Below, piece after piece: positions 1 through 61,102 of a stretch of 61,102 nt of DNA. The notes below the pieces were generated by a model. It saw only the letters and a program-made list of their open reading frames with translations. It was not told the DNA's origin and did no database searches. Within the stretch, counting starts at the first letter, position 1, and every line of letters starts with the position of its first letter. A program made the translations under genes and the position numbers. The stretch spans positions 1 through 61,102 of the forward strand of contig MGJF01000004.1 in assembly GCA_001794125.1 (NCBI GenBank), in the 5' to 3' direction. Origin of the DNA: Candidatus Yanofskybacteria bacterium RIFCSPHIGHO2_01_FULL_43_32. Lineage in GTDB: Bacteria > Patescibacteriota > Minisyncoccia > 2-02-FULL-40-12 > GWA2-44-9.

Positions 1-63
1 AAGTGAAATCCCTTAAGGCCCATGATAGTCGGTTTCCACCGGCGAAAGTAGGTAGCTGCCCTA

Positions 64-90
64 CAATGCTCATGAATGTGCTCGTTTTTA
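64..90. repeat. 27-bp direct repeat copy 1 (pairs with 431-457)
   Basis: caatgctcatgaatgtgctcgttttta vs caatgttcatgaatatgctcattttta, 3 mismatches. Confidence 0.8.
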
Positions 91-139
91 ATTTTATAAA
101 ATAAAAAAGCAACCGTTGGGTTGCTCTGTGAACCTGAGA

Positions 140-376
140 TTAACAAACTGGACTGAAGCAAATTCCAATATTTCCTTGGGCAACTATATAATGGTCATCC
201 TTATCGTACAAATAAGCCTTACCATCTTCCATTTGACCAGGGATACGCTTGGGAAGTTGTTCCCTGAGTGCTTTTATGAACTGTTCATCGGTGGGATGGT
301 TAGGAATTAATTCATATACCATGAAACATTCATAATGAGCATTGAAGTCTGTAATCGCATGTTCCATTATGGTCAT
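140..376 (-). CDS. small hypothetical protein (78 aa)
   Basis: ORF with GGAG upstream of ATG, TTGACA-N17-TAATTT-like promoter (~404-430, minus strand) and downstream GCAACC/GGTTGC hairpin plus T-run; no recognisable family. Confidence 0.5.
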   Translation of the reverse strand: MTIMEHAITDFNAHYECFMVYELIPNHPTDEQFIKALREQLPKRIPGQMEDGKAYLYDKDDHYIVAQGNIGICFSPVC

Positions 377-430
377 GGGCGACTCCGTCTAAAAAACTTG
401 TTTAAAATTAACACATGTTTTATATAGTGT

Positions 431-457
431 CAATGTTCATGAATATGCTCATTTTTA
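431..457. repeat. 27-bp direct repeat copy 2
   Basis: near-identical to 64-90; quasi-palindromic core ATGTTCATGAATAT. Confidence 0.8.
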
Positions 458-463
458 GTTATC

Positions 464-588
464 CCCGCCGTTGAGAATAGATACAACAAGACCACGACCT
501 TCGACAATGGCAAATATTGTATAGGATTTATGGTTTTATTTGAATACTTATAAGTGCTCCTTTGGAGCCGTCTATTCTCAACGGCGGG
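464..588. mobile_element. 125-bp MITE-like element with CCCGCCGTTG terminal inverted repeats and GTTATC target duplication
   Basis: 19-bp perfect IR (463-481 / 571-589); GTTATC directly repeated at 458-463 and 589-594; same termini as 56596-56891. Confidence 0.75.
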
Positions 589-725
589 GTTATCCACTTG
601 CCCGTATTAAAGTTAAAATGATACTAAGGATATATATTTACAAAACGGGGCTTTTTAAAAAGGTGGTATGGCGTCCCTTCCCAGGGACGCTTTTTTATTT
701 TGCCAATAAATCATATACTGTCTGT

Positions 726-1511
726 ATGGAAGCGAGGACTCAAAAACAGCTAATAGCGGGACTTATATTTATTTTAATATTGAGCGGAATCGGCTACGGT
801 ATCTATTCAATATTGGCGCCGAAAATTTCCTGCACGGATAGGATAAAGAACGGCAAAGAAGAGGGGGTTGATTGCGGTATTTTAGCCTGCGGCAAAGCAT
901 GTGAACCGGCGATAATGCCGATAAATATAATTTCAAGCCAGTTTTTCCAGATCGGGCCCGGCGACTATGATTTTGTGACGCAGCTTTCTAATCCCAATGT
1001 TTCTTACGGCGCTTCCCGGCTGGAATATAGCCTGGGTTCAATTTCAGGCTCATCTTATATTCTGCCCGGTCAGACAAAATGGTTAGTTCTTACCGCCTTG
1101 AAAATTCCCGACGGAATTCAGGATGTTCAGCTTGTAATTAAAAATGCTCAATGGGAAAAATTAGATATGCCGGACAACACGGTGAACCTTACAATAAGAA
1201 GAAAGGATTATCACTCTGTTCAGAAGGGCACGCAGTTGGATGCGGTTCTTTACAACGATTCCAATTTTGATTTTGACAAAATAGACGTAGCGGTTATATT
1301 ATTCGACGATACGGGGAGTATTGTCGGAGTGAACAGAACGGATATCAGGACATTTCTTGCCAGGTCGGAAAGAGGGTTCAATGTTGTCTGGCCGTTTGTC
1401 CTACCGGGGCCCGCCGTGAGACAGGATGTGGAAGCATCAACCAATCTGTTCGAAAATTCTAATTTTATAAAAAGCTATGGCTCTCAAGAAAAGTTTCAGA
1501 AATTCTATTAG
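726..1511 (+). CDS. membrane-anchored hypothetical protein with Cys-rich motif (CTDRIKNGKEEGVDCG)
   Basis: N-terminal TM helix follows Met at 726; the ORF extension to 540 runs through the MITE and is probably spurious. Confidence 0.75.
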   Translation: MEARTQKQLIAGLIFILILSGIGYGIYSILAPKISCTDRIKNGKEEGVDCGILACGKACEPAIMPINIISSQFFQIGPGDYDFVTQLSNPNVSYGASRLEYSLGSISGSSYILPGQTKWLVLTALKIPDGIQDVQLVIKNAQWEKLDMPDNTVNLTIRRKDYHSVQKGTQLDAVLYNDSNFDFDKIDVAVILFDDTGSIVGVNRTDIRTFLARSERGFNVVWPFVLPGPAVRQDVEASTNLFENSNFIKSYGSQEKFQKFY

Positions 1512-2610
1512 ACAAGGGCTGACGAAAAAACATCTTATAAGAGCCCTCTTTAAGGAAATTGACCTTCCTTTGTTTGCCGCGGTAGCGGCTGTTTCTTTGT
1601 TCAGTGTTCTGAATATGTACGGCATTAACGGATTCGGACCGCTTTTCAAGAAACAGATAATTTTTGTGGCTATAGGAATGGCGGTGATGATATCGTTTTC
1701 TTTTTTTAATTACCGTTATTTGAAAAACTATTCCTTTCCTGTTCTGTTCTTTTATTTTGTGTCGATTATTCTTCTGCTTTTAACTTTTTATTCCCGTTCG
1801 GTCAGGGGGGTAAATGCCTGGATAGTTCTCGGTCAATTCACTTTTGAGCCGGCTGAATTGGCGAAGCTGATGCTTATCGTCCTTATGGCAAAATATTTTT
1901 CCCAGAGGCATGTTCACATCAATCAATTCAGGCATGTGTTGGTTGCCGGTATTTATTATGGTATCCCTGTTTTAATAATTTTGGCTCAGCCCGACCTGGG
2001 TTCGGCCATAATTTTTTCTTTAATATGGATAAGCATTCTTGCCGCTGTAGGCATCAACAAGAAACACTTTTTTCTTTTGGTCATTTTGGCCGTGATTGTT
2101 TCTTACAGTTCGTGGATTTTTGTTTTAAAGCCATATCAGAAAGACAGACTCCTCACTTTTGTGAATCCCGGTGGTGATCCAAGAGGAAGCGGATATAATT
2201 TGATTCAATCCAAAATTGCCATCGGTTCCGGCTACTGGTTCGGAAACGGCTTGGGGAAGGGTTCACAAACAACATTGGGATTTTTACCGGAATCCCACAA
2301 TGACTTTGTTTTTGCCGCCACAGCCGAGCAATTCGGTTTTGTCGGAGCTGGTTTGGTGGTAGCTGCGATTTTATTTATTGTGTATAGAATATTGAGCGTA
2401 GGAAGGGCGGTTGTTTCTAATTTCGGTAAAATATTTTCAATCGGAATGGCGGTATTTATTTTTGCCCACGCCCTCATTGGCGCTTCCGTGAATATCGGTC
2501 TGATGCCGGTGACGGGAATTCCATTTCCGTTTCTAAGTTACGGAGGAAGCTACCTCATTTCTATTATGAGCGGGTTGGGTATTTTGCAGAGTATTAAAAG
2601 GTATGGATAG
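1477..2610 (+). CDS. rodA: rod shape-determining SEDS protein (RodA/FtsW family)
   Basis: multi-TM; motifs FEPAELAK, QPDLGSA, GYNLIQSKIAIGSG, LPESHNDF, PFLSYGGS; exact start uncertain. Confidence 0.9.
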   Translation: MALKKSFRNSIRQGLTKKHLIRALFKEIDLPLFAAVAAVSLFSVLNMYGINGFGPLFKKQIIFVAIGMAVMISFSFFNYRYLKNYSFPVLFFYFVSIILLLLTFYSRSVRGVNAWIVLGQFTFEPAELAKLMLIVLMAKYFSQRHVHINQFRHVLVAGIYYGIPVLIILAQPDLGSAIIFSLIWISILAAVGINKKHFFLLVILAVIVSYSSWIFVLKPYQKDRLLTFVNPGGDPRGSGYNLIQSKIAIGSGYWFGNGLGKGSQTTLGFLPESHNDFVFAATAEQFGFVGAGLVVAAILFIVYRILSVGRAVVSNFGKIFSIGMAVFIFAHALIGASVNIGLMPVTGIPFPFLSYGGSYLISIMSGLGILQSIKRYG

Positions 2611-2625
2611 TCGCTCCCGCCATCT

Positions 2626-2771
2626 GAATAGTTCACATAACCTCCATGCATGACTGCGGGGTGCACTTTTTTAAAATATTACTAATTTTAAAAAAGCACA
2701 CGCCCTCCGCCGGTTGCTTAGTATGCAGCTTACACTTGGCAATAAAGGGTCAAACTATTCTGAAATAAAGT
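2626..2771 (+). repeat. long-hairpin element E, copy 1
   Basis: gaatagttcac-a-aacc...AT-rich-loop hairpin...ccggttg...tggcaat...caaact; 6 copies in window. Confidence 0.85.
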
Positions 2772-2825
2772 GCTATCTGAGCTGTTGATTTTATGAGGAA
2801 ATGGTGGAATAATCAAAAACATTAA

Positions 2826-3227
2826 ATGACGATAAACCCCATTGCACAAGCGATTGTTGATTGGACGAGGCTCAAAATAAAGCTTCATTTTTCAGACCGT
2901 GTTATCTATTTTAAGGAAAAACAAATTTGGTGGATAGCTATCGGACAGAATATTGGAGATGAACAGAATGGAAAGAATTCTAACTTTGAAAGGCCAGTTC
3001 TGGTACTAAAGAAATTTAACATGAATATGTTTTTGGGTGTCCCTATTTCTACTAAGATTAAAGACGACCAATATAAACATATCTTTACCAATAATGGCAC
3101 TCAATTCTCCGCAAATTTATCTCAAATTCGAGTTTTTAGTAGCAAAAGACTTTTACGCAAAGTTGGAGTTATGGAAAATTCTGATTTTGAACAAGTGAAA
3201 GAGGTGCTTAATAGTGGGATAAAATAA
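2826..3227 (+). CDS. PemK/MazF-family endoribonuclease toxin (orphan)
   Basis: IWWIAIGQNIGDEQNGK...RPVLVLKK...GVPIST...QIRVFSSKRL, typical PemK-like motifs; no adjacent antitoxin ORF. Confidence 0.85.
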   Translation: MTINPIAQAIVDWTRLKIKLHFSDRVIYFKEKQIWWIAIGQNIGDEQNGKNSNFERPVLVLKKFNMNMFLGVPISTKIKDDQYKHIFTNNGTQFSANLSQIRVFSSKRLLRKVGVMENSDFEQVKEVLNSGIK

Positions 3228-3279
3228 CGGCTCCCCCTTGCGGGGGAGCCTCGGAACCCTATTTCCAGGGTCAAAATGT
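3221..3279 (-). ncRNA. candidate small RNA convergent on pemK-like gene
   Basis: minus-strand TTGACT(3310-3315)-N18-TATACT(3286-3291) promoter, 5-bp hairpin, then GGCTCCCCC-GCAA-GGGGGAGCC hairpin plus T-rich tail. Confidence 0.55.
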
Positions 3280-3417
3280 ATTTAGAGTATAGCATGTCAA
3301 GCGGTCGGTAGTCAATAGTTATCAACAATTCGTCAAAGTGACATAAAAGCAATGGGACTACGATTTTGACTCTGCCCATCTTTAGATATATAATCATGAA
3401 AAAGATTTAACGTTTTT

Positions 3418-4104
3418 ATGAAATTAAATATTAAAGAACTACTCGATTTTCTTGATGATAAGAAAGATTCCCAAATGGGTGATGCCAATGCCATAATTGC
3501 TGTTCTCGGTGAGGATTTAAACGCTTCTGCATATAAACATTTTAGAGGAGGTAAGGTAGAAATTCTTAATGATTCAGTTCTTCCCGGTACTAATAAGGGT
3601 AAAAGATTAGATCGATGGATATTAGATAAGACTAATAATAATTTATTTCAATGTGAGATTAAGAATTGGGCAGCAACCGCCATTGGAGGTAAGTCATTGA
3701 AATCTGATGCAAGTATTGAAGAAACTAAAAAGATTGTTGAATATTACTGGAAACGCGAATTAAATAACAACCTTTCAAGCAAGGGGGAACACCCAAATGG
3801 TGTTACCAAGGTATTGCTTAAAATGAAACTACCTGACAAGCACAGTAAAATAAAGGTTCAACCGCTACTTATCTATTGGATGCCAATTTCTTCAGATATA
3901 GACGGGTTACATCCATTATCTGTTGTTTCTGTAAAATCACTTCATTTACCAATGGTGACTGAATTTTCAAAACTTTATGTTTTTTCTGTGTCCCTATACC
4001 TTCGCCAGTTGTATAAAAACGGGAAGGGGCAAAAACTTATTGACATAGACACACCACATTTTGAACATAGAATTAAAATATTAAATAAATTGGGGGATAA
4101 ATAA
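3418..4104 (+). CDS. putative PD-(D/E)XK nuclease-like protein
   Basis: RLDRWI...FQCEIKNW resembles the D...E-x-K catalytic motif; own TTGACT-N17-TATAAT promoter. Confidence 0.5.
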   Translation: MKLNIKELLDFLDDKKDSQMGDANAIIAVLGEDLNASAYKHFRGGKVEILNDSVLPGTNKGKRLDRWILDKTNNNLFQCEIKNWAATAIGGKSLKSDASIEETKKIVEYYWKRELNNNLSSKGEHPNGVTKVLLKMKLPDKHSKIKVQPLLIYWMPISSDIDGLHPLSVVSVKSLHLPMVTEFSKLYVFSVSLYLRQLYKNGKGQKLIDIDTPHFEHRIKILNKLGDK

Positions 4105-4105
4105 A

Positions 4106-4330
4106 AGCGAAGCCCCCACTCCTTTAGGCGATATTGCTTGAGTAGATACAAACAAACGAACATTTATAAAGTTTTCAGGAATAATAAAAATTTAGCCGGA
4201 AAATCCCCTTAGGGAGGAACGGATGCTAGAATTTTTATCCTGAAAACAAAAAAATGGAGTATTGTTTGTCTATTGAGAGCAGCCGAAGGCAATACAGAGT
4301 ATGCGCTTAAAGGGGTGAGGGCGGAGCGAC
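4106..4330. repeat. ~220-bp imperfect long hairpin (MITE-like or structured RNA)
   Basis: nested complementary segments: cccccactcctttaggcg/cgcttaaaggggtgaggg, tagatacaaacaa/ttgtttgtcta, gttttcagga/tcctgaaaac. Confidence 0.65.
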
Positions 4331-4340
4331 TAATACAACA

Positions 4341-4607
4341 ATGAACCTAATCATAAATTTTACAGAAAAGAGAGGAGAGGTGGAACTAAAACTCCAGGAA
4401 GACAAAAGGTTGATAGACACCTTGACTTTTGAGTTTGAGGCTAACTTGGACTCGGTGTTGATAGTGGCTGTTGACAAAATTTTAAAAAGGAATAGAATAG
4501 ATACATCGTCTTTAAAAACAGTAAAGGCCATCGGAAGGGTTGATAAGGGAAGTTCCGCTTACAAAATAGTCCAGACCTTTATAGAGGCCATAAAAGCAAG
4601 CAAGTAA
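4341..4607 (+). CDS. short TsaB-like protein
   Basis: 88 aa; LIVAVDKILKRNRID..LKTVKAIG..SSAYKI resembles the TsaB N-terminal half. Confidence 0.5.
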   Translation: MNLIINFTEKRGEVELKLQEDKRLIDTLTFEFEANLDSVLIVAVDKILKRNRIDTSSLKTVKAIGRVDKGSSAYKIVQTFIEAIKASK

Positions 4608-4968
4608 GCCATTATTGCAGGTTCTTAAATGCTCATAAGTCCGCCGGTCGGCGGTGTGAATATTTAAGAATCTAACAATTTGCCCCCAATTGTTTTGTCC
4701 AGAATCAATCGAATAATTTAATATAAAGAATCCGTCAAGCACGACAGGAGAGAGCGTGTTTGTTAAGTTTTTGTCCAAGAGCGAAAGCGATTGGAAACAA
4801 AAAGTTAACCCAGCCCCACTTTTCATAATTAAACATACTGGTCATCGTATGGCATGGTACATGCGTTACGGTTGCTTGTGGAGTTTGAAAATTAAAAGTG
4901 GAGCTGGGTGACAATTTTCTAACAACTCAGCGTCGCAGAAACTGCTTGCCTCGTTGAGAAAATAAGTC

Positions 4969-7900
4969 ATGCGTAAAATCTTCTCAAAATTTGGCATCGA
5001 CCAATTTGAAGCCCCAAATTTGGTGCAGGTCCAATTGGATTCGTATAAGTGGTTTTTGGATACCGGCTTAAGGGAGTTGTTGAAGGAAGTTTCTCCAACC
5101 GAGGACTGGACCGGCAAAGAACTTGAACTGCGATTTTTGGATTACAAACTGGACGAGCCCAAATACAAAGAAAGAACGGCGATAGAAAAAAATATCACCT
5201 ACGAAGCGCCCCTAAAGGTCAAAGTGGGATTAAGAAACAAGAGAACCGACCAGTATAAAGAGCAAGAATTGTTCCTTTCGGATTTTCCCCTCATGACTCC
5301 GAGAGGAACTTTTATTATTAACGGAGTGGAAAGGGTTGTCATTTCCCAGCTTATCCGCAGCCCCGGCGTTTTCTTCTCGATGTCCCGATCTTCAAGATTA
5401 AAAAGATTTTTCGGGGCGAAACTCATTCCTTCCCGCGGCGCCTGGCTGGAATTCGAAACCGAATACAATGGAGTCATCTCCTGCAGGATAGACAGAAAAA
5501 GAAAAGTTCCCGCGACGGCTTTGTTGAGGGCTTTTGGCATAACCAAAGACGAGGAAATAAAAAAACTTTTTGAAGATGTTGACACCGATCCCAATGTTAA
5601 ATACATCTTAGCCACAATATTGGCAGATCCTTCTTCAAATGAAGAGGAAGGATTGATAGAACTCTATAAAAGAATCCGCCCGGGAGATCCGGCTACTCCC
5701 GACAATGCCCGGCAGATGGTCCATAATTTATTCTTCAATGCTTCCCGGTACGATCTTTCCAAGGTCGGCCGCTTCAGAATGAACAAGAGATTTAACGAAG
5801 AACTTGCTTTGGATAAGACCGAAAACAGAATCCTTCGCAAAGAAGACATAGTTTTAATATTAAGAGAGATAATTAATCTCAACAACAATCCGTCATCGGT
5901 GCCGGACAACATAGACCATTTGGGCAATCGAAGGGTTAAGACGCTCGGCGAACTTTTACAGGACAGATTGAGGATTGCTTTTGCCCGAATGGAAAGAATA
6001 ACCAAAGACAGAATGTCCACCTCGGACATCGCGACCATTCTTCCTTCCCAGCTTATAAACGCCAGACCCTTTGTTGCCGCCCTGAAAGAGTTCTTCGCTT
6101 CCGGTCAGTTGTCCCAATTCATGGACCAGCATAATCCTTTATCCGAGCTGGAACACAAGAGAAGGTTATCCGCTCTCGGCCCCGGAGGTTTAACCAGAGA
6201 AAGAGCGAGTTTTGAAGTTCGAGACGTTCACCCTTCCCACTACGGAAGGATTTGTCCCATCGCCACTCCGGAAGGTCCGAACATCGGTCTGGTCGGACAC
6301 CTGTCTTTATATGCCAAGATATCGGATCTCGGTTTTATTCTTACTCCTTACAGAAAGGTAATCAAAGGAAAGGTTACCGATGAACTTGTTTATATGGACG
6401 CGGTTGAAGAGGAAAGATATATCATTGCCTCGGCGGGAGCCGAAGTAGACAAGAATAACCAATTGGCCGGCGACGAGATAGTCGGACGTATTCACGGCGA
6501 GCCGGGAACCGCCGAACCAAAAGACGTTCAGTATATGGACATTTCTCCAAGGCAAATGTTCTCGGTCTCGACTTCTCTGATACCGTTTTTGGAACACGAT
6601 GACGCTAACCGCGCTCTGATGGGTTCCAACATGCAAAGACAGGCTGTGCCTCTTATCCAGCCCGAATCTCCTTATGTCGGAACCGGTCTTGAAGGCAAAG
6701 TGGCTAAAGATTCGGGAATGGTTGTGGTCGCCAATGAAGCGGGAACCATTACGGCCGCGGACGCTTCTCGTATTGTTTTGGAAACCGAAAAAGGAAAAGA
6801 ATACGAACATAAACTTTTGAAATTCGCCCGTTCCAACGCTTTTACCTGTTTGAATCAGAGAGTTTTGGTCAAAAAAGGCGATAAGGTAAAGAAGGGCCAG
6901 GCCTTGGCCGACGGGCCGTCGACTCAAGACGGAGAGATTGCCTTAGGCAAAAACCTCGTTGTGGCCTACATGTCTTATGAGGGATGCAATTTCCAGGATG
7001 CTATCGTCATCTCGGAACGGCTCGTAAAAGAAGATGTTTTCTCGTCCATCCATATAGAAGATTATTCGACAGACGTCAGAGAGACCAAGCTTGGTCCGGA
7101 ACTGACCACATATGACATTCCCAATGTCGCCATGGAAAGACTGAATGACCTTGATCCGGACGGAATCGTAAGAGTCGGAGCCGAAGTCCGTTCCCAGGAT
7201 ATTCTCGTCGGTAAAATTTCTCCGAAAGGCGAAAGCGATCTTACTGCTGAAGAAAGATTATTGAGAGCGATATTCGGAGATAAATCCAGAGATGTTAAGG
7301 ACTCTTCATTGCGATTGGATTACGGCAAACAGGGACGCGTCGTGGACGTTAAGGTTTTTTCAAGAGAAGAGGGAGACAAGCTGGATGTCGGGGTAATTAA
7401 GAAAATCCAGGTTTCAGTCGCTCAATTAAGAAAAGCCCAGGTCGGAGACAAGTTAGCCGGAAGACACGGCAACAAGGGCGTTATTTCAACAATTCTGCCC
7501 GAAGAAGATATGCCGTTCCTGGAAGACGGAACTCCTGTGGACATTATTTTAAGTCCTTTGGGCATTATTTCCCGTATGAATATCGGACAGGTTCTTGAAT
7601 CCCATCTTGGTATTGCCGCCAAAAAGCTCGGCTACAAAGCCGCCACCCCAGCCATGGCCGGTCCGACCGAAGAAACAATTAAAGAAGAACTTGAGAAAGC
7701 CGGATATCCGGTGGACGGCAAGATGCAATTATACGACGGAAAGACTGGAAAGGCCTACGATGCCAAATGTCATGTCGGAGTAACCTATTTTATGAAACTG
7801 ATTCACATGGTTGAAGACAAGCTTCATATGCGTTCAATCGGGCCTTACTCATTGATTACTCAACAACCCTTGGGGGGTAAGGCGCAGTTCGGAGGACAGA

Positions 7901-8124
7901 GGTTTGGAGAAATGGAAGTGTGGGCTCTTGAAGGTTACGGCGCCGCCCACACGCTGCAAGAAATGCTGACCATTAAATCCGACGATGTTTTGGGGCGCGC
8001 GAAGACATACGAATCGATAGTCAACGGGGAAGAAATAAGAGCGCCCCATTTGCCGGAATCGTTCAAGGTTTTGTTGTCTGAAATCAAGGGATTAGGATTA
8101 AACGTTGAATTAATAGAGAGGTAA
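4969..8124 (+). CDS. rpoB: DNA-directed RNA polymerase subunit beta
   Basis: GDKLAGRHGNKG, GGKAQFGGQRFGEMEVWALE and other conserved motifs. Confidence 0.99.
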   Translation: MRKIFSKFGIDQFEAPNLVQVQLDSYKWFLDTGLRELLKEVSPTEDWTGKELELRFLDYKLDEPKYKERTAIEKNITYEAPLKVKVGLRNKRTDQYKEQELFLSDFPLMTPRGTFIINGVERVVISQLIRSPGVFFSMSRSSRLKRFFGAKLIPSRGAWLEFETEYNGVISCRIDRKRKVPATALLRAFGITKDEEIKKLFEDVDTDPNVKYILATILADPSSNEEEGLIELYKRIRPGDPATPDNARQMVHNLFFNASRYDLSKVGRFRMNKRFNEELALDKTENRILRKEDIVLILREIINLNNNPSSVPDNIDHLGNRRVKTLGELLQDRLRIAFARMERITKDRMSTSDIATILPSQLINARPFVAALKEFFASGQLSQFMDQHNPLSELEHKRRLSALGPGGLTRERASFEVRDVHPSHYGRICPIATPEGPNIGLVGHLSLYAKISDLGFILTPYRKVIKGKVTDELVYMDAVEEERYIIASAGAEVDKNNQLAGDEIVGRIHGEPGTAEPKDVQYMDISPRQMFSVSTSLIPFLEHDDANRALMGSNMQRQAVPLIQPESPYVGTGLEGKVAKDSGMVVVANEAGTITAADASRIVLETEKGKEYEHKLLKFARSNAFTCLNQRVLVKKGDKVKKGQALADGPSTQDGEIALGKNLVVAYMSYEGCNFQDAIVISERLVKEDVFSSIHIEDYSTDVRETKLGPELTTYDIPNVAMERLNDLDPDGIVRVGAEVRSQDILVGKISPKGESDLTAEERLLRAIFGDKSRDVKDSSLRLDYGKQGRVVDVKVFSREEGDKLDVGVIKKIQVSVAQLRKAQVGDKLAGRHGNKGVISTILPEEDMPFLEDGTPVDIILSPLGIISRMNIGQVLESHLGIAAKKLGYKAATPAMAGPTEETIKEELEKAGYPVDGKMQLYDGKTGKAYDAKCHVGVTYFMKLIHMVEDKLHMRSIGPYSLITQQPLGGKAQFGGQRFGEMEVWALEGYGAAHTLQEMLTIKSDDVLGRAKTYESIVNGEEIRAPHLPESFKVLLSEIKGLGLNVELIER

Positions 8125-8129
8125 ACTAT

Positions 8130-11100
8130 ATGGACTTATCAAGCATAAAATTAAAGATTGCTTCTCCAGACGATATAATGTCATGGTCATATGGAGAGGT
8201 GACAAAACCGGAAACCATCAACTACCGGACCCAGAAACCGGAGAGAGACGGTTTGTTTTCCGAGTCAATTTTCGGCCCCACGAAAGACTGGGAATGTTAT
8301 TGCGGCAAATATAAGAGAATCCGGTATAAAGGAATCATCTGCGACAGATGCGGAGTTGAAGTAACGCGCTCAATCGTCAGAAGAGAAAGAATGGGCCACA
8401 TTAAACTTGCCGCCCCCGTTGCTCACATCTGGTTCTTAAGAGGCGTGCCTTCCAAAGTTGCCACTGTTTTAGGGGTTTCCTTGCCTGAACTGGAAAGAGT
8501 GATTTATTTCGCGAGCTATATCATTACAAGCGTGAATGAAGACCTGAAAGCCGAAGCGATGAAGAGGATTGAGTCGGAATTCAAATCCAAACTAAAGAAC
8601 TCCAAGAATGCCGGCGAAGAGGAATCACTGAAAGAATTAAAAGACCGCGAGAAGAATAATTTAAAAAATATGCTGAAGTATCAGATAATTTCCGAACTTG
8701 ATTTCAGGGACCTTTCTTCCAAGTACGGCGAAGTGTTTGAGGCCTCGATCGGAGCGGAAGCGGTCAGAAAACTTTTGGAAGAGCTGGACATGGAAGAAAT
8801 GCTTTCCGAATTGGAAGGAGAAGCCAAGAACGAATCAAATCCTTTGGAAATAAGAAAAATATCAAGGCGGCTCAAGTACCTGAAAGGAATGATAAAGGCT
8901 GGAATTCGTCCGGAGTGGGCGATAATCACCATTCTCCCGGTCATTCCGCCGGCATTAAGACCGATGGTTCCTTTGGACGGAGGCCGTTACGCCACTTCAG
9001 ATTTAAATGACTTATACAGGAGAGTAATAAACAGAAACAACCGTTTAAAGCATTTGCTTGAATTAAAAGCGCCTGAAGTCATCACCAAAAACGAAAAAAG
9101 AATGCTTCAGGAAGCCGTTGACGCCTTGATAGACAACTCAATGAGAAGGGGACAGATAACCACTGCCGCTTCAACCGGCCAGAAGAGGGCCTTAAAATCT
9201 TTGGCTGACATGCTCAAAGGAAAACAGGGCCGGTTCAGGCAGAATCTGCTGGGCAAAAGGGTGGATTATTCGGGAAGGAGCGTTATCGTTATCGGTCCGG
9301 AATTAAACTTAGCCGAATGCGGATTGCCCAAACAAATGGCTTTGGAGCTGTTCAAGCCGTTTGTTGTCGGAATTTTAATAAGAAAAGAACTTGCCCATAA
9401 TATTAAATCAGCGGGCCGGTTGATAGAACAGGAGACCGCGGATGTGTGGGCCGCTTTGGAAGAAGCGATGAAAAACAAATTAGTTTTGTTGAACCGCGCT
9501 CCGACCCTGCACCGTTTATCCGTGCAGGCGTTTGAGCCGATTCTTATAGAGGGTAAAGCCATTAAAATCCCGGCCTTGCCTACGCACGCTTTCAACGCCG
9601 ATTTCGACGGAGACCAGATGGCCGTTCATTTGCCGCTGACGATTGAAGCCCAGAGAGAAGCTAAGGAATTAATGCTTGCCAGCCACGGAGTTTTGAAACC
9701 GGCCACGGGAGAGCCTGTCGCTTCGCCAAGCCACGACGTGTCTTTCGGTGTTTACTATTTGACCAGCATGTCAAACGGCGCAAGAGGAGAAGGCAAGACA
9801 TTTTCCTCGCGGTATGAAGCGCTCTTGTCTTTTGAGAACGACCTTACCGATTTAAGAGCTAAAATAAAAGTTCCGAACCCTGACCATCAAATCGACGATA
9901 GTCAGCCGAAAATGATAGAGACGACTCCGGGCCGCATGATATTCAACAAGGCCTTGCCGAAAGGACATGTGTTCGTGAACAGAACTTTGACCAAACCGGA
10001 CCTGAAAGTTATCGGTTCCGACATCTGGGACGAATTTGGAAAAGAAGCTACTGTTGTTTTTCTGGATAAAGTAAAAGACCTCGGATTTCATTATGCCACA
10101 ATATCAGGCATTTCATGGGGCATGAATGATTTGAGAATTCCGGTTGAAAAGCCCGGTATCATTAAAGAGGCCGACCAAAAAATAGAAGAAAATAAAGCAT
10201 TATACGAAGACGGTCTGCTTACCGAATATGAGAGGCGTTCAAAAGCAATCGAAATATGGAATACCACCAAATCAAAACTCTCCGTTCTCGTTAAGAAACA
10301 GCTTAACCCCGATGATTCCGCTTTTATGCTCGTTGATTCCAAATCCAGAGGAACCTGGGGAACATTGGACCAGATGATGGGAATGAGAGGTATTTTCGCC
10401 AATCCGGCGGGGGAACTTATTGAATTGCCGGTGAGAAATTCTCTTAAAGAGGGCTTAACTTCGCTTGAATATTTCATATCCACTCACGGAGCCAGAAAAG
10501 GATTGGTGGATACCGCTTTGAAAACCGCCACTGCCGGATATTTGACGAGGCGTTTGGTTGATGTGGCGCAGGACATCGTCGTTACCGAAGCAGATTGCAA
10601 AGATAAAGAAGGATTTGTAATGCATGCCGAGGACGGCAAGGTAAGCGGTGAGACCTTGGGCAGAAGAGTGAAGGGTCGGGCTGTGCTGGAAGATATAATC
10701 GGACTCGACGGTGAGGTTATTGTTAAGAAAAATAAAATAGTAGATAAAGAATCAGCCAAGAAAATTGAAACTTTAGGATTAAAGACCATCAAGGTCCGCT
10801 CGGCCATAAAGTGCAAGGCCTATACCGGTATTTGCCAATTATGCTACGGATACGACCTTTCCAAGAACGAACTGGTTGATATAGGCGAAGCGGTCGGTAT
10901 TGTTACCGCCCAGGCAATCGGAGAACCGGGAACCCAGCTGACGATGAGAACCTTCCATACCGGAGGCGTTGCCGGCGGAGCCGATATCACCATGGGTTTG
11001 CCCCGGGTTGAAGAAATTTTTGAAGCCCGTCCGCCGACATTCAAAGCGCTGGTCGCTGATGTCGACGGTAAGGTTTTGGCGGTGGAAGACAGAGGCAAAC

Positions 11101-11717
11101 AGAAAGTCTTAGCCGTTGAAGTCGCCCCTTCGGCAGGCTCAGGGCAAGCGGGGGAGAAGAGAGAATACCTCGTGTCTCCTAATATTACTGTTACCGTGGC
11201 GGCCGGCGATTTAGTTACTGTCGGCCAGCAATTGAGCGAAGGCCATGTTGACCTCAAAGAATTATTTAAAACTACCGACAGTATTGATTTAGTTGCAAGA
11301 TATATCATCAAGGAAGTACAGGCAATTTATTCGCCGACCGGAGACAGTATTAACGACAAGCACGTTGAGCTGATAGTCAGACAGATGTTCTCAAGAGTGA
11401 AAGTCCTTGATTCCGGAGACACTGATCTCTTGGCTGGCGATACCGTTGAAAAGAGGACCGCCTGGATTGAGAATGAAAAAGCTAAAGACAACAAAAAGAT
11501 AGAAGCGACATTTGAACAATTATTGCTTGGTATCACCAAAGTATCTTTGACCACCGACAGTTTCCTCTCGGCCGCTTCCTTCCAGGAAACAGCCAGAGTC
11601 CTTATCGATAGCGCAATCCTCGGCAAAGAAGATTACTTAAGAGGTTTGAAAGAGAATGTTATTATTGGACGGTTGATACCGGCGGGGACGGGGTTCGGCA
11701 ACGAAATGGAGGAATAA
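8130..11717 (+). CDS. rpoC: DNA-directed RNA polymerase subunit beta'
   Basis: NADFDGDQM catalytic motif, N-terminal Zn finger, GEPGTQLTMRTFH. Confidence 0.99.
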   Translation: MDLSSIKLKIASPDDIMSWSYGEVTKPETINYRTQKPERDGLFSESIFGPTKDWECYCGKYKRIRYKGIICDRCGVEVTRSIVRRERMGHIKLAAPVAHIWFLRGVPSKVATVLGVSLPELERVIYFASYIITSVNEDLKAEAMKRIESEFKSKLKNSKNAGEEESLKELKDREKNNLKNMLKYQIISELDFRDLSSKYGEVFEASIGAEAVRKLLEELDMEEMLSELEGEAKNESNPLEIRKISRRLKYLKGMIKAGIRPEWAIITILPVIPPALRPMVPLDGGRYATSDLNDLYRRVINRNNRLKHLLELKAPEVITKNEKRMLQEAVDALIDNSMRRGQITTAASTGQKRALKSLADMLKGKQGRFRQNLLGKRVDYSGRSVIVIGPELNLAECGLPKQMALELFKPFVVGILIRKELAHNIKSAGRLIEQETADVWAALEEAMKNKLVLLNRAPTLHRLSVQAFEPILIEGKAIKIPALPTHAFNADFDGDQMAVHLPLTIEAQREAKELMLASHGVLKPATGEPVASPSHDVSFGVYYLTSMSNGARGEGKTFSSRYEALLSFENDLTDLRAKIKVPNPDHQIDDSQPKMIETTPGRMIFNKALPKGHVFVNRTLTKPDLKVIGSDIWDEFGKEATVVFLDKVKDLGFHYATISGISWGMNDLRIPVEKPGIIKEADQKIEENKALYEDGLLTEYERRSKAIEIWNTTKSKLSVLVKKQLNPDDSAFMLVDSKSRGTWGTLDQMMGMRGIFANPAGELIELPVRNSLKEGLTSLEYFISTHGARKGLVDTALKTATAGYLTRRLVDVAQDIVVTEADCKDKEGFVMHAEDGKVSGETLGRRVKGRAVLEDIIGLDGEVIVKKNKIVDKESAKKIETLGLKTIKVRSAIKCKAYTGICQLCYGYDLSKNELVDIGEAVGIVTAQAIGEPGTQLTMRTFHTGGVAGGADITMGLPRVEEIFEARPPTFKALVADVDGKVLAVEDRGKQKVLAVEVAPSAGSGQAGEKREYLVSPNITVTVAAGDLVTVGQQLSEGHVDLKELFKTTDSIDLVARYIIKEVQAIYSPTGDSINDKHVELIVRQMFSRVKVLDSGDTDLLAGDTVEKRTAWIENEKAKDNKKIEATFEQLLLGITKVSLTTDSFLSAASFQETARVLIDSAILGKEDYLRGLKENVIIGRLIPAGTGFGNEMEE
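11126..11145 (+). repeat. in-frame CCTTCG..GGCTCAGG-family palindromic element in rpoC (encodes PSAGSG)
   Basis: matches copies in ssb, groEL and at 54658. Confidence 0.7.
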
Positions 11718-11720
11718 TCC

Positions 11721-11849
11721 GAATAGCTCACACAACCTCTATACGTACGGAGGGAGACACCTTTTTAAAAATTTACTAATTTTGTAAAAAGTGTCTCCCT
11801 CCGCCGGTTGTTTACTTGATAGTTGGCAATTGGCAAGCGAGTTCAAACT
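11721..11849 (+). repeat. long-hairpin element E, copy 2
   Basis: cggagggagacac...gtgtctccctccg stem; immediately after rpoC stop. Confidence 0.85.
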
Positions 11850-11858
11850 AAATATACC

Positions 11859-11886
11859 TCAACGGCTCACACATGTGAGCCGTTGA
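11859..11886. repeat. 28-bp palindrome P28 (TCAACGGCTCA-cacatg-TGAGCCGTTGA)
   Basis: perfect 11-bp arms, 6-bp spacer. Confidence 0.9.
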
Positions 11887-11920
11887 TTTTAGGGTAAGAA
11901 AGTGGGAAGATTGGGAGATT

Positions 11921-12502
11921 ATGGGCGACATGAAGAAGTTAACTGAAGAGATTAGGGTGCATGTTTTTATTGATGCTTCAAACTTATGGCAAGCACAAAA
12001 AGCCAAAGGAAGCATGTTTGATTATGAAAAATTAAAGGCTTTTTTAAAAAATAAATTTACCGCTTCTGAGTTAAAAGTTTTCTATTACACAGCGTATCCA
12101 GCCGAAGGTACTAGGGACTATAGTCTTGATGGAAAACATAAGTTTTTTACCTATCTTAAAAAGGGACTCGGGTTTGATGTCAAAAAGAAAGAGCTAAAAA
12201 GGATAACGACACATAGTGATGCTGGTGATTCGATTCAAGAAAAAGGAAATATGGATGTTGAAATGACAATTGATGTAATACACAATGCTTCTAAATATGA
12301 CATTGCCGTCTTGTTCTCGGGTGATTCTGATTTTTTGGCATTAGTGACCTATTTGAAGAATATTGGTAAAAAGGTTTATATTTTTTCTTCAAAGAACAAC
12401 GTTTCCCAAGAATTAAGAACTGGAGGAGACGGTTATTTTGACGTGTTAAATTTGGAGGAAGATATTTGGCGCAGAGAACTCAAACATCGAGGTAGTAAGT
12501 GA
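11921..12502 (+). CDS. NYN domain (LabA/DUF88, PIN-like) ribonuclease
   Basis: VFIDASN, KGNMDVEMTID, LFSGDSDFLAL acidic motifs. Confidence 0.9.
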   Translation: MGDMKKLTEEIRVHVFIDASNLWQAQKAKGSMFDYEKLKAFLKNKFTASELKVFYYTAYPAEGTRDYSLDGKHKFFTYLKKGLGFDVKKKELKRITTHSDAGDSIQEKGNMDVEMTIDVIHNASKYDIAVLFSGDSDFLALVTYLKNIGKKVYIFSSKNNVSQELRTGGDGYFDVLNLEEDIWRRELKHRGSK

Positions 12503-12577
12503 TAAAAAAGCAACCCTCCTTGCGGAGGGTTGCCCTTAGATGTAATACCCTTTTGGTTCATGGTAGAACCAGAAGAT
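12503..12577 (-). ncRNA. candidate small RNA convergent on NYN gene
   Basis: minus-strand TTGACT(12608-12613)-N18-TATACT(12584-12589) promoter, 10-bp hairpin, then GCAACCCTCC-GCAA-GGAGGGTTGC plus T-run. Confidence 0.55.
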
Positions 12578-12627
12578 GTATAGAGTATAGCATGCCAGCC
12601 GGCCGGCAGTCAATGGTTGTCAACAGA

Positions 12628-12653
12628 TAGCGGCTCATGTAGTGAGCTGTTGA
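12628..12653. repeat. degenerate P28 copy
   Basis: tagcggctcatgtagtgagctgttga followed by ttttaggg, as in other copies. Confidence 0.65.
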
Positions 12654-12685
12654 TTTTAGGGGGAGAAAGTGGGATGATTTAAGAT

Positions 12686-13219
12686 GTGAATGAAGAAAAA
12701 ATTGAGTTACAAAAAAGAGAGTTAGCAGATATCAAGACGTATTTTCTTGACATGGCTAAGTATTCTGATAAAAGACAACATGAGGTTGACGACCACTTCA
12801 CATTTAGTCAATTGACAGTTGCCTCAATCATTTTTGCCCTGTCTCTAAATATTTTAAAAATAGTTGCGGAAAGTTTTATTTGGGTAAGAATATTTTACAT
12901 AGGCGGTCTCGTTTTGTTGTTATTATCGTTGATGTTTGGGGTTATTCATTTTAACATGAAAAATAAGTTTTGGAAGAGTAATGGTTTAAAATTTAGTGAA
13001 GTTTTTAATTTATGGAAGAGCGCGGAAAACAGGTCTTTACTAAGCAAAGACGAGGAATTTATTACCAGCATAAAGATTCAGACAAAATTAGGTGAGAATG
13101 CGATCTTGGGCAAAAAAGATAGCATATCACAAGATGGACGGGCTTCAGATTGGCAATCCATGACCTTAATTTTTGGTGCACTACTCGAAACTATTTCTTT
13201 GATTATTACTATTTTTTAG
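12686..13219 (+). CDS. hypothetical membrane protein (about 3 TM)
   Basis: GTG start; two adjacent hydrophobic helices plus a C-terminal helix; AT-rich island. Confidence 0.75.
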   Translation: MNEEKIELQKRELADIKTYFLDMAKYSDKRQHEVDDHFTFSQLTVASIIFALSLNILKIVAESFIWVRIFYIGGLVLLLLSLMFGVIHFNMKNKFWKSNGLKFSEVFNLWKSAENRSLLSKDEEFITSIKIQTKLGENAILGKKDSISQDGRASDWQSMTLIFGALLETISLIITIF

Positions 13220-13246
13220 CCTCACTCTCTTGGATTATGACAAACC

Positions 13247-13274
13247 TCAACGGCTCACACATGTGAGCCGTTGA
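13247..13274. repeat. P28 copy (spacer cacatg)
   Basis: identical to 11859-11886. Confidence 0.9.
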
Positions 13275-13331
13275 AATTTTAGGGAAAAGTTGTGCCTTGG
13301 CTAGGAGAGGCTTGGGTAGTAGAATTTAATC

Positions 13332-14345
13332 ATGGAAGATAGTTTAAACAATCATCCCACATATGTGGATCTTTTTAGTGGGGCAGGAGGGTTTAGTTTG
13401 GGATTTGATAATAATGGTTTTATAAATATTTTTTCTGTTGATATGGAGCCTAGTTTTTGTGAGACTTATAGCAAAAATTTTCCAGGGCACAGGTTAATCC
13501 AAAAAGATATAACAAACCTTACTAAGCAAGAAGTTTTAAGCCTTATTAAAGGTAAAAGAATAGATGTGGTTATTGGGGGTCCACCGTGTCAGGGTTTTAG
13601 TATGGCTGGCAATATTGGAAGAAAATTTGTAGACGATTCTAGAAATAGTTTATTAATGGAATTTGCAAGAATGGTAGAAATAATTAAGCCCAGTTATTTT
13701 ATCATGGAAAATGTTGCACGCCTATATAACCACAACAAGGGGAACACCAGAGAAGAGATAGTTAAAAAATTTATTAAATCAGGCTACAAAGTTGACTGTA
13801 GAATTTTAAATTCGGCAGATTATGGAGTTCCACAAATAAGAAAAAGAATTATTTTTGTTGGATCAAGGGTTGGAGGAAAAATATTATTTCCTGAGAGGGA
13901 GGTTGAAAGATATATAACAACGGAGGAGGCCTTAAGAGAATTTACTTCAAAAGATCTCAACAAAGATTCTAACATTTACAACCATGAGACAATGAAACAC
14001 TCAGGTCAAATGTTAAAAAAAATGAGCTATGTATCAGATGGAGGAAACAGGTTCGAGATACCTAGTCACATAAGACCAAAATCAGGCGATGTGAGAAAAT
14101 ACATAAGATATAACAGCAATAAACCATCAATTTGCGTTACTGGTGACATGAGAAAAGTTTTTCACTATTCGGAAAATAGGGCTCTAACTGTTAGGGAGTT
14201 AGCAAAACTTCAGTCATTTCCAAACGATTTTATTTTTGTAGGTTCTCGTATTTCTCAGCAGCAACAAGTTGGTAATGCCGTGCCGCCCTTGATGGCTTCA
14301 GCTATTGCTAGAGTGGTAAAAAAAATGATTAAAAATGATAAATAA
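13332..14345 (+). CDS. DNA (cytosine-5) methyltransferase
   Basis: motifs FSGAGG, GGPPCQGFS, ENV, QIRKR, GNAVPP. Confidence 0.95.
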   Translation: MEDSLNNHPTYVDLFSGAGGFSLGFDNNGFINIFSVDMEPSFCETYSKNFPGHRLIQKDITNLTKQEVLSLIKGKRIDVVIGGPPCQGFSMAGNIGRKFVDDSRNSLLMEFARMVEIIKPSYFIMENVARLYNHNKGNTREEIVKKFIKSGYKVDCRILNSADYGVPQIRKRIIFVGSRVGGKILFPEREVERYITTEEALREFTSKDLNKDSNIYNHETMKHSGQMLKKMSYVSDGGNRFEIPSHIRPKSGDVRKYIRYNSNKPSICVTGDMRKVFHYSENRALTVRELAKLQSFPNDFIFVGSRISQQQQVGNAVPPLMASAIARVVKKMIKNDK

Positions 14346-15348
14346 AGAATTACCCAAGATAAACTTCATAGGAAACAAAGAAAATATTTCCGGATGGATA
14401 TCCAGTTTTTTCCCTGCCGGTATTAAATCCGTGTTTGATGCTTTTTCTGGTGGTGGCTCAATTGGTTATCAAGCAAAAAAAATGGGATTTAGTGTTGTGA
14501 GCAACGATATATTGAGGGTCAATTACTTATTAGCGAAATCACTTATTGAAAACAATAGCGAGATTTTAAATGATTCAGACATAGAGGTTGTATTTAGAGG
14601 GAAACCTTTTCGTGGCTTTATGTTTGAAAATTACTCGAATGTATTCTTTTTTCCAGAAGAATGTATGGAGCTTGATTTATATAGAAAGAATATAGAAGAT
14701 TTATCGAATGAATTTAAAAAGGCCATTGCCATTTCCCTGATTAGGAGGGCGATGGTCAGAAAAATGCCATACTCTAGGTTTAATATAAAATGGGATAAGA
14801 TTAAACAACTAAGAGATGAAGAATATAGCTATAATAAGTATGGTAGACGAAGAGCATATCACAATATTTCTTTTAAGGATCATTTTTTAGAAAATGTTAA
14901 GGATTATAACAATGCAATATTTGATAACAATAAAAAAAATATCGCACTTAATGACGATACTTTTGACTTACTCGGAACAGTTAAGGCAGATTTAATTTAT
15001 CTTGACCCACCATATACGGGAACAATGAACAATTATTTCAGTTTTTATGGGCCACTTGATGAATACATAAGCTCAAAAAAACTAACGCCTTTTAAAAACA
15101 ATTTTATAGACAAACAAACTTCTGTGGCACTATTTGATAATTTATTTTCCAAACTATCAAGCTATAAGTATTGGTTTTTAAGTTATAACAACAGTTCATA
15201 TCCGTCCAAGGAAACCCTAATGGACTTATTAAGTAAGTATTGCAATAATGTTAAGGTTGTTGAAAGAGGACATGAATATAAAATCACAGGCAAAGATAAT
15301 AAACAAAAAAATAAGGAGTATTTATTTATAGCTACCAATATTAAATAA
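14335..15348 (+). CDS. DNA N6-adenine methyltransferase (Dam/FokI-like alpha group)
   Basis: DAFSGGGS motif I and YLDPPY motif IV. Confidence 0.93.
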   Translation: MINKELPKINFIGNKENISGWISSFFPAGIKSVFDAFSGGGSIGYQAKKMGFSVVSNDILRVNYLLAKSLIENNSEILNDSDIEVVFRGKPFRGFMFENYSNVFFFPEECMELDLYRKNIEDLSNEFKKAIAISLIRRAMVRKMPYSRFNIKWDKIKQLRDEEYSYNKYGRRRAYHNISFKDHFLENVKDYNNAIFDNNKKNIALNDDTFDLLGTVKADLIYLDPPYTGTMNNYFSFYGPLDEYISSKKLTPFKNNFIDKQTSVALFDNLFSKLSSYKYWFLSYNNSSYPSKETLMDLLSKYCNNVKVVERGHEYKITGKDNKQKNKEYLFIATNIK

Positions 15349-15357
15349 TAAAACAAT

Positions 15358-16425
15358 ATGACGAGTCAAAATTACGAAGATTATTGGAAGTTAACATTAG
15401 AGTATAGTGATATTAATAGTGACAAATTTTTAGGAACTTTGAGTATAATAGTGAATTTCATAGACAAGAATAGCTCAGAAGAATACTCAAAAGAAAAATA
15501 CGACAGACTACAACAAGAGGTTTTTGACACCTTTCCAAAAGAAGATATGGGCTCTGTTCGTAAAAGTATAAATCAGTTTATTAAACTGGGTTTCATCAAT
15601 TTTGAATTACGGTCGTATCATCCCAACACTAAAGACTTTATTAATGCAAAGACAAAAAGAAAAAGGCAGTCTATTTTTTCAAGGATAGTTTACACAAATT
15701 CAAGTTTTAGTCGTTCTGTTACCAACGATTCGAATGGTCGTGAAATAAATTTTTTGATAAAAACATTAGAAGAAAACGGTAAGTTGCATAAGAGAGACAT
15801 CATATCTCTAATGACAGTAGATGTTTCAGAAATAGCGAGCGGTTATTTAAATAGTCAAGAATTAAGCGACAGAAGGGTATACGCCGAAGAAATCGATTTT
15901 ATAGAAAGAAAATATAATCAAGTTTCTTATTTGTGGGGTGTTTTGGGTAAACTGGATGACCTGATTATAATCGATGATTATTTATATTTTCAAGAAGATG
16001 CCCAAGTAATTCTTGACTCTGAAATTAAGAAGGACAAATTGAGAGACCCATATTTACACAGAATATACAAAAATCAATTAAAAGAAGAAAGCACTGAAAT
16101 TTTAGGTGGTATCAAGTGTATGGTAGAAAAATTAGTCTACCCGACGCTTGTTGCAAGTCACATAAAACCATTTGTCAAATCCTCTGAAGAAGAATCATAC
16201 GATCCGGAAAATGGCTTGTTGTTAAGCCAAAACATGGACGGGCTGTTTGATAAGGGTTACATATCATTTAATGATGATGGGAGTATTATTTTATCAGATA
16301 AATTAGACCCCGAATTAAGAGATTATCTGAGCAAATACGTTCTCGACGGTGTTTTTGTTGGAGCCAAAAGGAAAGAGTATCTGAATTACCATAGAGAAAT
16401 TTTTGGAGAGAGATTGGGTATTTAG
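15358..16425 (+). CDS. HNH restriction endonuclease
   Basis: C-terminal LVASHIKP...ENGLLL...DGLFDKGYISF HNH_2-type domain, directly after two MTases. Confidence 0.88.
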   Translation: MTSQNYEDYWKLTLEYSDINSDKFLGTLSIIVNFIDKNSSEEYSKEKYDRLQQEVFDTFPKEDMGSVRKSINQFIKLGFINFELRSYHPNTKDFINAKTKRKRQSIFSRIVYTNSSFSRSVTNDSNGREINFLIKTLEENGKLHKRDIISLMTVDVSEIASGYLNSQELSDRRVYAEEIDFIERKYNQVSYLWGVLGKLDDLIIIDDYLYFQEDAQVILDSEIKKDKLRDPYLHRIYKNQLKEESTEILGGIKCMVEKLVYPTLVASHIKPFVKSSEEESYDPENGLLLSQNMDGLFDKGYISFNDDGSIILSDKLDPELRDYLSKYVLDGVFVGAKRKEYLNYHREIFGERLGI

Positions 16426-16451
16426 AAAAAATTTTTGGTGTGATTCAAATT

Positions 16452-16473
16452 CCGCCCACTCGGGCGGTTTTTG
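16452..16473 (+). terminator. intrinsic terminator (repeated at 18294-18315)
   Basis: ccgccc-actc-gggcgg plus T-run. Confidence 0.75.
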
Positions 16474-16556
16474 TTTCGAACCGGATTAATTTTTAGTCAA
16501 GATTGTTGGGGTAAATTTTGTATGATAAAATAAAGCAAAATTTTTAATTACCAAAC

Positions 16557-17075
16557 ATGCTTGATTTTCTTACCGATTTTCTTAAAAACATTAACGATAA
16601 CTATGCCCAGGTATTCCTACTTTTAATAGCAGTCCTCTCCACCTTTTTTGTTTATAATGAATTTGTTTTAAAAATAAGACCTTATGTAATACCAGAAATT
16701 GCCGTTGAGCTGAAGGATGGAAATTGGTATTTCAATATTGTTTTAATAAACAAAGGTGAAAAGCCGGGGATTGCAAGAATTATCAATGCTGTTCTAAAAA
16801 TAGGAGATGAAAAATATCCTACACTTTTTGAACTTAACCTTGTTCTTGCTCCGAATGAGCGTCAGAGAGTTCTTCCCATTGGACACATAAGTAGTATTGG
16901 CAGAACAAAGATACTAGGTCACGAATATGTAGATAACAATGTCCAAATATTTTTAGAAATTGAGTCTAAGGCCATTGGAGATAAAAAATTCAAATATAAA
17001 ACCAAGGAAGAATATCGTGTAGACGTAAGTGGGAGCCAACCCCGCATTACATTAATAAAAGAAGACCTGAATTAA
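16557..17075 (+). CDS. hypothetical protein with N-terminal TM anchor
   Basis: 172-aa ORF, hydrophobic N-terminus, beta-rich remainder. Confidence 0.7.
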   Translation: MLDFLTDFLKNINDNYAQVFLLLIAVLSTFFVYNEFVLKIRPYVIPEIAVELKDGNWYFNIVLINKGEKPGIARIINAVLKIGDEKYPTLFELNLVLAPNERQRVLPIGHISSIGRTKILGHEYVDNNVQIFLEIESKAIGDKKFKYKTKEEYRVDVSGSQPRITLIKEDLN

Positions 17076-17160
17076 AAATCGCTGAAATCTGGGGCGAATA
17101 AAAAATGATAGTCTGGTGCACTTTACTTTGCTTAATAATCTGCTAAACTTCAGATTTATT

Positions 17161-18096
17161 ATGGTCGACACGCCTCAACCCATACAAAAAGAGAATAATT
17201 TACATAAACTGGCAAAAGCAACAGTTGTATTTAGAAACAAGCCCACACTTCTTTTGAATCTTGACCATGTCATGCCCATGTCAGTAATGCTTGTTGCTAA
17301 AGAATTACATGGGAAAAATATTCCAGACCTGGATGTTATTTTACATACTCCGGGAGGCCACATCGAATCTGCCTATAAAATTGTAAAATTATTACGCAAA
17401 CATGCGAAGAAAATAAACGTAATTGTTCCATCATTCGCAAAAAGTGCAGGAACTTTAATTTGTCTTTCAGGGGAAACTCTCATGTTGTCTACGATATCAG
17501 AGCTCGGTCCGTTAGATGTGCAAATCGCCGAGCACCAAGAAGGCGATATAGATACCTACAAGTCAGCCCTTAATGGCTATAAAGCTCTTGAGCAAATTCA
17601 AAATCATGCAGTTGAAAATCTTGATGTTGCAACACAACTTATTTTACAACGAACCGGTAATAGGATGAGATTGCAAGATATTATAAAATTAGCCATTGAT
17701 TTTTCCGGCAATACGAGTGGTTGTCTATATAACCAGATTCATCCTAAAACTATTGCAGAATCGGCTCGCTATTTGGATATTGGCGAACAATACGGAGTGA
17801 GAATCTTAGAGCGTTATATGGGTTGGGATAAGATCAAGGCAACAAAAGTTATACACCATCTTGTCTATGATTATCCATCACATGAGTTTATAATAGATAA
17901 AGAAGAGTTGTCGAAAATGGGATTTGCTGTACAGGATATTCCGAGTGAATTGGAGATACCTCTTGAAACATCGGCGGCACTTTTACAGGGGCAAGATATA
18001 AAATTCTTTGATATAATAAACCCCGGTTCCTCAAAAGTAAAGTTAGAAAATAAAAATACTAAAAAAAATGAAAAAGATTCCAAAAAAGCAAAATAA
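17161..18096 (+). CDS. SDH-family Clp-fold (S49-like) serine protease
   Basis: LHTPGG, IVPSFAKSAGTLI, ELGPLDVQ motifs; start chosen at the ATG at 17161. Confidence 0.85.
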   Translation: MVDTPQPIQKENNLHKLAKATVVFRNKPTLLLNLDHVMPMSVMLVAKELHGKNIPDLDVILHTPGGHIESAYKIVKLLRKHAKKINVIVPSFAKSAGTLICLSGETLMLSTISELGPLDVQIAEHQEGDIDTYKSALNGYKALEQIQNHAVENLDVATQLILQRTGNRMRLQDIIKLAIDFSGNTSGCLYNQIHPKTIAESARYLDIGEQYGVRILERYMGWDKIKATKVIHHLVYDYPSHEFIIDKEELSKMGFAVQDIPSELEIPLETSAALLQGQDIKFFDIINPGSSKVKLENKNTKKNEKDSKKAK

Positions 18097-18268
18097 GAAG
18101 CCAGAGGAAGCACAACAAGGAGTGGTTATCGATGCAGATATGGCCGGATTTATAAAACGTATAATCAGCGATAGCCGCTCCTTGGTAAAAGATATAAATC
18201 GTGCCAAACATGCACTTGGGTCTACTCCTGTTTTTTCTGTCGATAAACAACGCCGCTATATATTATAA
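18068..18268 (+). CDS. small basic protein overlapping protease 3' end
   Basis: 66-aa ORF followed by a terminator. Confidence 0.5.
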   Translation: MKKIPKKQNKKPEEAQQGVVIDADMAGFIKRIISDSRSLVKDINRAKHALGSTPVFSVDKQRRYIL

Positions 18269-18293
18269 AAGATGTGATTAGTTTTGAATTTTT

Positions 18294-18315
18294 CCGCCCA
18301 CTCGGGCGGTTTTTG
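18294..18315 (+). terminator. intrinsic terminator (identical to 16452-16473)
   Basis: ccgcccactcgggcggtttttg. Confidence 0.75.
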
Positions 18316-18325
18316 ATTATTTGGG

Positions 18326-18589
18326 TTGGGGGAGTATGATGAGGGTATGAAAAAGATTTTTGCCGAGATTGGTTTGGGAAATGAAACTTTTCTTTCTACT
18401 GAAATTGAGGAGAGCGATGGTGAGTATCGGATTTCTGGATTTATAATACCCAAGAAAATAAAAGGGTGTTATATACGCATTTGGGTTTTTAAAACTGTTT
18501 TTATTATATCTACTGATAATGGGTTTGAAATTAAGAAAAAAGATAAAAAAAGATTAAAAATAATTTTTGGTATTTCTGGGATAGAATAA
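18326..18589 (+). CDS. hypothetical protein
   Basis: 87-aa ORF (start may be ATG 18347). Confidence 0.5.
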   Translation: MGEYDEGMKKIFAEIGLGNETFLSTEIEESDGEYRISGFIIPKKIKGCYIRIWVFKTVFIISTDNGFEIKKKDKKRLKIIFGISGIE

Positions 18590-18674
18590 TTAAGATTAAC
18601 CCCAAAACTGCTGAAATCTGGGGCGACGACCGAATGTACGGAGAATGATGTTTTTATGATCCCCACACATATGA

Positions 18675-18704
18675 CATCCTTACAAACTGGAGTTTGTAAG
18701 GATG
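18675..18704. promoter_or_regulatory. 30-bp palindrome, putative operator
   Basis: catccttacaaact-gg-agtttgtaaggatg just upstream of TATAAT and the ArsR-like gene. Confidence 0.6.
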
Positions 18705-18723
18705 TTGTGTATATAATGTAGGC

Positions 18724-19014
18724 ATGGCAATATCAAAGATAAAGACTGCAAAACAAATGGAACGGCACCTCAAGGGAATGTCTAATCATTACCGCATTGA
18801 GATATTGCTTTTGATTGCGGAGAGCGGAGGCATAACCCTTGAGAACATTATTAAGGCGATAGGGGCAAATGAGAAAACTCTCGGGGAACATACACGACGA
18901 CTTCATCAGGCAGGATTAATTAATAAAAGATATCGGGGCAAATTTGTAGAGCATACCTTGTCACCATACGGCAAAGCATTTTCCCGCTTTCTTAAAACCT
19001 TCCAACAAACCTAA
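18724..19014 (+). CDS. ArsR/SmtB-like winged-helix regulator
   Basis: KGMSNHYRIEILLLI...TLGEHTRRLHQAGLI wHTH pattern. Confidence 0.8.
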   Translation: MAISKIKTAKQMERHLKGMSNHYRIEILLLIAESGGITLENIIKAIGANEKTLGEHTRRLHQAGLINKRYRGKFVEHTLSPYGKAFSRFLKTFQQT

Positions 19015-19030
19015 TGAGGCAACATAATAT

Positions 19031-19060
19031 CATCCTTACAAACTGGAGTTTATAAGGATG
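19031..19060. promoter_or_regulatory. second copy of the 30-bp palindrome
   Basis: catccttacaaactggagtttataaggatg, 1 mismatch to 18675-18704. Confidence 0.6.
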
Positions 19061-19094
19061 ATAAGAAGTTTAAAATAAATGCTATAATAAAAAT

Positions 19095-19520
19095 ATGAAT
19101 AAAATCTTTTGGAAAAGGATTGGGGTGGTGTTTGTGATTGCGCTTGTGGTAAGTGTGGGGGTCGACCGGTTTTGGGAGTGGGCGTTTCCGAACAGTTCAT
19201 CGCGTTGGGACACTACGACGGTTATCGCCGTGATACTCGCTTATGTTGTTATCATGTGGGGTCGGCGTGGAAAGGGTATTTGGTGCAAAGATAATGGTGT
19301 GGCGTCAGGGTTAAGTCAGCCGGAAATGAAAAAAGATGAAAATCTGGACAAGGTAATAGGGATGTTTAATTCGGGCAATGAGATAACCAATGATGAAGTT
19401 GAGAAAGCACTCGGGGTTTCGGACGCTACAGCGACCAGATATCTGGATAAACTGGAGGCCGAGGGCAAGATAGTCCAAATCGGCAAAGAAGGGAGATTTG
19501 TCAAATACCGCTTAAAATAG
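19095..19520 (+). CDS. 2-TM membrane protein with C-terminal winged HTH
   Basis: two hydrophobic segments, then ITNDEVEKALGVSDATATRYLDKLEAEG. Confidence 0.75.
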   Translation: MNKIFWKRIGVVFVIALVVSVGVDRFWEWAFPNSSSRWDTTTVIAVILAYVVIMWGRRGKGIWCKDNGVASGLSQPEMKKDENLDKVIGMFNSGNEITNDEVEKALGVSDATATRYLDKLEAEGKIVQIGKEGRFVKYRLK

Positions 19521-19527
19521 ACCGTCC

Positions 19528-19555
19528 TCAACGGCTCACATGTGTGAGCCGTTGA
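19528..19555. repeat. P28 copy (spacer catgtg, inverted relative to 11859 and 13247)
   Basis: tcaacggctcacatgtgtgagccgttga; right edge of the AT-rich island. Confidence 0.9.
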
Positions 19556-19583
19556 GGACTGGCCGCTTAGTTAATCATGTTTT

Positions 19584-19913
19584 ATGGATTTTAACGAATA
19601 TCAAAAACAATCACGGAAGACGGCTATATATCCGGACAAGGGGAAGAATTATATTTATCCCGCTTTGGGATTGGGCGGGGAGTCCGGCGAGGTTTTGGAA
19701 AAGATTAAGAAGCTTATCAGAGACAAGAACGGCAAAGTTGATAAAGAGTTTTTGGTTCTATTGGAGAAAGAGCTTGGAGACATGCTGTGGTATCTTGCCA
19801 ACCTGGCTTCCGAATTCAAAATTAAGTTAGATATTATTGCCATAAATAATCTCAAAAAACTTGCAGACCGCAAGAAGCGTAATAAACTAAGAGGGGAGGG
19901 CGACCTGCGCTAA
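19584..19913 (+). CDS. MazG-like nucleoside triphosphate pyrophosphohydrolase
   Basis: LGLGGESGEVLEKIKK...KELGDMLWY. Confidence 0.9.
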   Translation: MDFNEYQKQSRKTAIYPDKGKNYIYPALGLGGESGEVLEKIKKLIRDKNGKVDKEFLVLLEKELGDMLWYLANLASEFKIKLDIIAINNLKKLADRKKRNKLRGEGDLR

Positions 19914-19969
19914 ACCGGCCCGAAAAAGCCGATTTTGTTTTTAGGGAAAAATGATATAGTAACTCCGAT

Positions 19970-20458
19970 ATGTCTAAAGAAAAACTTAAAATTGACAATG
20001 AACTGGCTAAAGAATTTGACGGGTTGATACGGGAAGAAGGCCGGAAGATAGAACCCGAAGAACGAATCCAAAAGACCCTGTGGGCTTTGGATGCGTTAAA
20101 ACAAGAGAACAGGATAAAACCCGGGACGACGCTGACGGAACTTATACGAATTATTGAGGAAAGGCAGAGGGAATTACGGCAGACCGATGCCTATGCCAAA
20201 GATACCGCTGAAAGCCCGGTTAGAGATGAAGTTGGCGCCGAACTGCAAAAGGTTGCCGAAAAGGAGTTTGAAACGGCCGAACGGTTGCTCGGCTATTTGA
20301 ACGCCGCCTGGTCCGTATTAAAGCCGATGGACATGACAGCGTATGATTCGGAAATCGACTTGGGCCAGCTGCAAGCCAGATTAAAAAGAGACCTTGCGTT
20401 AAGAGAAGCCAATGTTAATCGTGATGAAAAAGAAAAGCGGGGACGGAAACAGGGGTAA
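19970..20458 (+). CDS. hypothetical alpha-helical protein
   Basis: 162-aa charged ORF with upstream -10 box. Confidence 0.7.
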   Translation: MSKEKLKIDNELAKEFDGLIREEGRKIEPEERIQKTLWALDALKQENRIKPGTTLTELIRIIEERQRELRQTDAYAKDTAESPVRDEVGAELQKVAEKEFETAERLLGYLNAAWSVLKPMDMTAYDSEIDLGQLQARLKRDLALREANVNRDEKEKRGRKQG

Positions 20459-20497
20459 TTTGATTTTTTTACCGAAAAGTATGTATACTATATAGGT

Positions 20498-22702
20498 ATG
20501 GCGAGGCATAAAAAGAAAGATAAATCAGCAAAATCCAAGGAAGAGCGGGTGTCAAAGTTTGATATTTCCCGGGAAACCAAGAACAGCATCTGGGGCATAG
20601 GGAGTTTTATATTGGCCGTTTTGAGCGTCTTAAGCTTTGTCGGCAAAGCCGGCTGGGCCGGCGAGGGGTTTGATATTTTCGCGCGTTCTCTTTTTGGCTG
20701 GGGATTTTTTATTGTTCCGGCGGCTTTTCTTCTTCTCGGCCTTTCTTTTGTTAAATCAATATCAAGAAATATCTATCATAGCGCGGTATTCGGAACCTTG
20801 CTTTTCGTCTCATCTGTTCTGGGAATGTTTTACATATTCGGGAACGGTAATTTTGACACAAGACTGGTTCAGGGCGGATATCTCGGAGTTATTCTTGGGG
20901 CGCCTCTTTTGTCTTCCGTTGGTTTCGGGGCCTCATTGATAATTTTGCTTTCTTTAATCATCATTGCCTTGTTGGTATCCTTGAATGTCCCGCTTTACGG
21001 ACTGCTTTCCAAAAAGGACGAGGAGGAAGAAAAATTAGTTGACAATGTCGTGATTAAAAAAGGTTCCGAAGTTGTTGACCAGAAAAAACAATCAGTTAAG
21101 CCGGCTCTTGCCGCTAAGCCCGTAAAGGTTGAAGAAAAAGAATTCGTCATCAAGAATTTCAAAAAAGGCAGATGGGTTCTTCCGCCAACCGACCTTCTGC
21201 ACGAAGACCAGGAAGAAGCGATTACCGGAGACATTAACACCAGCGCATCCATAATCAAGAGAACTTTGGGCAACTTCGGGATTGATGTGGAAATGGGTGA
21301 AGTATCAATCGGCCCTACGGTTACCCAATTTACAATGAGACCGGCGGTTGGCATGAAACTATCGCGCATTACGGCGCTGAACCCCGATCTGTCTTTGGCT
21401 TTGGCCGCTTATCCAATCAGGATTGAAGCTCCAATTCCGGGCAAGTCCTTAGTCGGCATAGAAGTTCCCAACAAAAAGGTGGCGTTGATAGGTTTGAGAA
21501 ACATGTTTGACCACGATGACTTTAAGAAATCAAAATATTTCCTGCCTCTTGCTTTGGGACGGGATGTTTCGGGAAATCCGGTTTTTGCCGGACTTGAAAA
21601 AATGCCCCACCTCATGATTGCGGGCGCGACCGGCACCGGTAAATCCGTCAGCATCAACACGATACTTCTTTCCATGCTTTATAAACATTCTCCCGAAGTT
21701 TTGAAATTGATTCTGATTGACCCGAAGCGCGTGGAGCTTACCCTGTTCAACGATATCCCGCATCTGATAACCCCGGTCATTACCGATAACAAAAAAGTTC
21801 TCGGAGCTTTGAAGTGGTCCTTGGGTGAAATGGACAGGAGATATGACGCGCTTTCAAAGAGCGGTTCCAAAGACATATTTTCATACAATGCAAAAATGGC
21901 TAGCAAGAGTGAAGCCGACCTGCCTGCCGGCAGGCAGGTAATGCCGGCTATCGTGATTGTTATAGACGAGTTAGCCGATTTGATGGCCTCATACGGGCGC
22001 GACGTAGAAGCGGCTATCGTGCGTCTGGCTCAGATGTCCCGGGCGGTGGGAATACATCTCATTTTGTCCACCCAGAGGCCTTCGGTCGAGGTTATCACCG
22101 GACTTATCAAAGCCAACATCACTTCCCGTGTGGCTCTTCAAGTGGCCAGCCAGATAGACTCCAGAACTATTCTTGATATGGCCGGAGCCGAGAAGCTTCT
22201 TGGTAAGGGAGATATGCTTTTCTTGGCCGGCGACGTGGCTAAGCCACGCCGATTGCAGGGCGCAATGGTGACTGAAAAAGAAGTCAAAGACGTCATGAAA
22301 TTCATCAAAGCCCAGGCCGAGAATATGGAAGTGGACGAAGAAAATGATTTGAAACTTGATTTTAATGCGAATATCAATTCCAGCGGAGGATTTACCGGCG
22401 GGGGAAGTGATGATGTCGACGATGATATGTATGGCGAAGCAAAGGAGACAGTTGTCTTGGCCGGCAAGGCCTCGGCGTCGCTTTTGCAAAGGCGTCTGCG
22501 CGTCGGATATGCCCGGGCCGCCCGATTGCTGGATATTCTTGAAGAAAAGGGCATTATCGGGCCGGGGGATGGCGCCAAACCCAGAGAAGTCTATATCAGG
22601 CCTGACGGCACGGTAGCCCAGGAACCGGCTAATCTGGTCGGAGCAAGCGGAATAAACGCAGACACTCCCGAAGCAGAAGCTGAAGAGACAGAAGAGGTGT
22701 AA
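20498..22702 (+). CDS. ftsK: DNA translocase FtsK
   Basis: N-terminal TMs, PHLMIAGATGTGKS, STQRPS, C-terminal gamma domain ASASLLQRRLRVGYARAAR. Confidence 0.97.
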   Translation: MARHKKKDKSAKSKEERVSKFDISRETKNSIWGIGSFILAVLSVLSFVGKAGWAGEGFDIFARSLFGWGFFIVPAAFLLLGLSFVKSISRNIYHSAVFGTLLFVSSVLGMFYIFGNGNFDTRLVQGGYLGVILGAPLLSSVGFGASLIILLSLIIIALLVSLNVPLYGLLSKKDEEEEKLVDNVVIKKGSEVVDQKKQSVKPALAAKPVKVEEKEFVIKNFKKGRWVLPPTDLLHEDQEEAITGDINTSASIIKRTLGNFGIDVEMGEVSIGPTVTQFTMRPAVGMKLSRITALNPDLSLALAAYPIRIEAPIPGKSLVGIEVPNKKVALIGLRNMFDHDDFKKSKYFLPLALGRDVSGNPVFAGLEKMPHLMIAGATGTGKSVSINTILLSMLYKHSPEVLKLILIDPKRVELTLFNDIPHLITPVITDNKKVLGALKWSLGEMDRRYDALSKSGSKDIFSYNAKMASKSEADLPAGRQVMPAIVIVIDELADLMASYGRDVEAAIVRLAQMSRAVGIHLILSTQRPSVEVITGLIKANITSRVALQVASQIDSRTILDMAGAEKLLGKGDMLFLAGDVAKPRRLQGAMVTEKEVKDVMKFIKAQAENMEVDEENDLKLDFNANINSSGGFTGGGSDDVDDDMYGEAKETVVLAGKASASLLQRRLRVGYARAARLLDILEEKGIIGPGDGAKPREVYIRPDGTVAQEPANLVGASGINADTPEAEAEETEEV
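21918..21939. repeat. in-frame CCTGCCTGCCGGCAGGCAGG palindrome in ftsK (encodes LPAGRQ)
   Basis: same palindrome at 26288-26307 and 44070-44091. Confidence 0.8.
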
Positions 22703-22805
22703 TGTGAATTTTAAAAAAGCAATGTGTCAACATTGCTTTTTTATTTATATCTATTAAAATAGGAAGATAAATTTAAAACCGCTTTGAGGGAAGCGTCTCA
22801 ATAAA

Positions 22806-23813
22806 ATGTCAGCCAAGAAACCGGCAACAACCGAAAACAAGCACGTCGATATGACAGTCAAAGAGATTCAGGAGAAGTATGGCGAAGGGTCTTTAATGCG
22901 TTTGGGTGAGGTAAAGAGGGTCAATGTGGACGTAATTCCGACAGGTTCTATTTCTTTAGACTTAGCCTTAGGAGTAGGTGGAATACCAAGAGGCAGAGTT
23001 ATAGAAATATACGGTCCTGAAAGTTCCGGTAAGACAACCCTTTGTTTGCATATTGTTGCCGAAGCCCAAAAAAGGGGCGGAGTCGCCGCATACATTGACG
23101 CTGAACACGCTCTGGATCCTGAATATGCCAAGAAGATAGGGGTTAATTTGGGAAACCTTTTGATATCCCAACCGGATACTGGCGAACAGGCGTTAGATAT
23201 AGTAGAGTCATTGGTTAAATCAGGAGGTATAGATGTTATCGTGATTGATTCAGTGGCGGCACTGACCCCGAGAGCGGAAATAGAGGGGGAGATGGACCAG
23301 CAGCATATGGGTTTGCAAGCAAGGTTGATGTCTCACGCTTTGAGAAAACTTACCGCTATTGTTGCCAAGTCCAATACCTCAATAATTTTTATTAACCAAT
23401 TAAGAATGAAGATTGGAATCATGTTTGGAAATCCCGAGACGACTCCGGGCGGAATGGCTTTGAAATTTTATTCTTCCGTCAGAATTGAAATTAGAAAAGC
23501 CGCCCAGATACAGGCTGCCGAAAAGATAGTGGGGAACAGGGTTAAGGTGAAAATAGTTAAGAACAAAATTGCCCCTCCGTTCAGAACTTGCGAGTTTGAT
23601 ATCCTGTATAACGAAGGCATCTCGCGATATTCCGATGTCGTGAATACCGGAGTTAAATTTGGTGTTCTTGCCAAAGCAGGCAGCTGGTATAATTATGGCG
23701 AGCAAAAATTAGGCCAAGGCGTAGAGGGCTCGCGGCAATTTCTCAAAGAAAATCCAAAGCTTGAAAAGGAGATAGTGGGCAAGATTAAAGAAGCAGCAAT
23801 ATTAGAAGCTTAG
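22806..23813 (+). CDS. recA: recombinase RecA
   Basis: [31 protein letters not shown]. Confidence 0.99.
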
Positions 23814-23818
23814 AGCTT

Positions 23819-23880
23819 GCCCCGCACCAAACTTATCCGCTAACCGCCATTAAGAAAGGGGGCGGGTTTGGTGCGGGGTC
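23819..23880. repeat. ~63-bp CCCCGCACCAA...TTGGTGCGGGG hairpin element, copy 1
   Basis: homologous to 27621-27685 and 38268-38330. Confidence 0.85.
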
Positions 23881-23927
23881 ACTAAAATTAAGGCCGCAGC
23901 AGTACTTGAAGCGAAGGGTTAAGCGAA

Positions 23928-24379
23928 CCCCCACCCATTTCCGACCTGTTGGATTACGGCCTCCGGCCTTCTTCGGACAAATGCTTAAATTAACTCTCAA
24001 TTTGCTTAACAAATTTTAGCATCCGTTTGCCCCGCCTAAATTTTACCTTATAAAACTTAGGCGGGTTTTCCGGCTAAAATTTGTTGACTAAGCAAATTAT
24101 CAACTAATTTAATCATTGTGTTATCCTCGAAACCAATCGGTCTGAAATGGGCAGGGGTTTCGCTATTTTTTAAAGCGAGGGACATATGCCCTCAGAGAAC
24201 GACCCGCAGATGCTTGGGCTTGGTTCTTCCAAGCGCCGAGGGAGAAGAAAGATTTGCCGCTGGAGCAAATCTATTCTGGTTCGAGGAAGGCATGTGGCCT
24301 TCGCAGTTTTTAAATCAAGCGAAATCCCTTCCCATTTGAGACCGAAGGCGCAGGCAATAGGTCGTAAATGGGTGGGTGG
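23928..24379. ncRNA. candidate large structured element with possible pseudoknot
   Basis: closing stem 23928-23950/24356-24379 plus several long internal stems; no credible ORF. Confidence 0.5.
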
Positions 24380-24400
24380 AAGCTATGTTTTAAGGCGGGG

Positions 24401-24429
24401 TTGACATTTTGGTTTTAGGAGAGTATAAT
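24401..24429 (+). promoter_or_regulatory. consensus sigma70 promoter
   Basis: TTGACA-N17-TATAAT exact. Confidence 0.85.
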
Positions 24430-24590
24430 GATAAAGTACCTGGCCAAGGCTTACCGCATAAAGGCGTGGCTGGGTTTGTAATCAACAAAGGGGTAGTTGG
24501 TGCGGCTGCTACCGCCGTTACCGCCGGGCCAATAATTAGGCGGAAAGGATAAGACCGCTCTCCTTAAGAAGCGGTCACTCTGGAGGTCCC

Positions 24591-24692
24591 ATGAAGACAG
24601 TTGTCGTCAGTGGTCAGGTTTACACCGGCAAAACTCTGGCCGAAGCCATGACCAAGGCTCGGGAAGACCAGAAGGACAGGAACACCCGGTAA
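24591..24692 (+). CDS. 33-aa small ORF MKTVVVSGQVYTGKTLAEAMTKAREDQKDRNTR
   Basis: GGAGG 4 nt before ATG; below the ORF-track cutoff. Confidence 0.45.
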   Translation: MKTVVVSGQVYTGKTLAEAMTKAREDQKDRNTR

Positions 24693-24902
24693 GGGTCAGG
24701 CCGAGTGGCCAGGCCGAGTTGTTAACTCGGTCTCTCTAAACTAACTTCTGAAAAAATTCAGAACTTAATTTAGCGAGGCCTGGGGTGTCCCTTACCTTTC
24801 CGAAAGGTGAGGGACTATGGTCGGGAAAATCTGCCGGGCGGTAATCCTGCCGCTCGGGTGGCTCCCGGTCATTCTCCTGCTCCAGCCTCGCTCCGTTTCT
24901 CG

Positions 24903-24927
24903 AGACCCCTTGACTGGGGTCTTTTTT
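24903..24927 (+). terminator. intrinsic terminator
   Basis: agacccc-ttgact-ggggtct plus T-run. Confidence 0.8.
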
Positions 24928-25017
24928 AATTAAAATGATAAAGCGAAAGCTATGTTCCCACAGGGAGAACTTGCGGAGGCATTTCGGCTTGGTTCTGCGA
25001 AATGCCGAGCATGTAGA

Positions 25018-25046
25018 TAAAAAGCGCCCGCTGGAGGCGCTTTATT
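25018..25046. terminator. bidirectional terminator downstream of rpsR
   Basis: aaaaagcgcc-cgctgga-ggcgcttt. Confidence 0.7.
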
Positions 25047-25079
25047 ATCGGTCGAGTCGTGGGGATATAGCTTGAGCGA

Positions 25080-25289
25080 TTATTTAACCGTCTGATTCCG
25101 GGTATACGGCATGATGGCCATGAACCTTGCGAGTTTGACCGCTTCGGCTATTTTGCGCTGGTGCTTGTTGCAAAGCTGATTTCTCCGGCTTGTGGCAATC
25201 TTAAACTGGGAAGTGACATACTTCCTTAAAAATTGAGTGTTCTTATAGTCCACTCTGTTTATATTGTCTTGGCAAAATTTACATTCCAT
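25080..25289 (-). CDS. rpsR: 30S ribosomal protein S18
   Basis: VDYKNTQFLRKYVT...CNKHQRKIAEAVKLARFMAIMPY. Confidence 0.95.
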   Translation of the reverse strand: MECKFCQDNINRVDYKNTQFLRKYVTSQFKIATSRRNQLCNKHQRKIAEAVKLARFMAIMPYTRNQTVK

Positions 25290-25291
25290 AT

Positions 25292-25807
25292 TTAAAACGG
25301 TAAATCTTTTTCTTTAATACTCATTTCGTCCTCGTCAACCCCAGAATGCATCGGTTCGTTCTCGTCTATGATTGGTATCTCGGCATCTTTAACAGGTGAC
25401 GGAGAAGAACTTCGTCCTGAGCCTGTCGAAGGATTTTTAATGTCAGTTACTTCGGCAGAATAATTACTCTGTCCGCCTGTTGCCTTCGGTCCCATCTGCA
25501 AACTCTCGGCGACTATCTCGGTAACATATCTTTTGACATTATCTTTTCCGGTCCAGTTTCTTGTCTGAAGACGGCCCTCTATCATGACCAAACCGCCTTT
25601 TCTCAAATACTGGCTGGCAATCTCTCCCAACCGGCTCCAGGCGATTACGGTGTGGTATTCGGTGGCATCTTTTCTGCCTCCGGAAGGATCTTTCCAGACC
25701 CTGTTTGTGGCCATTCTCAAGGTAGTAACGCTTTGACCGCTTGTGGTTGACCTCGTTTCCGGGTCTTGGGTTAATCTTCCAATGAGGTAAACTTTATTTA
25801 GATTCAT
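25292..25807 (-). CDS. ssb: single-stranded DNA-binding protein
   Basis: NKVYLIGRLTQDPE, EGRLQTRNW, C-terminal DLPF. Confidence 0.97.
   Translation of the reverse strand: MNLNKVYLIGRLTQDPETRSTTSGQSVTTLRMATNRVWKDPSGGRKDATEYHTVIAWSRLGEIASQYLRKGGLVMIEGRLQTRNWTGKDNVKRYVTEIVAESLQMGPKATGGQSNYSAEVTDIKNPSTGSGRSSSPSPVKDAEIPIIDENEPMHSGVDEDEMSIKEKDLPF
25410..25432 (-). repeat. in-frame CCTTCGACAGGCTCAGG element in ssb (encodes PSTGSG)
   Basis: same family as the rpoC, groEL and 54658 copies. Confidence 0.75.
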
Positions 25808-25821
25808 ATTGTTTTATTTAA

Positions 25822-26268
25822 TTACAACCCCTCAATGATTTCTTCAAGTTTTTTGTCCAATTCTTTCGACTCTTTTTTGGGTTCTGCCGGAGCGGAAGCC
25901 TTGGCCTGGGCTCTTTTTTCCTGTCTTTCTCTCATCTTAATCTGTTTTAACATGGACTGTTTCTTTTGTAAATCCGAAGGCAGTTTGATTATCAGATATC
26001 TCAATACTTCGGGATTTAATTTAAGCTGTTCATTTAATTCGTCTAAGGCCTGGGATTCCGACAAATTAAACTGGATATAACCAAAAAAACTGTTTCCGTG
26101 ATGTTTTATCTCGTAAGATAAGCGTATTTTTTCGGGTTCTTTAGAATAAGAAATAACACCCTTATTGGAGGTTATAATGCTTTCTATTTTTTCTTTTGCT
26201 TCCCTGACTTTGGCTTCTTCCAGATTTGGATTTAAATGAAAGGCCAGCTCGTAATTTGTCTGTTGCAC
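25822..26268 (-). CDS. rpsF: 30S ribosomal protein S6
   Basis: YELAFHLNP...LSYEIKH..FGYIQF...NPEVLRYLII; rpsF-ssb-rpsR order. Confidence 0.93.
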   Translation of the reverse strand: MQQTNYELAFHLNPNLEEAKVREAKEKIESIITSNKGVISYSKEPEKIRLSYEIKHHGNSFFGYIQFNLSESQALDELNEQLKLNPEVLRYLIIKLPSDLQKKQSMLKQIKMRERQEKRAQAKASAPAEPKKESKELDKKLEEIIEGL

Positions 26269-26308
26269 TTGTGGATCGTTTTGAGTCCCTGCCTGCCGGC
26301 AGGCAGGC

Positions 26309-26360
26309 GGCAGATGGAGCCAGAAGTGGCTACAATGGGTCCGCTCCGAGCGGATCTGCC
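26309..26360 (-). promoter_or_regulatory. putative S6:S18 autoregulatory leader
   Basis: ggcagat/atctgcc closing stem, two hairpins and an unpaired CCC, between the promoter and rpsF. Confidence 0.5.
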
Positions 26361-26418
26361 TTGGGCGAAAAACGTGTTTATTAATGTGGCCTTATATTAG
26401 CAATTTGGGGTTCAAATG

Positions 26419-26446
26419 TCAACGGCTCACATATGTGAGCCGTTGA
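26419..26446. repeat. P28 copy (spacer catatg); left arm overlaps the rpsF -35 box
   Basis: minus strand reads TTGACA-N17-TAATAT toward rpsF. Confidence 0.85.
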
Positions 26447-26455
26447 TTTGTTGCA

Positions 26456-26588
26456 GAATAGTTCACACAACCTCCATGCATACGGAGGGAGACGTCTTTT
26501 TAAAAATTTACTAATTTTGTAAAAAGTGTCTCCCTCCGCTGGTTGCTTTGGTTGTTAAGTGATGATTGGCACTAGAAGGTCAAACTCT
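26456..26588 (+). repeat. element E, copy 3
   Basis: near-identical to copy 2. Confidence 0.85.
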
Positions 26589-26801
26589 CTCTGATATTTT
26601 CAAGTCAAAATTATTACCCCTATGTCCAGTGTAGGGGTAGATTTATTATTTTGGAATACATATCCAATCAACTTCAGCTCTTGATTCGCCTCGTCAAAGT
26701 GATTCGAAATGATGAGGCTGCGCTTGATACTCCAATGCTTGCTTTATTTAAAACATATTGTATAATAAAGTAGCTTAGTTCTTTTAAGGAATGGGTGACG
26801 G

Positions 26802-27389
26802 ATGGGCGAAAGAGTTCTTCATTTTTTGTTAATCAATGGTTATGGATGTCATCTGGACACTCCGCTTGGTCGGGTCTATTTGCCAAGGATGCTGAAATTT
26901 ATCAAAGAGAATGTACCTGACTACATAATTTTGCTTGGTGGTTTTACTCAACGTAAGAGTGCACCGGGTGTTTCGGAAGCCAAGCTGATGTTGACTTGGT
27001 TTTTTGACCAAATGTCTACTCCCGATCAAAAACGTTTTCTGATTGAAGAAAATTCCTATACGACCCTGGAGAATAGCAGGAATGGAGCGATTTTGATTCC
27101 TCGGATTCTTGGTTTAACTATGTCTGATGACCATCTTCCAGAAATTAAAATTACTCATGGTTGTGAAGCAACCCGAGCGGCAAATATAATCATGCTCGAC
27201 CGGTACTTTATGGGTGGTTTGGTTAAATCAATCGACGACATCACTGTTGAGACGGCGAGCTGGGAACGAGCTGACCCGTTCAGACAAGTAAAAACCTTGA
27301 TTCACGATAAGTTGGCAATTACATATCCGTGGCTTGGTCTAGCCGAACGAGAGCGCAGAAAGCGCATCCGCCGTTCTGCAGAGATTTAA
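26802..27389 (+). CDS. DUF218/YdcF/ElyC-like protein
   Basis: LLGG...SEAKLM...IEENSYTTLENS motifs. Confidence 0.75.
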   Translation: MGERVLHFLLINGYGCHLDTPLGRVYLPRMLKFIKENVPDYIILLGGFTQRKSAPGVSEAKLMLTWFFDQMSTPDQKRFLIEENSYTTLENSRNGAILIPRILGLTMSDDHLPEIKITHGCEATRAANIIMLDRYFMGGLVKSIDDITVETASWERADPFRQVKTLIHDKLAITYPWLGLAERERRKRIRRSAEI

Positions 27390-27446
27390 TTTTTAGTAAC
27401 ATGCGACCCAAAAATTGGGCCGCTTTTATTTTTAGTAAAAGCCCAA

Positions 27447-27594
27447 TACTTTATTTCAGAAGAGTTTGAATCTTAATTGCCAAATATCAAATATTTACTA
27501 AGCAACCGGCGGAGGGCGTGTGCTTTTTTAAAATTAGTAATATTTTAAAAAAGTGCACCCCGCAGTCATGTATAGAGGTTGTGTGAGCGATTCT
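27447..27594 (-). repeat. element E, copy 4 (inverted)
   Basis: reverse complement nearly identical to copy 1. Confidence 0.85.
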
Positions 27595-27620
27595 TTATTT
27601 TCCGATAAGAATCTCTACCA

Positions 27621-27685
27621 CCCCGGCACCAAGCTAATCCGCTGACCGCCATTAAGAAAAGGGGCGGGCTTGGTGCGGGGCAGGC
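27621..27685. repeat. 63-bp hairpin element, copy 2
   Basis: ccccggcaccaagc...gcttggtgcgggg. Confidence 0.85.
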
Positions 27686-27690
27686 ATCGC

Positions 27691-28662
27691 CTATATTTTT
27701 ATCTCTACAACATCTCCTTCGGTGATGATATAGTCCCGGCCGACGGTGCGGACGAGGCCTTTAGAGCGGGCGGGGACGAGGCCACCGGCTTCAAGAAGTG
27801 TTTTCCAATTTATGACCTCGGCGCGGATAAATAACTTTTCAAAATCGGTGTGGATGGCGCGGGAAGCCTTCGGTATCGCTTCGCCTTCATGGGCGGTCCA
27901 AGCGCGGGTCTCGTCTTCTCCGGTTGTAAGAAAGGTGACCAACCCTAAGGTCTTGTAGCTTTGTTTGATAAGACGGTCCAAGCCGGGTTCTTTCATATTG
28001 AAACCTGCCAGATATTCTTTTTTTTCGTCTTCGGTTGCTTCGGATAAGATCAGTTCAAGCGGAGTAGAAAGAACAACATAGTCCCTTCCGTTCATAGCCT
28101 CCAATAATTTATCGTCCGGCTGCCAGTTGGCAGACATTTGGGATTCTGAAACATTTAAAACAAAAATAACCTTTTTCTCGCTCAATAAATCCAATTCCGG
28201 CAATTCGCCAGCTGGTGAACTTTTTTTCTTGTCTGCCCTTTTTTCTTTTGTTTGAAGGTCGGCAAGATCCAGTTCGGTCTGGATAATTTCTATGTCGCCG
28301 ACGGGGTCGATTTTGTTGTGGACGTGGGTAATATTCTTGTCTTCAAAAACTCTGACAACATGGGCGATGGCGTCAACTTCACGGATATTGGCAAGGAATT
28401 TATTTCCAAGACCTTCGCCTTGCGAGGCGCCTTTCACCAGTCCGGCAATATCATAGAATTCTATGGTCGTATTTATTATCTTTTTTGAATTTGAAAGTTC
28501 GGCCAAAGGCTTCAGGCGTTCATCGGGCACGGCAACAACACCGACATTCGGGTCAATGGTAGTGAAGGGATAATTCTGAATATCAACCTGCTTGTTTGTC
28601 AGAGCTTTAAAGAGCGTGGATTTACCCACATTCGGAAGTCCGACGATGCCTATCGAAAGCAT
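27691..28662 (-). CDS. ychF: Obg-like ATPase YchF (short coiled-coil)
   Basis: [30 protein letters not shown]-terminal TGS domain. Confidence 0.95.
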
Positions 28663-28766
28663 TTTGCCAATTTAGCACTTAAAACAGGTTTTCTCAAGGT
28701 GTTCTCAACTCTCGGTTGCAAGTTTCACAATATGCGTATAATTAAGTATAATAACATAATCGGAAT

Positions 28767-29462
28767 ATGAATTTAGCCAAGAAGGGGACAATTATTTCCA
28801 TAAAACAAATCGCCAAACGGACCGTTGAGGCGGTAATAAAGGTATCTGAAGATTTTAATTTTATTGCGGGGCAGTATATCTGGCTGATGGTTCCAAAATT
28901 AAAATATCCGGACCCGAGGGGCAACACTCGGATGTTCTCCATTGCTTCTTCCCCAAATCTTAAAGGCGAACTGAATATAATTTTTCGGATTAGCGGGAGC
29001 GGCTATAAAAAAACCTTAGTTGAAATGACGCCCGGGGAAGAGATAATCTTTTCCGGCCCTTATGGCCACATGATGCTTCCGGAAGATAATTCACTGCCTA
29101 TTGTGTTTATGGCCGGAGGAGTCGGGATAGCGCCGTTTTTAAGCATGATTAGATTTTCAAATGAAACCTCTTCGGAGCATAAAATTACCCTTATTTATGC
29201 CAACGCCAACCGGGAAGAAGCGGCATATCTAAATGAATTAACCCAAACACAAGGTCAAAACCCAAATTTCAAACTGATTACCGTTTTTGGAAAGTTATCT
29301 ATGGAAACACTGAAAAAAATCACAAAACAACCGTTCAAAGCGATTTGGTCAGTCGTCGGACCGCAAGGTTTTATTGACTTCGCCGGGAAATATTTAAGCG
29401 AAAGGGGCATTCCTTTCAAGGACATTGTCTTTGAACAGTTTTATCCCAACCCAGCCTCCTAA
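28767..29462 (+). CDS. FNR-like FAD/NAD(P)-binding oxidoreductase
   Basis: RMFSIASSP, GPYG, MAGGVGIAPF, VGPQGF, FEQF. Confidence 0.88.
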   Translation: MNLAKKGTIISIKQIAKRTVEAVIKVSEDFNFIAGQYIWLMVPKLKYPDPRGNTRMFSIASSPNLKGELNIIFRISGSGYKKTLVEMTPGEEIIFSGPYGHMMLPEDNSLPIVFMAGGVGIAPFLSMIRFSNETSSEHKITLIYANANREEAAYLNELTQTQGQNPNFKLITVFGKLSMETLKKITKQPFKAIWSVVGPQGFIDFAGKYLSERGIPFKDIVFEQFYPNPAS

Positions 29463-29463
29463 A

Positions 29464-31047
29464 ATGAACATTTTTTTCATTATTCCGGCGGTTATTTCGA
29501 TAGCTGTTTTTTTATGGATTTTAATATCCAGATTTAAGAAGTCGGCTGATCAAGACGTCAAGAAATATCTGCTGGCATTAGAAAGCGCCAGCAATCACAT
29601 AATTATCACCGACGTTAACGGGATGATACTTTACGCGAATAAGGGCGCGGAGAAGATGACGGGCTATAACCTTGAAGAGATGAAAGGCAACACGCCGCGC
29701 TTATGGGGCGGACTTATGCCCGGGGAATTCTATAAAAAACTTTGGCAAACAAAAAAAGATAAATTGCAGGTATTCAGCGGAGAAATAAAAAACAGGCGGA
29801 AAAACCAGGATGAATATTTTGCCCTTATGCGCATATCCCCGATCATTGACCAAAAAGGCAATTTAACGGGATTTGTCTCTACCGAGGAAGATATTACCGA
29901 ACGAAAACAAAAAGAAGAAGAGCTTCGTGTTGAGAAAAACAAGCTTGTTGAGGCTAAAGCAAAAAACGAGGCAATTTTGGCCAGCATGGGCGACGGATTG
30001 TTCGCAGTTGACAGAGAGGGGAGGGTTATTATGATAAATGCCCAAGCGGAAAGACTGCTCGGAGTTCTCAAGAACAATGTTTTGGACAAGTATTATTACG
30101 AAGCGTGGCACATGGAAAACGAAAAAGGCGCGGCGATACCTTTAGAAAAAAGACCCGTTCAAGTCGTTCTCTCGACAGGAAAAAGAACCGAAACAATGAC
30201 ACCCGCCGACTATGTATATGTGCGCAAGGGCGATACAAGACTGGCCGTCGCATTCACGATAACCCCGATACTGGTAGGCGGGGCTGTCAGCGGGGCCGTT
30301 GTTGTTTTTCGGGACGGGACCATGGAAAAAGAAATTGACCGGGCCAAAAGCGAATTCATCTCCATTGTCTCGCATCAGTTAAGAACCCCCGTTTCCGGTT
30401 TAGGCTGGCTGACAGAAGAACTGGAATTTGATTCTAAAAATTTAACTTCTAAGCAAAAGAAATATGTTAAAGATCTGGTCACTCTCTCGAAACGGCTGAT
30501 CGGACTAATTGAGGATTTGGTGAATTTTTCAAAGATTGAGCTTAAGACGCCCGCAATAAGTGAAATAAAAAGTATAGAAATCAACGATTTTATCGGCGAG
30601 TTTGTCAAAGAGATGGAGGCATATGCGGCTTTAAAAAAACATACTATAATATTAAAGAAAGAAGTTTCCGGGCCGCTGATCGTTGAAACAAGCGAAAAAG
30701 CGTTATCCAAGGTCTTACAGAACCTCATATCTAACGCGATAGATTACTCGCCGAAGAATACCCCCGTTATGATTAATGCGGATAAAGCCGACGGTTTTGT
30801 TAAGATATTAATTTCAAGCAAGGGTACGGCCATCTCCAAAGAAGAACAATCTCATCTTTTTGAGAAGTTTTACAGAACGGAAGAAGCTAAAAAAATTAAG
30901 CCGGAAGGCATGGGATTGGGGTTATATATTGCGAAAGTCATAATTGAAGAAGCCGGCGGGAAGGTCGGTTTGGGATCGGCAGATAGCGAGGAAGTCGTAT
31001 TTTGGTTTACTATACCCTTAAAAGAGGCTATGATTAATAAAAATTAA
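29464..31047 (+). CDS. PAS-PAS sensor histidine kinase
   Basis: N-terminal TM, two PAS domains, SHQLRTP H-box, NLISNAIDYS, GMGLGL. Confidence 0.93.
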   Translation: MNIFFIIPAVISIAVFLWILISRFKKSADQDVKKYLLALESASNHIIITDVNGMILYANKGAEKMTGYNLEEMKGNTPRLWGGLMPGEFYKKLWQTKKDKLQVFSGEIKNRRKNQDEYFALMRISPIIDQKGNLTGFVSTEEDITERKQKEEELRVEKNKLVEAKAKNEAILASMGDGLFAVDREGRVIMINAQAERLLGVLKNNVLDKYYYEAWHMENEKGAAIPLEKRPVQVVLSTGKRTETMTPADYVYVRKGDTRLAVAFTITPILVGGAVSGAVVVFRDGTMEKEIDRAKSEFISIVSHQLRTPVSGLGWLTEELEFDSKNLTSKQKKYVKDLVTLSKRLIGLIEDLVNFSKIELKTPAISEIKSIEINDFIGEFVKEMEAYAALKKHTIILKKEVSGPLIVETSEKALSKVLQNLISNAIDYSPKNTPVMINADKADGFVKILISSKGTAISKEEQSHLFEKFYRTEEAKKIKPEGMGLGLYIAKVIIEEAGGKVGLGSADSEEVVFWFTIPLKEAMINKN

Positions 31048-31089
31048 CCAGGCACGATTGCGGCCGGTTCGCAATCTGTCTCTAATGAG

Positions 31090-31494
31090 ATGAAAAAAAT
31101 ATTAATCGTCGAAGATGAGGAGGTTTTGCTGAATGTCCTGAAGGACAGGTTTGAAGCCGACGACTGGGAAGTTTCGGTTGCCCATGACGGCGAAGAAGCC
31201 ATTCAAGCCATAGAAAAAGAGTCTTCAAAATCTAAATTTGATTTGGTTCTGCTCGATTTGCTGATGCCTAAGAAAGACGGATTTTCGGTGTTGAGAGACA
31301 TTAAAAACAACCCGGAACTCAAAAACCTTTCAATTATCGTCTTATCTAATTTAGGCGGAGACGAAGATATCAAAAAGGCTTTGGCATTGGGAGCGAAAGA
31401 TTACTTCGTGAAAACCCAGCACCCGATGAGTGAAATAGTGGAGAAGGCAAAAAAATACAAATCCGGCGGCGCGAGCGCAAAGACCAAGAATTAA
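31090..31494 (+). CDS. single-domain response regulator
   Basis: ILIVEDE, LLDLLMP, LSN, YFVK. Confidence 0.93.
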   Translation: MKKILIVEDEEVLLNVLKDRFEADDWEVSVAHDGEEAIQAIEKESSKSKFDLVLLDLLMPKKDGFSVLRDIKNNPELKNLSIIVLSNLGGDEDIKKALALGAKDYFVKTQHPMSEIVEKAKKYKSGGASAKTKN

Positions 31495-31526
31495 CTCAAA
31501 AGCTTATTTGCTGTATAATACAGGTA

Positions 31527-33620
31527 ATGGCAAATAAGCTTTTAGTTTTGGCTGTAATTCTCTGCCTGCTTTTACCGGCCCTTTCGGCGCTTGCGGCTAC
31601 GTTTACGGATGATACGCAAACCGAATTTGACGCAGGCGTCTACGGCAACACTGTTTGGGATACCAACCACGTAGAATTAAGCCCGGGACAGACTTCCGGC
31701 ACCTTTACTTCGCAGGTATTTGACGGCGGAGCAGTCGCAAACTGGAGCCAAATAAGCTGGTCGGAGACGCTTATAAGTGTTGATAAACTGATTACCGTAG
31801 ATGTTACGGCGGATGTATGGAAGTCGGTTGATAACGCGGCCGCCTGGAGCTTGGTAAAAGACGATTATAACGGTACCGACGGAAACAATGCCATCGATAT
31901 GGTGATTGATGGCAACGAGAATTTATGGATTCTTAATAATCAGGATGTTTGGAAATCAACGGACAAGGGCGCATCATGGACCAAAATAAACGACGATTAT
32001 AACGGAAGCGAGACGCAAAACGGAGCGCAAATTGCGCGCGACGGCGGCAATAATCTTTATATTGCCGAGGCCGACGAGGACATTTGGTATTCGGCTGACG
32101 GCGGCGTAAATTGGACCAAGCAGGCGGTTAATATAAACGGCGGCGTCGGGAACATCGGCGGGTTTGTCGGCGTCGGCTCGTCTTTGTATGCGGCTGACGC
32201 GGCTTCCGATGTTTGGAAATCTACCGATAGCGGCATTAACTGGACCTTGGTGAAGGATGATTATAATGGAACTGACGGAAACGGCGTCAGTCACATGACG
32301 GCCAGCACGACCGGGAATCTTTATATTGTCGATAGTCAAGATGTCTGGAAGTCGACAGACGCCGGCGTATCGTGGACTAAAATAAATAATGATTATAACG
32401 GAGGAGAGACGCAAAACGCAGTCGTCATGACCATAAACAGTTCCGGCCATTTATTTATCGCAGAAACCGATGAAGATGTATGGAGATCCGCTGATGACGG
32501 AGTGAATTGGACCAAACAAGGAGCAAATATTAACGGGGGCAATGGCAATATTGTAGGCATGGCGTATGTTTCTGTTTCCACTGACATTACTTTTGCCGCC
32601 CGCTCCGGAAACGTGAATCCGCCAACCGATAGCTTTTCTGGTTCCTTAACTAATCCTTCCGGCGGAGCTCCCGGTGTTTCAGACGCGCGATATTTTCAGT
32701 ACCAGGCTTCATTTTCTACCGAAGATAGCGGTATAATCCCCGAACTCTCGAGTGTTACTGTTACGTATACGGCAGGCACTCCGACTCCAACATCAAGCGG
32801 AAGCCCAACACCGACTCCCACTCCGACTCCGACACCTGTCGAGACCCCGGTTGTGGAACAGGTATCAAGCGGCGGCGGAGGCAATGATCCGACGAGGATT
32901 GTTTTTTCAGGCAAGGCATTTCCCGGAGCAACTGTGGGTATTTATTTGATGGGCGTTGAATATGGCCAAGTTCTTATAGATACCGAGTTTAAAACTCAAA
33001 GCGACGGTTCTTTTAAAAGTGAGATAGTAAGTCCGGTTGAAGAACAGCGTCTGTATGGCCTGCTTGTTAAAGACAAGGAAGGAAAACCCGCAAAATCCAA
33101 GTTTTTTACGTATAATTTAAAATTCAACACGATTGTCCGGCAAGAAAACATAATCCTTGCTCCAACCATTAAGACAAACAAACCGGTTTTCGTCAGGAAT
33201 GAATTTTTGCTGGTTTCAGGAGATGCGGCGCCGGGCAATACCGTTGAGGCGCTTGCCGACGGAAAGGTTATCGACAGTGCCCGGGCGGATGATTCAGGCT
33301 TTTACGAGATGTTCATTAATACCAACAATCTAATGTTGAAAATTTATAATATTCAGACGCGACAGATTGATTCTGTGAGCGGAAAAACGAGCGATGTGTC
33401 TGAAACGAGGATAATTAAAGTCGGTTCCTTTGCTTTTGCAAACATTGATTTTAATCAGGACGGACAAATTAATATCAGCGACTGGAGTGTTTTCTTGAGC
33501 AATTGGTCTTCCGTCGATTCGAATTTCAGAACCAAGGCTGATCTAAACGGAGACGGCAAGCTTGATGTGTCTGATTTCAGTGTATTCCTCGTGTCTTTTC
33601 AATTAAGCCAAGGGCATTAA
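31527..33620 (+). CDS. secreted BNR/Asp-box beta-propeller protein with Pro/Thr linker and C-terminal dockerin-like domain
   Basis: signal peptide; six W(K/Y/R)SxDxGxxW-type repeats; PTPTPT linker; DFNQDGQINISD / DLNGDGKLDVSD. Confidence 0.85.
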   Translation: MANKLLVLAVILCLLLPALSALAATFTDDTQTEFDAGVYGNTVWDTNHVELSPGQTSGTFTSQVFDGGAVANWSQISWSETLISVDKLITVDVTADVWKSVDNAAAWSLVKDDYNGTDGNNAIDMVIDGNENLWILNNQDVWKSTDKGASWTKINDDYNGSETQNGAQIARDGGNNLYIAEADEDIWYSADGGVNWTKQAVNINGGVGNIGGFVGVGSSLYAADAASDVWKSTDSGINWTLVKDDYNGTDGNGVSHMTASTTGNLYIVDSQDVWKSTDAGVSWTKINNDYNGGETQNAVVMTINSSGHLFIAETDEDVWRSADDGVNWTKQGANINGGNGNIVGMAYVSVSTDITFAARSGNVNPPTDSFSGSLTNPSGGAPGVSDARYFQYQASFSTEDSGIIPELSSVTVTYTAGTPTPTSSGSPTPTPTPTPTPVETPVVEQVSSGGGGNDPTRIVFSGKAFPGATVGIYLMGVEYGQVLIDTEFKTQSDGSFKSEIVSPVEEQRLYGLLVKDKEGKPAKSKFFTYNLKFNTIVRQENIILAPTIKTNKPVFVRNEFLLVSGDAAPGNTVEALADGKVIDSARADDSGFYEMFINTNNLMLKIYNIQTRQIDSVSGKTSDVSETRIIKVGSFAFANIDFNQDGQINISDWSVFLSNWSSVDSNFRTKADLNGDGKLDVSDFSVFLVSFQLSQGH

Positions 33621-35368
33621 TGAGGTATAATTTAAAAATGAGCGGATATTATAAAAAATACTTGGTTATGGGGTCCGGTCTGTTGGCGTATCTTTTTTTG
33701 GCGGGGGTTGTTCATGGCGCCGACTTTAATGCGGTTCCCGCCACAGGCATCTTTGGCATCAAAAATAATATTACGGTAAATATAAAAATAGACACAGGCG
33801 GAGAGAGTGTGAATGCCGCCCAAGCTAAGTTAAAATTTAATCCTGATATTCTGGAAGTTGAATCTGTTTCTAAAGACGGTTCCATTTTCAATTTTTGGCT
33901 CCAGGGACCGGTATTCTCCAATAAAGACGGAACAATAGAATTTATCGGAGGTGCCCCTAACGGAGTTTCGGGCTCTTCTTTGCAAGCGCTCCAAATAAGT
34001 TTTGTTTCCAGGGGAGTGGGTTCGGGCAACCTTACGTTTGCAGATGCTTCCATTACCGCAGCCGATGGAACCGGTACGAATATTCTCGCGAAAGCCAACG
34101 GGGCAAAATTTACCATTTCATCGTCAAGCGCCGTTCCGATAACAGCAACCCCTCCGGTACAAATTATCCGGACACCCGTCAAGGTTTCCGGTATGCCGGC
34201 TGCTCCAGACATAAGCATTCCTTTATATCCCAATCCCGATAATTGGCATGGTTCCACCGCTCAATTTACCGCGTCATGGAAACTCCCGCCGGATATTTCA
34301 GGGGTGAGCACCGCTTTTAATTCAAATCCTTATTTTAAAGCTCCGGCGGTTTCCGAGGGTTTGTTTGAAGCAAAGACGCTTCCTTCGATTACCAAAGACG
34401 GCATATATTATTTCCATGTCAGGTTTCAAAATAATAACGAATGGGGGCCTACCGCTCATTACCGGATCGCGGTTGATAGCCAGCCGCCGGTGCCTTTTAA
34501 GATTAACGTTGGCACAGGCCTGACAAGCGATAATCCTTCACCGAAGCTGGGGTTTGCCGCAACCGACGCTCTTTCGGGCGTGGACCATTATGAAATTTTT
34601 GTAAATTCAGAACGGGCAATGGTAACAAATCAATCAGAATTTCTGCTTCCTCCGCACCCGCCCGGCGAATATATGGTAAGAGTAAGAGCGCTTGATAAGG
34701 CGAATAATGGAGTTGAGGATAAGGTCAAAATTGAAATTTTGCCGATCGAAACCCCGACAATTACTTTTATAACCAAGAAAATACTACTCGGCGCAGACAG
34801 TCTTTTTGACATAAAAGGCGTAGCAATTCCCAACGCAAGCGTTATTGTGACATTTGAAGACAAAAATAAATTTTTAGTGCTTCAGAATGAAAGCAAGACA
34901 AATGCTCAGGGAGAATATGAATTCCAACTCGATAAAGAATTGCGTAAAGGCGATTATCTTGTAAGTGTGAAAGCAAAAGATTCCAGGGGAGCTATGAGCC
35001 TGCCGGCCGGACCGGTGTCTGTAACATACGCAGACAAAGCCGTTATTTCGTTCTTTGGACTGGATATTACCCTGGCCGGACTCACTATTATTTTAGCCGT
35101 TGCCGGTGTTTTAGCGGTTGGCTGGTTTTGGAGAAAAACGCTGTTGCGTTGGGCCAGATTGCAGCGGGAATCGACAATCATCAACAGGGACATCAAGAAC
35201 GCTTTTGATATGATTCGGAAAGACTTGGGCAAAATATCCGAAATAATAAAGAAAGAAAGACCGGCTGAAACAACGGAGACGGAGTTTAATACCGTCAATA
35301 AAAAAATTAAAGACACCTTGGATAAAGTGGAAAAGTATTCGAGCGAAGACATAGAAAGGTTAAGATAG
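33620..35368 (+). CDS. cohesin-like/Ig-like surface protein with C-terminal TM anchor
   Basis: ITVNIKIDT..VNAAQAKLKFNPDILEV cohesin-type strand pattern; TM near the C-terminus. Confidence 0.75.
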   Translation: MRYNLKMSGYYKKYLVMGSGLLAYLFLAGVVHGADFNAVPATGIFGIKNNITVNIKIDTGGESVNAAQAKLKFNPDILEVESVSKDGSIFNFWLQGPVFSNKDGTIEFIGGAPNGVSGSSLQALQISFVSRGVGSGNLTFADASITAADGTGTNILAKANGAKFTISSSSAVPITATPPVQIIRTPVKVSGMPAAPDISIPLYPNPDNWHGSTAQFTASWKLPPDISGVSTAFNSNPYFKAPAVSEGLFEAKTLPSITKDGIYYFHVRFQNNNEWGPTAHYRIAVDSQPPVPFKINVGTGLTSDNPSPKLGFAATDALSGVDHYEIFVNSERAMVTNQSEFLLPPHPPGEYMVRVRALDKANNGVEDKVKIEILPIETPTITFITKKILLGADSLFDIKGVAIPNASVIVTFEDKNKFLVLQNESKTNAQGEYEFQLDKELRKGDYLVSVKAKDSRGAMSLPAGPVSVTYADKAVISFFGLDITLAGLTIILAVAGVLAVGWFWRKTLLRWARLQRESTIINRDIKNAFDMIRKDLGKISEIIKKERPAETTETEFNTVNKKIKDTLDKVEKYSSEDIERLR

Positions 35369-35377
35369 ATTCTCAAT

Positions 35378-36721
35378 GTGAGCAATATTTTCAGGGCATA
35401 TGATGTAAGGGGAATATATCCTCAAGAAATAAATACCGATATCGCAAAGCGGGTGGGAAATGCCGTTGTCAGGTATTTGGAAGCTCATTCGACGGACTTT
35501 GGACAAACCAAGACAATTATTGTGGGCGAAGACGGCAGGATTGGTTCGCCGGAATTAAGACGGGCCGTGATAGAAGGCATTACTTCGGCCGGAACAGGCG
35601 TTGTTTATATCGGCCGATGCACTACGCCTCTTTTTTATTTTGCCGTGAACCGGCTTCATGCGGACGGAGGAATAATGATAACCGCATCCCATAATCCGGC
35701 TCAATATAACGGGTTCAAGTTTGTCGGGTTGGGAAGTGTCCCGATTGCTGCGGATTCGGGTTTATTTGAGATAGAGAAATTATCAGCTGATTACGTGATT
35801 GCCGACAAGTGCGGAGGCGTCAAAGAAGCGAATCCGGTTAACGATTATGTAGACGAGGTTATTAAACGAGCCGGCGGATTCCGCAATAATTTAAAGGTGG
35901 TCATTGACGCTTCCAACGGCATAACATCGGTGACCTCCAAACCATTATTGGACAAGCTGGGTATTTCGTTTATTCCTCTTAATTTTGACATTGACGGGTC
36001 ATTTCCGAATCACTCTCCGGATATTTCAAAAGAAGAAAATCTCCAACAACTGCGAAAGTCCGTATTGGATAATGGAGCCGATCTTGGCCTTGCGTTTGAC
36101 GGAGACGGGGACAGGGTTGTTTTTATAGATAAATCCGGGGCATATGTCAGGCCGGATTACATATTGGCGTTATTGTTCAAGAACAGTTCAAGTTTTTTTA
36201 AAAAACCTAAAGTCGTATATGATTTGAGATTTACCAAATCAGTGAGGGAATATTTCGGCTCTAATGGTTTGAGATCAAAAGTCGGATACACATTCATAAA
36301 AAAAATAATGAGAGAAACAGGAGCAGACCTTGGGGCTGAACTGGCCGGCCATTTTTATTTGAAAGACATGAATTATTCAGAAGCCGCCTCGCTTATAATG
36401 CTGAGGGTTTTAAAGATAATTAACAGGGAAAAGAAGTCGCTTGGCGAATTGGTCAAGCCTTGGCAAAAATATTTTAATTCAGGGGAAATAAACATAGATG
36501 CCGCGAGAGGATCGGAAAAAATATCCGGCCTAAAAGCAAAATACAGTGACGGAAAAACAGACGAGCTCGATGGTTTGACGGTGGAATACGGTAACTGGTG
36601 GTTTAATATCCGCCATTCAAATACCCAACCCATAATCAGGCTGGTTGTTGAAGCCGATACCAAAGAATTAATGGATCAAAAAGTTTCGGAATTGGTTTTA
36701 AAAATAAAAAAAGAACCCTAA
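35378..36721 (+). CDS. phosphomannomutase/phosphoglucomutase
   Basis: FRAYDVRG, ITASHNP, FDGDGDR, RHSNTQP. Confidence 0.95.
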   Translation: MSNIFRAYDVRGIYPQEINTDIAKRVGNAVVRYLEAHSTDFGQTKTIIVGEDGRIGSPELRRAVIEGITSAGTGVVYIGRCTTPLFYFAVNRLHADGGIMITASHNPAQYNGFKFVGLGSVPIAADSGLFEIEKLSADYVIADKCGGVKEANPVNDYVDEVIKRAGGFRNNLKVVIDASNGITSVTSKPLLDKLGISFIPLNFDIDGSFPNHSPDISKEENLQQLRKSVLDNGADLGLAFDGDGDRVVFIDKSGAYVRPDYILALLFKNSSSFFKKPKVVYDLRFTKSVREYFGSNGLRSKVGYTFIKKIMRETGADLGAELAGHFYLKDMNYSEAASLIMLRVLKIINREKKSLGELVKPWQKYFNSGEINIDAARGSEKISGLKAKYSDGKTDELDGLTVEYGNWWFNIRHSNTQPIIRLVVEADTKELMDQKVSELVLKIKKEP

Positions 36722-36731
36722 CGGAGACTTA

Positions 36732-37868
36732 TTATCCCATCTTATATTTTCCGGTCAGTTTAGCAACCTTTTCTAATTGTTCTGTAAGTTTAAAGTTTTT
36801 CTTAATTTTTTTAATCCCGCGCTTTTCAAGCCGCTGGATTACGGCTTTCAGTATCCATGGCCAGACAACCGTTGCGTCTTGAAGGACTTCTGAAAAATTA
36901 CCGTCAAGTTTCATTTTTCCCCATGAAACGCCTTCTGAATAAGTACAGCCGGACAAACCTCCCCAGTTGACCGGTTCCGGACATATTCTTAATCCATAAG
37001 AAAACCGGATACCTTTAATGTGCTTCGGAGCTTTATTTTTGGGCATTCTGCCTTGTATTAACTCAAGAAGAGGTGCGACTTGCTGGGCCCAATTTCTGGG
37101 TACGCCGCCGCCTATCGTAAAGAGGGCAATTTTTTTCTGTTGGTTGATGAGCTCGGTATAGTGCTGGAGATCCAGCAGGGGATTAAATTGAAACGGTTTT
37201 TCTCCCTCGATTGCTTGGCGAAGAAGGTAAATGTAAACATCAAGGCCGAGTTCGGAGTCCGTATCCGCCGGTATGTAAACCGGAACATTCATTAGGCGGG
37301 CGCTTTTTAATATGCCTCTTTCTTTCGTGTTCTCTGTAAGCCACTGGCCGAGTTCTCGAGTTATTGTTCTTGACGTCAGGATTTGGTTCTGCGGTAATTT
37401 TTTCAAAATTTGGTGAACGATTCCTTCGGTTTCATCCAGATTTATTTCCGGTTCGATCACATCATATATGCGGTTATATCCTTTCTCATACAAATCGGAA
37501 TCGCTCATGGCGGGGTTATATTTGAAATGTTTCCGGCCGCTTGATTCAACGAATCCGTGCGTCATCAGGGCGCCGGTAGAAACAATGGCATGGACAAATC
37601 CGCGTTCAACCATCTCGCAAACCAAAAGCCCCATCTTTGCCGGAGTCATTGCGCCGGATAAGGTCATGACCACAAACACATTTTTGTCCGTTATCATTTT
37701 GAACAGCGTATCGGCGGCTTCGCCGACAGTACGCCCTCCAAATGCCGTTAAAGATTGGGACCTTAACATATCGTCAAAATCGTTTATTTTTGAAAGGTCC
37801 AGCGGTTCCAGAGGGGTAAGATTGTCATCAAATCCGGTATGATATTGATGTGCGTTTCGGTGCTTCAT
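36732..37868 (-). CDS. deoxyhypusine synthase-like protein
   Basis: TLSGAMTP, IGGGVPRNW, GGLSGCTYSEGVSWGK. Confidence 0.88.
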   Translation of the reverse strand: MKHRNAHQYHTGFDDNLTPLEPLDLSKINDFDDMLRSQSLTAFGGRTVGEAADTLFKMITDKNVFVVMTLSGAMTPAKMGLLVCEMVERGFVHAIVSTGALMTHGFVESSGRKHFKYNPAMSDSDLYEKGYNRIYDVIEPEINLDETEGIVHQILKKLPQNQILTSRTITRELGQWLTENTKERGILKSARLMNVPVYIPADTDSELGLDVYIYLLRQAIEGEKPFQFNPLLDLQHYTELINQQKKIALFTIGGGVPRNWAQQVAPLLELIQGRMPKNKAPKHIKGIRFSYGLRICPEPVNWGGLSGCTYSEGVSWGKMKLDGNFSEVLQDATVVWPWILKAVIQRLEKRGIKKIKKNFKLTEQLEKVAKLTGKYKMG

Positions 37869-37879
37869 TGTTTGTTTTA

Positions 37880-38917
37880 TTATTCTAATCCCATCTTTTC
37901 TTTTACTTCTTTTAGTGTAGAACCGGCTAATGCTTTAGCTTTTTCTTCGGATTTTATTAAAATAGACATAACGTAGTCAGGATTTTTCTTGAGTTCGTTA
38001 TATTTTTCCTGAAACGGTTTCAAAAAGCCCACAACAACTTCGGCGAGGTCGTTCTTGAAGTCCGCATATGATTTGCCTTCGTATTCGGCTTCAATGTTTT
38101 TTATCTCTTTTCCCGAGAGCATGTGGAAGATGGTGATAAGATTTGAGATTGCCGGCTTTTCTTCCTCGTTGTAGTAAACTTCTTTTCCGGAGTCGGTGAC
38201 GGCTTTTTTAATTTTTAACCTAATCTCATTTGGAGTATCAACTAGAAAAATACAACTATCGTCTCCGGCCTGCCCCGCACCAAGCCCGTCCCCTTTGCTG
38301 GCGGTCAGCGGATCAGCTTGGTGCGGGGTCTTGGACATTTTTTTGCCCGGATCCTGGAGGGACATTATTCTGGCACCTTCAGTCAGTTTTGCTTTGACCG
38401 GTTCAAATGTCTGGCCGAACATGGAATTAAATTTTTTGGCAATCTCGTTGGCTAAGTCGATGTGGGGCATCTGATCTTCTCCGACAGGAACAAGATTGGA
38501 TTTATAAATTAAAATATCGGCGGCCATTAAAACGGGATAATCTAAAAGCCCCATGTGGTTGTACTTGGGGGATTTGGCGAGCTGTTCTTTATGGGTAGGC
38601 AGGCGATCCAGCCAGCTCACCGGTGTAATCGTATTAAATATCCAAGCGAGTTCCGTATGCTGGGAGACTTTTGACTGGCGGATAAGGAGTGCTTTGTCGG
38701 GGTCAACTCCGGCGGCTAAATAATCCAAAACTACGTCCATGACTTGCCCGCGGTATTTCTTTGGGTCAAAAGGGGTAGTAATGCCGTGGTAGTCCACAAC
38801 GGCAAAAATTGCCTGGTCGGTTTTGTCCTGAAGTTCAATCCAGTTTTTGATGGCTCCGAGGTAGTTGCCGAGATGCAATTTTCCCGACGGTCTTATGCCA
38901 GAAAACACTTTGGTCAT
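37880..38917 (-). CDS. trpS: tryptophan--tRNA ligase with in-frame palindromic insertion
   Basis: SGIRPSGKLHLGNY, VPVGEDQ, KKMSK; start chosen at MTKVF. Confidence 0.96.
   Translation of the reverse strand: MTKVFSGIRPSGKLHLGNYLGAIKNWIELQDKTDQAIFAVVDYHGITTPFDPKKYRGQVMDVVLDYLAAGVDPDKALLIRQSKVSQHTELAWIFNTITPVSWLDRLPTHKEQLAKSPKYNHMGLLDYPVLMAADILIYKSNLVPVGEDQMPHIDLANEIAKKFNSMFGQTFEPVKAKLTEGARIMSLQDPGKKMSKTPHQADPLTASKGDGLGAGQAGDDSCIFLVDTPNEIRLKIKKAVTDSGKEVYYNEEEKPAISNLITIFHMLSGKEIKNIEAEYEGKSYADFKNDLAEVVVGFLKPFQEKYNELKKNPDYVMSILIKSEEKAKALAGSTLKEVKEKMGLE
38268..38330 (-). repeat. 63-bp hairpin element, copy 3, in frame in trpS
   Basis: encodes TPHQADPLTASKGDGLGAGQA directly after KKMSK. Confidence 0.85.
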
Positions 38918-39001
38918 TAAATTAAATAATAACCTAAAGACAATGAAAAACAAAGTGGATTGACACGGGTGTATATTATATTAAAGTTCTAAATAAGTTC
39001 A

Positions 39002-39532
39002 TTGAAATCAGGGGATTGCAAAATGCGGCGGTTTAAAACAAAAAGATTGCTTTGGATTTTGAGCTTGGCGCCGATAGCGCTTGTCGCCAACCTGCTGTTA
39101 ACAATTATTTTTGTTTATTTTGTATTGGTTTTTGATATTTACTTAAACACAGAAAAATTGAGCAAGATAGACAATTCCATGAATGCTTTTTGTCAGAATG
39201 TTGCTCACAATTCTATATTTACAAAGGGCCAGGTGGTTTTTAGGGTCGACAGGGGAACTTTGCTCTATCGTTTACATCCCTATATCAGCGGCGGGGGTGA
39301 TCCGTACGGATATGCTCCGTTTTTTATATTTCCACACCACCGGACGATTATTCTTGCCGAAGAAGTGTTAAAAACGAATAACTTAGCCCTGAAATCAATA
39401 GTTGCGCATGAAATGGGACATATCCAGGGCGGACTAAAACATTTTGGTCCCAAAAAAGAAATGGAGCAGTATGCCAATGATTTTGCGAAGAAGATAACAA
39501 AACCCAGCTTAAAAAAAGAACCTCATGAATAA
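39002..39532 (+). CDS. membrane-anchored HEXXH zinc metalloprotease-like protein
   Basis: VAHEMGH...EQYANDFA; N-terminal TM. Confidence 0.7.
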   Translation: MKSGDCKMRRFKTKRLLWILSLAPIALVANLLLTIIFVYFVLVFDIYLNTEKLSKIDNSMNAFCQNVAHNSIFTKGQVVFRVDRGTLLYRLHPYISGGGDPYGYAPFFIFPHHRTIILAEEVLKTNNLALKSIVAHEMGHIQGGLKHFGPKKEMEQYANDFAKKITKPSLKKEPHE

Positions 39533-39545
39533 GAGGTTCTTTTTA
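39511..39545. terminator. bidirectional terminator
   Basis: aaaaaagaacctc-atgaataa-gaggttctttttt between convergent genes. Confidence 0.75.
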
Positions 39546-39557
39546 ATGCTCCGTGTT

Positions 39558-41345
39558 TTAATCAACTTCAATTAATACCGGCAGTACCATCGGCCGGCGT
39601 TCTGTTTTTTGGAAGAGGAACAGGCCGATCTGGTTTCTTATCTGATCTTTGAGGAAGGGGAGGTTGGGCTGTTGGTGGCCGCCTTTGCCTTCAACGATGA
39701 ATTTAATCCGTTTTCGGACCTGCGACAAAAGCTCTTTATTTTCCTTCAAATATATGAATCCGCGGGAAATAATATCCGGACTGCCTCGCACCGTGCCGGT
39801 TTTGGAATGTATGAGAACGACAATTACGAACATTCCATCCTCGGCTAATATCTGCCTATCGCGCAATACAACGTTGCCGATGTCGCCGATTCCGAGTCCG
39901 TCAACAAAGACATAGTCGGACGGGGCCCGCATTTTATCGAACCACCATTTGTCCCTTTCTATATTAACAACCGTTCCGTTGTCGGCGATTATAATGTTCG
40001 CTTCGGGGATGTCTTCTTCCTGAGCCATTAAGCCGTGGTTGACCATCATGGAGTATTGTCCGTGGACAGGGAACATGAATTTGGGTTTAATTAGGCGTAT
40101 CATTTCTCGAAGGTCTTCTTTGTTCCCGTGTCCTCCCGTATGAACATCCAGCATTTGGTAATTGAAAACTTTCGCTCCGTTTCGGTATAACTGGTCTTTC
40201 AAAAATTGAACATTAACTTCATTTCCGGGAATGACCGAAGACGAGAAAATGTAAGTGTCATTCTTGCTTGTCCGCAGATAGCGGTGTTCGCCGTTGGCGA
40301 TTCTCATCAGAACGGCATTTCCTTCTCCCTGGGCTCCGGTAACAACGGCAACCACCTTGTCTTTGGGATAACTGTTAACTTCTTCCATGCCGATCTGTGT
40401 GCCTTTTTTGATTTTTAAATAGCCGAGTTTTTTACATATCTCGACATTTGTTTTCATGGAATACCCGTCAAAAACGACTTTTTTGCCGAATTTTTCGGAT
40501 ATGGTTATAATCTGCTGGATACGGTTTATAAGAGAAGCGAAGGTTCCAAGAATGATCATGCCGGTTGCTTCAGTGAATAGTTTTTCAAGATTGGCGGTAA
40601 CCTGCTGTTCCGACAGCGAATGTCCTTCTTTTTCGGCTCCCGTGGAATCGGACATAAGAACCAGGACCCCTTCCTCAGCGAGTTTCTTCATTTCTTCAAT
40701 ATCGGCCGGCAGGTCGTTTACCGGAGTATTGTCAAATTTAAAGTCGGAAGTATGGACGACGCTGCCTATGGGGGTCTTGATAACTATTTCAAGGTCGTCG
40801 GGAATGGAGTGGTTGATGCGGAGAACCTTAACGATTAATTTATCGCTTATTTTTATTTCGTCCCCGGCTTTTATTTCGTTGATTTCCAGAGGTTTTTGGA
40901 ATTTAAAATCATCCTGTCTTTTTATGAGGATTGCTTTGGTCAATGGAGCGGCATATATATCCGGGTCGCCTATTCTGTCCCTGATGAACGGCAGGGCTCC
41001 GATGTGGTCCATGTGGCCGTGGGTAAAGAACATGGCTTTGACCATGTGTTTTTTGTCGTCTAAGTATCCGGCGTTGGGAATTATGAAATCTATTCCCGGC
41101 ATATCTTCTCTTGGGAATCTCACCCCGGCGTCTATCAGTATTATTTCATCGTCGTATTGAACCGCCGACATATTGCGTCCGACCTCGCCCAGTCCGCCGA
41201 AATGAACGATTTTAAGACCGCCGACTTTATTTTCGGTCGGCTTGTGGGGAGCGTCTTTTTCGTTTTTGAAAACTTTTACTTGCCTGACGACCGGTTTCAT
41301 CCAGCGTCTTTTAACCGAGGGCTGTCTTGATTTGGGACTCATCAT
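39558..41345 (-). CDS. rnj: ribonuclease J
   Basis: GGLGEVGRNM, THGHMDHIG, HTGGHG, PVHG. Confidence 0.95.
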   Translation of the reverse strand: MMSPKSRQPSVKRRWMKPVVRQVKVFKNEKDAPHKPTENKVGGLKIVHFGGLGEVGRNMSAVQYDDEIILIDAGVRFPREDMPGIDFIIPNAGYLDDKKHMVKAMFFTHGHMDHIGALPFIRDRIGDPDIYAAPLTKAILIKRQDDFKFQKPLEINEIKAGDEIKISDKLIVKVLRINHSIPDDLEIVIKTPIGSVVHTSDFKFDNTPVNDLPADIEEMKKLAEEGVLVLMSDSTGAEKEGHSLSEQQVTANLEKLFTEATGMIILGTFASLINRIQQIITISEKFGKKVVFDGYSMKTNVEICKKLGYLKIKKGTQIGMEEVNSYPKDKVVAVVTGAQGEGNAVLMRIANGEHRYLRTSKNDTYIFSSSVIPGNEVNVQFLKDQLYRNGAKVFNYQMLDVHTGGHGNKEDLREMIRLIKPKFMFPVHGQYSMMVNHGLMAQEEDIPEANIIIADNGTVVNIERDKWWFDKMRAPSDYVFVDGLGIGDIGNVVLRDRQILAEDGMFVIVVLIHSKTGTVRGSPDIISRGFIYLKENKELLSQVRKRIKFIVEGKGGHQQPNLPFLKDQIRNQIGLFLFQKTERRPMVLPVLIEVD

Positions 41346-41438
41346 AACCGCTTTAAAGAGACACGATTATCAATCAGTTAATACGATTAAATGACTAAAT
41401 AGATCATGACTTACTATGAGTATTGGTTTTTACTAATG

Positions 41439-41522
41439 TGGGCGAGGGGAGATTTGAACTCCCACGAGCTTGCGCTCATAGCGCTCTGAACGCTACATGT
41501 CTGCCAGTTTCATCACTCGCCC
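41439..41522 (-). tRNA. tRNA-Leu(CAG)
   Basis: GGGCGAG/CTCGCCC acceptor, TAGCG-TTCAGAG-CGCTA anticodon arm, long variable arm, TTCAAAT T-loop; CCA not encoded. Confidence 0.95.
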
Positions 41523-41598
41523 GAAGAGGGTTATAATCACCAAGAGAATCAACGTTATTCCCAGTATACGCTTAATTTATAAATAATGCAAGGTCCGG

Positions 41599-43437
41599 TT
41601 ATTTCCAGCTTCTCTTGGTGTTTATGTACCACTTTTCTGCGTTGGAAAACCTGTCCGAAGGCATGGAGATTATCTTGCCGTTGAATCCTTTGATGTTGTT
41701 GGTTTGAGCATAGATATACAGAGGGTTATACAGGAATACGGCCGGGACATCTTCGACTACTAATTTCTGGAAGTCTTGATACTGCTGTATTCGCTCAAGA
41801 GGATTTAACGTCTGTCTGGATTTTTCCAAGAGGCCGTCGACCGACTTATTGTCGTAAAGAGCCAAATTCAACCCCGGGTCGCGTTTTTGGGAAGAATGCC
41901 ACAAACTGAACGGGTCAGGGTCTATGTTCAAAATTTCTCCGAAAAGAAGTGCCTGATAACTGCGTCCCTTTATTGCCTGCTGGAGGCTCTGTGTCGGAAG
42001 CGCTTCTATAATCAACTCTATTCCAATCTTGGCCCACTGTTCTTTCAGGATATTGGCGACATTATTCAGTTCCGGCCACGTTGAAGTGGTGAGCCGGATA
42101 GCCAGTCTTTCCGTAGCGGGTTTATCCTTCGAGGACTTGGCTTTTACGGTTTTGGTCAGTACTCCCTTGTCGTCCGGTCCGCCAGCCGGCGGAACCCAGC
42201 CGGCACCGGCAAGCAATTCTTTTGCTTTATCGGGATTGTAATCGTATTTTTTTACATCGCCGGCAATATCTAAAACTTCTCCTATCATCGGCGAGTTTAC
42301 TTCAAGACCCTTGCCGTCGAGTATCTTGTTTATAATTTCTTTTTTATCCGTTCCATAGTTCAGGGCAAGCCGGATGTTCTTATCGGAGAGTATTGGGGCC
42401 TCGTTTTGATTAAAAAATACTCCGAAATATCTCGGAAGCTTGAGTTCTTCTATGTTGAGCCGTTTTTTGAATTTGACCTTTTTAAGATTATTGGCCGAAA
42501 CAAAAGCCATGCTTTCGATGCTGTTCTTGTTAAATTCATCTATCATCTCATCTTCAGAGTTGTAGAATTTTAGCTCGATGCGGTCTACATACGGCCGGCC
42601 GTCATAGAAATTCCTGTTGGAATCCAGTTCGAAAGATGTAATTTTGCCCGTATCGTCTTTCTTTAATTTCTTAAATTTATACGGACCCGAGCCGATTGGC
42701 TTCAGATTAAAATCAGAAAGCGCGAAATTTACCGGCTTAACATCTTGCCAGACGTGCTGCGGAAGAATGTTGAGGGTTAAATTGTTGAGGAATTGGGCAT
42801 ACTTGTTTTTTAGTTTCAGTATCACTGTATGTTTGTCTGCGATCTCAACATCAACGCCTTGCCAATTTATTCTTTGCAAGCTTCCATAATCGGGATTTTG
42901 GGCCGTTTGGATGGTGAACACGACATCATCGGCGGTTATGGGAGCGCCGTCATGCCACTTTGCGTTTTCCTTCAGATATATAGTGTAATTCAGACCATCA
43001 CCGGATATTTCATAGGACTTGGCAAGGTCCGGAACAAGCTTTCCTTCCCTGTTGTATTTCATCAGACCGGAATAGACCAAACTGACCAAATCGCGGTCAA
43101 CGTCATTGTTTTGGGACAGGAGCGGATTTATGTAATGCGGTTCGCCGACCATTCCTTCGCTGAAAGAACCGCCGTAATCAGGCACGGCTTTGGTGTAGTG
43201 ATAAAAAACAGTGAACGGCAGTGATATTAAAGAACCGGCGAAGATAAGCAAAAAAATTATAATTAAATACCTTTCTTTTTGGGAAAGAACCTTTGGCAGT
43301 AATCTTATTTTGGCGGTGCCGATGTTTTTTAAGACAGTTTCTTTGATACCTTCTCTCCGCCGGCTGGCGGATGGTTTTTCCTTATCATCTGATTTCAAAC
43401 CAAAGAAGTCGTCTAATTGGCTATCATCTTTGAACAT
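41599..43437 (-). CDS. ABC transporter substrate-binding protein, family 5 (OppA-like)
   Basis: LVYSGL, PDLAKSY, KWHDGAPITADDVVFT, GSGPY; start moved to avoid overlap with secG. Confidence 0.9.
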   Translation of the reverse strand: MFKDDSQLDDFFGLKSDDKEKPSASRRREGIKETVLKNIGTAKIRLLPKVLSQKERYLIIIFLLIFAGSLISLPFTVFYHYTKAVPDYGGSFSEGMVGEPHYINPLLSQNNDVDRDLVSLVYSGLMKYNREGKLVPDLAKSYEISGDGLNYTIYLKENAKWHDGAPITADDVVFTIQTAQNPDYGSLQRINWQGVDVEIADKHTVILKLKNKYAQFLNNLTLNILPQHVWQDVKPVNFALSDFNLKPIGSGPYKFKKLKKDDTGKITSFELDSNRNFYDGRPYVDRIELKFYNSEDEMIDEFNKNSIESMAFVSANNLKKVKFKKRLNIEELKLPRYFGVFFNQNEAPILSDKNIRLALNYGTDKKEIINKILDGKGLEVNSPMIGEVLDIAGDVKKYDYNPDKAKELLAGAGWVPPAGGPDDKGVLTKTVKAKSSKDKPATERLAIRLTTSTWPELNNVANILKEQWAKIGIELIIEALPTQSLQQAIKGRSYQALLFGEILNIDPDPFSLWHSSQKRDPGLNLALYDNKSVDGLLEKSRQTLNPLERIQQYQDFQKLVVEDVPAVFLYNPLYIYAQTNNIKGFNGKIISMPSDRFSNAEKWYINTKRSWK

Positions 43438-43442
43438 ATATT

Positions 43443-43667
43443 TTAGGCAAAAAATACTCTGGCGACGGAAATGCCGAGAAATAGAACGGCTAAAACTATT
43501 GTAGTCCAAAAAATTATTTTCTCTGCGCCGCGCTTCGTGCTGTATTCCAAAGACCCGCCTCCGAAAGTTGAGGACAGCCCTGTTCCGCGCTGTTGAAGCA
43601 AAATGGCGGCTATAAGCAATAAGGATAATCCGATTTGGGCATAGGTTAATATTTGTGCGGTGTTCAT
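43443..43667 (-). CDS. secG: preprotein translocase subunit SecG
   Basis: LLQQRGTGLSSTFGG...KRGAEK. Confidence 0.92.
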   Translation of the reverse strand: MNTAQILTYAQIGLSLLLIAAILLQQRGTGLSSTFGGGSLEYSTKRGAEKIIFWTTIVLAVLFLGISVARVFFA

Positions 43668-43668
43668 T

Positions 43669-44019
43669 TTATATTACGGCTTTTTTAGTGGCTGATACGG
43701 CCAGATTTATTATGGTAATTATGACGACGGCGTATAAAAGCGTTGCCGTGTCTTTGATTGATACGAAGTCAAATATATAATCAACTGTCCATAAAAGCAA
43801 CCCGTTGATGACTAAAGTGAAAAGTCCGAGAGTCAGGATTATAATGGGCATGGATATCATTTTCAGCACCGGCTTGACGGTAAGATTCAACAGTCCCAAG
43901 AATGCGCCGGCCAACAGATATTCTTTCCAGCTTCCATTCACGACAAAGCCCGGAACGAAGTAGTAAGCCGCATAAAGAGCCAGTGAATTGCCGAATATTC
44001 TGATTATAAAACCAATCAT
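43669..44019 (-). CDS. 4-TM phage holin-like family membrane protein (YvlD/DUF360)
   Basis: LGLLNLTVKPVLKMISMPIIILTLGLFTLVINGLLL. Confidence 0.85.
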   Translation of the reverse strand: MIGFIIRIFGNSLALYAAYYFVPGFVVNGSWKEYLLAGAFLGLLNLTVKPVLKMISMPIIILTLGLFTLVINGLLLWTVDYIFDFVSIKDTATLLYAVVIITIINLAVSATKKAVI

Positions 44020-44089
44020 ACTATGGTTATAACGATAGCATCAAAAGGATTAAAATTCAACCATTGACACCTGCCTGCCTGCCGGCAGG

Positions 44090-44221
44090 CAACCTCCATG
44101 CATGCGGAGGGAGACGCCTTTTTAAAAATTGATTAATTTTGTAAAAAGTGTCTCCCTCCGCTGGTTGTTTGGTTAAATAGATGACAACTGGCAATAGAGA
44201 TTCAAACTCTCTTGGAATAAG
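44090..44221 (+). repeat. element E, copy 5 (5' end replaced by CCTGCC palindrome)
   Basis: gcggagggagac...gtctccctccgc stem. Confidence 0.8.
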
Positions 44222-44304
44222 GTGTCATAGAATTCTTCTTTTGACCATAAAACACAACCGTGCTAATATAGACGATAATCTCTGTTCTTTTCCAAGGAGA
44301 TTTC

Positions 44305-44523
44305 ATGAAGCAAGGACTATCATCAAAACGTAAAATCGTAAGAACTTTAGAAGCAGGAATAGTATTAGAGAAAGACATTGTTTTTCCTGCTAGATTGAGT
44401 GCTTCATTTGTTCTTGGGGGATGGTCGAGGATAGCAAATAATAAGAAAGAGTTTCGTGAGTTGCTAAAGACGGGGTTAGAACTTTCTCCCATATCCGAGG
44501 TTTTGATAAAATGGAAAGAGTAA
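44305..44523 (+). CDS. 72-aa hypothetical protein between inverted E copies
   Basis: TTGACC-N17-TAATAT promoter, AGGAGA RBS, downstream hairpin plus T-run. Confidence 0.6.
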   Translation: MKQGLSSKRKIVRTLEAGIVLEKDIVFPARLSASFVLGGWSRIANNKKEFRELLKTGLELSPISEVLIKWKE

Positions 44524-44562
44524 ATTCATGTATTGCCGTCTGGTTAGTCCAGCGGTTTTTTT

Positions 44563-44692
44563 GTTTGACCTTTTCTTATCAATTGTCATTTAGCTACCAA
44601 AACAACCGGCGAAGGGTGTGCCCTTTTATAAAATTGCAAGATTTTAGAAAAGGGGCACCCCGCAGCATGCATAGAGGTTGTGTGAACCTATC
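44563..44692 (-). repeat. element E, copy 6 (inverted), overlapping the uvrC stop
   Basis: same conserved flanks as the other copies. Confidence 0.8.
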
Positions 44693-46064
44693 TTAGATAT
44701 TTTCTGTGCAGTTTTCTGTAATATCCAATCGCGAAGCGATGGGCTTCGCTATCAATGGCAAGGAGGAGGTTTCTGTCGGCGGGGGAGAGTTTGGTTAGGG
44801 GAACGGTTCGCCATCCGCCCGAATTGGCGGAGGCGGATTTTCTGCCCGGGACAATCAGCTGGTGGCCCATGTGGCGCTCGTTTTTGGAAATACCGATAAT
44901 TTGAATTTTGATGGCCAGTTTTTTGAGTGTTTTAACTGCCGCACTAACCTGACCCTTGCCCCCGTCAATAAGTATCAAGTCCGGGAACGGCCATTCTTCG
45001 TGCCGGAAACGCCGTTCAAGTATTTCGCGTAGCATTGCCGTGTCGTCGGGAGTTTGTTTGGTATAAATCTTAAACTTTCTGTAAAAATTCTTATCCGGCT
45101 GGCCGTGAACGAATGTAACCATGGAGCCGGTGGCATGGGCGCCTTGAATATTGGAAACATCGTAACCTTCTATACGGACTATTGGTTTTTGCAATTTTAG
45201 CAAAGATTCCAATCCGGAATGTTGGGTTTTTAAAATGTCGGAGCTTTTTATTATTCTGGAATTCTCGAATATTTTTTCCAATTTTGTTATTTTGTCGCGC
45301 AACTCTATGGCTTTTCCAAAGTCGTCTTTTTTAGCGGCATTGCCGGCCTCTTTCCCGAGTTCTTTTACGAAAGAATTCTTTTTCCCGTTCAATATTTCCC
45401 TGACAGCATTTATGTTGTCTGCGTATGCTTTTTTGTCTTTGCTTGAAGTTCCTGATTTTAAACAGCAAAATCCCAAACACTTTCCAATGTGGTAATTAAG
45501 ACAGCGGTTGTGATGAAGCTGTTTACAGGTGCAATATGGAAAAACCGAGCGCAGAAAACGCAGGGTTGTTTTTAAAGCGCCCCCGTCAGTAAAAGGACCT
45601 ATGAAATGTGTATTAAACAAACGAGGGGTGGCCCGAGTGGGGACCCCGGTCGCGTGGAGGTCTAGCAAGACCGAACCCGTCCGGGGTGATGAGGGGCAGG
45701 CCCCCGAAGTCCGTGTTTGATGAGTGATAAAAATCTTTGGGAAATTTTCATTACTGAAGCCGACATAAAAATACTGTTTGTCATCCCGCATCACGATATT
45801 GAACTGCGGGCGATATTTTTTTATCAATTGTGATTCAAGTATTAATGCCTCAATATCCGATTGAGTAGAAATAAATTTCAACGTTTGAGACAACCCCACC
45901 ATTTTTTTAATTCTAAAATCTTTCGTTTTTAAATACGAACCAAGCCGGATTTTTAAATTGGAGGCCTTGCCTATGTACAAATATTTTTTGGCATCCTTGA
46001 ATATGTAAATTCCCGGGTTGGACGGTAGTTTCGGTATGTATTTTTTGAGCGCGGCTTGATTCAT
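44688..46064 (-). CDS. uvrC: excinuclease UvrC (short, no HhH; two in-frame insertions)
   Basis: PGIYIFK..YIGKASNL GIY-YIG, CTC..CLNYHIGKC, UVR domain, RIEGYDVSN, LILIDGGKGQ. Confidence 0.92.
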   Translation of the reverse strand: MNQAALKKYIPKLPSNPGIYIFKDAKKYLYIGKASNLKIRLGSYLKTKDFRIKKMVGLSQTLKFISTQSDIEALILESQLIKKYRPQFNIVMRDDKQYFYVGFSNENFPKIFITHQTRTSGACPSSPRTGSVLLDLHATGVPTRATPRLFNTHFIGPFTDGGALKTTLRFLRSVFPYCTCKQLHHNRCLNYHIGKCLGFCCLKSGTSSKDKKAYADNINAVREILNGKKNSFVKELGKEAGNAAKKDDFGKAIELRDKITKLEKIFENSRIIKSSDILKTQHSGLESLLKLQKPIVRIEGYDVSNIQGAHATGSMVTFVHGQPDKNFYRKFKIYTKQTPDDTAMLREILERRFRHEEWPFPDLILIDGGKGQVSAAVKTLKKLAIKIQIIGISKNERHMGHQLIVPGRKSASANSGGWRTVPLTKLSPADRNLLLAIDSEAHRFAIGYYRKLHRKYLR

Positions 46065-46114
46065 TCAGGTCAATATTATACAATATTTTCAGTAATTTGA
46101 AAAGCGAGAATCTC

Positions 46115-47029
46115 ATGAGAAAAACTTTTTTGGCTATTCTGCTGTTTTTTATTTTTGGGTGCGAATCTCCAAAAGAAAATACCGGCGCTAAAGCTCTTCA
46201 TAAAACCTATCCGTGTCCGCAGAGCTTTAAGACAGATGTCGCCTGGATAGTTCTTGAGTGGAACGGCAAACCGGAATATGGCGGTTATGGCTCCGGTTTT
46301 ATTATCAACAAAGAAAAAGGAGCGTTTTTTACCAACAAACATGTTAGCGACACATTCGACGCTTTAGGCAGGGGAAGCCACAAAATACTTTTTAATTGCG
46401 GGATATATGACGCCGAGATAGTTAAAACGGCTTTGTTTGCCGATGTCGCGTTGGTGCGGATAACGGGCTTGTTTGATTCTTCCGGTTTTCCCGATCCTGC
46501 TCCGTTTGCCGGAGAAAAGACCAAGGTTGGCGACAAAATTGTTGTAGAAGGTTTCCATGTCCATCCGTATTGGGTGCGCAAAGCGGACGAAGATGCGGGT
46601 TACAAATTTTCTGTTATTCCCATTTTCCGGGATTACTACAATTTAGGCACCAAAAATCTTGATAAGGAACAAGAAGTCGTGTTTGAGACACTGGAAGCGG
46701 TTGTCGTCGCGGTTGATGAAAAAATTAAAGTTGAAGGCCAGGGTTCGGGAATTATGCAGAGTCTCAGAGAAAACATGAATCTTTATATAAAAATAAAAAC
46801 CACGAAAGACCACAAATTTCCGTTCAGCGGTTTAAGCGGAACAGTGGTCAGGAATGAAAAAGGTGAAACAATCGGTATCTTCACTGCCGGACCGCAACTT
46901 GAGTATGATCCCGAGACAAAAGAAGACCTGCCGGACGGTTCTTTTTTGGCGGAACGGGTTTTTAAAACAGCCTTTCTTACGCCCATAGAATCGGCAGAAA
47001 ACTTAAGACTGTATTTGAATGAACGCTAA
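46115..47029 (+). CDS. trypsin-like serine protease, probable lipoprotein
   Basis: FIFG-C lipobox-like; GSGFII, TNKHV, ADVAL, GLSG. Confidence 0.75.
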   Translation: MRKTFLAILLFFIFGCESPKENTGAKALHKTYPCPQSFKTDVAWIVLEWNGKPEYGGYGSGFIINKEKGAFFTNKHVSDTFDALGRGSHKILFNCGIYDAEIVKTALFADVALVRITGLFDSSGFPDPAPFAGEKTKVGDKIVVEGFHVHPYWVRKADEDAGYKFSVIPIFRDYYNLGTKNLDKEQEVVFETLEAVVVAVDEKIKVEGQGSGIMQSLRENMNLYIKIKTTKDHKFPFSGLSGTVVRNEKGETIGIFTAGPQLEYDPETKEDLPDGSFLAERVFKTAFLTPIESAENLRLYLNER

Positions 47030-47128
47030 TCCCTCACCCTTCAGAAAGGTGAGGGGTTTTTATTTGACTTGTTTCGGCATTTTCTTTATTCTTTTTAACA
47101 ACGCACGTTGAAAATTAAGAGGTAGATT

Positions 47129-48241
47129 ATGCCGCTGACAAATCCCGACGAAGGAAGAATGTTGCTTAGGGAAGTGGAAAAACAGCCCAACAAATTTGTG
47201 TTTGGAGTCAAAGGGGCAATTTTTAATACCGTGCTGGCTTTGGTTACTCCGATAGCGCGTGACGGCGACCTTGGAAAGGAATATGCGCAAGCTCACACAT
47301 ATTTGCTTGATCTGCCCGGCCGAGGCAAAACCGCCATTCTTAAATATCTCTCCGCCGCTATAACGGCGAAACTGGGCCGCATTGACGGCAGAGCTGACAC
47401 TTTGCCGTCTGACCTGACCGGCTATGAACATGTTGACAGGTTTACCGGCACCAGGACTCTTTTGAAAGGGCCTTTGCATAGCAATATTTTCTTTGACGAC
47501 GAAATTAACAGGACCCCGCCCAAGGGGCAGTCGCCGATGCTTGGCGGAATGGAGGGCGGATATGTGATTATGAACGTTACCAACATTAAAACGGGAGAAT
47601 TAGAAGCCAAACGATTTCCGCTCTATCCGATATCGGATGACCCAAACGAAACGAGGATGTTTTTTATTTGTCTTGCCACAGCCAACCCCATTGAATTTGA
47701 GGGCACTTATCCGCTCTCGGAAGCTCAAAAAGAGCGGTTCACTTATGGGATTAGAATGGGTCTTCCAGACAGGGAAAATGAAATGATGATCCGGCCGTGG
47801 AATGTTGCCGGAAAAAAAGTAGAAACAGTTATGGACCTGGCCACTCTTTTGGACATCCAAGATATGGTAAAACAGATCCGACTTTCTCAAGCGGCTGAAG
47901 AATATGTGATGCGTCTTATCGAAAATTCGCGGCCCTATTCTCAAGATCTGGAAGAGTGGAGCAAGATAAAGCCCCGTAAAGCGACACGAGAACTGGTTGA
48001 TTTTATAAACCGGTACGTCATATCCGGCTGTTCGCCCAGAAGGAATTTTCACATAGTGGGAGCGGCTCAAGCGTTTGCGTTTATGCGCGGTGAAAATGAA
48101 ACAGCTACGGTTGATGATGTCAGGGCGATTGCGCCGATTACCATGGAGCACGTTATTTTGCTTCAACCGAGAGCGGAAGGTGATGATATAACGCCCCGAA
48201 AATTAGTTCAAAAAATAATTGATGAAACTATTCTGCCATGA
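47129..48241 (+). CDS. MoxR-family AAA+ ATPase
   Basis: PGRGKT, DTLPSDLTG, DEINRTPPK, ATANPIEFEGTYPLSEAQKERF. Confidence 0.93.
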   Translation: MPLTNPDEGRMLLREVEKQPNKFVFGVKGAIFNTVLALVTPIARDGDLGKEYAQAHTYLLDLPGRGKTAILKYLSAAITAKLGRIDGRADTLPSDLTGYEHVDRFTGTRTLLKGPLHSNIFFDDEINRTPPKGQSPMLGGMEGGYVIMNVTNIKTGELEAKRFPLYPISDDPNETRMFFICLATANPIEFEGTYPLSEAQKERFTYGIRMGLPDRENEMMIRPWNVAGKKVETVMDLATLLDIQDMVKQIRLSQAAEEYVMRLIENSRPYSQDLEEWSKIKPRKATRELVDFINRYVISGCSPRRNFHIVGAAQAFAFMRGENETATVDDVRAIAPITMEHVILLQPRAEGDDITPRKLVQKIIDETILP

Positions 48242-49164
48242 AACTTTTTGCTTTCAACGAAGTTCTGTCCGCCCTAACTCATATAAGAGGCGGTCTTCCC
48301 GCAACAAGACTGTCAACGCGAGTGCGTCTTGCTGAACACAGAAGTGTTTTTTTTGGACAGGGAGATTTTCATGATATTCAAGAGTATAATCCCGAACGGG
48401 ATCTTCCCGGTCAGATTATACCTTATTTAGTCGGACCGGATGATGAAATTTATTCCAGAAAATGCGTTGAACACCATGAGATCAAAGCTGTCTTTTTAAT
48501 CGATCTAAGCTCTTCAATTGATGCGGGAATTAATTTTATCAAGAGGCGGTTGCTTCTTGAAACGATCGGTTATATCGGCCTGACGGGCGCTCGCTACCAA
48601 GATCCGATAGGATTGGCGGGATTTACCGACAGGATTGTTCTTAATTTGCCGGCGCGATGCGGCCAGAATAATTTTACCCATCTTTTAAGAACGGTATATA
48701 GTTTTTTGGCAGAACGGGATCCTGACGACAAAAAAACGTCCAGACAAAAAACCGATTTTTTCTCCGCTCTTGATTTTATCAGGCGTTCTTTCAATCAGCG
48801 CTGTTTTATTCCGGTAGTGTCTGATTTTGTCGGCTTTGAGGACGTAGTTTCATCGTCTCTTTTGAGAGCCGTTGCTTCAAAGCATGAACTGGTGTTTGTG
48901 TTTCTGGATGATCCGCAGGAATTTGTTTCAGCGGGCGGCATCGGATACATAAGAAGGCAAAGTATTGAAGGCGGCAGACCGCGCGTTGTTTCAAGGTCCA
49001 AGTTGGCCGAGGACGAACAAAACATAAGAGCCGAAAGAACGGAGTTAAGGAGAGAATTAAAAGGATTGAAGATCCAATCCGTTGTTGTGGAATATAACAA
49101 ACACTTTAATCGCCTATTCAGATTTTTTGAAAAAAGACGTAAGACGCGAATAAGCCGCCAATAG
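48238..49164 (+). CDS. DUF58 family protein
   Basis: GEHRS-like LAEHRS, EYNP, LIDLSSS, VVSDF; follows moxR. Confidence 0.85.
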   Translation: MKLFAFNEVLSALTHIRGGLPATRLSTRVRLAEHRSVFFGQGDFHDIQEYNPERDLPGQIIPYLVGPDDEIYSRKCVEHHEIKAVFLIDLSSSIDAGINFIKRRLLLETIGYIGLTGARYQDPIGLAGFTDRIVLNLPARCGQNNFTHLLRTVYSFLAERDPDDKKTSRQKTDFFSALDFIRRSFNQRCFIPVVSDFVGFEDVVSSSLLRAVASKHELVFVFLDDPQEFVSAGGIGYIRRQSIEGGRPRVVSRSKLAEDEQNIRAERTELRRELKGLKIQSVVVEYNKHFNRLFRFFEKRRKTRISRQ

Positions 49165-49242
49165 AGGCGGTTTTTTGTTGACAATAACAATTTTATTCCT
49201 TATCTTTGTCGTCATAAGTTCCTTTTCAACTTAAGGCGAACC

Positions 49243-50379
49243 ATGAGATATAAGGCCGTTTCTCTGGCAATTGCCGTTCTGTTAACTGCGACTCCGAGCT
49301 ACGCTCAGCAAAAGTCATACATCGTTGTTGAAACGCCACAGACAGCCGAGCCGACCACGGTTATTACCGGTCAGCCATTTATGCAGACCTACGTGGTAAG
49401 GTTTATTGATCTGACAGATTATAATGAAGAGATAATCGTTCAAGAAGAATTGCTGAACAATTTTAAAACACTCGGCGATTTTGAAGTTCTGGATTTCCAC
49501 ATTGACAAGCAGACAAAAGAGAGAGAGTTTTTGGAGCATATTTGGAATTTGCGTCTTACTCTTTCCATCGTGAATCCTAAAAAGGGCGCTTATTTCATTC
49601 CTCCCATAACAATTCCGTGGAAACACAAGAAAGCGGGGCAAAAAGAAGACGACCCGTCAATTTTGACAAACTACGATTTTAAAACAGACGAAGTTCACAT
49701 CAATTACGTTACCACCATCCCCGAAAAAGAACCTAATTTTGAGATTCGGGACGGAATGAATCTCGGCACTTTTAAAGATCAGGTCTGGTTCTGGCGGGCC
49801 GCCGCATGGTTTTTAAGAATTGCCCCCCTTGTGTTCTTGCTGATTGTTTTTGCGGCATTGAGACGGTTTTCCCGTAAAGAATCCAAAACCGAATACACAG
49901 AAACAGACAGCAAGATTGAGGTTGGCGAGGCGATAAAAAATCATTCAACACTTAGGGTTTGGCTCGGTCTTCATAAGAGCATCAGACGTTTTGAGCATTG
50001 CCAAACCAACAGTTCCGGCCAGATAAGCGATTGTTTAAAAGCCGAAGCGGAAATTGTGTCGGCCATTAAGGATTACTTAAGAATTAAAGCCCTGCGGTTA
50101 AGCGTAGGCAATACGCCCCTGAGCATGGCGGAACATATTTCCGAGAACATAGATCAGTATTCAACCAAGAAAGACGCTCTGCTTCAATTAGCCCGTAAGG
50201 CCGTCGTATATCAAGCCGACATTGAGAAGGGCAAGGACGGTTACTTCAGAAGCCCTCTCGTTGAAGCTAAGGAATTGCGCCTCATTCTCGGCCAATTAAG
50301 ATTGTATCGCCGGGCGATTCCGCTTATTAGAAACAGTTTTCTTAAGGCCGGAAACCGGTTCAGGAGACGGCAGCAATGA
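49243..50379 (+). CDS. BatD-like exported/TM protein
   Basis: signal peptide, beta-rich domain, internal TM; position in MoxR-vWA operon. Confidence 0.6.
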   Translation: MRYKAVSLAIAVLLTATPSYAQQKSYIVVETPQTAEPTTVITGQPFMQTYVVRFIDLTDYNEEIIVQEELLNNFKTLGDFEVLDFHIDKQTKEREFLEHIWNLRLTLSIVNPKKGAYFIPPITIPWKHKKAGQKEDDPSILTNYDFKTDEVHINYVTTIPEKEPNFEIRDGMNLGTFKDQVWFWRAAAWFLRIAPLVFLLIVFAALRRFSRKESKTEYTETDSKIEVGEAIKNHSTLRVWLGLHKSIRRFEHCQTNSSGQISDCLKAEAEIVSAIKDYLRIKALRLSVGNTPLSMAEHISENIDQYSTKKDALLQLARKAVVYQADIEKGKDGYFRSPLVEAKELRLILGQLRLYRRAIPLIRNSFLKAGNRFRRRQQ

Positions 50380-51560
50380 TGAGACCCCCTTCTTTTGATG
50401 AAATTCTGTTTATTATTAAAAACGGCTGGCATGACCTTATAAATACTGATTTTGATCAGCTGAAATATTCAGCGGTTGATTTTGCCGTCAAGGTCGGAAT
50501 GGTGGCGGCAATGATTGTTTTGTTGAAATTGACCTGGATCTTGCTCTGTAAAATATTCGGTTGGCATAAATACTCCCGAACAGATTCCGGCCACACCGTT
50601 TCTCGCGACAGCGAGAGAGGATTTCTGGCCGGATTTTTTTTGATTTTGCCGAAGATCGCCTTGCTGGCGCCGTTAACGGCAATTCTGTTTGCTGTTGCTG
50701 ATCCTTTTCTCGCGACCATCAAAGAAGAAAAAAAATACGTGGAAGTCAAAACCATAGTTAAACTTCGCGATGCATCCGGTTCAATGGGGTACAAGTTTAA
50801 ACAGAGCGGTAAAAGCAAGGGCGAAATTGCCATGAATGCCGATCTTAAGTTTTTAGAGATGAGGCGCGGCAAGAATGATCGGATCGCTTTTTGGCTTTTC
50901 AGCGACGACCCGTACCCCGTTCAGGAAGATTTTATTATGGACGAGGAGTTGTCTTATCTTAAGGCCTATGACGCGCCTTGGGAAATTGGAGGCGGGAATC
51001 TTGATTCTTGGACGGAAGAACAGTGGCAGGCATATTCAATGCCGAGTTTCAGATACCTTCAGGTGGACGGACAGGGCGGAACCCAGCTGTCCAAGACGAT
51101 GAAAGCGGTTATCCGGCTGTTTGACGATGATGAAGAAAAACAGAAAAAAGCGCCCTATTTCAAAAACGGAGGCCGGTCGGTGTTAATTGTAACCGATGCG
51201 GCGATAGCCGATTTTAACGCAGTTGCAGCCGATCTTAAAGAGTTAAACAAAAGAAAGATAACCCCGTATATTATTTTTATTGATGAGTCAGAGGGAGAGC
51301 AGAATCCGGGCCAGCTGGCCAATATACCGGAATTGCTAAAAGAGGTAATGTTTATTGGCGGCAAGTTTTTTCCTGTTTCCGATGAAAAAGCCATTGAAAA
51401 CGCTTACCGGGAGATTGACAAATTAGAAATGGGAAAAGTTGAAATAGAAAAAAAGGTATTCAAAATCCCCGCATTTCACAAGTTTATTTTCTTGACGATT
51501 ATTTGTTTGATGATTGCGGTCATTGTCGGACTGTCGGCAGAATTATTGTCCTATCCCTAA
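50376..51560 (+). CDS. vWA domain membrane protein (BatA-like)
   Basis: RDASGSM MIDAS, GGTQL, IVTDA; flanking TMs. Confidence 0.85.
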   Translation: MMRPPSFDEILFIIKNGWHDLINTDFDQLKYSAVDFAVKVGMVAAMIVLLKLTWILLCKIFGWHKYSRTDSGHTVSRDSERGFLAGFFLILPKIALLAPLTAILFAVADPFLATIKEEKKYVEVKTIVKLRDASGSMGYKFKQSGKSKGEIAMNADLKFLEMRRGKNDRIAFWLFSDDPYPVQEDFIMDEELSYLKAYDAPWEIGGGNLDSWTEEQWQAYSMPSFRYLQVDGQGGTQLSKTMKAVIRLFDDDEEKQKKAPYFKNGGRSVLIVTDAAIADFNAVAADLKELNKRKITPYIIFIDESEGEQNPGQLANIPELLKEVMFIGGKFFPVSDEKAIENAYREIDKLEMGKVEIEKKVFKIPAFHKFIFLTIICLMIAVIVGLSAELLSYP

Positions 51561-51641
51561 CCGCGCGCCAACGCGGTTTTTTATTGACATTAAAGGCGAT
51601 TAGTTATTATATAAACGATATCAGACCTTTTAAAACACAGG

Positions 51642-52376
51642 ATGAACAAAATGAGTAAAAAAACCGGACGGAAGTCGGGATTTTGGCTCGGTCTTTGTTT
51701 TGTTTTCGCTGTTTTGTCTTTCGTCGTTTCATTTCCGGCTTCGGGTCTAAGCGTTTTTTACGGCCATCTCAATTCATTTAGTTACGGAGTCAGAAATTAT
51801 GACCGAGATGAAGTCGAAAAAGGACTCAAAAATCTTGAGAATGATTACAATGTTTTTTCCGGTTGGAAATTACGGTATTTTGCCGATCGCTGGCTTTTCG
51901 ACAAGATGTATCGTTATGAAGCCGCGGTTTCTATCGTGAACGAGGACTACGAAAAAGCAGAAGAGACCCTAAAAGACCACGGAGATGATTACTATGCTTC
52001 TTATATGCTGGGTATTGCCAAATTCAAGACCTTGCGCCCGGCTTTTCAGCAGGCGACGGCCAAAAAAGATAAAGAACAAATGGCCGCGATCCTTGTTTTG
52101 GTTTTAAAAGAAGTAAGTCCCGATTTTGAAAAGTGCGTTAAAGAAGGTCCCGGTCCGGCCGATAATTTTAATTGCTCGTTTGACTATGACCTGACCAGCA
52201 ATCCCGAATCCGCTTTAAAAGCGTTAATGAGCCAGAAACCGGTGCCGCAGTATGTTCTCGGCATTCCGGGCGGCAAAAATCCAAATGACGGAGAGCCGGA
52301 GAAAAAAGGACCGCCTCGATTAAATCCGAATGAAAAAAAAGACAGCGGTCAAGGCGGATCCCAGAAGGTGGGATAA
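51642..52376 (+). CDS. helical/TPR-like membrane-anchored protein (BatC-like)
   Basis: N-terminal TM, helical repeats, low-complexity tail. Confidence 0.55.
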   Translation: MNKMSKKTGRKSGFWLGLCFVFAVLSFVVSFPASGLSVFYGHLNSFSYGVRNYDRDEVEKGLKNLENDYNVFSGWKLRYFADRWLFDKMYRYEAAVSIVNEDYEKAEETLKDHGDDYYASYMLGIAKFKTLRPAFQQATAKKDKEQMAAILVLVLKEVSPDFEKCVKEGPGPADNFNCSFDYDLTSNPESALKALMSQKPVPQYVLGIPGGKNPNDGEPEKKGPPRLNPNEKKDSGQGGSQKVG

Positions 52377-53512
52377 TGGCAGGACAGGATATTGTTCGGT
52401 ATTGGAACGACCTTTATTTCGCAGAACCGGACAACCTCCAGCTTCTTTGGGTGGTTGCCGCAGTATTCATGTTGGGAATTTTTGTCTGGCTGTTAAAATT
52501 ATGGCATAAGCCGGCAAGAACACCCGGTTCGAGGTATCCTTTATTGGGGACGATGAAGTTTTGGTTCGCGCTGACAGTTTCGTTGTTTCTGTGCATAATT
52601 GCTTACGCGCAACCCTTTATCGCCAAAGGATCGGTTGTTATAAAACGAGGCAATGTTGAAGTTGCCTTTATTGTTGATTATTCCGCGTCCATGTTTCTCA
52701 AAGACACCGGCTTGGCCAGAATTGATATTGCCGGCAGAGAGATAATGAAGACGGTAACAAGCGAGATAATTAAAAAAGGCGACAGAGCGGCCGTTTTCAT
52801 CTTCGGCAAGATTGCTTCGCCGAGAATTTATTTGACGCGGGACTTGAACGGTTTTGCCACCGAGGCTGATAAAATAGGACGGCCGAAGACGCTGCTTTTT
52901 AACGATCTCTACTGGGGTTCTGCCATCGGCACCACTTTTCGCAGGGTCTATCAGGCGCTGGACAGGCAGGATATGATCGCCGAACTTGGCAAAGAATCGG
53001 AAAGTTGGCGGCCTCGGTTCAGGCGGGACAGGGTGGTTTTTATCTTGAGCGACGGCGATTTCTTTAACTACGGCGATAATGAAGAAACAAAATTAAGGGC
53101 GGAATCAGAGATTAAAAATTTGAACGATGCGTTAGTGGAATTTAGAAAAAGAGGCCTGCCGGTTTACGCGGTAGGCATAGGTACGCGATCCGGCGCGCAG
53201 CTGATTGATATTTTTCAGGACTATAAAAGGGACGATGAATATGATCCGGTGCTCGAAGAAGAATTAAAGGAACAGTTTTCGCGGCTCAATGTCTCTAATT
53301 TAAATATTTTGGCGGCTGCTACGGGAGGACGAGTGTTTACGATTGAACACTCGAATGACGATGCCGGCGGGTTTATCAAGTCGGCGCTTGACCGGCATAG
53401 AAGCACGTTTGTGGAACCGGTTGCCGAGCAGGAAAAACAAGAATTGTGGTCCTACGCCCTTTTGACGGCTTTGGCCGTATTTTTGGGAGGAATGGCAATT
53501 ACCAAGTTTTAG
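52376..53512 (+). CDS. vWA domain membrane protein (BatB-like)
   Basis: VDYSASM MIDAS, LSDGD, AVGIGT. Confidence 0.85.
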   Translation: MAGQDIVRYWNDLYFAEPDNLQLLWVVAAVFMLGIFVWLLKLWHKPARTPGSRYPLLGTMKFWFALTVSLFLCIIAYAQPFIAKGSVVIKRGNVEVAFIVDYSASMFLKDTGLARIDIAGREIMKTVTSEIIKKGDRAAVFIFGKIASPRIYLTRDLNGFATEADKIGRPKTLLFNDLYWGSAIGTTFRRVYQALDRQDMIAELGKESESWRPRFRRDRVVFILSDGDFFNYGDNEETKLRAESEIKNLNDALVEFRKRGLPVYAVGIGTRSGAQLIDIFQDYKRDDEYDPVLEEELKEQFSRLNVSNLNILAAATGGRVFTIEHSNDDAGGFIKSALDRHRSTFVEPVAEQEKQELWSYALLTALAVFLGGMAITKF

Positions 53513-53594
53513 CTCAGCGTCTTTGGACTTAAGCCCGGGACGAGGGGCTTTTTTATTTTAACTATAAACTATAAACTATATCTATAAACTTTTT

Positions 53595-54590
53595 ATGACC
53601 TACTTCCGAGACTCAATTTTAGCGACCCTTGTTTATTACGACACTCTTGATTTCCCGTTGACCATGTTTGAAGTATATAAGTATTTGATAAACCCCGCGC
53701 GATTAGACAAAAATGCCAAAAGTTCGGTTTTTAAAATTGAAGCGTCAGATATCGCCGTTGAGCTGGACAATATGGCAAAGGCGGAACTTATAAGACACAA
53801 GAACGGTTTTTATTTTTTGCCGGACCGGGATTTTTTGTACGAGTTGAGAATAGAGAAGGAAAAAATAGCCGCTCAAAAGTGGAAGAAATTTTTGAGGATA
53901 GCAAAATGGTTCCAGGCCGTGCCTTATTTACGGGCAATATTGGCTTCCGGTTCTTTGGCCATCAACAACACGGTACACGAAAGCGATTTCGACGTTCTGG
54001 CGGTGGTCAAAGACGGCCGTCTCTACACCGCCAGGATATTTTTATCTTTAGCCGCCTCTTTTTTCGGGGCCCGCAGAACCAGATACGATAAAAGCGCGCC
54101 TGATAAATTCTGTTTCAACCATTACATCACCGACGGAAACATGAACATAAGACACGAGAGCTTGTATAACGCCCAGACCTACGCCAATCTCAAACCGGTT
54201 CTGGCAAGAAACGGCGCATTAAGCAAGTTTTATAACGAGAATATGTGGTTGAACGAATATATTTACGGTTTCAAGCCGGCGGAAGAATTCGTTCTAAGAA
54301 AAGTTTCTTCAAATCCCGCACTCCTTGGCATCGGCGGTCTGGGGGAATTTATTTTGAACTCTCCTTTGGGAAACAAGCTTGAGAGTTGGGCCAAGAGGTA
54401 TCAGCAGAAAAGAATAAAGGAAAACCCGATGACACATGAATCAGGGGGCAGGGTTGTTTTTAACGATAATGAACTGGAGTTTCATCCCCGTTCTTTTGAA
54501 TCTTTTGCCGTCAGTAAATATAATTGGAATTTGAAAAAATTAGGTATTGTTCCTTTTGCCGAAGAAAAAGATTCAGGACTTCTTGTATAG
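53595..54590 (+). CDS. Pol-beta-type nucleotidyltransferase domain protein
   Basis: ASGSLA...ESDFDVL (GS..DxD) motif. Confidence 0.65.
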   Translation: MTYFRDSILATLVYYDTLDFPLTMFEVYKYLINPARLDKNAKSSVFKIEASDIAVELDNMAKAELIRHKNGFYFLPDRDFLYELRIEKEKIAAQKWKKFLRIAKWFQAVPYLRAILASGSLAINNTVHESDFDVLAVVKDGRLYTARIFLSLAASFFGARRTRYDKSAPDKFCFNHYITDGNMNIRHESLYNAQTYANLKPVLARNGALSKFYNENMWLNEYIYGFKPAEEFVLRKVSSNPALLGIGGLGEFILNSPLGNKLESWAKRYQQKRIKENPMTHESGGRVVFNDNELEFHPRSFESFAVSKYNWNLKKLGIVPFAEEKDSGLLV

Positions 54591-54649
54591 TTTTCTTAAT
54601 TTATTTATACTTGCCGCAGACTCTTTCGGTTCTTTGAAAAGAGGACGAA

Positions 54650-56551
54650 ATGACCCATTCGACAAGGCTCAGGGTCATCCTGAGCAAAGCCGAACGGACG
54701 AAAGTTTTATTGCGACTTCTCTCCTTTTTTATCCTATTCATTTTTTTCTCCGGCAACGCTTGGGCGAGTACCCCCAAGATTCTCCTGCTCAAAGATTTGG
54801 AGCCGGGCACCAAAGCTATCGGTTTTTCCGTTTTCAAGGGCGTTGAACCCCAGCCGTTTGATGTTGTTCTTGGTGAACCGATTGACCAGGCGGGCAATAG
54901 TTTTATTTTGGTCAGAATATCCGGCGGACCCATGGATACGCCGCTTGAAAAGATCGGCGCCATACACGGCATGAGCGGCAGCCCCATATTTACCGGCTGC
55001 ATCAATAAAAAACTTTCAGAGACAGAGCAATACGATTTCTGTATTTCTCAAGCGATTCTTGAGGGAAATAGCGTTTTTCTGGCCGGAGCATTAAGCTATG
55101 CCGTCGGTTCTTTCATTGAAGGAGGCCCGAATGCTTTGATTACCCCGGCGGAATATATGCTTGGAGCGAGGGTCAACAGTTATGCGGCCGCGTCCAGTTT
55201 TTCCAACGGATCGCCTAATAAAATAAATATCGGAGGAAGAGAGTTTGCCAACTTGATGCTTTTTCCGAAAATGGAAGATTTGGCCGTTACCGCAAATCCC
55301 GCCGGCCGCTGTCAGGAATCAATAAAAAGCGATATCAAGCCCGGTTCGATGGTCACCGTCTTTTTTGCCACGGGCGCCGTAAATGTAGGCGGTTCCGGCA
55401 CGGTGATTTGGCGGGATGACGATAAGATGTATATTTTCGGCCATCCGCTAATGGGTACCGGCATGGTCAACTATCCTTTTGTCCAGATTTCTGTGGCAGA
55501 CACCTTGCAAACTCCGCTTAACGCTCAAAAACTGCCGGGCTGCCATCTTGATGCCAAAGGCGCGATGCTCGTTGACGGCGCATTCGAGATGGCCGGCGTG
55601 GTGGGCAGGACTGCGCCCATGCTTCCGTATCAGGTCGATGTCCGTCTTGGCAACAGCGGCGCGGTTCTTTACGAAGAGATTGCGGCAAGTCCCATGGCTG
55701 CCGCAATCATAAAACAACTTCCGGTCATTTGGGCCGAGCAGTCGTTGGGCGATTTGAGCCATTACTCCCTGTTTTATCAAGCGCGGATAACCATAACGGA
55801 TCAGCCGGAGATCTTCGTCAAGAATTTTGTTCCGGCCCAGGTTTACAAGAATCCGTTCGAAGAGGTGTTTAACAGGGTTTACGGTCCTATCGAAGACTTG
55901 AGAAAAAGCGAATTTAACTACGGTCTGGAAAGCGTCAAAGTGCGGCTTGATTTTGTAAAAGAATTCCGATTGTGGACCGCAAAAAGATCTTTTTTATCTC
56001 CGGAAAAGCCAAGCTCCGGCGATACTGTCTATGTGAACGTCGTTCTGGAGGAATACTTCAGTTCCGTCACGAAGCAAATAAGCATTCCGATTAAAATTCC
56101 CGAGGACTTCACGGACCAAGCGAGTTCCGGAATTACCCCAAACCTTACCATTCACGTTCAGGGAGGCAGTAAGTTCACCGATAAGAGAGAACGGCCGGAA
56201 GTAAATTCTATCGAGGATTTGATCAGACAGCTTAATAACTCGATGAATTACAAGAACAATGTTCTTTATGTTCAGCGGGTAATGTCCGGAAACAAGGCTG
56301 AACAGGAAGATGACATGGCCAAAGCCAAAGCGGCGGTTAAACCGGCCGGGAAATGGGTTGATGTCGAAAGGGATGATTTGAAACAGCTTCCGCGCGCAGA
56401 CAAAAACAATGTCGCCTTGACCGTTTCATCGGAATTGAACGATTTCATCGATCTTAATTTGACTTTCAATCTGCAAGTTCAGCCGAAAAAAGACGCGACT
56501 GACGAAGACAAAAAAGAAACTAAAAAGAGAAAGCGATTTTTGTTCTTTTAA
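54650..56551 (+). CDS. SpoIVB-type (S55) serine peptidase
   Basis: GFSVFKG, IGAIHGMSGSPIF, FGHP; real start may lie downstream of the palindrome at 54658-54694. Confidence 0.8.
   Translation: MTHSTRLRVILSKAERTKVLLRLLSFFILFIFFSGNAWASTPKILLLKDLEPGTKAIGFSVFKGVEPQPFDVVLGEPIDQAGNSFILVRISGGPMDTPLEKIGAIHGMSGSPIFTGCINKKLSETEQYDFCISQAILEGNSVFLAGALSYAVGSFIEGGPNALITPAEYMLGARVNSYAAASSFSNGSPNKINIGGREFANLMLFPKMEDLAVTANPAGRCQESIKSDIKPGSMVTVFFATGAVNVGGSGTVIWRDDDKMYIFGHPLMGTGMVNYPFVQISVADTLQTPLNAQKLPGCHLDAKGAMLVDGAFEMAGVVGRTAPMLPYQVDVRLGNSGAVLYEEIAASPMAAAIIKQLPVIWAEQSLGDLSHYSLFYQARITITDQPEIFVKNFVPAQVYKNPFEEVFNRVYGPIEDLRKSEFNYGLESVKVRLDFVKEFRLWTAKRSFLSPEKPSSGDTVYVNVVLEEYFSSVTKQISIPIKIPEDFTDQASSGITPNLTIHVQGGSKFTDKRERPEVNSIEDLIRQLNNSMNYKNNVLYVQRVMSGNKAEQEDDMAKAKAAVKPAGKWVDVERDDLKQLPRADKNNVALTVSSELNDFIDLNLTFNLQVQPKKDATDEDKKETKKRKRFLFF
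54658..54694. repeat. full-length TTCGAC..GGCTCAGG/CCTGAGC..CGAA hairpin element
   Basis: ttcgacaaggctcagg-gtcat-cctgagcaaagccgaa. Confidence 0.75.
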
Positions 56552-56559
56552 TAAAACTT

Positions 56560-56583
56560 TACCCCTAAGGAGGGGTATTTTTT
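56560..56583 (+). terminator. intrinsic terminator
   Basis: tacccct-aagg-aggggta plus T-run. Confidence 0.75.
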
Positions 56584-56595
56584 ATGACTGTTGAC

Positions 56596-56891
56596 CCCGC
56601 CGTTGGGAAGCCCTATTATTTTTAGCATGCACTTCGTATACATTTTAAGACTTAGCAATGACCAACTATACATCGGTTTTACTCGAGATTTGAAAAAGCG
56701 CTTAAAGGAACATGAATCTGGAAAAGTATTTACTACAAAGAAGTATTTACCGCTCGAATTGATATACTATGAGTGTTATAGCGCCTTTCTTGATGCTAAA
56801 AACAGAGAGTCTAAAATCAAGCAATTTGGCAGTACTTACTCTCAACTAAAGAAACGCATAATCCATAGTATTGGGGCTTCCCAACGGCGGG
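56596..56891. mobile_element. 296-bp element with CCCGCCGTTG TIRs and GTTGAC target duplication carrying a GIY-YIG gene
   Basis: 20-bp perfect IR (56594-56613 / 56874-56893); GTTGAC at 56590-56595 and 56892-56897. Confidence 0.8.
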
Positions 56892-56896
56892 GTTGA
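56627..56896 (+). CDS. stand-alone GIY-YIG nuclease
   Basis: FVYIL...LYIGFTRDLKKRLKEH...ELIYYE..AKNRESKIK. Confidence 0.92.
   Translation: MHFVYILRLSNDQLYIGFTRDLKKRLKEHESGKVFTTKKYLPLELIYYECYSAFLDAKNRESKIKQFGSTYSQLKKRIIHSIGASQRRG

Positions 56897-61102: not shown

What the first reader, a model, noticed from the sequence alone, without database searches (positions are those of the whole stretch)
2626..44692. Six-copy ~130-bp long-hairpin element family E at core/accessory junctions
Seen: copies at 2626, 11721, 26456 and 44090 (+) and 27447 and 44563 (-). They share gaatagttcac-a-caacc, a long stem with an AT-rich loop, ccggttg, tggcaat and caaact. Two stem subtypes (ggagggagacac/gtgtctccctcc vs ggggtgc/gcacac-ccc) differ while keeping pairing. 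Four copies start at or just past the stop of a core gene (rodA, rpoC, ychF, uvrC), and every copy points into accessory DNA. Inference: a structured RNA or a recombination/landing site for gene capture; no recombinase in the window.
Basis: partly seen in the sequence, partly recalled or inferred. Interest (0 to 1): 0.72.

Follow-up and report, generated by a model that had tools for sequence, protein, structure and literature searches.

The report
Old hairpin repeat bounding variable genes
A roughly 150-base non-coding repeat with a conserved hairpin sits at the edges of conserved genes in tiny groundwater bacteria (Patescibacteria), often as inverted pairs around one small fast-changing gene; it resembles the small mobile repeats (MITEs) of other bacteria and none seems to have been described in this phylum.

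Summary
The window has exactly six copies, against none expected by chance. The same family occurs 248 times in about 1 Mb of related Patescibacteria DNA from groundwater (Yanofskybacteria-like MAGs). It matches no Rfam family, phage or plasmid.

The element is about 150 nt, and up to about 200 nt with its outer repeats. It has terminal inverted repeats, conserved unpaired blocks and a hairpin of about 25 bp kept by compensatory changes.

The 5' end abuts a conserved gene, at its stop codon or its promoter. The 3' end faces short, poorly conserved genes. Inverted pairs with 3' ends inward outnumber the opposite arrangement 43 to 11, and they enclose unrelated cargo. Gene junctions with the element vary among species far more often than junctions without it (30/41 against 13/80).

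Copies are old: no two at different loci exceed 94% identity. No transposase, recombinase or target duplication was found.

Best reading: an ancient MITE/ERIC/Correia-like repeat retained as a boundary module. Whether it acts as RNA, as single-stranded DNA or as recombination homology is unresolved, because no expression data exist.

The parts
2621..2770 (+). E copy 1 (stem subtype B), 16 nt after the rodA stop, pointing at a PemK/MazF toxin gene
   Evidence: neighbours
11716..11863 (+). E copy 2 (subtype A, perfect hairpin), 3 nt after the rpoC stop; followed by a palindromic terminator, then NYN, an unknown gene and a restriction-modification island
26451..26600 (+). E copy 3 (subtype A), left member of an inverted pair; its 5' end faces the promoter side of rpsF (- strand)
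27449..27598 (-). E copy 5 (subtype B), right member of the pair around the DUF218 gene; 98 nt past the ychF stop
44075..44222 (+). E copy 4 (subtype A, variant 5' end), left member of an inverted pair; its 5' end faces the promoter of a holin-like gene (- strand)
44548..44697 (-). E copy 6 (subtype B variant), right member of the pair; the uvrC stop codon lies inside its first bases
26802..27389 (+). Cargo of pair 3/5: 195-aa DUF218-like gene (weak Pfam hit)
44305..44523 (+). Cargo of pair 4/6: 72-aa ORF. The same uvrC-holin slot holds unrelated cargo in L032, a GC-rich non-coding element in L027, and only one E in L037
2826..3227 (+). PemK/MazF-like toxin gene on the 3' side of copy 1
11921..16425 (+). 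Accessory block on the 3' side of copy 2: NYN RNase-like gene, unknown 177-aa gene, C5 and N6 DNA methylases, HNH endonuclease
1477..2610 (+). rodA, conserved gene abutting the 5' end of copy 1
8130..11717 (+). rpoC, conserved gene abutting the 5' end of copy 2
27691..28662 (-). ychF, conserved gene on the 5' side of copy 5
44688..46064 (-). uvrC, conserved gene abutting the 5' end of copy 6

Best explanation
E is an ancient, non-coding, MITE-like interspersed repeat of a clade of groundwater Patescibacteria.

Anatomy (shown):
- Terminal inverted repeats GAATAGTT...AACTATTC, extended in some copies to about 30 nt ((A)GCGAAGCCCAGCACTTTATTTCAGAATAG).
- Nearly invariant unpaired blocks.
- A central hairpin of about 25 bp whose pairing is kept by compensatory and wobble changes.

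Placement (shown): the 5' end is pressed against a conserved gene, either its stop codon or the -35 box of its promoter. The 3' end faces short genes that differ among species. Two copies in inverted orientation often bracket one such gene.

How it works (inferred): copies once arrived by transposition, and those at the borders of variable slots have since been kept by selection as boundary modules. The hairpin, folded in a single strand and most likely in read-through transcripts, would give a processing or stability site that insulates conserved genes from the neighbouring slot. The repeated 150-nt sequence would also offer portable homology at which adjacent genes are swapped by recombination.
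For: - Family and copy number: 6 copies in the window, 248 in 984 kb of related loci, and k-mer depth of the core about 70 times that of the flanks.
- Inverted repeats at the ends, and the same repeats bounding a second repeat family F.
- Orthologous junctions are found empty, with one E, or with a pair.
- Hairpin covariation: 94.8% standard pairs, 11 pairs changed on both sides, 0 of 500 shuffles as high, 48-60% when partners are slid.
- Placement: the 5'-side gene is co-directional in 104 of 170 copies with a median gap of 9 nt. The stop codon lies inside E in 22 of 80 cases. Divergent 5'-side genes lie a median 44 nt away.
- Pairs: 43 convergent against 11 divergent, p=1.4e-5, median inner length 525 nt, 41 unrelated cargo clusters among 45.
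- Variable junctions: 30/41 with E against 13/80 without, p=1e-9.
- Among E copies in different genomes, 66 pairs share only the 5' flank, 12 only the 3' flank, and 2 share both.
- Old and constrained: maximum identity 94% among 9321 pairs at different loci, and orthologous copies are no more alike than random pairs (0.78 against 0.77).
Against: - No transposase or recombinase, no autonomous relative and no target-site duplication was found.
- No RNA data exist.
- The strand evidence conflicts. In 61% of copies E lies in sense just after a co-directional gene, yet the hairpin pairs better on the antisense strand.
- The hairpin is not followed by a T run on either strand, so it is not a standard terminator.
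- The test for crossovers inside E was negative, though underpowered.
- Some 3' neighbours are housekeeping genes.
Confidence: 0.45

Rival explanations
1. E is a site-specific recombination site used as a folded single strand, in the manner of integron attC sites or pdif modules. An unidentified recombinase encoded elsewhere in the genome would insert and exchange small gene cassettes next to E or between E pairs.
For: - Cargo differs at orthologous slots while E stays in place.
- E plus its 3'-side gene occurs as a unit in different 5' contexts: L107/L116, L061/L094 and L079/L033.
- One strand folds better and carries conserved bulged bases.
- The apex loop sequence is conserved.
- Pairs are of unlike subtypes: no B-B pair among 10, although B makes up 63% of copies.
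Against: - No integrase or other recombinase lies near any of about 250 copies.
- Copies are scattered and inverted, not in same-direction arrays.
- The attC R''/R' boxes are not matched.
- The same cargo was never seen with both E copies at two different sites.
Confidence: 0.18
2. E is a structured RNA element that works only as RNA: either a cis-acting 3'-UTR or leader element, or a small RNA. Its mobile-element features would be incidental.
For: - Covariation with many G-U to G-C or A-U exchanges.
- The apex is replaced by larger folded modules in some copies, as in expansion segments of RNAs.
- E starts within about 10 nt of stop codons.
- Unpaired blocks are strongly conserved.
Against: - 39% of copies are not downstream of a co-directional gene.
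- The better-folding strand is usually preceded by a terminator, so it should be poorly transcribed.
- No conserved promoter was found in or before E.
- No Rfam family matches.
- Terminal inverted repeats and presence/absence differences point to DNA mobility.
Confidence: 0.17
3. E is a purely selfish MITE that still moves, or moved recently, between co-occurring Patescibacteria. Its placement only reflects where insertions are tolerated.
For: - Terminal inverted repeats, high copy number and intergenic position.
- Stop codons are supplied by the element.
- A second family, F, shares the termini.
- Insertions are tolerated at operon ends in compact genomes.
Against: - No pair of copies at different loci exceeds 94% identity.
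- Subtypes are shared across species, and orthologous copies have been kept for long periods.
- Compensatory changes in an internal hairpin are not needed for a transposase that binds the inverted repeats.
- The strong orientation rule is not expected from tolerance alone.
Confidence: 0.12
4. E is simply a large factor-independent transcription terminator.
For: A stable hairpin directly after many stop codons.
Against: - No T run follows the hairpin on either strand.
- The consensus scan does not call it a terminator, while it does call ordinary terminators next to E.
- Separate standard terminators flank E.
Confidence: 0.04

Closest known systems
ERIC/IRU elements of enterobacteria (127-bp imperfect palindromes); comparison from established knowledge
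   Same: Size about 130-150 nt and non-coding. Placed between genes in transcribed regions. Sequence strongly conserved across species, with presence/absence at orthologous sites. Variants carry internal insertions. No known transposase.
   Different: No sequence similarity, and a different phylum. E has a central hairpin plus asymmetric flanks rather than one long imperfect palindrome. E shows a strict orientation rule and inverted pairs around genes.
Correia/NEMIS elements of Neisseria; comparison from established knowledge, see review PMC10969869
   Same: MITE-like with terminal inverted repeats, in hundreds of copies next to genes. Co-transcribed hairpins that are RNase III substrates. Often beside variable genes.
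   Different: Correia elements have 26-bp repeats and a TA duplication. No duplication was found for E. RNase III cutting, IHF binding and promoter activity are untested for E.
MITE-bounded composite structures (TIME-COMPs, integron mobilization unit), PMC13367494
   Same: Two copies of a small non-autonomous element, mostly in inverse orientation, bracket unrelated cargo genes. The same site is found with a single copy or with different cargo.
   Different: TIME-COMPs have Tn3-type ends and 5-bp direct repeats, move with a known transposase, and lie on plasmids. E pairs are chromosomal, old, lack direct repeats, and have no known transposase.
Integron attC sites and Acinetobacter pdif modules; comparison from established knowledge
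   Same: Small, diverse, mostly unknown-function genes bounded by hairpin-forming or inverted sites. One strand folds better than the other.
   Different: No integrase, no arrays, and no attC or dif core motifs. E is longer and conserved in sequence, whereas attC sites are conserved mainly in structure.
REP/REPIN elements with RAYT transposases; comparison from established knowledge
   Same: Extragenic palindromes at gene ends, occurring as inverted doublets, with strand-specific hairpins.
   Different: REPs are 20-40 nt and doublets are tens of bases apart. E is 150 nt with genes between the pair members. No RAYT was seen.

Membership tests
MITE (miniature inverted-repeat transposable element) | Small (under about 500 bp), non-coding, many copies | tested here: met
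   About 150 nt; 248 copies in 984 kb. Reading frames are not kept between subtypes, as judged by reading the sequences.
MITE (miniature inverted-repeat transposable element) | Terminal inverted repeats | tested here: met
   GAATAGTT/AACTATTC in most copies, and about 30-nt repeats in a subset. The motif is found at 13 5' ends and 10 3' ends. Across all copies, end-to-end pairing is only slightly better than shuffled controls.
MITE (miniature inverted-repeat transposable element) | Target-site duplication flanking each copy | tested here: inconclusive
   No consistent direct repeat in the 7 copies with well-defined ends. One possible CTCA. The copies are old.
MITE (miniature inverted-repeat transposable element) | Related autonomous element or transposase with the same ends | tested here: not met
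   None lies between pairs or near copies. Only about 1 Mb was sampled and the Pfam summaries were truncated, so absence from whole genomes is not proven.
MITE (miniature inverted-repeat transposable element) | Evidence of mobility (presence/absence at orthologous sites; near-identical copies) | tested here: inconclusive
   Presence/absence among species is seen. No near-identical copies were found: maximum 94%.
Integron attC site | R''/R' core boxes (RYYYAAC ... GTTRRRY) at the base of the hairpin | tested here: not met
   E has ACACAAC ... GTTGCTT, which fits neither box fully (read).
Integron attC site | Same-direction arrays next to an intI integrase and attI | tested here: not met
   Copies are scattered and mostly inverted. 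No integrase lies near them.
Intrinsic terminator | GC-rich hairpin followed directly by a T/U run | tested here: not met
   The hairpin is followed by CCGCCGGTTG (sense) or AGTCATGCAT (antisense). It is not called by the scan.
Any Rfam RNA family | Score at or above the family threshold | tested here: not met
   Only a tRNA reaches threshold in the window. The permissive scan over two copies gives only chance-level hits.
MITE-bounded composite transposon (TIME-COMP type) | Two element copies bracketing cargo | tested here: met
   43 convergent pairs with diverse cargo.
MITE-bounded composite transposon (TIME-COMP type) | Direct repeats flanking the whole structure, and the same composite at several sites | tested here: not met
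   No flanking direct repeats at window pairs or at L032 (read). No cargo was shared between different pair sites.
REP/REPIN-RAYT | 20-40 nt palindrome with a conserved 5' tetranucleotide, and a RAYT gene flanked by REPs | tested here: not met
   The size and architecture differ. No Y1 transposase was seen among cargo or neighbours. Whole genomes were not searched.
Xer/dif-type module site | 28-bp site of 11-6-11 with XerC and XerD arms | not tested
   The dif sequence of this clade is unknown. No obvious ATAA-N6-TTAT core was seen by eye.

The most novel reading that the evidence does not exclude
E pairs may define a chromosome-wide set of 'slots' in Patescibacteria. In each slot, small accessory genes (toxins, nucleases, defence and unknown genes) would be exchanged between cells by DNA uptake and recombination at the conserved E arms, or by an undiscovered enzyme that reads the folded antisense strand. 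This would be a dispersed gene-cassette system without an integron, which also shields the neighbouring essential genes.
Probability: 0.2. Interest if true: 0.8.

Novelty: new member of a known kind. Interest (0 to 1): 0.52.

Why it matters
Patescibacteria have tiny, streamlined genomes, and papers on their gene exchange (PMC12455944) describe islands and competence genes but no vehicle for exchange. A repeat kept for long periods at about one copy per 10 kb in such genomes is unlikely to be junk.

Its tie to variable genes gives three things: a concrete handle on how these uncultured cells gain and lose small defence and toxin genes, a marker for accessory slots in fragmented MAGs, and an explanation for contig breaks in their assemblies.

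If the hairpin proves to be a transcript insulator or a recombination site, it would be the first functional repeat described in this phylum, to my knowledge from the literature searched.

Tried and rejected
- **Rfam:** searched at curated and at permissive thresholds, on both strands; no match.
- **Phage, plasmid and viral-contig searches:** nothing found.
- **Standard terminator:** rejected, because no T run follows the hairpin.
- **Promoter inside E:** only a weak ATGACT-16-TAAAAT match in subtype B. There is no conserved -10 box before or inside E, and downstream genes have their own promoters.
- **Peptide coding:** the frames differ between subtypes, as judged by reading the sequences.
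- **attC membership:** rejected on motifs, orientation and the lack of an integrase.
- **Target duplications:** none convincing.
- **Outer helix closing the whole element:** real in about a dozen copies, not general.
- **RNA-seq:** three small metatranscriptomes of the same study hold nothing from this genome, and none was found for a Hainich locus.
- **Population variants lacking E or cargo:** none were reliable; the joints seen are cross-matches between repeats, and none were seen.
- **Transposase hunt in 145 flanking proteins:** no recurrent mobile-element family, but the tool lists only the top 25 families.
- **Chimeric E copies expected from crossovers inside E:** no signal; only 12 pairs fall in the smaller class.
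- **Link between stem subtype and context:** none found.
- **The two unknown genes after copies 1 and 2:** they are not homologous.
Full report
**Observation.** The six copies are real and sit at the stated coordinates. A profile built from them recovers exactly six hits in the window, with E-values from 4e-40 to 3e-36 and nothing else below E=0.2 except their own antisense shadows. A two-block pattern hits 6 times against 0 in 100 shuffles. The repeat finder groups them independently. Covariance-model hits put the unit at about 150 nt. As DNA its z-scores are -3.2 to -8.7 against shuffles.

**Source and spread.** The RodA protein is encoded on NCBI record MGKR01000029.1 (assembly GCA_001794735.1) and on Rifle aquifer metagenome contigs. 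The element pattern occurs in six species-representative MAGs, two of them named Candidatus Yanofskybacteria. It also occurs in more than 113 metagenome stretches from the Rifle, Hainich and other groundwater sites. From the accession order I infer that the window is also a Yanofskybacteria-like MAG.

- In 984 kb of fetched loci there are 248 copies, 207 of them full length.
- In the metagenomes the k-mer depth of the core is about 70 to 200 times that of the flanks.
- There is no match in Rfam, viral contigs, phages or plasmids.
- Literature searches found no repeat family described in this phylum.

- GAATAGTTCACACAACCTCYATGCATGACTGCGGGG
- the hairpin, with apex RCTAA
- CCCTCCGCCGGTTG
- a looser stretch
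- TTGGCAATAGARGTTCAAACT, then TTCTGAAATAAA

The ends are inverted repeats (GAATAGTT/AACTATTC). In a subset they extend to about 30 nt, (A)GCGAAGCCCAGCACTTTATTTCAGAATAG. The same termini bound a second, GC-rich repeat of about 230 nt, here called F, with 8 copies. Some copies carry a 40-44 nt two-hairpin insert at the apex, or an insert of about 82 nt replacing it.

**Structure.** On 140 distinct copies aligned to a model of the antisense strand:

- 94.8% of cells form standard pairs.
- 11 of 19 pairs show changes on both sides (181 cells).
- No shuffle out of 500 reaches these values.
- Sliding the partners drops pairing to 48-60%.

The strand matters. The consensus fold is -16.5 kcal/mol for the antisense strand against -4.2 for the sense strand. 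Single-copy hairpins are more stable on the antisense strand in 129 of 152 copies. Wobble pairs that work only on the antisense strand number 204, against 32 that work only on the sense strand, and they are spread over six stem positions.

Two caveats apply. The alignment was fitted to the antisense model, and subtype B is inherited by many copies, so these counts are not independent events.

**Placement.** Genes here are simple longest-ORF calls. Among 192 unique full copies:

| Side of E | Gene direction relative to E | Copies | Median gap |
|---|---|---|---|
| 5' | co-directional | 104 | 9 nt |
| 5' | divergent | 66 | 44 nt |
| 3' | co-directional | 98 | 100 nt |
| 3' | opposite | 82 | 60 nt |

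- In 22 of 80 co-directional 5' cases the stop codon lies inside GAATAG.
- The 44-nt gap to divergent 5'-side genes just fits a promoter for a near-leaderless gene.
- The 3'-side gaps are filled by ordinary terminators or by terminator-promoter units.
- 5'-side genes are longer than 3'-side genes, median 314 against 155 aa.

Neighbouring copies within 3 kb, after merging split copies and removing duplicates, are convergent (3' ends inward) 43 times, divergent 11 times and tandem 15 times. The binomial p is 1.4e-5, and the median inner length is 525 nt. The 45 inner segments fall into 41 unrelated clusters. Their ORFs mostly lack Pfam hits and include no transposase or recombinase.

**Link to variable DNA.**

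- Orthologous junctions that carry E in at least one genome differ in content in 30 of 41 cases, against 13 of 80 junctions without E (odds ratio 14, p=1e-9).
- The uvrC-holin slot holds a 72-aa ORF in the window, unrelated genes in L032, an F element in L027, and a single E in L037. The uvrC-side copy is subtype B in the window and L032, and the holin-side copy is subtype A in both.
- Among pairs of E copies from different genomes, 66 share only the 5' flank, 12 only the 3' flank, and 2 share both.
- The reverse also occurs. E plus its 3'-side gene recurs in different 5' contexts, for example L061/L094, where the E core is 96% identical.
- In the window the 3' sides hold a MazF-like toxin, an NYN protein followed by a restriction-modification set, a DUF218 gene and a 72-aa ORF.
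- Housekeeping genes also occur on the 3' side elsewhere.

**Age.** No two copies at different loci exceed 94% identity, and the median is 78% over 9321 pairs. Subtypes are shared among genomes. Orthologous copies are no more alike than random pairs. Flanking proteins are only 58-92% identical, so neutral DNA would be scrambled. I therefore infer purifying selection on each copy rather than recent spread.

**Interpretation.** Shown: this is a new, old, constrained, MITE-like repeat family that marks the borders between conserved genes and variable slots. Inferred: it was spread by a transposase that is now unseen, and is retained as a boundary module.

I favour action of the hairpin in transcripts, as insulation or processing in the way described for ERIC and Correia elements. 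A side effect would be homology for swapping neighbouring genes after DNA uptake, which is plausible in this phylum (PMC12455944).

The conflict between context (sense strand) and pairing (antisense strand) keeps a single-stranded-DNA recombination site as a serious rival.

**Limits.** The loci were chosen because they contain E. The contigs mix related species. No expression data exist.

Noticed in passing
window 11857-11886, 13245-13274, 19528-19557, 26414-26459 (also L033 ~300-330, L135): A palindromic terminator-like repeat, CAACGGCTCACAYRTGTGAGCCGTTGA, occurs four times in the window and in related MAGs. Its right end (GTTGAY) doubles as the -35 box of the next promoter, for example for rpsF and for the PemK and NYN genes.
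   Followed up: partly
window 23820-23878, 27622-27680, 38299-38328: A third repeat family: a hairpin of about 59 nt, CCCCGCACCAARCTWATCCGCTRACCGCC...GGCGGG..TTGGTGCGGGG. One copy lies between ychF and E copy 5.
   Followed up: no
L027:966-1200; also L114:1968-2190, L113:6694-6881, L028:6437-6654, L071:3744-3947, L123, L105, L036: A GC-rich non-coding repeat of about 230 nt ('F') is bounded by the same terminal inverted repeats as E. Eight copies were found. It folds more stably than shuffles (z -2.5 and -3.4) and has no Rfam match. It is absent from the window.
   Followed up: partly
L032:4409-4599, L130, L050, L104, L040, L109, L085 (40-44 nt); L060:1835-2050, L106, L146 (~82 nt): Some E copies carry conserved extra modules exactly at the hairpin apex. 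One is a pair of small GC hairpins (CCCGAC...GTCGGG). The other is a larger folded insert that replaces the AT-rich upper stem.
   Followed up: partly
L061 ~3340-3450 (- strand) and L094 ~395-510: A leader conserved at about 90% identity, GGCAAGCCTGGGGCCCTGCAATTCCGYGGGGTGAGGGGT, lies between a consensus promoter and a 222-aa gene in two different genomic contexts. It may be a cis-regulatory RNA; it has no Rfam match.
   Followed up: partly
window 2777-2814, 11875-11912, 12642-12679 and 3272-3327, 12570-12625: Conserved non-coding stretches lie upstream of four accessory genes. GTGAGCYGTTGATTTTAGGG.AGAAAGTGG precedes the PemK, NYN and 177-aa genes. A 56-nt repeat precedes the 228-aa gene and lies about 60 nt further upstream of the 177-aa gene. 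They look like shared promoter or leader modules. The 228-aa and 177-aa proteins are not homologous.
   Followed up: partly
window 13332-16425: A compact restriction-modification set (C5 cytosine methylase, N6 adenine methylase, HNH endonuclease) lies in the block after rpoC. This is notable in a very small genome.
   Followed up: no
L134:5290-5480: A small membrane-protein ORF reads into a remnant of an E 5' part and ends there. This shows that deletions can fuse cargo genes to E fragments. My profile search missed this remnant.
   Followed up: no
window 31812-32421: 132-nt periodic repeats lie inside the 697-aa ORF 31527-33620. The motif DVWKS.D.G..W looks like Asp-box/BNR-type protein repeats.
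   Followed up: no
window 41438-41522 and 60758-60949: ARAGORN finds tRNA-Leu (- strand) and tRNA-Ser, while Rfam at its threshold listed only the second. The stretch 60758-60792 repeats the first 35 nt of the tRNA-Ser and may be another tRNA or a fragment.
   Followed up: no

What the first reader, a model, noticed from the sequence alone, without database searches (positions are those of the whole stretch)
2626..3315. Orphan PemK/MazF toxin with a convergent small structured RNA (candidate RNA antitoxin)
Seen: no antitoxin ORF on either side; downstream on the minus strand a TTGACT-N18-TGcTATACT promoter drives about 59 nt with a small hairpin and a GCAA-capped 9-bp terminator hairpin overlapping the toxin stop. 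Established: type III toxins ToxN/AbiQ have a MazF/Kid-like fold and are blocked by RNA; TxpA/RatA-type systems use convergent 3' overlap. Inference: RNA-neutralised toxin.
Basis: partly seen in the sequence, partly recalled or inferred. Interest (0 to 1): 0.82.

Follow-up and report, generated by a model that had tools for sequence, protein, structure and literature searches.

The report
MazF-type toxin with convergent small RNA
A MazF-family RNA-cutting toxin gene with no protein antidote is paired, here and in hundreds of related genomes, with a tiny conserved RNA gene on the opposite strand that is most likely its antidote.

Summary
Window 2826..3227 (+) encodes a 133-aa PemK/MazF-family endoribonuclease with no antitoxin ORF. 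Abutting its stop codon on the minus strand lies a ~57-nt small-RNA gene (about 3279..3222). It has a near-consensus promoter, two hairpins and an intrinsic terminator.

This is not chance. 80 of 81 homologous toxin loci, mostly Patescibacteria/CPR genomes, carry the same convergent two-hairpin RNA gene, while their protein neighbours are unrelated. Both helices covary. The fold is better in the minus sense, and the promoter sits at a fixed distance. Starting instead from the RNA pattern, most metagenome hits abut a toxin gene. Some RNAs are orphans or sit beside decayed toxin genes. That asymmetry is what an antitoxin would show.

A homologous gene on Campylobacter jejuni plasmid pVir (pVir0047) has the same arrangement. 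Its convergent sRNA, CJpv3, was mapped by dRNA-seq and Northern blot (Dugar 2013).

Whether the RNA neutralises the protein directly or pairs with the toxin mRNA 3' end is unresolved. I favour direct binding, because the junction motif CCGA is invariant and no base-pairing target explains it. Neutralisation itself is inferred, not shown. A possible precedent, cjrA/cjpT on pVir, could not be checked.

The parts
2785..2813 (+). Candidate promoter of the toxin gene (TTGATT-17-AATAAT with TG). It would give a very short leader before the ATG at 2826.
   Evidence: 9/12, TG. The same hexamers are kept in the 92%-identical relative L157. Weak evidence, inferred only.
2826..3227 (+). Toxin gene: 133-aa PemK/MazF-family endoribonuclease with an extra N-terminal helix (residues 5-21; conserved W13, K17, H21).
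   Evidence: Pfam PF02452 E=2.7e-12. Profile against PDB: best match B. subtilis EndoA/MazF, E=5e-7, with R25 and T48 aligned to invariant R56 and S/T75. AF2 pLDDT 83. Foldseek top hits are MazF-mt1, S. aureus and B. subtilis MazF, TMq 0.62-0.67.
3222..3279 (-). Small RNA gene, about 57 nt: 5'-ACAUUUU-hp2-CCGA-hp1-GUUAUUUU. The TSS is inferred at A3279 and the 3' end lies in the U-tract.
   Evidence: CM R1 hit 3222..3280 (-), 51.2 bits, E=1.5e-13. Fold. The TSS is inferred 7 nt after the -10, the same distance as the mapped TSS of the pVir homologue.
3229..3250 (-). hp1: 9-bp GC-rich terminator hairpin with a GCAA tetraloop. The following U-tract (3228..3219) overlaps the toxin stop codon (3225..3227).
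   Evidence: All 9 modelled pairs show compensatory changes across 75 sequences.
3251..3254 (-). Unpaired junction CCGA between the two hairpins. This is the most conserved part of the RNA.
   Evidence: Conserved 95/91/99/99% in 74 copies. The flanking G63-C149 pair is 97/93% conserved and G150 100%.
3255..3272 (-). hp2: 5' hairpin (GACCCUG-GAAA-UAGGGUU).
   Evidence: All 4 modelled pairs covary. A compensatory C-G to U-A change is seen in the 88%-identical relative L158.
3286..3294 (-). Extended -10 element, TGcTATACT.
   Evidence: Its position is conserved: the -10 ends 3-6 nt before model position 1 in most copies.
3310..3315 (-). -35 element, TTGACT.
   Evidence: TTGAC(A/T) is present at the same place in about 60 of 72 copies.
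3319..3327 (+). DnaA-box-like 9-mer TTATCAACA just beyond the -35 of the sRNA promoter. It may be a regulator site.
   Evidence: Found in 17/70 loci (TTATCCACA with at most 1 mismatch) at the same place, against 1.8% of random windows. Function not tested.

Best explanation
This is a two-gene toxin-antitoxin-like module. The + strand gene makes a catalytically competent MazF-family endoribonuclease. The convergent minus-strand gene makes, from a near-consensus promoter, an abundant ~57-nt RNA built of two rigid tetraloop-capped hairpins. Those hairpins present a short 5' tail (ACA + A/U) and an invariant CCGA junction. I propose that this RNA is the antitoxin and that it acts mainly on the protein: it binds the MazF dimer as a structured pseudo-substrate or inhibitor. 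That is type III-like in logic, but with a single-copy, independently transcribed RNA. Loss of the labile RNA would free the RNase.

Shown here:
- the RNA gene, its strand, its structure, its promoter and terminator;
- its obligate linkage to the toxin gene;
- the absence of a protein partner.

Shown by others in a homologue: the RNA is expressed, and far more strongly than the toxin mRNA.

Inferred: toxicity, neutralisation and direct binding.

I give about 0.7 to 'the RNA is the antitoxin' by any route, and 0.45 to direct protein binding as the main route.
For: - Linkage. 70 of 81 toxin loci have an R1 hit on the opposite strand abutting the stop codon. Ten more carry a variant two-hairpin RNA. 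Only L022 lacks one, and its toxin C-terminus is disrupted.
- No protein partner. The largest neighbour cluster covers 5 of 81 loci. Small upstream ORFs are fragments of unrelated genes.
- Reverse test. Of 55 genuine sRNAs found by RNA pattern alone, 45 abut an intact toxin, 3 abut decayed toxin genes and 7 are orphans.
- It is an RNA, read in the minus sense. 13/13 pairs covary, with 161 double-change cells and 0/500 shuffles reaching this. The minus-sense fold is better in 59 of 74 copies, p=3.6e-9, with 111 G-U pairs against 37. GNRA and UUCG loops appear in the minus sense.
- Promoter at a fixed offset in 85% of copies against 0.76% of random positions.
- Sequence-specific recognition. CCGA is 91-99% conserved and G150 100%, while stem interiors are 42-54% conserved.
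- No RNA target explains that motif. Cognate and non-cognate duplex energies are equal. Complementary k-mers are absent from toxin 5' regions. There is no codon bias at the one partially complementary site.
- The toxin looks active. It aligns with MazF over its catalytic Arg and Ser/Thr and has a MazF fold.
- Homologue pVir0047 (hhalign 99.4%, E=5e-22). Its convergent sRNA CJpv3 has a TSS at exactly the predicted base, is 77 nt long and Northern-positive. TSS read height is 16164 against 28 for the toxin gene.
Against: - No experiment shows toxicity, rescue or binding for any member read here.
- The strictly convergent, abutting arrangement is kept even where the RNA sequence has diverged. In Campylobacter, Nitratiruptor and the variant clade the CCGA motif is missing and R1 gives no hit. 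That argues the arrangement, and hence antisense overlap, matters more than the motif.
- The + strand has no U-tract after hp1. The toxin mRNA therefore probably reads into the RNA gene and is complementary to it.
- The pVir system reported in the literature with an sRNA antitoxin was classed as type I. Its identity with pVir0047 is unverified.
- No transcript data exist for the window itself.
Confidence: 0.45

Rival explanations
1. Type I-like antisense control. The sRNA pairs with the complementary 3' end of the toxin mRNA, which reads through hp1 and hp2 for lack of a + strand terminator. The duplex is cut, for example by RNase III, or convergent transcription interferes. Little toxin is then made. 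This is the TxpA/RatA and BsrG/SR4 logic, and the class assigned to cjrA/cjpT on pVir.
For: - The convergent, abutting arrangement is invariant. The modelled 3' end overlaps the stop codon in 52 of 71 loci, mostly by 1-2 nt.
- hp1 has no U-tract on the + strand in most loci.
- The arrangement persists in Campylobacterota although the RNA sequence is not conserved.
- The literature classes a pVir sRNA antitoxin as type I.
Against: - A cis-antisense RNA needs no conserved primary sequence, yet CCGA and G150 are 91-100% conserved.
- The RNA is almost entirely two very stable hairpins capped by GNRA or UUCG tetraloops, which are poor nucleation sites for pairing.
- A few loci place a separate bidirectional terminator or a 30-97-nt spacer between the stop codon and the sRNA (L003, L074 and others).
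- Orphan and tandem extra copies exist.
Confidence: 0.3
2. Not a toxin-antitoxin pair. The MazF-fold protein and the sRNA form a functional ribonucleoprotein or an enzyme-substrate pair. The RNA might be a cofactor, a specificity factor or a processed product, or it might regulate something else.
For: - Tight co-inheritance and a conserved unpaired motif would also fit an RNP.
- No toxicity data exist.
- The N-terminal helix with W13/K17/H21 is absent from canonical MazF.
Against: - Distribution is patchy, multi-copy and without synteny, as for mobile TA modules. L019/L034, L010/L062, L042 and L007 show several copies in one genome.
- The module occurs on plasmids and prophages.
- Toxin genes decay while the RNA stays.
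- Catalytic residues are retained.
Confidence: 0.12
3. Nothing special. The hairpin is simply the toxin gene's (bidirectional) terminator or a cis-acting 3' UTR element of the + strand mRNA, and the minus-strand promoter is a chance match.
For: In the window alone, promoter-like sites are no more frequent than in shuffles (8 against 6.5).
Against: - The promoter is conserved at a fixed offset in 85% of 72 copies against 0.76% at random.
- The U-tract is on the minus strand.
- The structure is favoured in the minus sense.
- hp2 covaries although it is no terminator.
- The homologous RNA has a mapped TSS and a Northern signal.
Confidence: 0.03

Closest known systems
Type III toxin-antitoxin systems (ToxIN, AbiQ/antiQ, CptIN, TenpIN)
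   Same: An endoribonuclease toxin with no protein antitoxin and a small structured RNA encoded right next to it. In my favoured reading the RNA inhibits the protein directly through specific unpaired nucleotides.
   Different: - The toxin is a genuine PF02452 MazF/PemK. Foldseek's top 50 hits are all MazF, none ToxN or AbiQ.
- The RNA is single-copy, has its own promoter, lies on the opposite strand and sits downstream.
- There is no tandem repeat array upstream on the same strand and no sign of processing by the toxin.
Type I systems with convergent 3'-overlapping sRNAs (TxpA/RatA, BsrG/SR4, BsrE/SR5) and type I systems with nuclease toxins (SymE/SymR, RalR/RalA)
   Same: A convergent sRNA with a strong promoter whose 3' end meets the 3' end of the toxin gene. 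The RNA is probably in large excess (pVir: 16164 against 28 TSS reads).
   Different: - The toxin is a 133-aa soluble RNase, not a small membrane peptide.
- The sRNA is only about 57 nt, nearly all tetraloop-capped hairpin, and carries an invariant unpaired motif.
- The overlap with the ORF is 0-2 nt in most loci, and the real RNA-RNA overlap is unknown.
- (Properties of the known systems are from my own knowledge.)
Canonical type II MazEF / PemIK / Kis-Kid / EndoAI-EndoA
   Same: Same toxin family and fold, with the same catalytic Arg and Ser/Thr positions. Databases name these proteins 'type II toxin-antitoxin system PemK/MazF family toxin'.
   Different: - No MazE, PemI, AbrB or RHH partner gene in 81 loci.
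- About 25 extra N-terminal residues form a helix.
C. jejuni 81-176 plasmid pVir: sRNA CJpv3 next to pVir0047 (Dugar et al. 2013, PMC3656092), and the pVir type I pair cjrA/cjpT (Shen et al. 2016, Mol Microbiol 101:909; not readable here)
   Same: - pVir0047 is a full-length homologue, N-terminal helix included (hhalign 99.4%, 36% identity).
- It has the same convergent promoter, two-hairpin RNA and terminator a few nt from the stop codon.
- CJpv3 runs 31119->31043 and is Northern-positive.
   Different: - The RNA sequence is not alignable with the CPR model (no R1 hit) and lacks CCGA. It is 77 nt rather than about 57.
- Dugar et al. list CJpv3 with no function and pVir0047 as hypothetical.
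- I could not verify whether cjpT is pVir0047. CJpv2, with a 35-aa antisense ORF, is an alternative candidate.

Membership tests
PemK/MazF toxin family (PF02452) | Significant match to the family profile | tested here: met
   Pfam E=2.7e-12, 47.3 bits against a cutoff of 23.1, residues 32-129. The PDB profile search finds EndoA, YdcE, MoxT and MazF.
PemK/MazF toxin family (PF02452) | SH3-like barrel MazF/Kid fold | tested here: met
   AF2 model pLDDT 83, pTM 0.77. Foldseek against PDB: MazF-mt1, S. aureus, B. subtilis and E. coli MazF, probability 1.00, TMq 0.6-0.67.
PemK/MazF toxin family (PF02452) | Catalytic Arg and Ser/Thr (B. subtilis R25, T48) conserved | tested here: met
   R56 is invariant. 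Position 75 is Ser or Thr in all 27 aligned members and aligns to T48. Residue roles are from my own knowledge of B. subtilis MazF.
PemK/MazF toxin family (PF02452) | Sequence-specific endoribonuclease activity and toxicity | not testable with these tools
   Requires expression and a cleavage assay.
Type II MazEF-like TA module | Adjacent co-transcribed protein antitoxin gene | tested here: not met
   No conserved neighbour in 81 loci. Ten small upstream ORFs are unrelated fragments or have no domain. The window spacer has no credible ORF.
Type III TA (ToxIN-like) | Toxin of the ToxN/AbiQ family | tested here: not met
   The only Pfam hit is PF02452. No ToxN or AbiQ structure appears among the top Foldseek hits.
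Type III TA (ToxIN-like) | Antitoxin encoded as tandem direct repeats upstream of the toxin on the same strand | tested here: not met
   No tandem or direct repeats around the gene. The RNA is single-copy, downstream and on the opposite strand.
Type III TA (ToxIN-like) | RNA binds and inhibits the toxin protein | not testable with these tools
   Only indirect evidence: an invariant unpaired CCGA with no RNA target found.
Type I TA | Antisense RNA complementary to the toxin mRNA | tested here: inconclusive
   The RNA is convergent and abuts the stop codon. Complementarity exists only if the mRNA reads past hp1, which has no + strand U-tract. No pairing with the 5' region or the ORF.
Type I TA | Small hydrophobic toxin peptide | tested here: not met
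   The toxin is a 133-aa soluble RNase-fold protein. Known exceptions such as SymE and RalR exist (my own knowledge).
Any described RNA family (Rfam 15) | Match to a curated covariance model | tested here: not met
   No relevant hit at E<=10 on 2400..3600, at gathering score on the whole window, or at E<=1 on 8 related loci. This includes the 'pemK motif', which I recalled only from memory.
Bacterial sRNA gene (sigma-70 promoter plus intrinsic terminator) | Conserved promoter, covarying structure, terminator, and a detected transcript | tested here: met
   Promoter. Covariation. Terminator. A transcript has been shown only for the C. jejuni homologue. No RNA data cover the window.

The most novel reading that the evidence does not exclude
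A previously unrecognised class of toxin-antitoxin module. A genuine MazF endoribonuclease is inhibited directly by a single-copy, independently transcribed two-hairpin sRNA that presents an invariant CCGA junction. This is neither type I, II nor III as currently defined. The module is spread over roughly two thousand 50%-identity protein clusters in Patescibacteria, Campylobacterota and other phyla. It would explain a large share of 'orphan type II MazF toxins'. In a quarter of the loci it may be wired to DnaA through a box at the sRNA promoter.
Probability: 0.3. Interest if true: 0.9.

Novelty: new variant of a known kind. Interest (0 to 1): 0.72.

Why it matters
- MazF/PemK is the textbook type II toxin. 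Databases label these genes 'type II' although no protein antitoxin is present.
[quoted passage not shown] 2009, PMC2701414). This family gives that idea a concrete, testable, family-wide case.
- The family is large: 1876 representative clusters at E<=1e-10 and at least 561 species-level genomes.
- It would add an RNA-controlled RNase to the very small regulatory repertoire known for CPR bacteria.
- It would add an RNA family that is absent from Rfam.
- It would assign a function to the C. jejuni plasmid sRNA CJpv3.
- Homologues sit on plasmids and prophages of cultivable Campylobacterota, so the question can be answered with ordinary genetics.

Tried and rejected
- Protein antitoxin. Neighbour clustering and Pfam scans of small upstream ORFs found none. 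The downstream 228-aa gene is not conserved and has no Pfam, NCBIfam, PADLOC or PDB match.
- sRNA pairing with the toxin 5' region or Shine-Dalgarno sequence. Cognate and non-cognate duplex energies are equal (p=0.35). CTCGGAG-type k-mers are absent.
- sRNA junction pairing with the conserved 'SLG' codons. Best duplex sites clustered there, but codon usage equals background, so the cluster reflects amino-acid conservation.
- Fold-back of the toxin 3' UTR onto its own 5' end. There are no complementary k-mers.
- A third helix between the 5' tail and the 3' U-tail. It shows no covariation and is inconclusive.
- The sRNA as a micro-ORF. The AUG of the main clade is missing in the window clade, and the reading frame runs through variable stems.
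- Known RNA families. No Rfam match.
- Known defence systems. PADLOC gave nothing.
- Phage carriage of the CPR-type RNA. The single viral pattern match is a chance hit, since R1 did not match L156 at E<=1.
- Transcript evidence for the window or its relatives. Three small metatranscriptomes gave zero coverage. One aquifer metatranscriptome contig covers only the 5' half of the L083 toxin gene. L128 gave nothing useful.
- Literature. I found nothing linking MazF or PemK to a convergent sRNA in CPR. Shen et al. 2016 could not be read, so the identity of cjpT remains open.

Full report
WHAT IS IN THE WINDOW

The region lies between rodA/ftsW (1477..2610, Pfam FTSW_RODA_SPOVE) and rpoB (from 4969). 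Window 2826..3227 (+) encodes a 133-aa protein that matches PF02452 PemK_toxin (E=2.7e-12).

A profile of the family finds B. subtilis EndoA/MazF as the closest solved relative (E=5e-7). The catalytic R25 and T48 of that enzyme align to the invariant R56 and to an always Ser/Thr position 75. An AlphaFold2 model (pLDDT 83) is matched by Foldseek only to MazF structures (TMq 0.6-0.67). The model also has an extra N-terminal helix, residues 5-21, carrying conserved W13, K17 and H21. It is therefore a genuine and probably active MazF, not a ToxN/AbiQ protein.

The 215-nt spacer upstream contains only the rodA terminator (inverted repeat 2658..2704) and a weak promoter-like site (2785..2813). The 228-aa gene downstream has its own strong promoter (3366..3394, 11/12) and no family match.

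The minus strand carries TTGACT-18-TGcTATACT at 3315..3286. It then carries a 7-bp hairpin (3272..3255), the four bases CCGA, and a 9-bp GCAA-capped hairpin (3250..3229). This is followed by GUUAUUUUAU, which runs over the toxin stop codon. The fold is far better than shuffles (z=-3.84). On its own, one promoter-like site is not significant, so I tested conservation.

CONSERVATION

The protein has 238 close database relatives, nearly all from Patescibacteria/CPR. At least 561 species-level genomes encode one. A profile finds 1876 50%-identity clusters at E<=1e-10.

In 80 fetched loci the neighbouring proteins are unrelated; the largest neighbour cluster covers 5 of 81 loci. The small upstream ORFs present in ten loci are an integrase fragment, a GTPase fragment, BolA, a ferredoxin, or nothing recognisable.

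The DNA just after the stop codon, in contrast, is conserved in architecture. Read in the minus sense it consists of:
- TTGAC(A/T), a 16-18-nt spacer, TAnnnT and 5 further nt;
- (U)ACAAAUGG;
- a variable hairpin;
- CUCCGAGA;
- a variable GC-rich hairpin;
- UCGUUUUUU.

A covariance model (R1) finds this element abutting the toxin gene on the opposite strand in 70 of 81 loci, at up to 62 bits. In the window it finds 3222..3280 (-) at 51 bits. Ten more loci carry a variant of the same design. The one exception, L022, has a disrupted toxin C-terminus.

THE ELEMENT IS AN RNA GENE READ FROM THE MINUS STRAND

- All 13 modelled base pairs show compensatory changes: 161 cells, 0/500 shuffles reaching this, and slid controls 2-4 times lower.
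- The minus-sense sequence folds better than its complement in 59 of 74 copies (mean 2.7 kcal/mol, p=3.6e-9). It uses 111 G-U pairs against 37.
- The loops are GNRA or UUCG in the minus sense.
- A promoter scoring at least 9/12 ends 3-6 nt before the model start in 85% of copies, against 0.76% of random positions.
- The terminator U-tract is on the minus strand.

The median length is 56 nt.

THE RNA AND THE TOXIN BELONG TOGETHER, ASYMMETRICALLY

I then searched metagenome contigs with the RNA pattern alone.
- 44 of 67 matches with room on the contig abutted a convergent MazF-like ORF.
- Of the other 23, 12 were chance matches scoring at most 26 bits.
- One of the 23 did have the toxin.
- Three sat beside frameshifted or truncated toxin genes.
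- Seven were orphan RNAs.

Extra RNA copies and several modules per genome also occur. So toxin genes are almost never without the RNA, while the RNA outlives the toxin. That is the pattern expected of an antitoxin. This is an inference.

EXPERIMENTAL ANCHOR IN A CULTIVATED RELATIVE

tblastn finds homologues on plasmids of Nitratiruptor, Campylobacter, Helicobacter and Bacteroides, and in Campylobacter CJIE4 prophages. pVir0047 of C. jejuni 81-176 is a full-length family member (hhalign 99.4%, E=5e-22). It is followed by a convergent TTGATT-17-TGnTATAAT promoter and hairpins.

From the -10 position I predicted a TSS at record position 31119. Dugar et al. 2013 (PMC3656092, Tables S5 and S12) list:
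- a minus-strand TSS at exactly 31119, with read height 16164 against 28 for the pVir0047 TSS;
- the 77-nt sRNA CJpv3 (31119->31043), detected on Northern blot and lying between pVir0047 and pVir0048.

The Nitratiruptor plasmid copy has the same two-hairpin design. The arrangement therefore makes a real and abundant sRNA. R1 does not hit these distant copies.

HOW IT WORKS

Two mechanisms remain.

Direct inhibition of the protein is supported by three points:
- The unpaired junction is invariant (CCGA 91-99%, the following G-C pair, G150 100%), while stem interiors vary freely.
- The hairpins are rigid and tetraloop-capped.
- No RNA target accounts for the motif. This covers the toxin 5' region, the ORF and a fold-back of the 3' UTR.

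Antisense action on the toxin mRNA 3' end is supported by three other points:
- The convergent, abutting layout never changes, even where the RNA sequence is unrecognisable.
- hp1 has no + strand U-tract, so the toxin mRNA probably contains the complement of the RNA.
- The literature classes a pVir sRNA antitoxin (cjrA/cjpT) as type I.

I could not read that paper. I could not decide whether cjpT is pVir0047 or a 35-aa ORF antisense to CJpv2.

My estimates are 0.45 for direct binding, 0.30 for antisense control and 0.12 for a non-TA ribonucleoprotein role. The terminator-only reading is essentially excluded.

COMPARISON AND NOVELTY

The module works like an RNA-antitoxin TA system, but it fails the defining tests of the three nearest classes:
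- type II, because there is no protein partner;
- type III, because the toxin is not of the ToxN family and there is no repeat array;
- classical type I, because the toxin is not a small peptide and the overlap is unproven.

The RNA is in no Rfam family. I found no paper connecting MazF/PemK toxins to a conserved convergent sRNA. Makarova et al. 2009 raised small-RNA antitoxins as a possible explanation for abundant solo toxins.

I rate it a new variant of a known kind. If cjpT proves to be pVir0047, it would drop to a new member of a known kind.

LIMITS

- All CPR loci come from metagenome assemblies.
- No RNA data cover the window.
- One metatranscriptome contig covers only the 5' half of a related toxin gene.
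- Toxicity and neutralisation are untested.

Noticed in passing
window 3319..3327 (+); same relative place in L006, L007, L013, L026, L027, L018 and others: A DnaA-box-like 9-mer (TTATCCACA with at most 1 mismatch, either orientation) lies immediately upstream of the -35 of the sRNA promoter. It occurs in 17/70 loci (exact in 6) against 1.8% (0.24% exact) of random windows. It may link sRNA expression to DnaA or to another factor.
   Followed up: partly
window 3418..4104 (+), promoter 3366..3394: A 228-aa gene with an 11/12 consensus promoter has no match in Pfam, NCBIfam, PADLOC or PDB sequences. By eye it has a PD-(D/E)xK-like motif (LDRWILD...QCEIKNW). It is inserted with the toxin module between rodA and rpoB. 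It is not conserved next to homologous toxins.
   Followed up: partly
L145, L152, L086, L098, L117, L106, L090; L034:5051-5124; L050:3077-3141; L010:4461-4524: There are orphan copies of the sRNA with a good promoter but no toxin gene. L010 also has a second copy just beyond its first.
   Followed up: partly
L100, L085, L093: Toxin genes beside intact sRNA genes are frameshifted (L100) or reduced to the C-terminal third (L085, L093).
   Followed up: yes
L159 (Nitratiruptor plasmid NZ_AP023062.1) 1964..2152: The gene just beyond the sRNA promoter encodes a 62-aa protein that looks like a ribbon-helix-helix (CopG-like) protein by eye. It could be plasmid copy control or a protein antitoxin in that one replicon.
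   Followed up: no
L045, L049, L053, L054, L056, L057, L064, L069, L076: A toxin subclade has an sRNA with the same two-hairpin design, but the junction is CCAC(A/G)-like instead of CCGA and there is no clear U-tract after hp1. The MAGs are labelled Rickettsiales, Proteobacteria or Bacteroidetes.
   Followed up: partly
window 2785..2826: The candidate toxin promoter ends 12 nt before the ATG and there is no Shine-Dalgarno sequence, which suggests a nearly leaderless mRNA. Many homologues also have A/T-rich, SD-less upstream regions.
   Followed up: no
window 9331..9365 (+): A weak R1 match (19 bits) covers only hp2 and the tails, at a position that lies inside the long ORF 8130..11717. I judge it a chance hit.
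   Followed up: no
L163 (pVir 25268 onward, + strand) with a minus-strand ORF at L163:1314..1421: The other Northern-validated pVir sRNA, CJpv2, overlaps a 35-aa ORF on the opposite strand. This is an alternative candidate for the published cjrA/cjpT pair.
   Followed up: partly
record titles of L010, L024, L027, L045, L064 and others: Several MAGs that carry this CPR-typical module are titled 'uncultured Gammaproteobacteria', 'Rickettsia typhi' or 'Bdellovibrionales'. Those labels may be wrong; I did not check them.
   Followed up: no

Follow-up and report, generated by a model that had tools for sequence, protein, structure and literature searches.

Type I toxin–antitoxin (TA) systems usually combine a hydrophobic toxin peptide of fewer than 60 amino acids with an antitoxin that is an antisense RNA pairing with the toxin mRNA; enzyme-like toxins also occur in type I, in SymE/SymR and RalR/RalA. 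Convergent antitoxin RNAs that overlap the 3′ end of the toxin gene are found in par of pAD1, where Fst RNA I and RNA II have a common bidirectional terminator, and in the B. subtilis loci txpA/RatA and bsrG/SR4. In type III systems, the RNA gene precedes the toxin gene within one transcript, behind a terminator. Solitary MazF-family toxins normally require a neutraliser, and PIN-like nucleases are able to cut DNA. Type III antitoxin RNAs contain tandem repeats (PMC8860590). The DUF3800-associated, drum and skipping-rope RNAs are structured, carry intrinsic terminators, are each associated with one protein family and have unknown function (Weinberg et al. 2017, PMC5737381). Bacterial LabA-like NYN proteins are functionally unstudied, and toxicity has been demonstrated for none of them (PMC5499597).

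The window analyzed here is the whole stretch of 61,102 nucleotides. It comes from a bacterium of the candidate phyla radiation (CPR) and contains two unrelated RNase genes, NYN and PemK, each followed by a small RNA (sRNA) element on the opposite strand. About 170 related loci, among them all 87 NYN loci and most of those with PemK, show convergent pairing of this kind. Judged from sequence, the pair would constitute an RNA-controlled RNase module, probably antitoxin-like. The module is absent from the publications found, none of which describes the NYN or the PemK RNA.

Features of the Two Loci

Coordinates are those of the window.

2826–3227, plus strand: PemK/MazF-family RNase gene, 133 amino acids, without an adjacent antitoxin ORF (Pfam PemK_toxin, 2.7e-12)
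3222–3279, minus strand: PemK-associated sRNA, ∼58 nt, ends predicted (fold z −4.4); its parts are a 5′ single-stranded leader UACAUUUUG, hairpin P1 (3256–3271), UUCCGAG, terminator P2 with GCAA loop (3229–3250) and then GUUAUUUUA
3286–3327 including the box, minus strand: PemK sRNA promoter, −10 TATACT with TG (3286–3291) and −35 TTGACT (3310–3315)
3319–3327: DnaA-box-like site TTATCAACA at the PemK sRNA promoter, one mismatch
11721–11860, plus strand: element E, copy 2, a genome-specific repeat outside the RNase–sRNA module
11859–11886, plus strand: palindrome P28, genome-specific, overlapping a weak promoter-like TTGATT-N17-GAAGAT (11883–11911)
11921–12502, plus strand: NYN (LabA-like, PIN-like fold) RNase gene, 193 amino acids (Pfam NYN, 1.2e-22)
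12505–12577, minus strand: NYN-associated sRNA, ∼73 nt, ends predicted (fold, covariation, CM R1)
12551–12575, minus strand: 5′ hairpin P1 of the NYN sRNA (fold)
∼12534–12551, minus strand: conserved single-stranded linker GGGUAUUACAUCUAAGGG of the NYN sRNA
12510–12533, minus strand: terminator P2 of the NYN sRNA with GCAA loop, then a U-run (12504–12509)
12584–12613, minus strand: NYN sRNA promoter, −35 TTGACT (12608–12613), 18-nt spacer, extended −10 TGcTATACT (12584–12592)
12617–12625: DnaA-box-like site TTGTCAACA, two mismatches to TTATCCACA, 3 nt upstream of the NYN sRNA −35

The sequence-only reading had described each RNase gene as being followed by a minus-strand RNA with an inner hairpin, a GCAA-capped terminator and a TTGACT-N18-TATACT promoter with TG, and this description was accurate for both loci (promoters reading from 12613 to 12584 and from 3315 to 3286).

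Both proteins are putative RNases, having RNase-family domains and, for NYN, conserved catalytic residues. The product of 11921–12502 scored 81.4 bits against the NYN profile PF01936 (cut-off 24.2), and the catalytic residues D18, D112, E114, D118, D135 and D137 are the majority residue across the homologue sequences (83/83). A total of 2227 homologues were found, the best 120 of the 2227 being 73–100% identical. The subfamily is a tight cluster, with at least 66% identity among fetched loci, and plasmid-borne relatives in cultured bacteria reach at most 34%. Amino-acid identity across classes is about 72%, which is unusually high for a toxin. The AlphaFold model has a pLDDT of 76.7; its nearest PDB entry is 2qip (TM 0.61/0.72), and it weakly resembles T5 flap endonuclease. 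Note that 2qip, the sole result of the structure search, is itself of unknown function. In fold and catalytic Asp set the protein matches the LabA-like NYN proteins (COG1432; 2qip); no cognate RNA has been reported for any bacterial member.

The PemK protein matches PF02452 over profile positions 3–106 of 109 and keeps the conserved Gly/Glu/Arg-Pro motifs, which places it in the PemK/MazF family; 238 homologues were found. Neither a MazE-like nor any other conserved upstream protein was present in 77 homologous loci, where the upstream position held no ORF (24 loci), large unrelated ORFs (29) or small mutually unrelated ORFs (24, none belonging to an antitoxin Pfam family). In the window itself, element E fills the 215 nt upstream of PemK, and no MazE/PemI gene is adjacent.

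Comparison with Described Systems

Like type I systems, these loci have a predicted small RNA whose own strong promoter faces the 3′ end of the would-be toxin gene, with a shared or overlapping terminator; the RNA is ∼60–75 nt long with two hairpins, and the module is compact and moves horizontally. Unlike type I toxins, the proteins are RNases of 133 and 193 amino acids rather than small membrane peptides. Without read-through of the mRNA, only the terminator hairpin overlaps, and the conserved complementarity to the translation start that most type I systems have is missing, as is any in the CDS or 5′ UTR. Moreover, the primary sequence of the RNA is conserved far beyond the needs of antisense pairing.

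Type III systems (ToxIN, CptIN and TenpIN) resemble the loci in joining an endoribonuclease-family protein to a non-coding RNA that the protein would recognise, possibly through a substrate-like single strand exposed on the RNA, and in their link with defence neighbourhoods. They differ in that the RNA here is single-copy, downstream, on the opposite strand and under its own promoter, with no repeats seen on reading the sequences, and in that the folds are NYN/PIN-like and a PemK matching canonical MazF instead of the ToxN/AbiQ type. With type II MazEF/PemIK the window PemK shares a full-length PF02452 match, but a conserved sRNA gene lies beside the PemK homologues and a MazE/PemI-like gene is absent. 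The DUF3800-associated RNAs can likewise sit on the opposite strand, and they too combine several RNA structures with one protein theme; here, however, the proteins are NYN and PemK, and the RNA position is strictly fixed, convergent and right after the stop codon.

The NYN-Associated RNA in Homologous Loci

The association of NYN gene and RNA is evident in linkage, strand, structure, promoter and terminator signals, and selection on the RNA sequence. We examined 87 NYN loci (the window plus L001–L086), of which 83 are unique. In all 87, the sRNA element lies on the opposite strand within ∼130 nt after the stop codon. CM R1 scores 88.2 bits at 12500–12579(−) in the window. Each locus gave exactly one full-length CM match (71–98 bits), always antisense to NYN; these matches fall on the model's own training sequences and thus speak for uniqueness per locus rather than independent detection. 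The CM scan, covering 524 kb, revealed no additional copies, and the PemK loci had none.

The NYN sRNA of the window folds with −33.8 kcal/mol (z −5.9). Covariation in the aligned 3′ regions supports the fold: 12 helix pairs show compensatory changes, and base pairing is retained in 95.6% of cells versus 84.8% in shuffles (0/500 shuffles reached 95.6%) and 39–63% in slid controls. RNAalifold independently gave the same two helices, with a terminator stem longer by two pairs. The strand is indicated by 131 G-U cells, with 95.6% paired on the sRNA strand versus 88.5% on the other, and by the U content of the 8 nt following the terminator (6.5 on the sRNA strand versus 3.2 on the other). A protein-coding reading of the region was rejected on the grounds that loop length changes by non-multiples of three; the small ORFs at 12499–12630 and 12433–12561 are not conserved.

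By consensus scan, the NYN sRNA promoter (10/12 plus TG) outscores every other site in the NYN region. A match of at least 8/12 occurs at the same fixed distance in 82/83 homologous loci, and in 71/83 the −10 ends exactly 6 nt before a conserved GUCU. The linker and upper P2 are kept at pairwise identities of 0.93 and 0.94, compared with 0.43 for third codon positions in the neighbouring CDS. Homologue comparison found no patch of synonymous-site conservation anywhere in the NYN CDS, and no 5′ UTR upstream of NYN is conserved between genomes. This makes it unlikely that the RNA pairs with a conserved site in the NYN mRNA and favours recognition by protein. One candidate pairing site for the linker, an 11/12 match at 12272–12283, was rejected as within chance and not conserved in other loci. 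The sequence-only reading had entertained an RNA-guided function; with variability confined to a base-paired part of the RNA, this is unlikely. At some loci the CDS extends across the RNA region or has its stop codon within the stem.

The NYN module occurs in unrelated contexts, such as McrBC, between hsdS and hsdR, and between an M24 peptidase and RecJ. Many copies are in operons beside housekeeping genes, and many NYN genes begin 10–20 nt after another CDS. The 141 neighbouring ORFs gave 147 Pfam families, with restriction-modification domains as the most frequent recurring neighbours (N6_Mtase, HSDR_N_2 and Eco57I, 7 each; ResIII, 3; Methylase_S, 2), and the window copy adjoins two methyltransferases and an HNH gene. 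One carrier is an isolate of Bacteroidota, Niastella vici (L024). These unrelated contexts, together with the Bacteroidota carrier, indicate that the module moves horizontally. No phage match to it was found; three 16-mer matches in IMG/VR were attributed to chance, being inside CDSs and scoring 15–18 bits with the CM or not at all.

The PemK-Associated RNA

The PemK RNAs form a different family, composed of a WUACAAAUGG leader, P1, CUCCGAG and a terminator. In the window, the RNA folds with −31.1 kcal/mol (z about −4.4), and its predicted 3′ end overlaps the PemK stop codon. The two-hairpin layout was recovered in 36/41 homologous RNAs by per-sequence folding instead of column-wise covariation, hairpin lengths being too variable for reliable alignment. 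CCGAG and CG are invariant, and the leader UACAAAUGG is nearly so. The window promoter (10/12) is second-best in the PemK region, behind an 11/12 site on the plus strand. Convergent promoters were found in 66/84 PemK homologues, compared with 18/83 in a same-strand control. The earlier proposal of a cognate, structured sRNA gene convergent with each RNase gene thus holds in 87/87 NYN loci and in most PemK loci, the latter with an RNA family of their own.

Upstream Repeats, Shared Flank and DnaA Boxes

Element E (∼145 nt) has six copies in the window, at 2626(+), 11721(+), 26456(+), 27593(−), 44090(+) and 44694(−). P28 is a perfect palindrome found at about 11860, 13248, 19529 and 26420 (0 expected), and a P28 half-site joined to a 38-nt promoter-like segment occurs at 2777, 11875 and 12642. 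The sequence-only reading had made E, P28 and the promoter a frame belonging to the system. We discard this idea: E and P28 are in 0 of 170 other related loci, and both occur near genes other than RNases. The copy of the 38-nt segment at 12642–12679 precedes a non-RNase membrane ORF (12686–13219), and E or the P28 half-site also adjoins a DUF218 gene (26802–27389) and a small ORF near 44306. Plus-strand promoters had been assigned to both RNase genes; that of PemK (TTGATT-N17-AATAAT) passes the consensus scan at 9/12 and that of NYN (TTGATT-N17-GAAGAT) fails it.

The conserved flanks reported earlier are real, with 56 nt at 79% identity (3272–3327 versus 12570–12625), but what they share is the −10 and −35 of the sRNA promoters plus a degenerate DnaA-box-like site. 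AGAGTATAGCATG was found exactly twice (0.66 matches expected), and AGTCAANNGTTNTCAACA was found twice (0.11 expected).

Exact DnaA boxes are ∼70- to 170-fold enriched just upstream of the NYN and PemK sRNA promoters. Among NYN loci, 23/83 have an exact box no more than 60 nt from the −35, with 39 boxes in 507 kb overall, and the spacing to the −35 is most often 2–3 nt. For PemK, exact boxes occur at 9/66 promoters, with 16 boxes in 228 kb overall. The boxes of the window are degenerate (one mismatch for PemK and two for NYN), and boxes with one mismatch are not enriched in the window.

Transcript and Database Searches

Three metatranscriptomes of the source study yielded nothing for window positions 11700–12700, and a search for RNA runs on the Niastella locus found none. 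Contigs from unstranded RNA runs, found via the conserved RNA core, cover homologous loci from the end of the CDS into the RNA region; because they extend beyond the predicted 5′ end of the sRNA, read-through mRNA or contaminating DNA could be their source. At gathering level, Rfam gave no matches in the window and none at the RNA positions of 20 loci. The best sub-threshold match was DUF3800-I (RF02969), at 21.9 bits versus a gathering score of 44.2. The sub-threshold matches (DUF3800-I, Phe leader and others) look like noise driven by the terminators.

Proposed Mechanism and Alternatives

An RNA-antitoxin-like role remains the best reading of the module. We are evenly divided between belief and doubt that the window contains two instances of a compact, mobile unit in which a cognate convergent sRNA would neutralise its RNase. 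The sRNA would be transcribed convergently from its own strong sigma-70-type promoter, with a terminator abutting or overlapping the RNase stop codon. It would be made in excess from this near-consensus promoter, the RNase having no conserved promoter of its own. The linker, the upper terminator stem, the PemK leader and CCGAG...CG are near-invariant while the stems merely covary, which makes direct recognition by the RNase most likely. The sRNA may thus enter a type III-like RNA–protein complex with its RNase, possibly as a pseudo-substrate, and 3′ antisense overlap with read-through RNase mRNA could add a type I-like layer. The DnaA box touching the −35 in many lineages may couple sRNA synthesis to DnaA and hence to replication status. 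For the module we infer that the sRNA is transcribed, that the RNase is toxic and is bound and neutralised by the RNA, and that DnaA exerts control. Doubtful as a whole, though worth stating, is the broader proposal of a new TA-like class, in which a single-copy convergent sRNA binds and silences its cognate RNase. Such a class would have been adopted independently by NYN and MazF/PemK folds, would use a DnaA-gated promoter so that the RNase is freed when initiator activity changes, and would be widespread in CPR/Patescibacteria and transferable to other phyla.

The RNA might instead be a functional partner, either a substrate matured by the RNase or the scaffold or cofactor of an RNP acting on other RNAs, for example in defence. 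The strict linkage and joint high conservation of RNA and protein fit this account, as do the restriction-modification genes that are the commonest recurring neighbours (including the methyltransferases and HNH gene beside the window copy), the DUF3800-I score and the comparison with the unexplained protein-associated DUF3800, drum and skipping-rope RNAs. We nevertheless think it unlikely: variable positions are locked in stems, leaving no guide-like variable single strand, a strong conserved RNA promoter set against no conserved protein promoter suits an antidote made in excess, and a solitary MazF-family toxin normally needs a neutraliser, none being protein-encoded. Rather unlikely, too, is purely cis-antisense or transcriptional control (interference, RNase III cleavage of the overlap, or insulation) with no specific RNA–protein recognition. 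The convergent layout and common terminator hairpin would suit it. Since the plus strand has no U-run (3.2 U in 8 nt), RNase transcription probably continues past the hairpin and gives mRNA complementary to the sRNA; the loci with a stop codon in the stem or a CDS through the RNA region, and the RNA-run contigs crossing both, agree with this. Such control does not require primary sequence to be kept, yet the linker and upper P2 are 93–94% identical against 43% at synonymous positions, P1 is maintained by compensatory changes although it is outside the terminator function, and each RNase family has its own RNA family.

Two further accounts fare worse. In one, very improbable, the hairpins act as DNA: they would be where the NYN nuclease recognises or targets a selfish mobile unit that it moves or cuts, as at homing-endonuclease sites, or would form the end of that unit, as subterminal hairpins do in the IS200/IS605 type. 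Presence in many unrelated contexts, Niastella vici among them, the capacity of PIN-like nucleases to cut DNA and the weak likeness to T5 flap endonuclease would be in keeping with such an element, but conservation is confined to one side of the gene with nothing kept upstream, and no direct repeats, target duplications or gene-less copies were seen. Furthermore, the 131 G-U pairs, the strand asymmetry, the U-run terminator and the promoter at a fixed 6 nt from the conserved 5′ end are features of an RNA gene. That E, P28 and the upstream promoter form, with the downstream sRNA, one cassette platform for swapping RNases is hardly credible. Upstream of each window RNase gene there is indeed a copy of E, a full or half P28 site and a 38-nt segment that is similar in the two; against this stand the lack of E and P28 in the related loci (0/170), the unrelated sequence upstream of homologous NYN genes, and the same repeats before the membrane ORF (the segment) and beside the DUF218 gene and small ORF (E).

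Significance

The two RNA families are new to Rfam, one of them with textbook covariation, and Niastella vici DJ57 is a culturable carrier open to direct tests. If the antitoxin-like reading is true, RNA-antitoxin biology would extend to a layout outside type I and type III. Bacterial LabA-like NYN proteins, a large family without studied function, would gain a concrete and testable partner. The link to DnaA boxes, if real, would tie RNase control to replication status in hosts with minimal regulatory repertoires, and the module would account for how CPR bacteria tolerate solitary MazF-family toxins without a protein antitoxin.

RNase genes and convergent RNA units in the window

The window, from a Patescibacteria (CPR) contig, carries rodA, rpoB and rpoC and has matches in groundwater and soil metagenomes. 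Two RNase-family genes were examined together with the predicted small RNA (sRNA) at the 3' end of each.

Features of the RNase regions (window positions)
2826-3227, +, PemK/MazF-family protein, 133 aa (Pfam match 2.7e-12)
3222-3279, -, predicted PemK sRNA
11921-12502, +, NYN-domain protein, 193 aa (Pfam PF01936, 1.2e-22)
12505-12577, -, predicted NYN sRNA
within 13332-16425, C5 cytosine methyltransferase (5.5e-78)
within 13332-16425, D12 N6-adenine methyltransferase (5.3e-30)
within 13332-16425, HNH_2 protein (1.3e-08)

The restriction-modification (R-M) cluster at 13332-16425 lies directly 3' of the NYN module, which makes the region downstream of rpoC an accessory or defence islet. The NYN structure model (pLDDT 76.7) has one convincing structural neighbour, the uncharacterised LabA-like 2qip; the function of bacterial LabA-like NYN proteins is unstudied (PMC5499597). 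All canonical acidic residues are kept in 83/83 sequences, and the protein looks catalytically competent.

Promoters were scanned for consensus matches. Directly 3' of each RNase gene, the minus strand contains TTGACT-N18-TATACT with a preceding TG; among the promoter-like sites it ranks first around NYN and second around PemK (10/12). Both predicted transcripts fold into an inner hairpin and a GC-rich terminator with a GCAA loop, followed by U-rich sequence (NYN, -33.8 kcal/mol, z -5.9; PemK, -31.1 kcal/mol, z about -4.4). The two promoter regions are 79% identical across 56 nt, and AGAGTATAGCATG (0.66 matches expected) and AGTCAANNGTTNTCAACA (0.11 expected) occur only there. Of the upstream promoters in the sequence-only reading, the plus-strand one before NYN fails the consensus scan; the rest of the observation was confirmed.

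Directly past the PemK sRNA promoter, a near-consensus promoter (TTGACT-N17-TATAAT, 11/12, 3366-3394, +) precedes a 228-aa ORF (3418-4104) for which no Pfam or PADLOC match was found.

Linkage of the RNA to NYN homologues

At E<=1e-5 we obtained 2227 NYN homologues, the best 120 of which are 73-100% identical. They span many CPR classes, including Moranbacteria, Nomurabacteria, Magasanikbacteria, Saccharibacteria, Doudnabacteria and Falkowbacteria, and one comes from a Bacteroidota isolate:

NZ_LVYD01000041.1 3001-3684, Niastella vici DJ57 module (NYN 76% amino-acid identity, RNA 91.6 bits)

This copy is evidence that the module has been transferred beyond the CPR. Gene contexts are unrelated (by McrBC; between M24 peptidase and RecJ; between hsdS and hsdR of a type I R-M operon). 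The 141 immediate neighbours were assigned to 147 Pfam families; the commonest recurring kind is R-M and the rest are mostly housekeeping.

The same element was found within 130 nt past the NYN stop codon in 87/87 loci (83 unique). On the NYN strand it consists of an A-run, an RCCCTCC-N4-GGAGGGY stem, CCTTGGATGTAATACCCT, a variable hairpin, AGAC, and the reverse complements of the -10 and then the -35. No conservation was found 5' of the NYN start across these loci, and in many of them 10-20 nt separate NYN from a preceding CDS. A covariance model built from A2, an alignment of 83 sequences, detected one full-length copy per NYN locus (71-98 bits), antisense to NYN in every case. A second copy was absent from the 524 kb, and PemK loci gave no match. 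Scores are 88.2 bits for the NYN copy in the window and 15 bits for the PemK RNA. Because the model was built from the same sequences, these matches show uniqueness and specificity, not independent discovery.

Structure and selection of the NYN RNA

Structure statistics were calculated from A2. In the two-helix structure 95.6% of cells are paired, versus 84.8% in shuffles (0/500 reach 95.6%); compensatory change occurs in 12 pairs, and doubly changed cells number 196 versus 70 expected. Sliding the partners reduced pairing to 39-63%. RNAalifold independently gave these helices and lengthened the terminator stem by two pairs.

The predicted RNA gene lies opposite to NYN, its strand being fixed by 131 G-U cells, by pairing asymmetry (only 88.5% of cells paired on the NYN-sense strand) and by the U-run (6.5 U in the 8 nt past the terminator, versus 3.2 on the opposite strand). 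A sigma-70-type promoter of at least 8/12 precedes it in 82/83 loci, most commonly with TTGACT or TTGACA, TATACT and a spacer of 16-17 nt; in 71/83 the end of the -10 lies exactly 6 nt ahead of a conserved 5' GUCU.

Third codon positions in the neighbouring CDS have a mean pairwise identity of 0.43; the values rise to 0.93 for the single-stranded linker of 17 nt (GGGUAUUACAUCCAAGGG) and to 0.94 for the upper stem of the terminator (CCCUCC/GGAGGG). The RNA sequence itself is under selection. The NYN CDS has no stretch of raised synonymous-site conservation and the NYN loci no common 5' UTR, which makes it unlikely that the NYN mRNA contains a conserved site for base pairing. For an invariant linker that is inherited in every case with a single, highly conserved protein, the NYN protein would be the most parsimonious reader.

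DnaA boxes at the sRNA promoters

In 23/83 NYN loci the 60 nt upstream of the sRNA -35 contain an exact DnaA box, TTATCCACA, usually 2-3 nt from the -35 and in one orientation; all 507 kb of NYN loci contain only 39. For PemK the values are 9/66, with 16 boxes in 228 kb. Enrichment is roughly 170-fold (NYN) and 70-fold (PemK). Exact boxes are absent from the window, where one-mismatch boxes are at chance level; the corresponding sites there, TTGTCAACA and TTATCAACA, are degenerate and each 3 nt from the -35. The "conserved flank" gtcaat.gtt.tcaaca of the sequence-only reading thus corresponds to the -35 plus this DnaA-box-like site.

PemK homologues and their RNA

We collected 238 PemK homologues, mostly 45-60% identical, and examined four contigs and 80 metagenome loci. 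A convergent promoter was found in 66/84 unique copies (same-strand control, 18/83), its -10 ending 15-150 nt past the stop codon (median 58). In 36/41 folded sequences the RNA has a single-stranded 5' leader of ~9 nt (WUACAAAUGG), a short P1 hairpin very variable in sequence and length, CUCCGAG, a variable terminator and CGUUUU; CCGAG and the CG ahead of the U-run are invariant. In one subclass the ORF extends through the RNA region. The predicted PemK RNA differs from the NYN RNA; each RNase has its own.

No conserved protein antitoxin was found beside PemK in 77 copies. Upstream there were no ORF (24), large unrelated genes (29) or small ORFs (24), the last mutually unrelated and without MazE, AbrB or RHH family matches.

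One metagenome contig (k141_197281, 1-2500) has three tandem PemK genes, each with its own convergent sRNA unit. Immediately past the PemK sRNA promoter of a CPR contig (locus L087) there is a LOOT RNA (RF03000; 2593-2706, 73.7 bits versus a gathering score of 46.4). Single-stranded UACA(U/A) is exposed in both RNAs (NYN linker 12539-12546, PemK leader 3272-3279; alignments A2 and A5), and ACAU is invariant in the NYN RNA. UACAU and ACA are cleavage motifs of characterised MazF enzymes. The motif could be a pseudo-substrate, module cross-talk or coincidence.

Element E and P28

Repeats in the window (positions)
2626-2771, +, element E
11721-11860, +, element E
26456-26590, +, element E
27448-27593, -, element E
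44090-44223, +, element E
44563-44694, -, element E
11859-11886, 13247-13274, 19528-19555 and 26419-26446, P28 perfect palindrome
2777-2814 and 12642-12679, P28 half-sites

The upstream repeats noted earlier do exist. Element E (~145 nt, six copies) forms a long A/T-centred hairpin with compensatory differences between copies (GGGAGACAC/GTGTCTCCC versus GGGGTGCAC/GCACACGCCC). In two places an inverted pair of E encloses one small gene (DUF218, 26802-27389; an ORF near 44306-44522). The element may be MITE-like or may be a terminator/promoter repeat. The 28 nt of P28 form a perfect palindrome, TCAACGGCTCAC-N4-GTGAGCCGTTGA, in four copies with none expected; its right half overlaps a TTGATT -35, and it looks like an operator or REP-like hairpin common to several accessory genes. 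These include the C5 methyltransferase gene and the non-RNase membrane ORF 12686-13219, which also follows the half-site and promoter segment at 12642-12679.

The E core and P28 are absent from all 170 loci of other genomes. The proposal that an E/P28/promoter frame belongs to the module fails on this count, and because the elements also lie beside the membrane ORF, DUF218 and the small ORF. E and P28 are repeats specific to this genome, their place before both RNase genes being incidental to the module.

Possible mechanisms

We give about an even chance to an RNase paired with a cognate neutralising sRNA, because RNase and RNA are strictly linked, the RNA promoter is near-consensus and conserved while the RNase promoter is not, the MazF-family toxin lacks any protein antitoxin, and exposed RNA parts are constrained at the sequence level. 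Unstranded contigs from RNA runs cover homologous loci, which is compatible with expression, not diagnostic. That the RNA is instead a partner or cofactor in an RNP is rather unlikely; the RNA-guided role suggested earlier is itself unlikely, given that the nucleotides that vary lie in base pairs.

Slightly less probable than an RNP is a purely cis-antisense or terminator function. Some antisense effect is probable because the RNase-sense strand has no terminator U-run, yet a pure function of this kind leaves the RNA sequence constraint unexplained. We consider a DNA-level end of a mobile element very improbable, as it clashes with the RNA-type signals and the one-sided conservation. A platform based on E, contradicted by its occurrence in 0/170 loci, is hardly credible.

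Comparison with known systems

Closest in architecture are the type I loci par Fst/RNA II, txpA/RatA and bsrG/SR4, in which convergent RNAs have a common terminator. The logic is closest to that of type III systems, in which a protein-binding RNA accompanies an RNase (PMC8860590). Among unexplained precedents, the closest are RNAs described by Weinberg et al. 2017 (PMC5737381), which are associated with proteins and end in terminators. For each of toxin-antitoxin types I, II and III, at least one defining feature was lacking. Searches of the available literature returned nothing relevant on RNA antitoxins together with NYN or LabA, on CPR MazF with an sRNA, or on a DnaA box together with an antitoxin sRNA. 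For these reasons we file the window modules as RNA-controlled RNase modules with two new RNA families, their function being predicted. The cultured Niastella vici DJ57 is a practical experimental host.

Follow-up and report, generated by a model that had tools for sequence, protein, structure and literature searches.

The closest described counterparts of the palindromes considered here are the REP/BIME elements of E. coli and Pseudomonas and the REPIN-RAYT systems. Like the present family, these are short (28-40 bp), hairpin-forming, extragenic repeats that occur in multiple copies, are homogeneous within a genome, and are biased toward gene 3' ends and convergent spacers; roles as terminators, insulators, or stabilizers of mRNA have been proposed for them. 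The Neisseria dRS3/NIME elements and paired-DUS terminators offer a second comparison, since there too short inverted repeats and units of ~100-150 nt (here, the BR repeat) border variable genes in a naturally transformable lineage with small genomes, and the joints coincide with gene-content variation. Xer dif sites and the pdif modules of Acinetobacter share a 28-bp, 11-6-11 layout, seen here in four copies, and a position between gene modules. In integron attC arrays, cargo ORFs of one orientation are separated by palindromic sites that are similar within an array, and CIRCE, the HrcA operator, is a near-perfect inverted repeat that is conserved across distant genomes and can function at the DNA level and also as a hairpin in RNA. 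Patescibacteria (CPR) have tiny genomes and a defence that is mostly of the R-M type; to our knowledge, their repeat families and the mechanics of their gene-content variation have barely been described.

The window, a 61,102-nt stretch from Candidatus Yanofskybacteria bacterium RIFCSPHIGHO2_01_FULL_43_32 (GCA_001794125.1 MGJF01000004.1:1-61102), contains exact matches to TCAACGGCTCA-N6-TGAGCCGTTGA at 11859, 13247, 19528, and 26419, just where a sequence-only reading had placed them. The motif has a chance expectation of 0, being absent from 100 of 100 dinucleotide-preserving shuffles. Because independent NCBI, JGI, and ENA assemblies carry the identical sequence, the palindromes are not an assembly artefact; a literature search found nothing on this sequence. 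Apart from one remnant, copies are confined to 15 kb of the 61-kb window, and none of them is assigned to a strand. The first, pal1 (11859..11886; TCAACGGCTCAC-acat-GTGAGCCGTTGA, centre CACATG), lies 3' of rpoC and a BR repeat, 34 nt ahead of the NYN start codon. The identical pal2 (13247..13274, centre CACATG) separates a TM gene from a C5-methyltransferase gene. The core of pal3 (19528..19555, centre CATGTG) belongs to a 36-bp perfect palindrome (19524..19559) with a 16-bp stem and the loop ATGT, flanked by wHTH2 on one side and MazG on the other. Just ahead of another BR repeat, pal4 (26419..26446, centre CATATG) overlaps the predicted -35 element (TTGACA on the minus strand) of the promoter for rpsF-ssb-rpsR; at this spot two relatives (L081 and L097) read TGTCAAC/GTCAAC and have no palindrome. 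The degenerate copy reported at 12628 is genuine and spans 12620..12653 (TCAACAG[ATAGCGG]CTCA-tgtag-TGAGCTGTTGA). It carries a 7-nt insertion in its left arm and a variant arm in which G>A is paired with C>T, defining a TCAACAG..CTGTTGA subfamily, and is followed by the same leader as pal1 (12654-12685) and then the TM gene. Half of a variant palindrome plus leader (CTGAGCTGTTGA) remains at 2777..2788, upstream of a PemK/MazF-like gene. A TTTT run directly follows pal1 and the decayed copy, pal4 is followed by TTTGTTG, and the run after pal2 is offset by 3 nt; pal3 has no T-run on the + strand.

Most of these copies lie in a hypervariable cargo region between rpoC and ftsK (11718..20481, +), a region characterized by Pfam and by comparison with relatives. 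In the window this region encodes NYN, a TM protein, C5 and N6 methyltransferases, an HNH nuclease, an SDH protease, DUF3977, two wHTH genes, MazG, and hyp162, and GC is 0.30-0.38 at 12-19 kb. In relatives the same spacer ranges from 78 nt to more than 10 kb with different cargo in each, and relatives that are ~90% identical in RpoC carry wholly different defence cargo between rpoC and ftsK. Since this spacer is a hot spot of hypervariable cargo, the palindromes do sit at cassette joints. Homology with five relatives (L085, L088, L091, L095, L096) stops at 11889-11892, a few bases past the right edge of pal1, and homology with L099 is lost at 12625, the left edge of the decayed copy. Thus, the proposal that the palindromes partition and bound a defence island holds in that they mark joints of accessory blocks within a low-GC hypervariable region; it does not hold for pal3 as a boundary. 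The variable region spans 11718-20481, making pal3 an internal joint: relatives also lack the two genes on its right, MazG and hyp162, and the true limits of the island are the rpoC stop (11717) and 20482. In this lineage copies are found at cassette joints in three hypervariable spacers (rpoC-ftsK, ftsW-rpoB, and rpsF-ychF). Other palindrome families fill equivalent joints in relatives, and joints at the rpoC-ftsK locus are marked by at least three perfect-palindrome families and the 130-nt structured repeat.

The conserved leader that follows pal1 (11887..11920, +; TTTTAGGGTAAGAAAGTGGGAAGATT, repeat family D7) recurs ahead of different cargo genes, including those of L098, L099, and L056, and in this lineage it is promoter-like (TTGATT, 17 nt, then TGG-GAAGAT). 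The unit of palindrome plus leader is duplicated, with one unit on each side of the NYN and small-RNA module. A conserved antisense small RNA is paired with the mobile NYN gene. In L119/L120 the NYN module lies between 36-nt direct repeats that bear a related hairpin, GTCGGCTCAA..TTGAGCCGAC; in five other contexts (L114, L115, L116/L117, L118, and L099) the module has no flanking direct-repeat hairpins. The BR structured repeat (~130-146 nt) begins 4 nt past the rpoC stop (11721..11855, +) and recurs at 2626-2771 (+), 26456-26590 (+), 27448-27593 (-), 44090-44212 (+), and 44563-44687 (-). Inverted pairs of the repeat (BR+...BR-) enclose variable spacers in relatives.

The palindromes behave as hairpins. 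Their geometry is most naturally read as a 12-bp stem closed by a 4-nt loop, and in relatives the palindrome stays perfect while the arms drift through paired changes, such as CTCGC/GCGAG in L091, TCAAATGG/CCATTTGA in L099, and TCAATAGTTGTC/GACAACTATTGA in L100. Among 20 hand-picked variants, changes on both sides were seen at 10 of 15 stem pairs and 92.6% of cells were paired, a level reached by 0 of 500 shuffles, although selection of the variants for being palindromes biases these values by ascertainment. One-sided changes of the G-U type are rare (5 cells versus 29), whereas a genuine RNA of the same locus has several G-U pairs, which indicates a constraint on both DNA strands. Pairing runs on into the unique flanks in 66% of copies, reaching at least 3 bp in 34% versus ~1.6% expected, and the single-strand hairpins have predicted stabilities of -13.8 to -21.4 kcal/mol (z -7 to -10). 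The 11-6-11 geometry holds for the four exact copies; orthologues in relatives are 10-7-10, 12-4-12, or have longer apices. Paired drift, a variable loop, and flank pairing are the behaviour of a hairpin, not that of an 11-6-11 Xer core with distinct arms. Across the family the upstream flank tends to be rich in T and the downstream flank in A. This differs from the canonical layout of an intrinsic terminator, in which a G+C-rich stem-loop beyond a stop codon runs straight into a U-tract, and there is no family-wide T enrichment downstream of the palindrome.

Outside the window, the palindrome is present at 72 loci of 37 other genomes, nearly all of them Patescibacteria MAGs, with up to 13 exact-copy loci per MAG and a centre that is mostly uniform inside one genome. 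Nearly all of the 79 copies are intergenic, between genes in tandem (36), convergent (10), or divergent (6) arrangement, and on our reading of the table about 25 of the 36 tandem copies are closer to the upstream stop codon. The flanking genes are varied and mostly housekeeping: no protein cluster occurs near the palindrome in more than 4 of 38 genomes, none of the 182 Pfam families among 126 flanking proteins is found in more than two, and no recombinase or transposase recurs near the 72 loci. The element is also unlike an uptake sequence because its half-sites do not occur singly; 12 of the 13 half-sites outside exact palindromes (in 1.02 Mb of loci) belong to variant palindromes.

Membership of a repeat family, placement between genes, arm changes that occur in pairs, pairing that continues into the flanks, association with joints in the window, and the absence of Xer hallmarks together make a REP-like extragenic palindrome, a stem-loop punctuation between cassettes, the explanation toward which we lean, if tentatively. 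The sequence-only reading had itself offered REP-like hairpins as an alternative, and this fits better than the Xer/pdif mechanism it put first. The element is a dispersed, perfectly self-complementary hairpin repeat with the core TCAACGGCTCA(C)-loop-(G)TGAGCCGTTGA, found in many Patescibacteria genomes and placed at accessory-cassette joints, often with a short conserved leader ahead of the next cargo gene. Most likely it serves as punctuation that can form on either strand, and between independently acquired genes it may act as a transcript boundary, an insulator, or a hairpin that shields RNA ends. The perfect palindrome is probably upheld at the DNA level by arm-to-arm template switching, and new copies probably arise when palindrome and leader are duplicated at cassette insertion, as may have happened around the NYN and small-RNA module; both the RNA-level or insulator function and this origin are what we infer.

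The likeness to known elements is partial. Unlike REP and REPIN-RAYT elements, the palindromes number in the tens rather than the hundreds and are perfect rather than imperfect, and their conserved part is an apical stem common to many genomes with outer arms that are genome-specific. By inspection, the ends read (t)TCAACGG...CCGTTGA(a) and lack the GTAG/CGTC tag (a REP criterion taken from the title of PMC3733652); copy numbers above 100 were not found, and neither the clustered neighbours nor the leading Pfam families of the 126 flanking proteins include a RAYT (Y1 transposase) gene. The Neisseria elements have no sequence relationship to the palindromes, and no phage or IS110-type integrase is seen here. 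One point against a REP-like reading is the identity of the 11-nt arms in many genomes: structure alone does not easily account for it, and it hints that the element has a sequence-specific partner or came from a mobile source.

A mobile origin is the basis of the strongest rival, in which a non-autonomous element (REP/RAYT-like or a MITE apex) has the core as its recognition module, is spread by a transposase encoded elsewhere, both inside one Patescibacteria genome and from one to another, and has no host function. The distribution is patchy across MAGs, with bursts inside genomes and a genome-specific centre (ACGCGT in 13 CAYOYH loci, ACCCGT/ACGGGT in 9 JAHKAK loci), and in CAYOYH, JAHIOZ, and JAHKAK the core forms the apex of longer genome-specific repeats. 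Presence and absence at the rpsF promoter (pal4 in the window, TCAAC only in L081 and L097), arms that drift at old orthologous sites and are identical among dispersed copies, and a metagenome depth at the repeats of ~20-30x genome depth point the same way. However, neither near any of the 72 loci nor in the window was a Y1 or other transposase seen, direct target-site duplications are absent, and no match was found among 2.9 million viral contigs. A conserved centre with variable ends is, moreover, the reverse of the usual MITE or REPIN layout. We regard a purely selfish element as rather unlikely, while giving it real weight.

Distinctly less probable is cassette capture, in which an unknown site-specific system (compare integron attC or the IS110/IS1111 target) would use the folded palindrome as its attachment site, insert foreign cassettes, and regenerate a palindrome on each side. 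The cargo blocks all have one orientation with full palindromes between them, homology with five relatives breaks off 3-6 nt to the right of pal1, and the NYN and small-RNA module stands between direct repeats of palindrome plus leader, as it does between the 36-nt hairpin-bearing repeats of L119/L120. The R-M block is foreign (its closest homologues are in Bacteroidota) and yet lies between host-type palindromes. By inspection, the outer ends of the arms (TCAAC/GTTGA) are similar to integron core sites, whose consensus is RYYYAAC/GTTRRRY. The palindromes are nevertheless perfect hairpins of only 28-36 bp that have neither bulges nor extrahelical bases; attC sites are imperfect and measure 57-141 bp. 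Neither attI nor IntI nor any other integrase or recombinase was found in the window, and the cargo genes seem to come with promoters and terminators of their own. Diverged sites all have matched arms, with 0 hybrids, family-wide the copies are mostly beside housekeeping genes and are not at GC-composition junctions, and the five NYN contexts that lack direct-repeat hairpins also count against capture. If this improbable reading were correct, an undescribed folded-DNA system of Patescibacteria would recognize the CGGCTCA...TGAGCCG stem and would capture and shuffle defence cassettes at hot spots beside core genes (rpoC-ftsK, ftsW-rpoB), the 130-nt BR repeats would be its outer boundaries, and the whole would be an integron-like platform that has no integron integrase.

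An operator for a symmetric DNA-binding regulator of accessory or defence genes (CIRCE-like), or a source of outward-facing -35 boxes (TTGAnn), appears quite improbable. The identity of the arms across genomes, the overlap of pal4 with the -35 box of an rpsF promoter predicted to be strong, the promoter-like leader of this lineage, and the two wHTH genes immediately upstream of pal3 would suit it. But CIRCE is always upstream of the same chaperone operons, and the palindrome has no conserved target genes: its neighbours are non-orthologous between genomes, and it does not recur ahead of orthologous genes. In addition, -10 boxes at the right spacing are not in excess (9.1% versus 9.0% in controls), arms drift freely among close relatives, and variable half-site spacing and flank pairing are unexpected for a dimer-binding site.

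Least of all do the data favour the original proposal of Xer/dif-like (pdif-module-like) tyrosine-recombinase cores that excise NYN plus the TM gene and invert the R-M block, a very improbable and already disfavoured mechanism. Its attractions are the 11-6-11 geometry of four copies, a centre that is uniform inside a genome and different between genomes, the placement at cassette joints, and a gamma-domain ftsK which, as had been noted, lies about 1 kb away (943 nt from pal3); in all relatives, however, a conserved ftsK simply borders the hot spot on its right. The two arms are exact reverse complements of each other and thus lack the XerC/XerD asymmetry of the distinct dif arms. In the 28-bp dif core, two 11-bp arms enclose a centre of 6-8 bp; the dif consensus contains ...ATAA-N6-TTATG..., and a dif-like pattern has no match on the palindromes (14 matches in the window versus 12 expected by chance). 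Whereas dif is expected once per chromosome, at the replication terminus with its GC-skew switch, this is a multi-copy chromosomal site of variable spacing that pairs into its flanks, with four to six copies within 25 kb and away from a GC-skew switch (cumulative skew rises monotonically across the window). No Xer gene or other recombinase is present among the window genes tested with Pfam. Every diverged site is perfectly symmetric, which argues against central crossovers between diverged sites, as these would break symmetry. The "orientation" of pal3 amounts to one loop base: CACATG and CATGTG are each one substitution from CATATG, and therefore no inversion is needed. Only the reference order was found in 24 contigs and in Logan contigs of six metagenome runs, a search of assembled contigs.

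For the dif claim the value of these results is mainly negative, in that annotation of these sites as dif or pdif should be avoided. If the hairpin has no specific partner, the palindrome is an ordinary REP-like repeat. If, however, it has a specific protein partner, it would provide a handle on how foreign genes are acquired and insulated in Patescibacteria.

The pattern TCAACGGCTCA-N6-TGAGCCGTTGA occurs exactly four times in the window, at 11859 (pal1, centre CACATG), 13247 (pal2, centre CACATG), 19528 (pal3, centre CATGTG) and 26419 (pal4, centre CATATG), and in none of 100 dinucleotide-preserving shuffles; the four 11-6-11 palindromes described in the sequence-only reading are thus exact. 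As the C and G at the two ends of the centre also pair, the stem of each site is 12 bp long and the loop 4 nt, and at pal3 the perfect palindrome extends to 36 bp (19524-19559). The degenerate copy that had been placed near 12628 is also real. It spans 12620-12653 (TCAACAG[ATAGCGG]CTCA-tgtag-TGAGCTGTTGA) and is a variant whose arms carry a matched G>A/C>T substitution, plus 7 inserted nt; at 2777-2788, half of this variant survives as a remnant. The arm 11-mer is not found outside the palindromes in the window.

Pfam assignments give the order rpoB, rpoC, a ~135-nt copy of BR (a structured repeat), pal1, an NYN gene, the decayed palindrome, a TM protein gene and pal2. These are followed by genes for a C5-MTase, a D12 N6-MTase, an HNH nuclease, a hypothetical protein, a ClpP-like SDH protease, DUF3977 and two wHTH proteins, then by pal3, MazG, hyp162, FtsK and RecA. 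Downstream lie rpsR (assigned from the contig gene calls), ssb and rpsF, all three on the minus strand, and then pal4, BR and DUF218. The GC content is 0.30-0.38 at 12-19 kb vs 0.44-0.49 on both sides, and Pfam detected no recombinase or transposase among the window genes tested.

A scan with the RpoC C-terminus yielded 33 related metagenome loci (74-96% RpoC identity; loci are given L numbers), among which the rpoC-ftsK spacer is hypervariable: 78 nt in L083, with a decayed palindrome inside, about 400 nt in L094, and 1 to >10 kb with unrelated cargo in others. Homology between the window and its relatives is lost at the rpoC stop codon (11717) and returns only at 20482, 16 nt upstream of the ftsK start codon. 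Therefore, MazG and hyp162 are also cargo, and pal3 is an internal joint rather than the right boundary. Consequently, the proposal that the palindromes partition and bound a defence island holds for the partitioning, whereas the right limit of the island is at 20482. In relatives that share BR and pal1 (L085, L088, L091, L095, L096), homology stops at 11889-11892, and loose metagenome contig ends accumulate at 11889; in L099, homology continues as far as 12625, where it meets the decayed copy's edge. A second hot spot, from ftsW to the next gene (2611-4339; empty in L104), has the same frame of BR, half palindrome, leader (the short conserved stretch right after a palindrome), PemK-like gene, terminator and conserved 3' unit. 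pal4 occupies a third variable spot, which in L081 and L097 contains only TGTCAAC/GTCAAC. Within the window, then, palindromes mark cassette joints, an association that is partly trivial because most sizeable spacers lie in accessory regions. Among the loci compared (L081-L105), hot spots 11718-20481 and 2611-4339 adjoin core genes, and in relatives ~90% identical in RpoC they range from cargo-free (a 78-nt spacer, or entirely empty) to >10 kb of unrelated cargo.

The R-M block at 13332-16425 (C5-MTase, D12 N6-MTase and HNH nuclease; GC 0.30-0.35) appears foreign, because the closest homologues of the C5-MTase, at 65-70% identity, belong to Bacteroidota (Flavobacteriales, Winogradskyella, Bernardetia, Pedobacter); this suggests an acquisition across phyla. 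No donor close enough to reveal whether palindromes travel with the block was present among these homologues.

For the product of the NYN gene (11921-12502), >2200 homologues reach E <= 1e-20; among these, the best 120 are 73-100% identical across many CPR groups, including Moranbacteria, Nomurabacteria, Magasanikbacteria and Paceibacterota. Such conservation, far greater than that of RpoC, suggests horizontal spread. Elsewhere the gene is found within type I/III R-M operons or adjoining McrBC, and its 3' flank is conserved everywhere. This flank contains a convergent small-RNA gene on the minus strand (12503-12613), tail-to-tail with NYN, which is also present at 3228-3327 and in L099 and L114-L120. 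A promoter is predicted at 12613-12584, minus strand (TTGACT, 17-18 nt, TATACT). The RNA of ~75 nt would have two hairpins that covary (6 compensatory pairs; G-U pairs on the minus strand only) and a conserved single-stranded GGGUAUUACAUCCAAGG, and would be followed by a U-tract terminator; it has no match in Rfam 15. The same unit lies downstream of the PemK/MazF-like gene (2826-3227), upstream of which no antitoxin ORF was noticed. For RNase toxins, the small RNA is thus far a candidate antitoxin or regulator.

BR itself is about 130-146 nt and forms a long hairpin around an AT-rich apex, possibly with a short terminal inverted repeat (GAATAGTT). Copies in the window are at 2626-2771(+), 11721-11855(+), 26456-26590(+), 27448-27593(-), 44090-44212(+) and 44563-44687(-), and 58 more were found in related loci. 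BR begins a few bases past core-gene stop codons. Inverted BR+ ... BR- pairs enclose the variable spacers ftsW-rpoB, rpoC-ftsK and ftsK-recA in relatives, and DUF218 and a 350-nt segment in the window. BR may be the real island boundary element, or it may be a MITE.

Other repeats are also present. A perfect 30-32 bp palindrome, ACATCCTTACAAAC-tgga-GTTTGTAAGGATGT, lies on either side of a small MarR-like wHTH gene (18674-18705 and 19030-19061). The same flanking arrangement is seen in L101, with copies in L090, L098, L099 and L100. The metagenome depth of this palindrome is ~30x the genome depth, so the community holds very many copies; the palindrome may be the operator of the MarR-like regulator or another repeat family. 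A third hairpin family, CCCCGCACCAA...TTGGTGCGGGG (~59 nt, about 90% identical), occurs at 23820-23878 after recA, 27622-27680 after ychF and 38268-38328 near 38.3 kb, and its copies resemble shared terminator-like elements. Another short palindromic motif, TGCCTGCCGGCAGGCA, is found four times (12586-12612, 21910-21936, 26279-26305 and 44065-44091), once inside ftsK. Direct repeats with a 132-nt period at 31812-32421 (69-78% identical) are ordinary tandem domain repeats within a gene that encodes a 697-aa BNR/Sortilin-like, dockerin/EF-hand protein. ARAGORN called a tRNA-Leu(CAG) at 41438-41522 (minus strand), which the Rfam scan did not report; at gathering thresholds, Rfam gave only a tRNA at 60862-60948, and the palindromes received weak, chance-level matches.

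In the relatives, at the orthologous spot just before the first gene past rpoC, the arms have drifted and pairing is still perfect: TCAACGGCTCGC-atat-GCGAGCCGTTGA in L091, TCAAACGGCTCAT-acat-ATGAGCCGTTTGA in L085, TCAAATGGCTCAC-atat-GTGAGCCATTTGA (within a 56-bp palindrome) in L099 and TCAATAGTTGTC-atat-GACAACTATTGA in L100. L090 has a 10-7-10 form and L089 a shortened form followed by CTTTTT, so arm spacing is variable. In an alignment of 20 variants, both-side changes are present at 10 of 15 stem pairs and 92.6% of cells are paired, a level not approached by any shuffle or slid register; these variants were selected as palindromes, and the covariation thus describes them and is not an unbiased measure. 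One-sided changes of the G-U type are rare (5 cells vs 29), whereas a genuine RNA of the same locus has several G-U pairs; therefore, the constraint or mutational process acts on both DNA strands. Pairing continues into the unique flanks in 66% of copies and reaches at least 3 bp in 34%, vs about 1.6% expected, with a maximum of about 21-22 bp. Several genomes have a longer palindromic repeat of their own, with the shared core at its apex. Other palindrome families (ACATCCTTACAAAC-tgga-GTTTGTAAGGATGT, CAAAAACCGCC..GGCGGTTTTTG and AGTCAAACCTTGCTAAATTGCC..) occupy equivalent joints in relatives, which favours a structural role of a generic kind. The behaviour of the sites is that of hairpins, not of paired protein-binding arms.

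When one genome of each GTDB species was scanned for the exact pattern, the palindrome was located at 72 loci in 37 genomes, and each MAG has between 1 and 13 of these loci. Almost all of the genomes are Patescibacteria MAGs, which the records label as Yanofskybacteria, Paceibacterota, Parcubacteria, "Saccharibacteria" or Patescibacteria group. Two do not belong here: an Omnitrophota contig, probably mis-binned, and a Chryseobacterium terminator, which could be chance. Some of the labels are unreliable, as for the "Saccharibacteria" genome CAZZGH, whose BR repeats are 75-86% identical to those of the window. The centre is largely uniform within a genome and differs among genomes (ACGCGT in CAYOYH, ACCCGT/ACGGGT in JAHKAK, ACGAGT in JAHIOZ). 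With few exceptions, copies lie between genes (36 tandem, 10 convergent, 6 divergent), and about 25 of the 36 tandem copies, as judged by eye, are nearer the upstream stop codon than the next start codon. When 407 nearby ORFs were clustered, no family recurred in >4 genomes, and neither these ORFs nor the 126 immediate neighbours revealed a conserved RAYT, integrase or regulator gene. The 126 neighbours have 182 Pfam families, each in <=2 proteins, including MreB, FtsW, S2, Pol III delta', tRNA synthetases and a few R-M genes. Several other ideas were rejected: family-wide, the palindromes do not differ from other spacers as GC-composition junctions (n = 42 vs 199, p = 0.43); 2.9 million viral contigs contain no match, against a phage origin; half-sites alone essentially never occur, against uptake sequences; and -10 boxes are not in excess (9.1% vs 9.0%), against the palindrome as a -35 donor. 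Literature searches returned only unrelated primers for the arm sequence and nothing applicable on Patescibacteria palindromes, REP elements or LexA.

The best-supported reading, still a tentative one, is that of a REP-like extragenic palindrome family, which the sequence-only reading had listed as an alternative. Overlapping with it is a purely selfish mobile palindrome, which would account for identical arms in distant genomes and is rather unlikely. The leader, TTTTAGG..AGAAAGTGGGAAGAT, follows the palindrome in this lineage ahead of differing cargo genes (NYN, the TM gene, a 996-aa ORF in L098 and a gene in L056), and two palindrome-leader units bracket the NYN module. Direct repeats also bracket this module in L119/L120, and there the hairpin on the flanks, GTCGGCTCAA..TTGAGCCGAC, has the same CGGCTCA/TGAGCCG core; a hairpin-dependent capture site would fit this arrangement and is improbable overall. 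An operator or promoter role is more doubtful again, given that neither conserved target genes nor an excess of -10 boxes was found.

The original proposal was of Xer dif/pdif sites able to excise or invert the cargo. Central crossovers by a tyrosine recombinase between core sites that have diverged produce hybrid, mismatched arms and uncouple the left and right flanks; neither was seen among the diverged palindrome sites compared. CACATG and CATGTG are each one substitution from CATATG, which is found in pal4 and in most relatives, so no inversion is required to explain the "inverted" orientation of pal3. Tests of REARRANGEMENT used 24 contigs from NCBI, JGI and ENA that encode an identical MazG protein; the reference gene order is found at all places shown and in those collapsed as similar. 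Metagenomes with the locus were examined as Logan contigs rather than raw reads, and contigs cannot show rare variants. At >=97% identity, depth is flat over the island, contigs cross pal3 (19033-21269), and no joint between two palindromes is listed. Some Logan contigs terminate inside pal1 and pal2. Palindrome joints at 90% identity represent other repeat copies, because their sides are only 28-30 nt. The assembled contigs are thus weakly consistent with the reference order; the study's only metatranscriptomes have no words in common with the locus. With sequence-level hallmarks failing wherever a clear test was possible and dif-like patterns in the window at chance level, Xer/pdif sites are the least probable explanation of all.

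For a REP-like family, the perfection of the palindromes would probably be maintained via arm-to-arm template switching, and palindrome and leader were probably duplicated together when a cassette was inserted. In this genome, such palindromes may serve as stem-loop punctuation between independently acquired cassettes.
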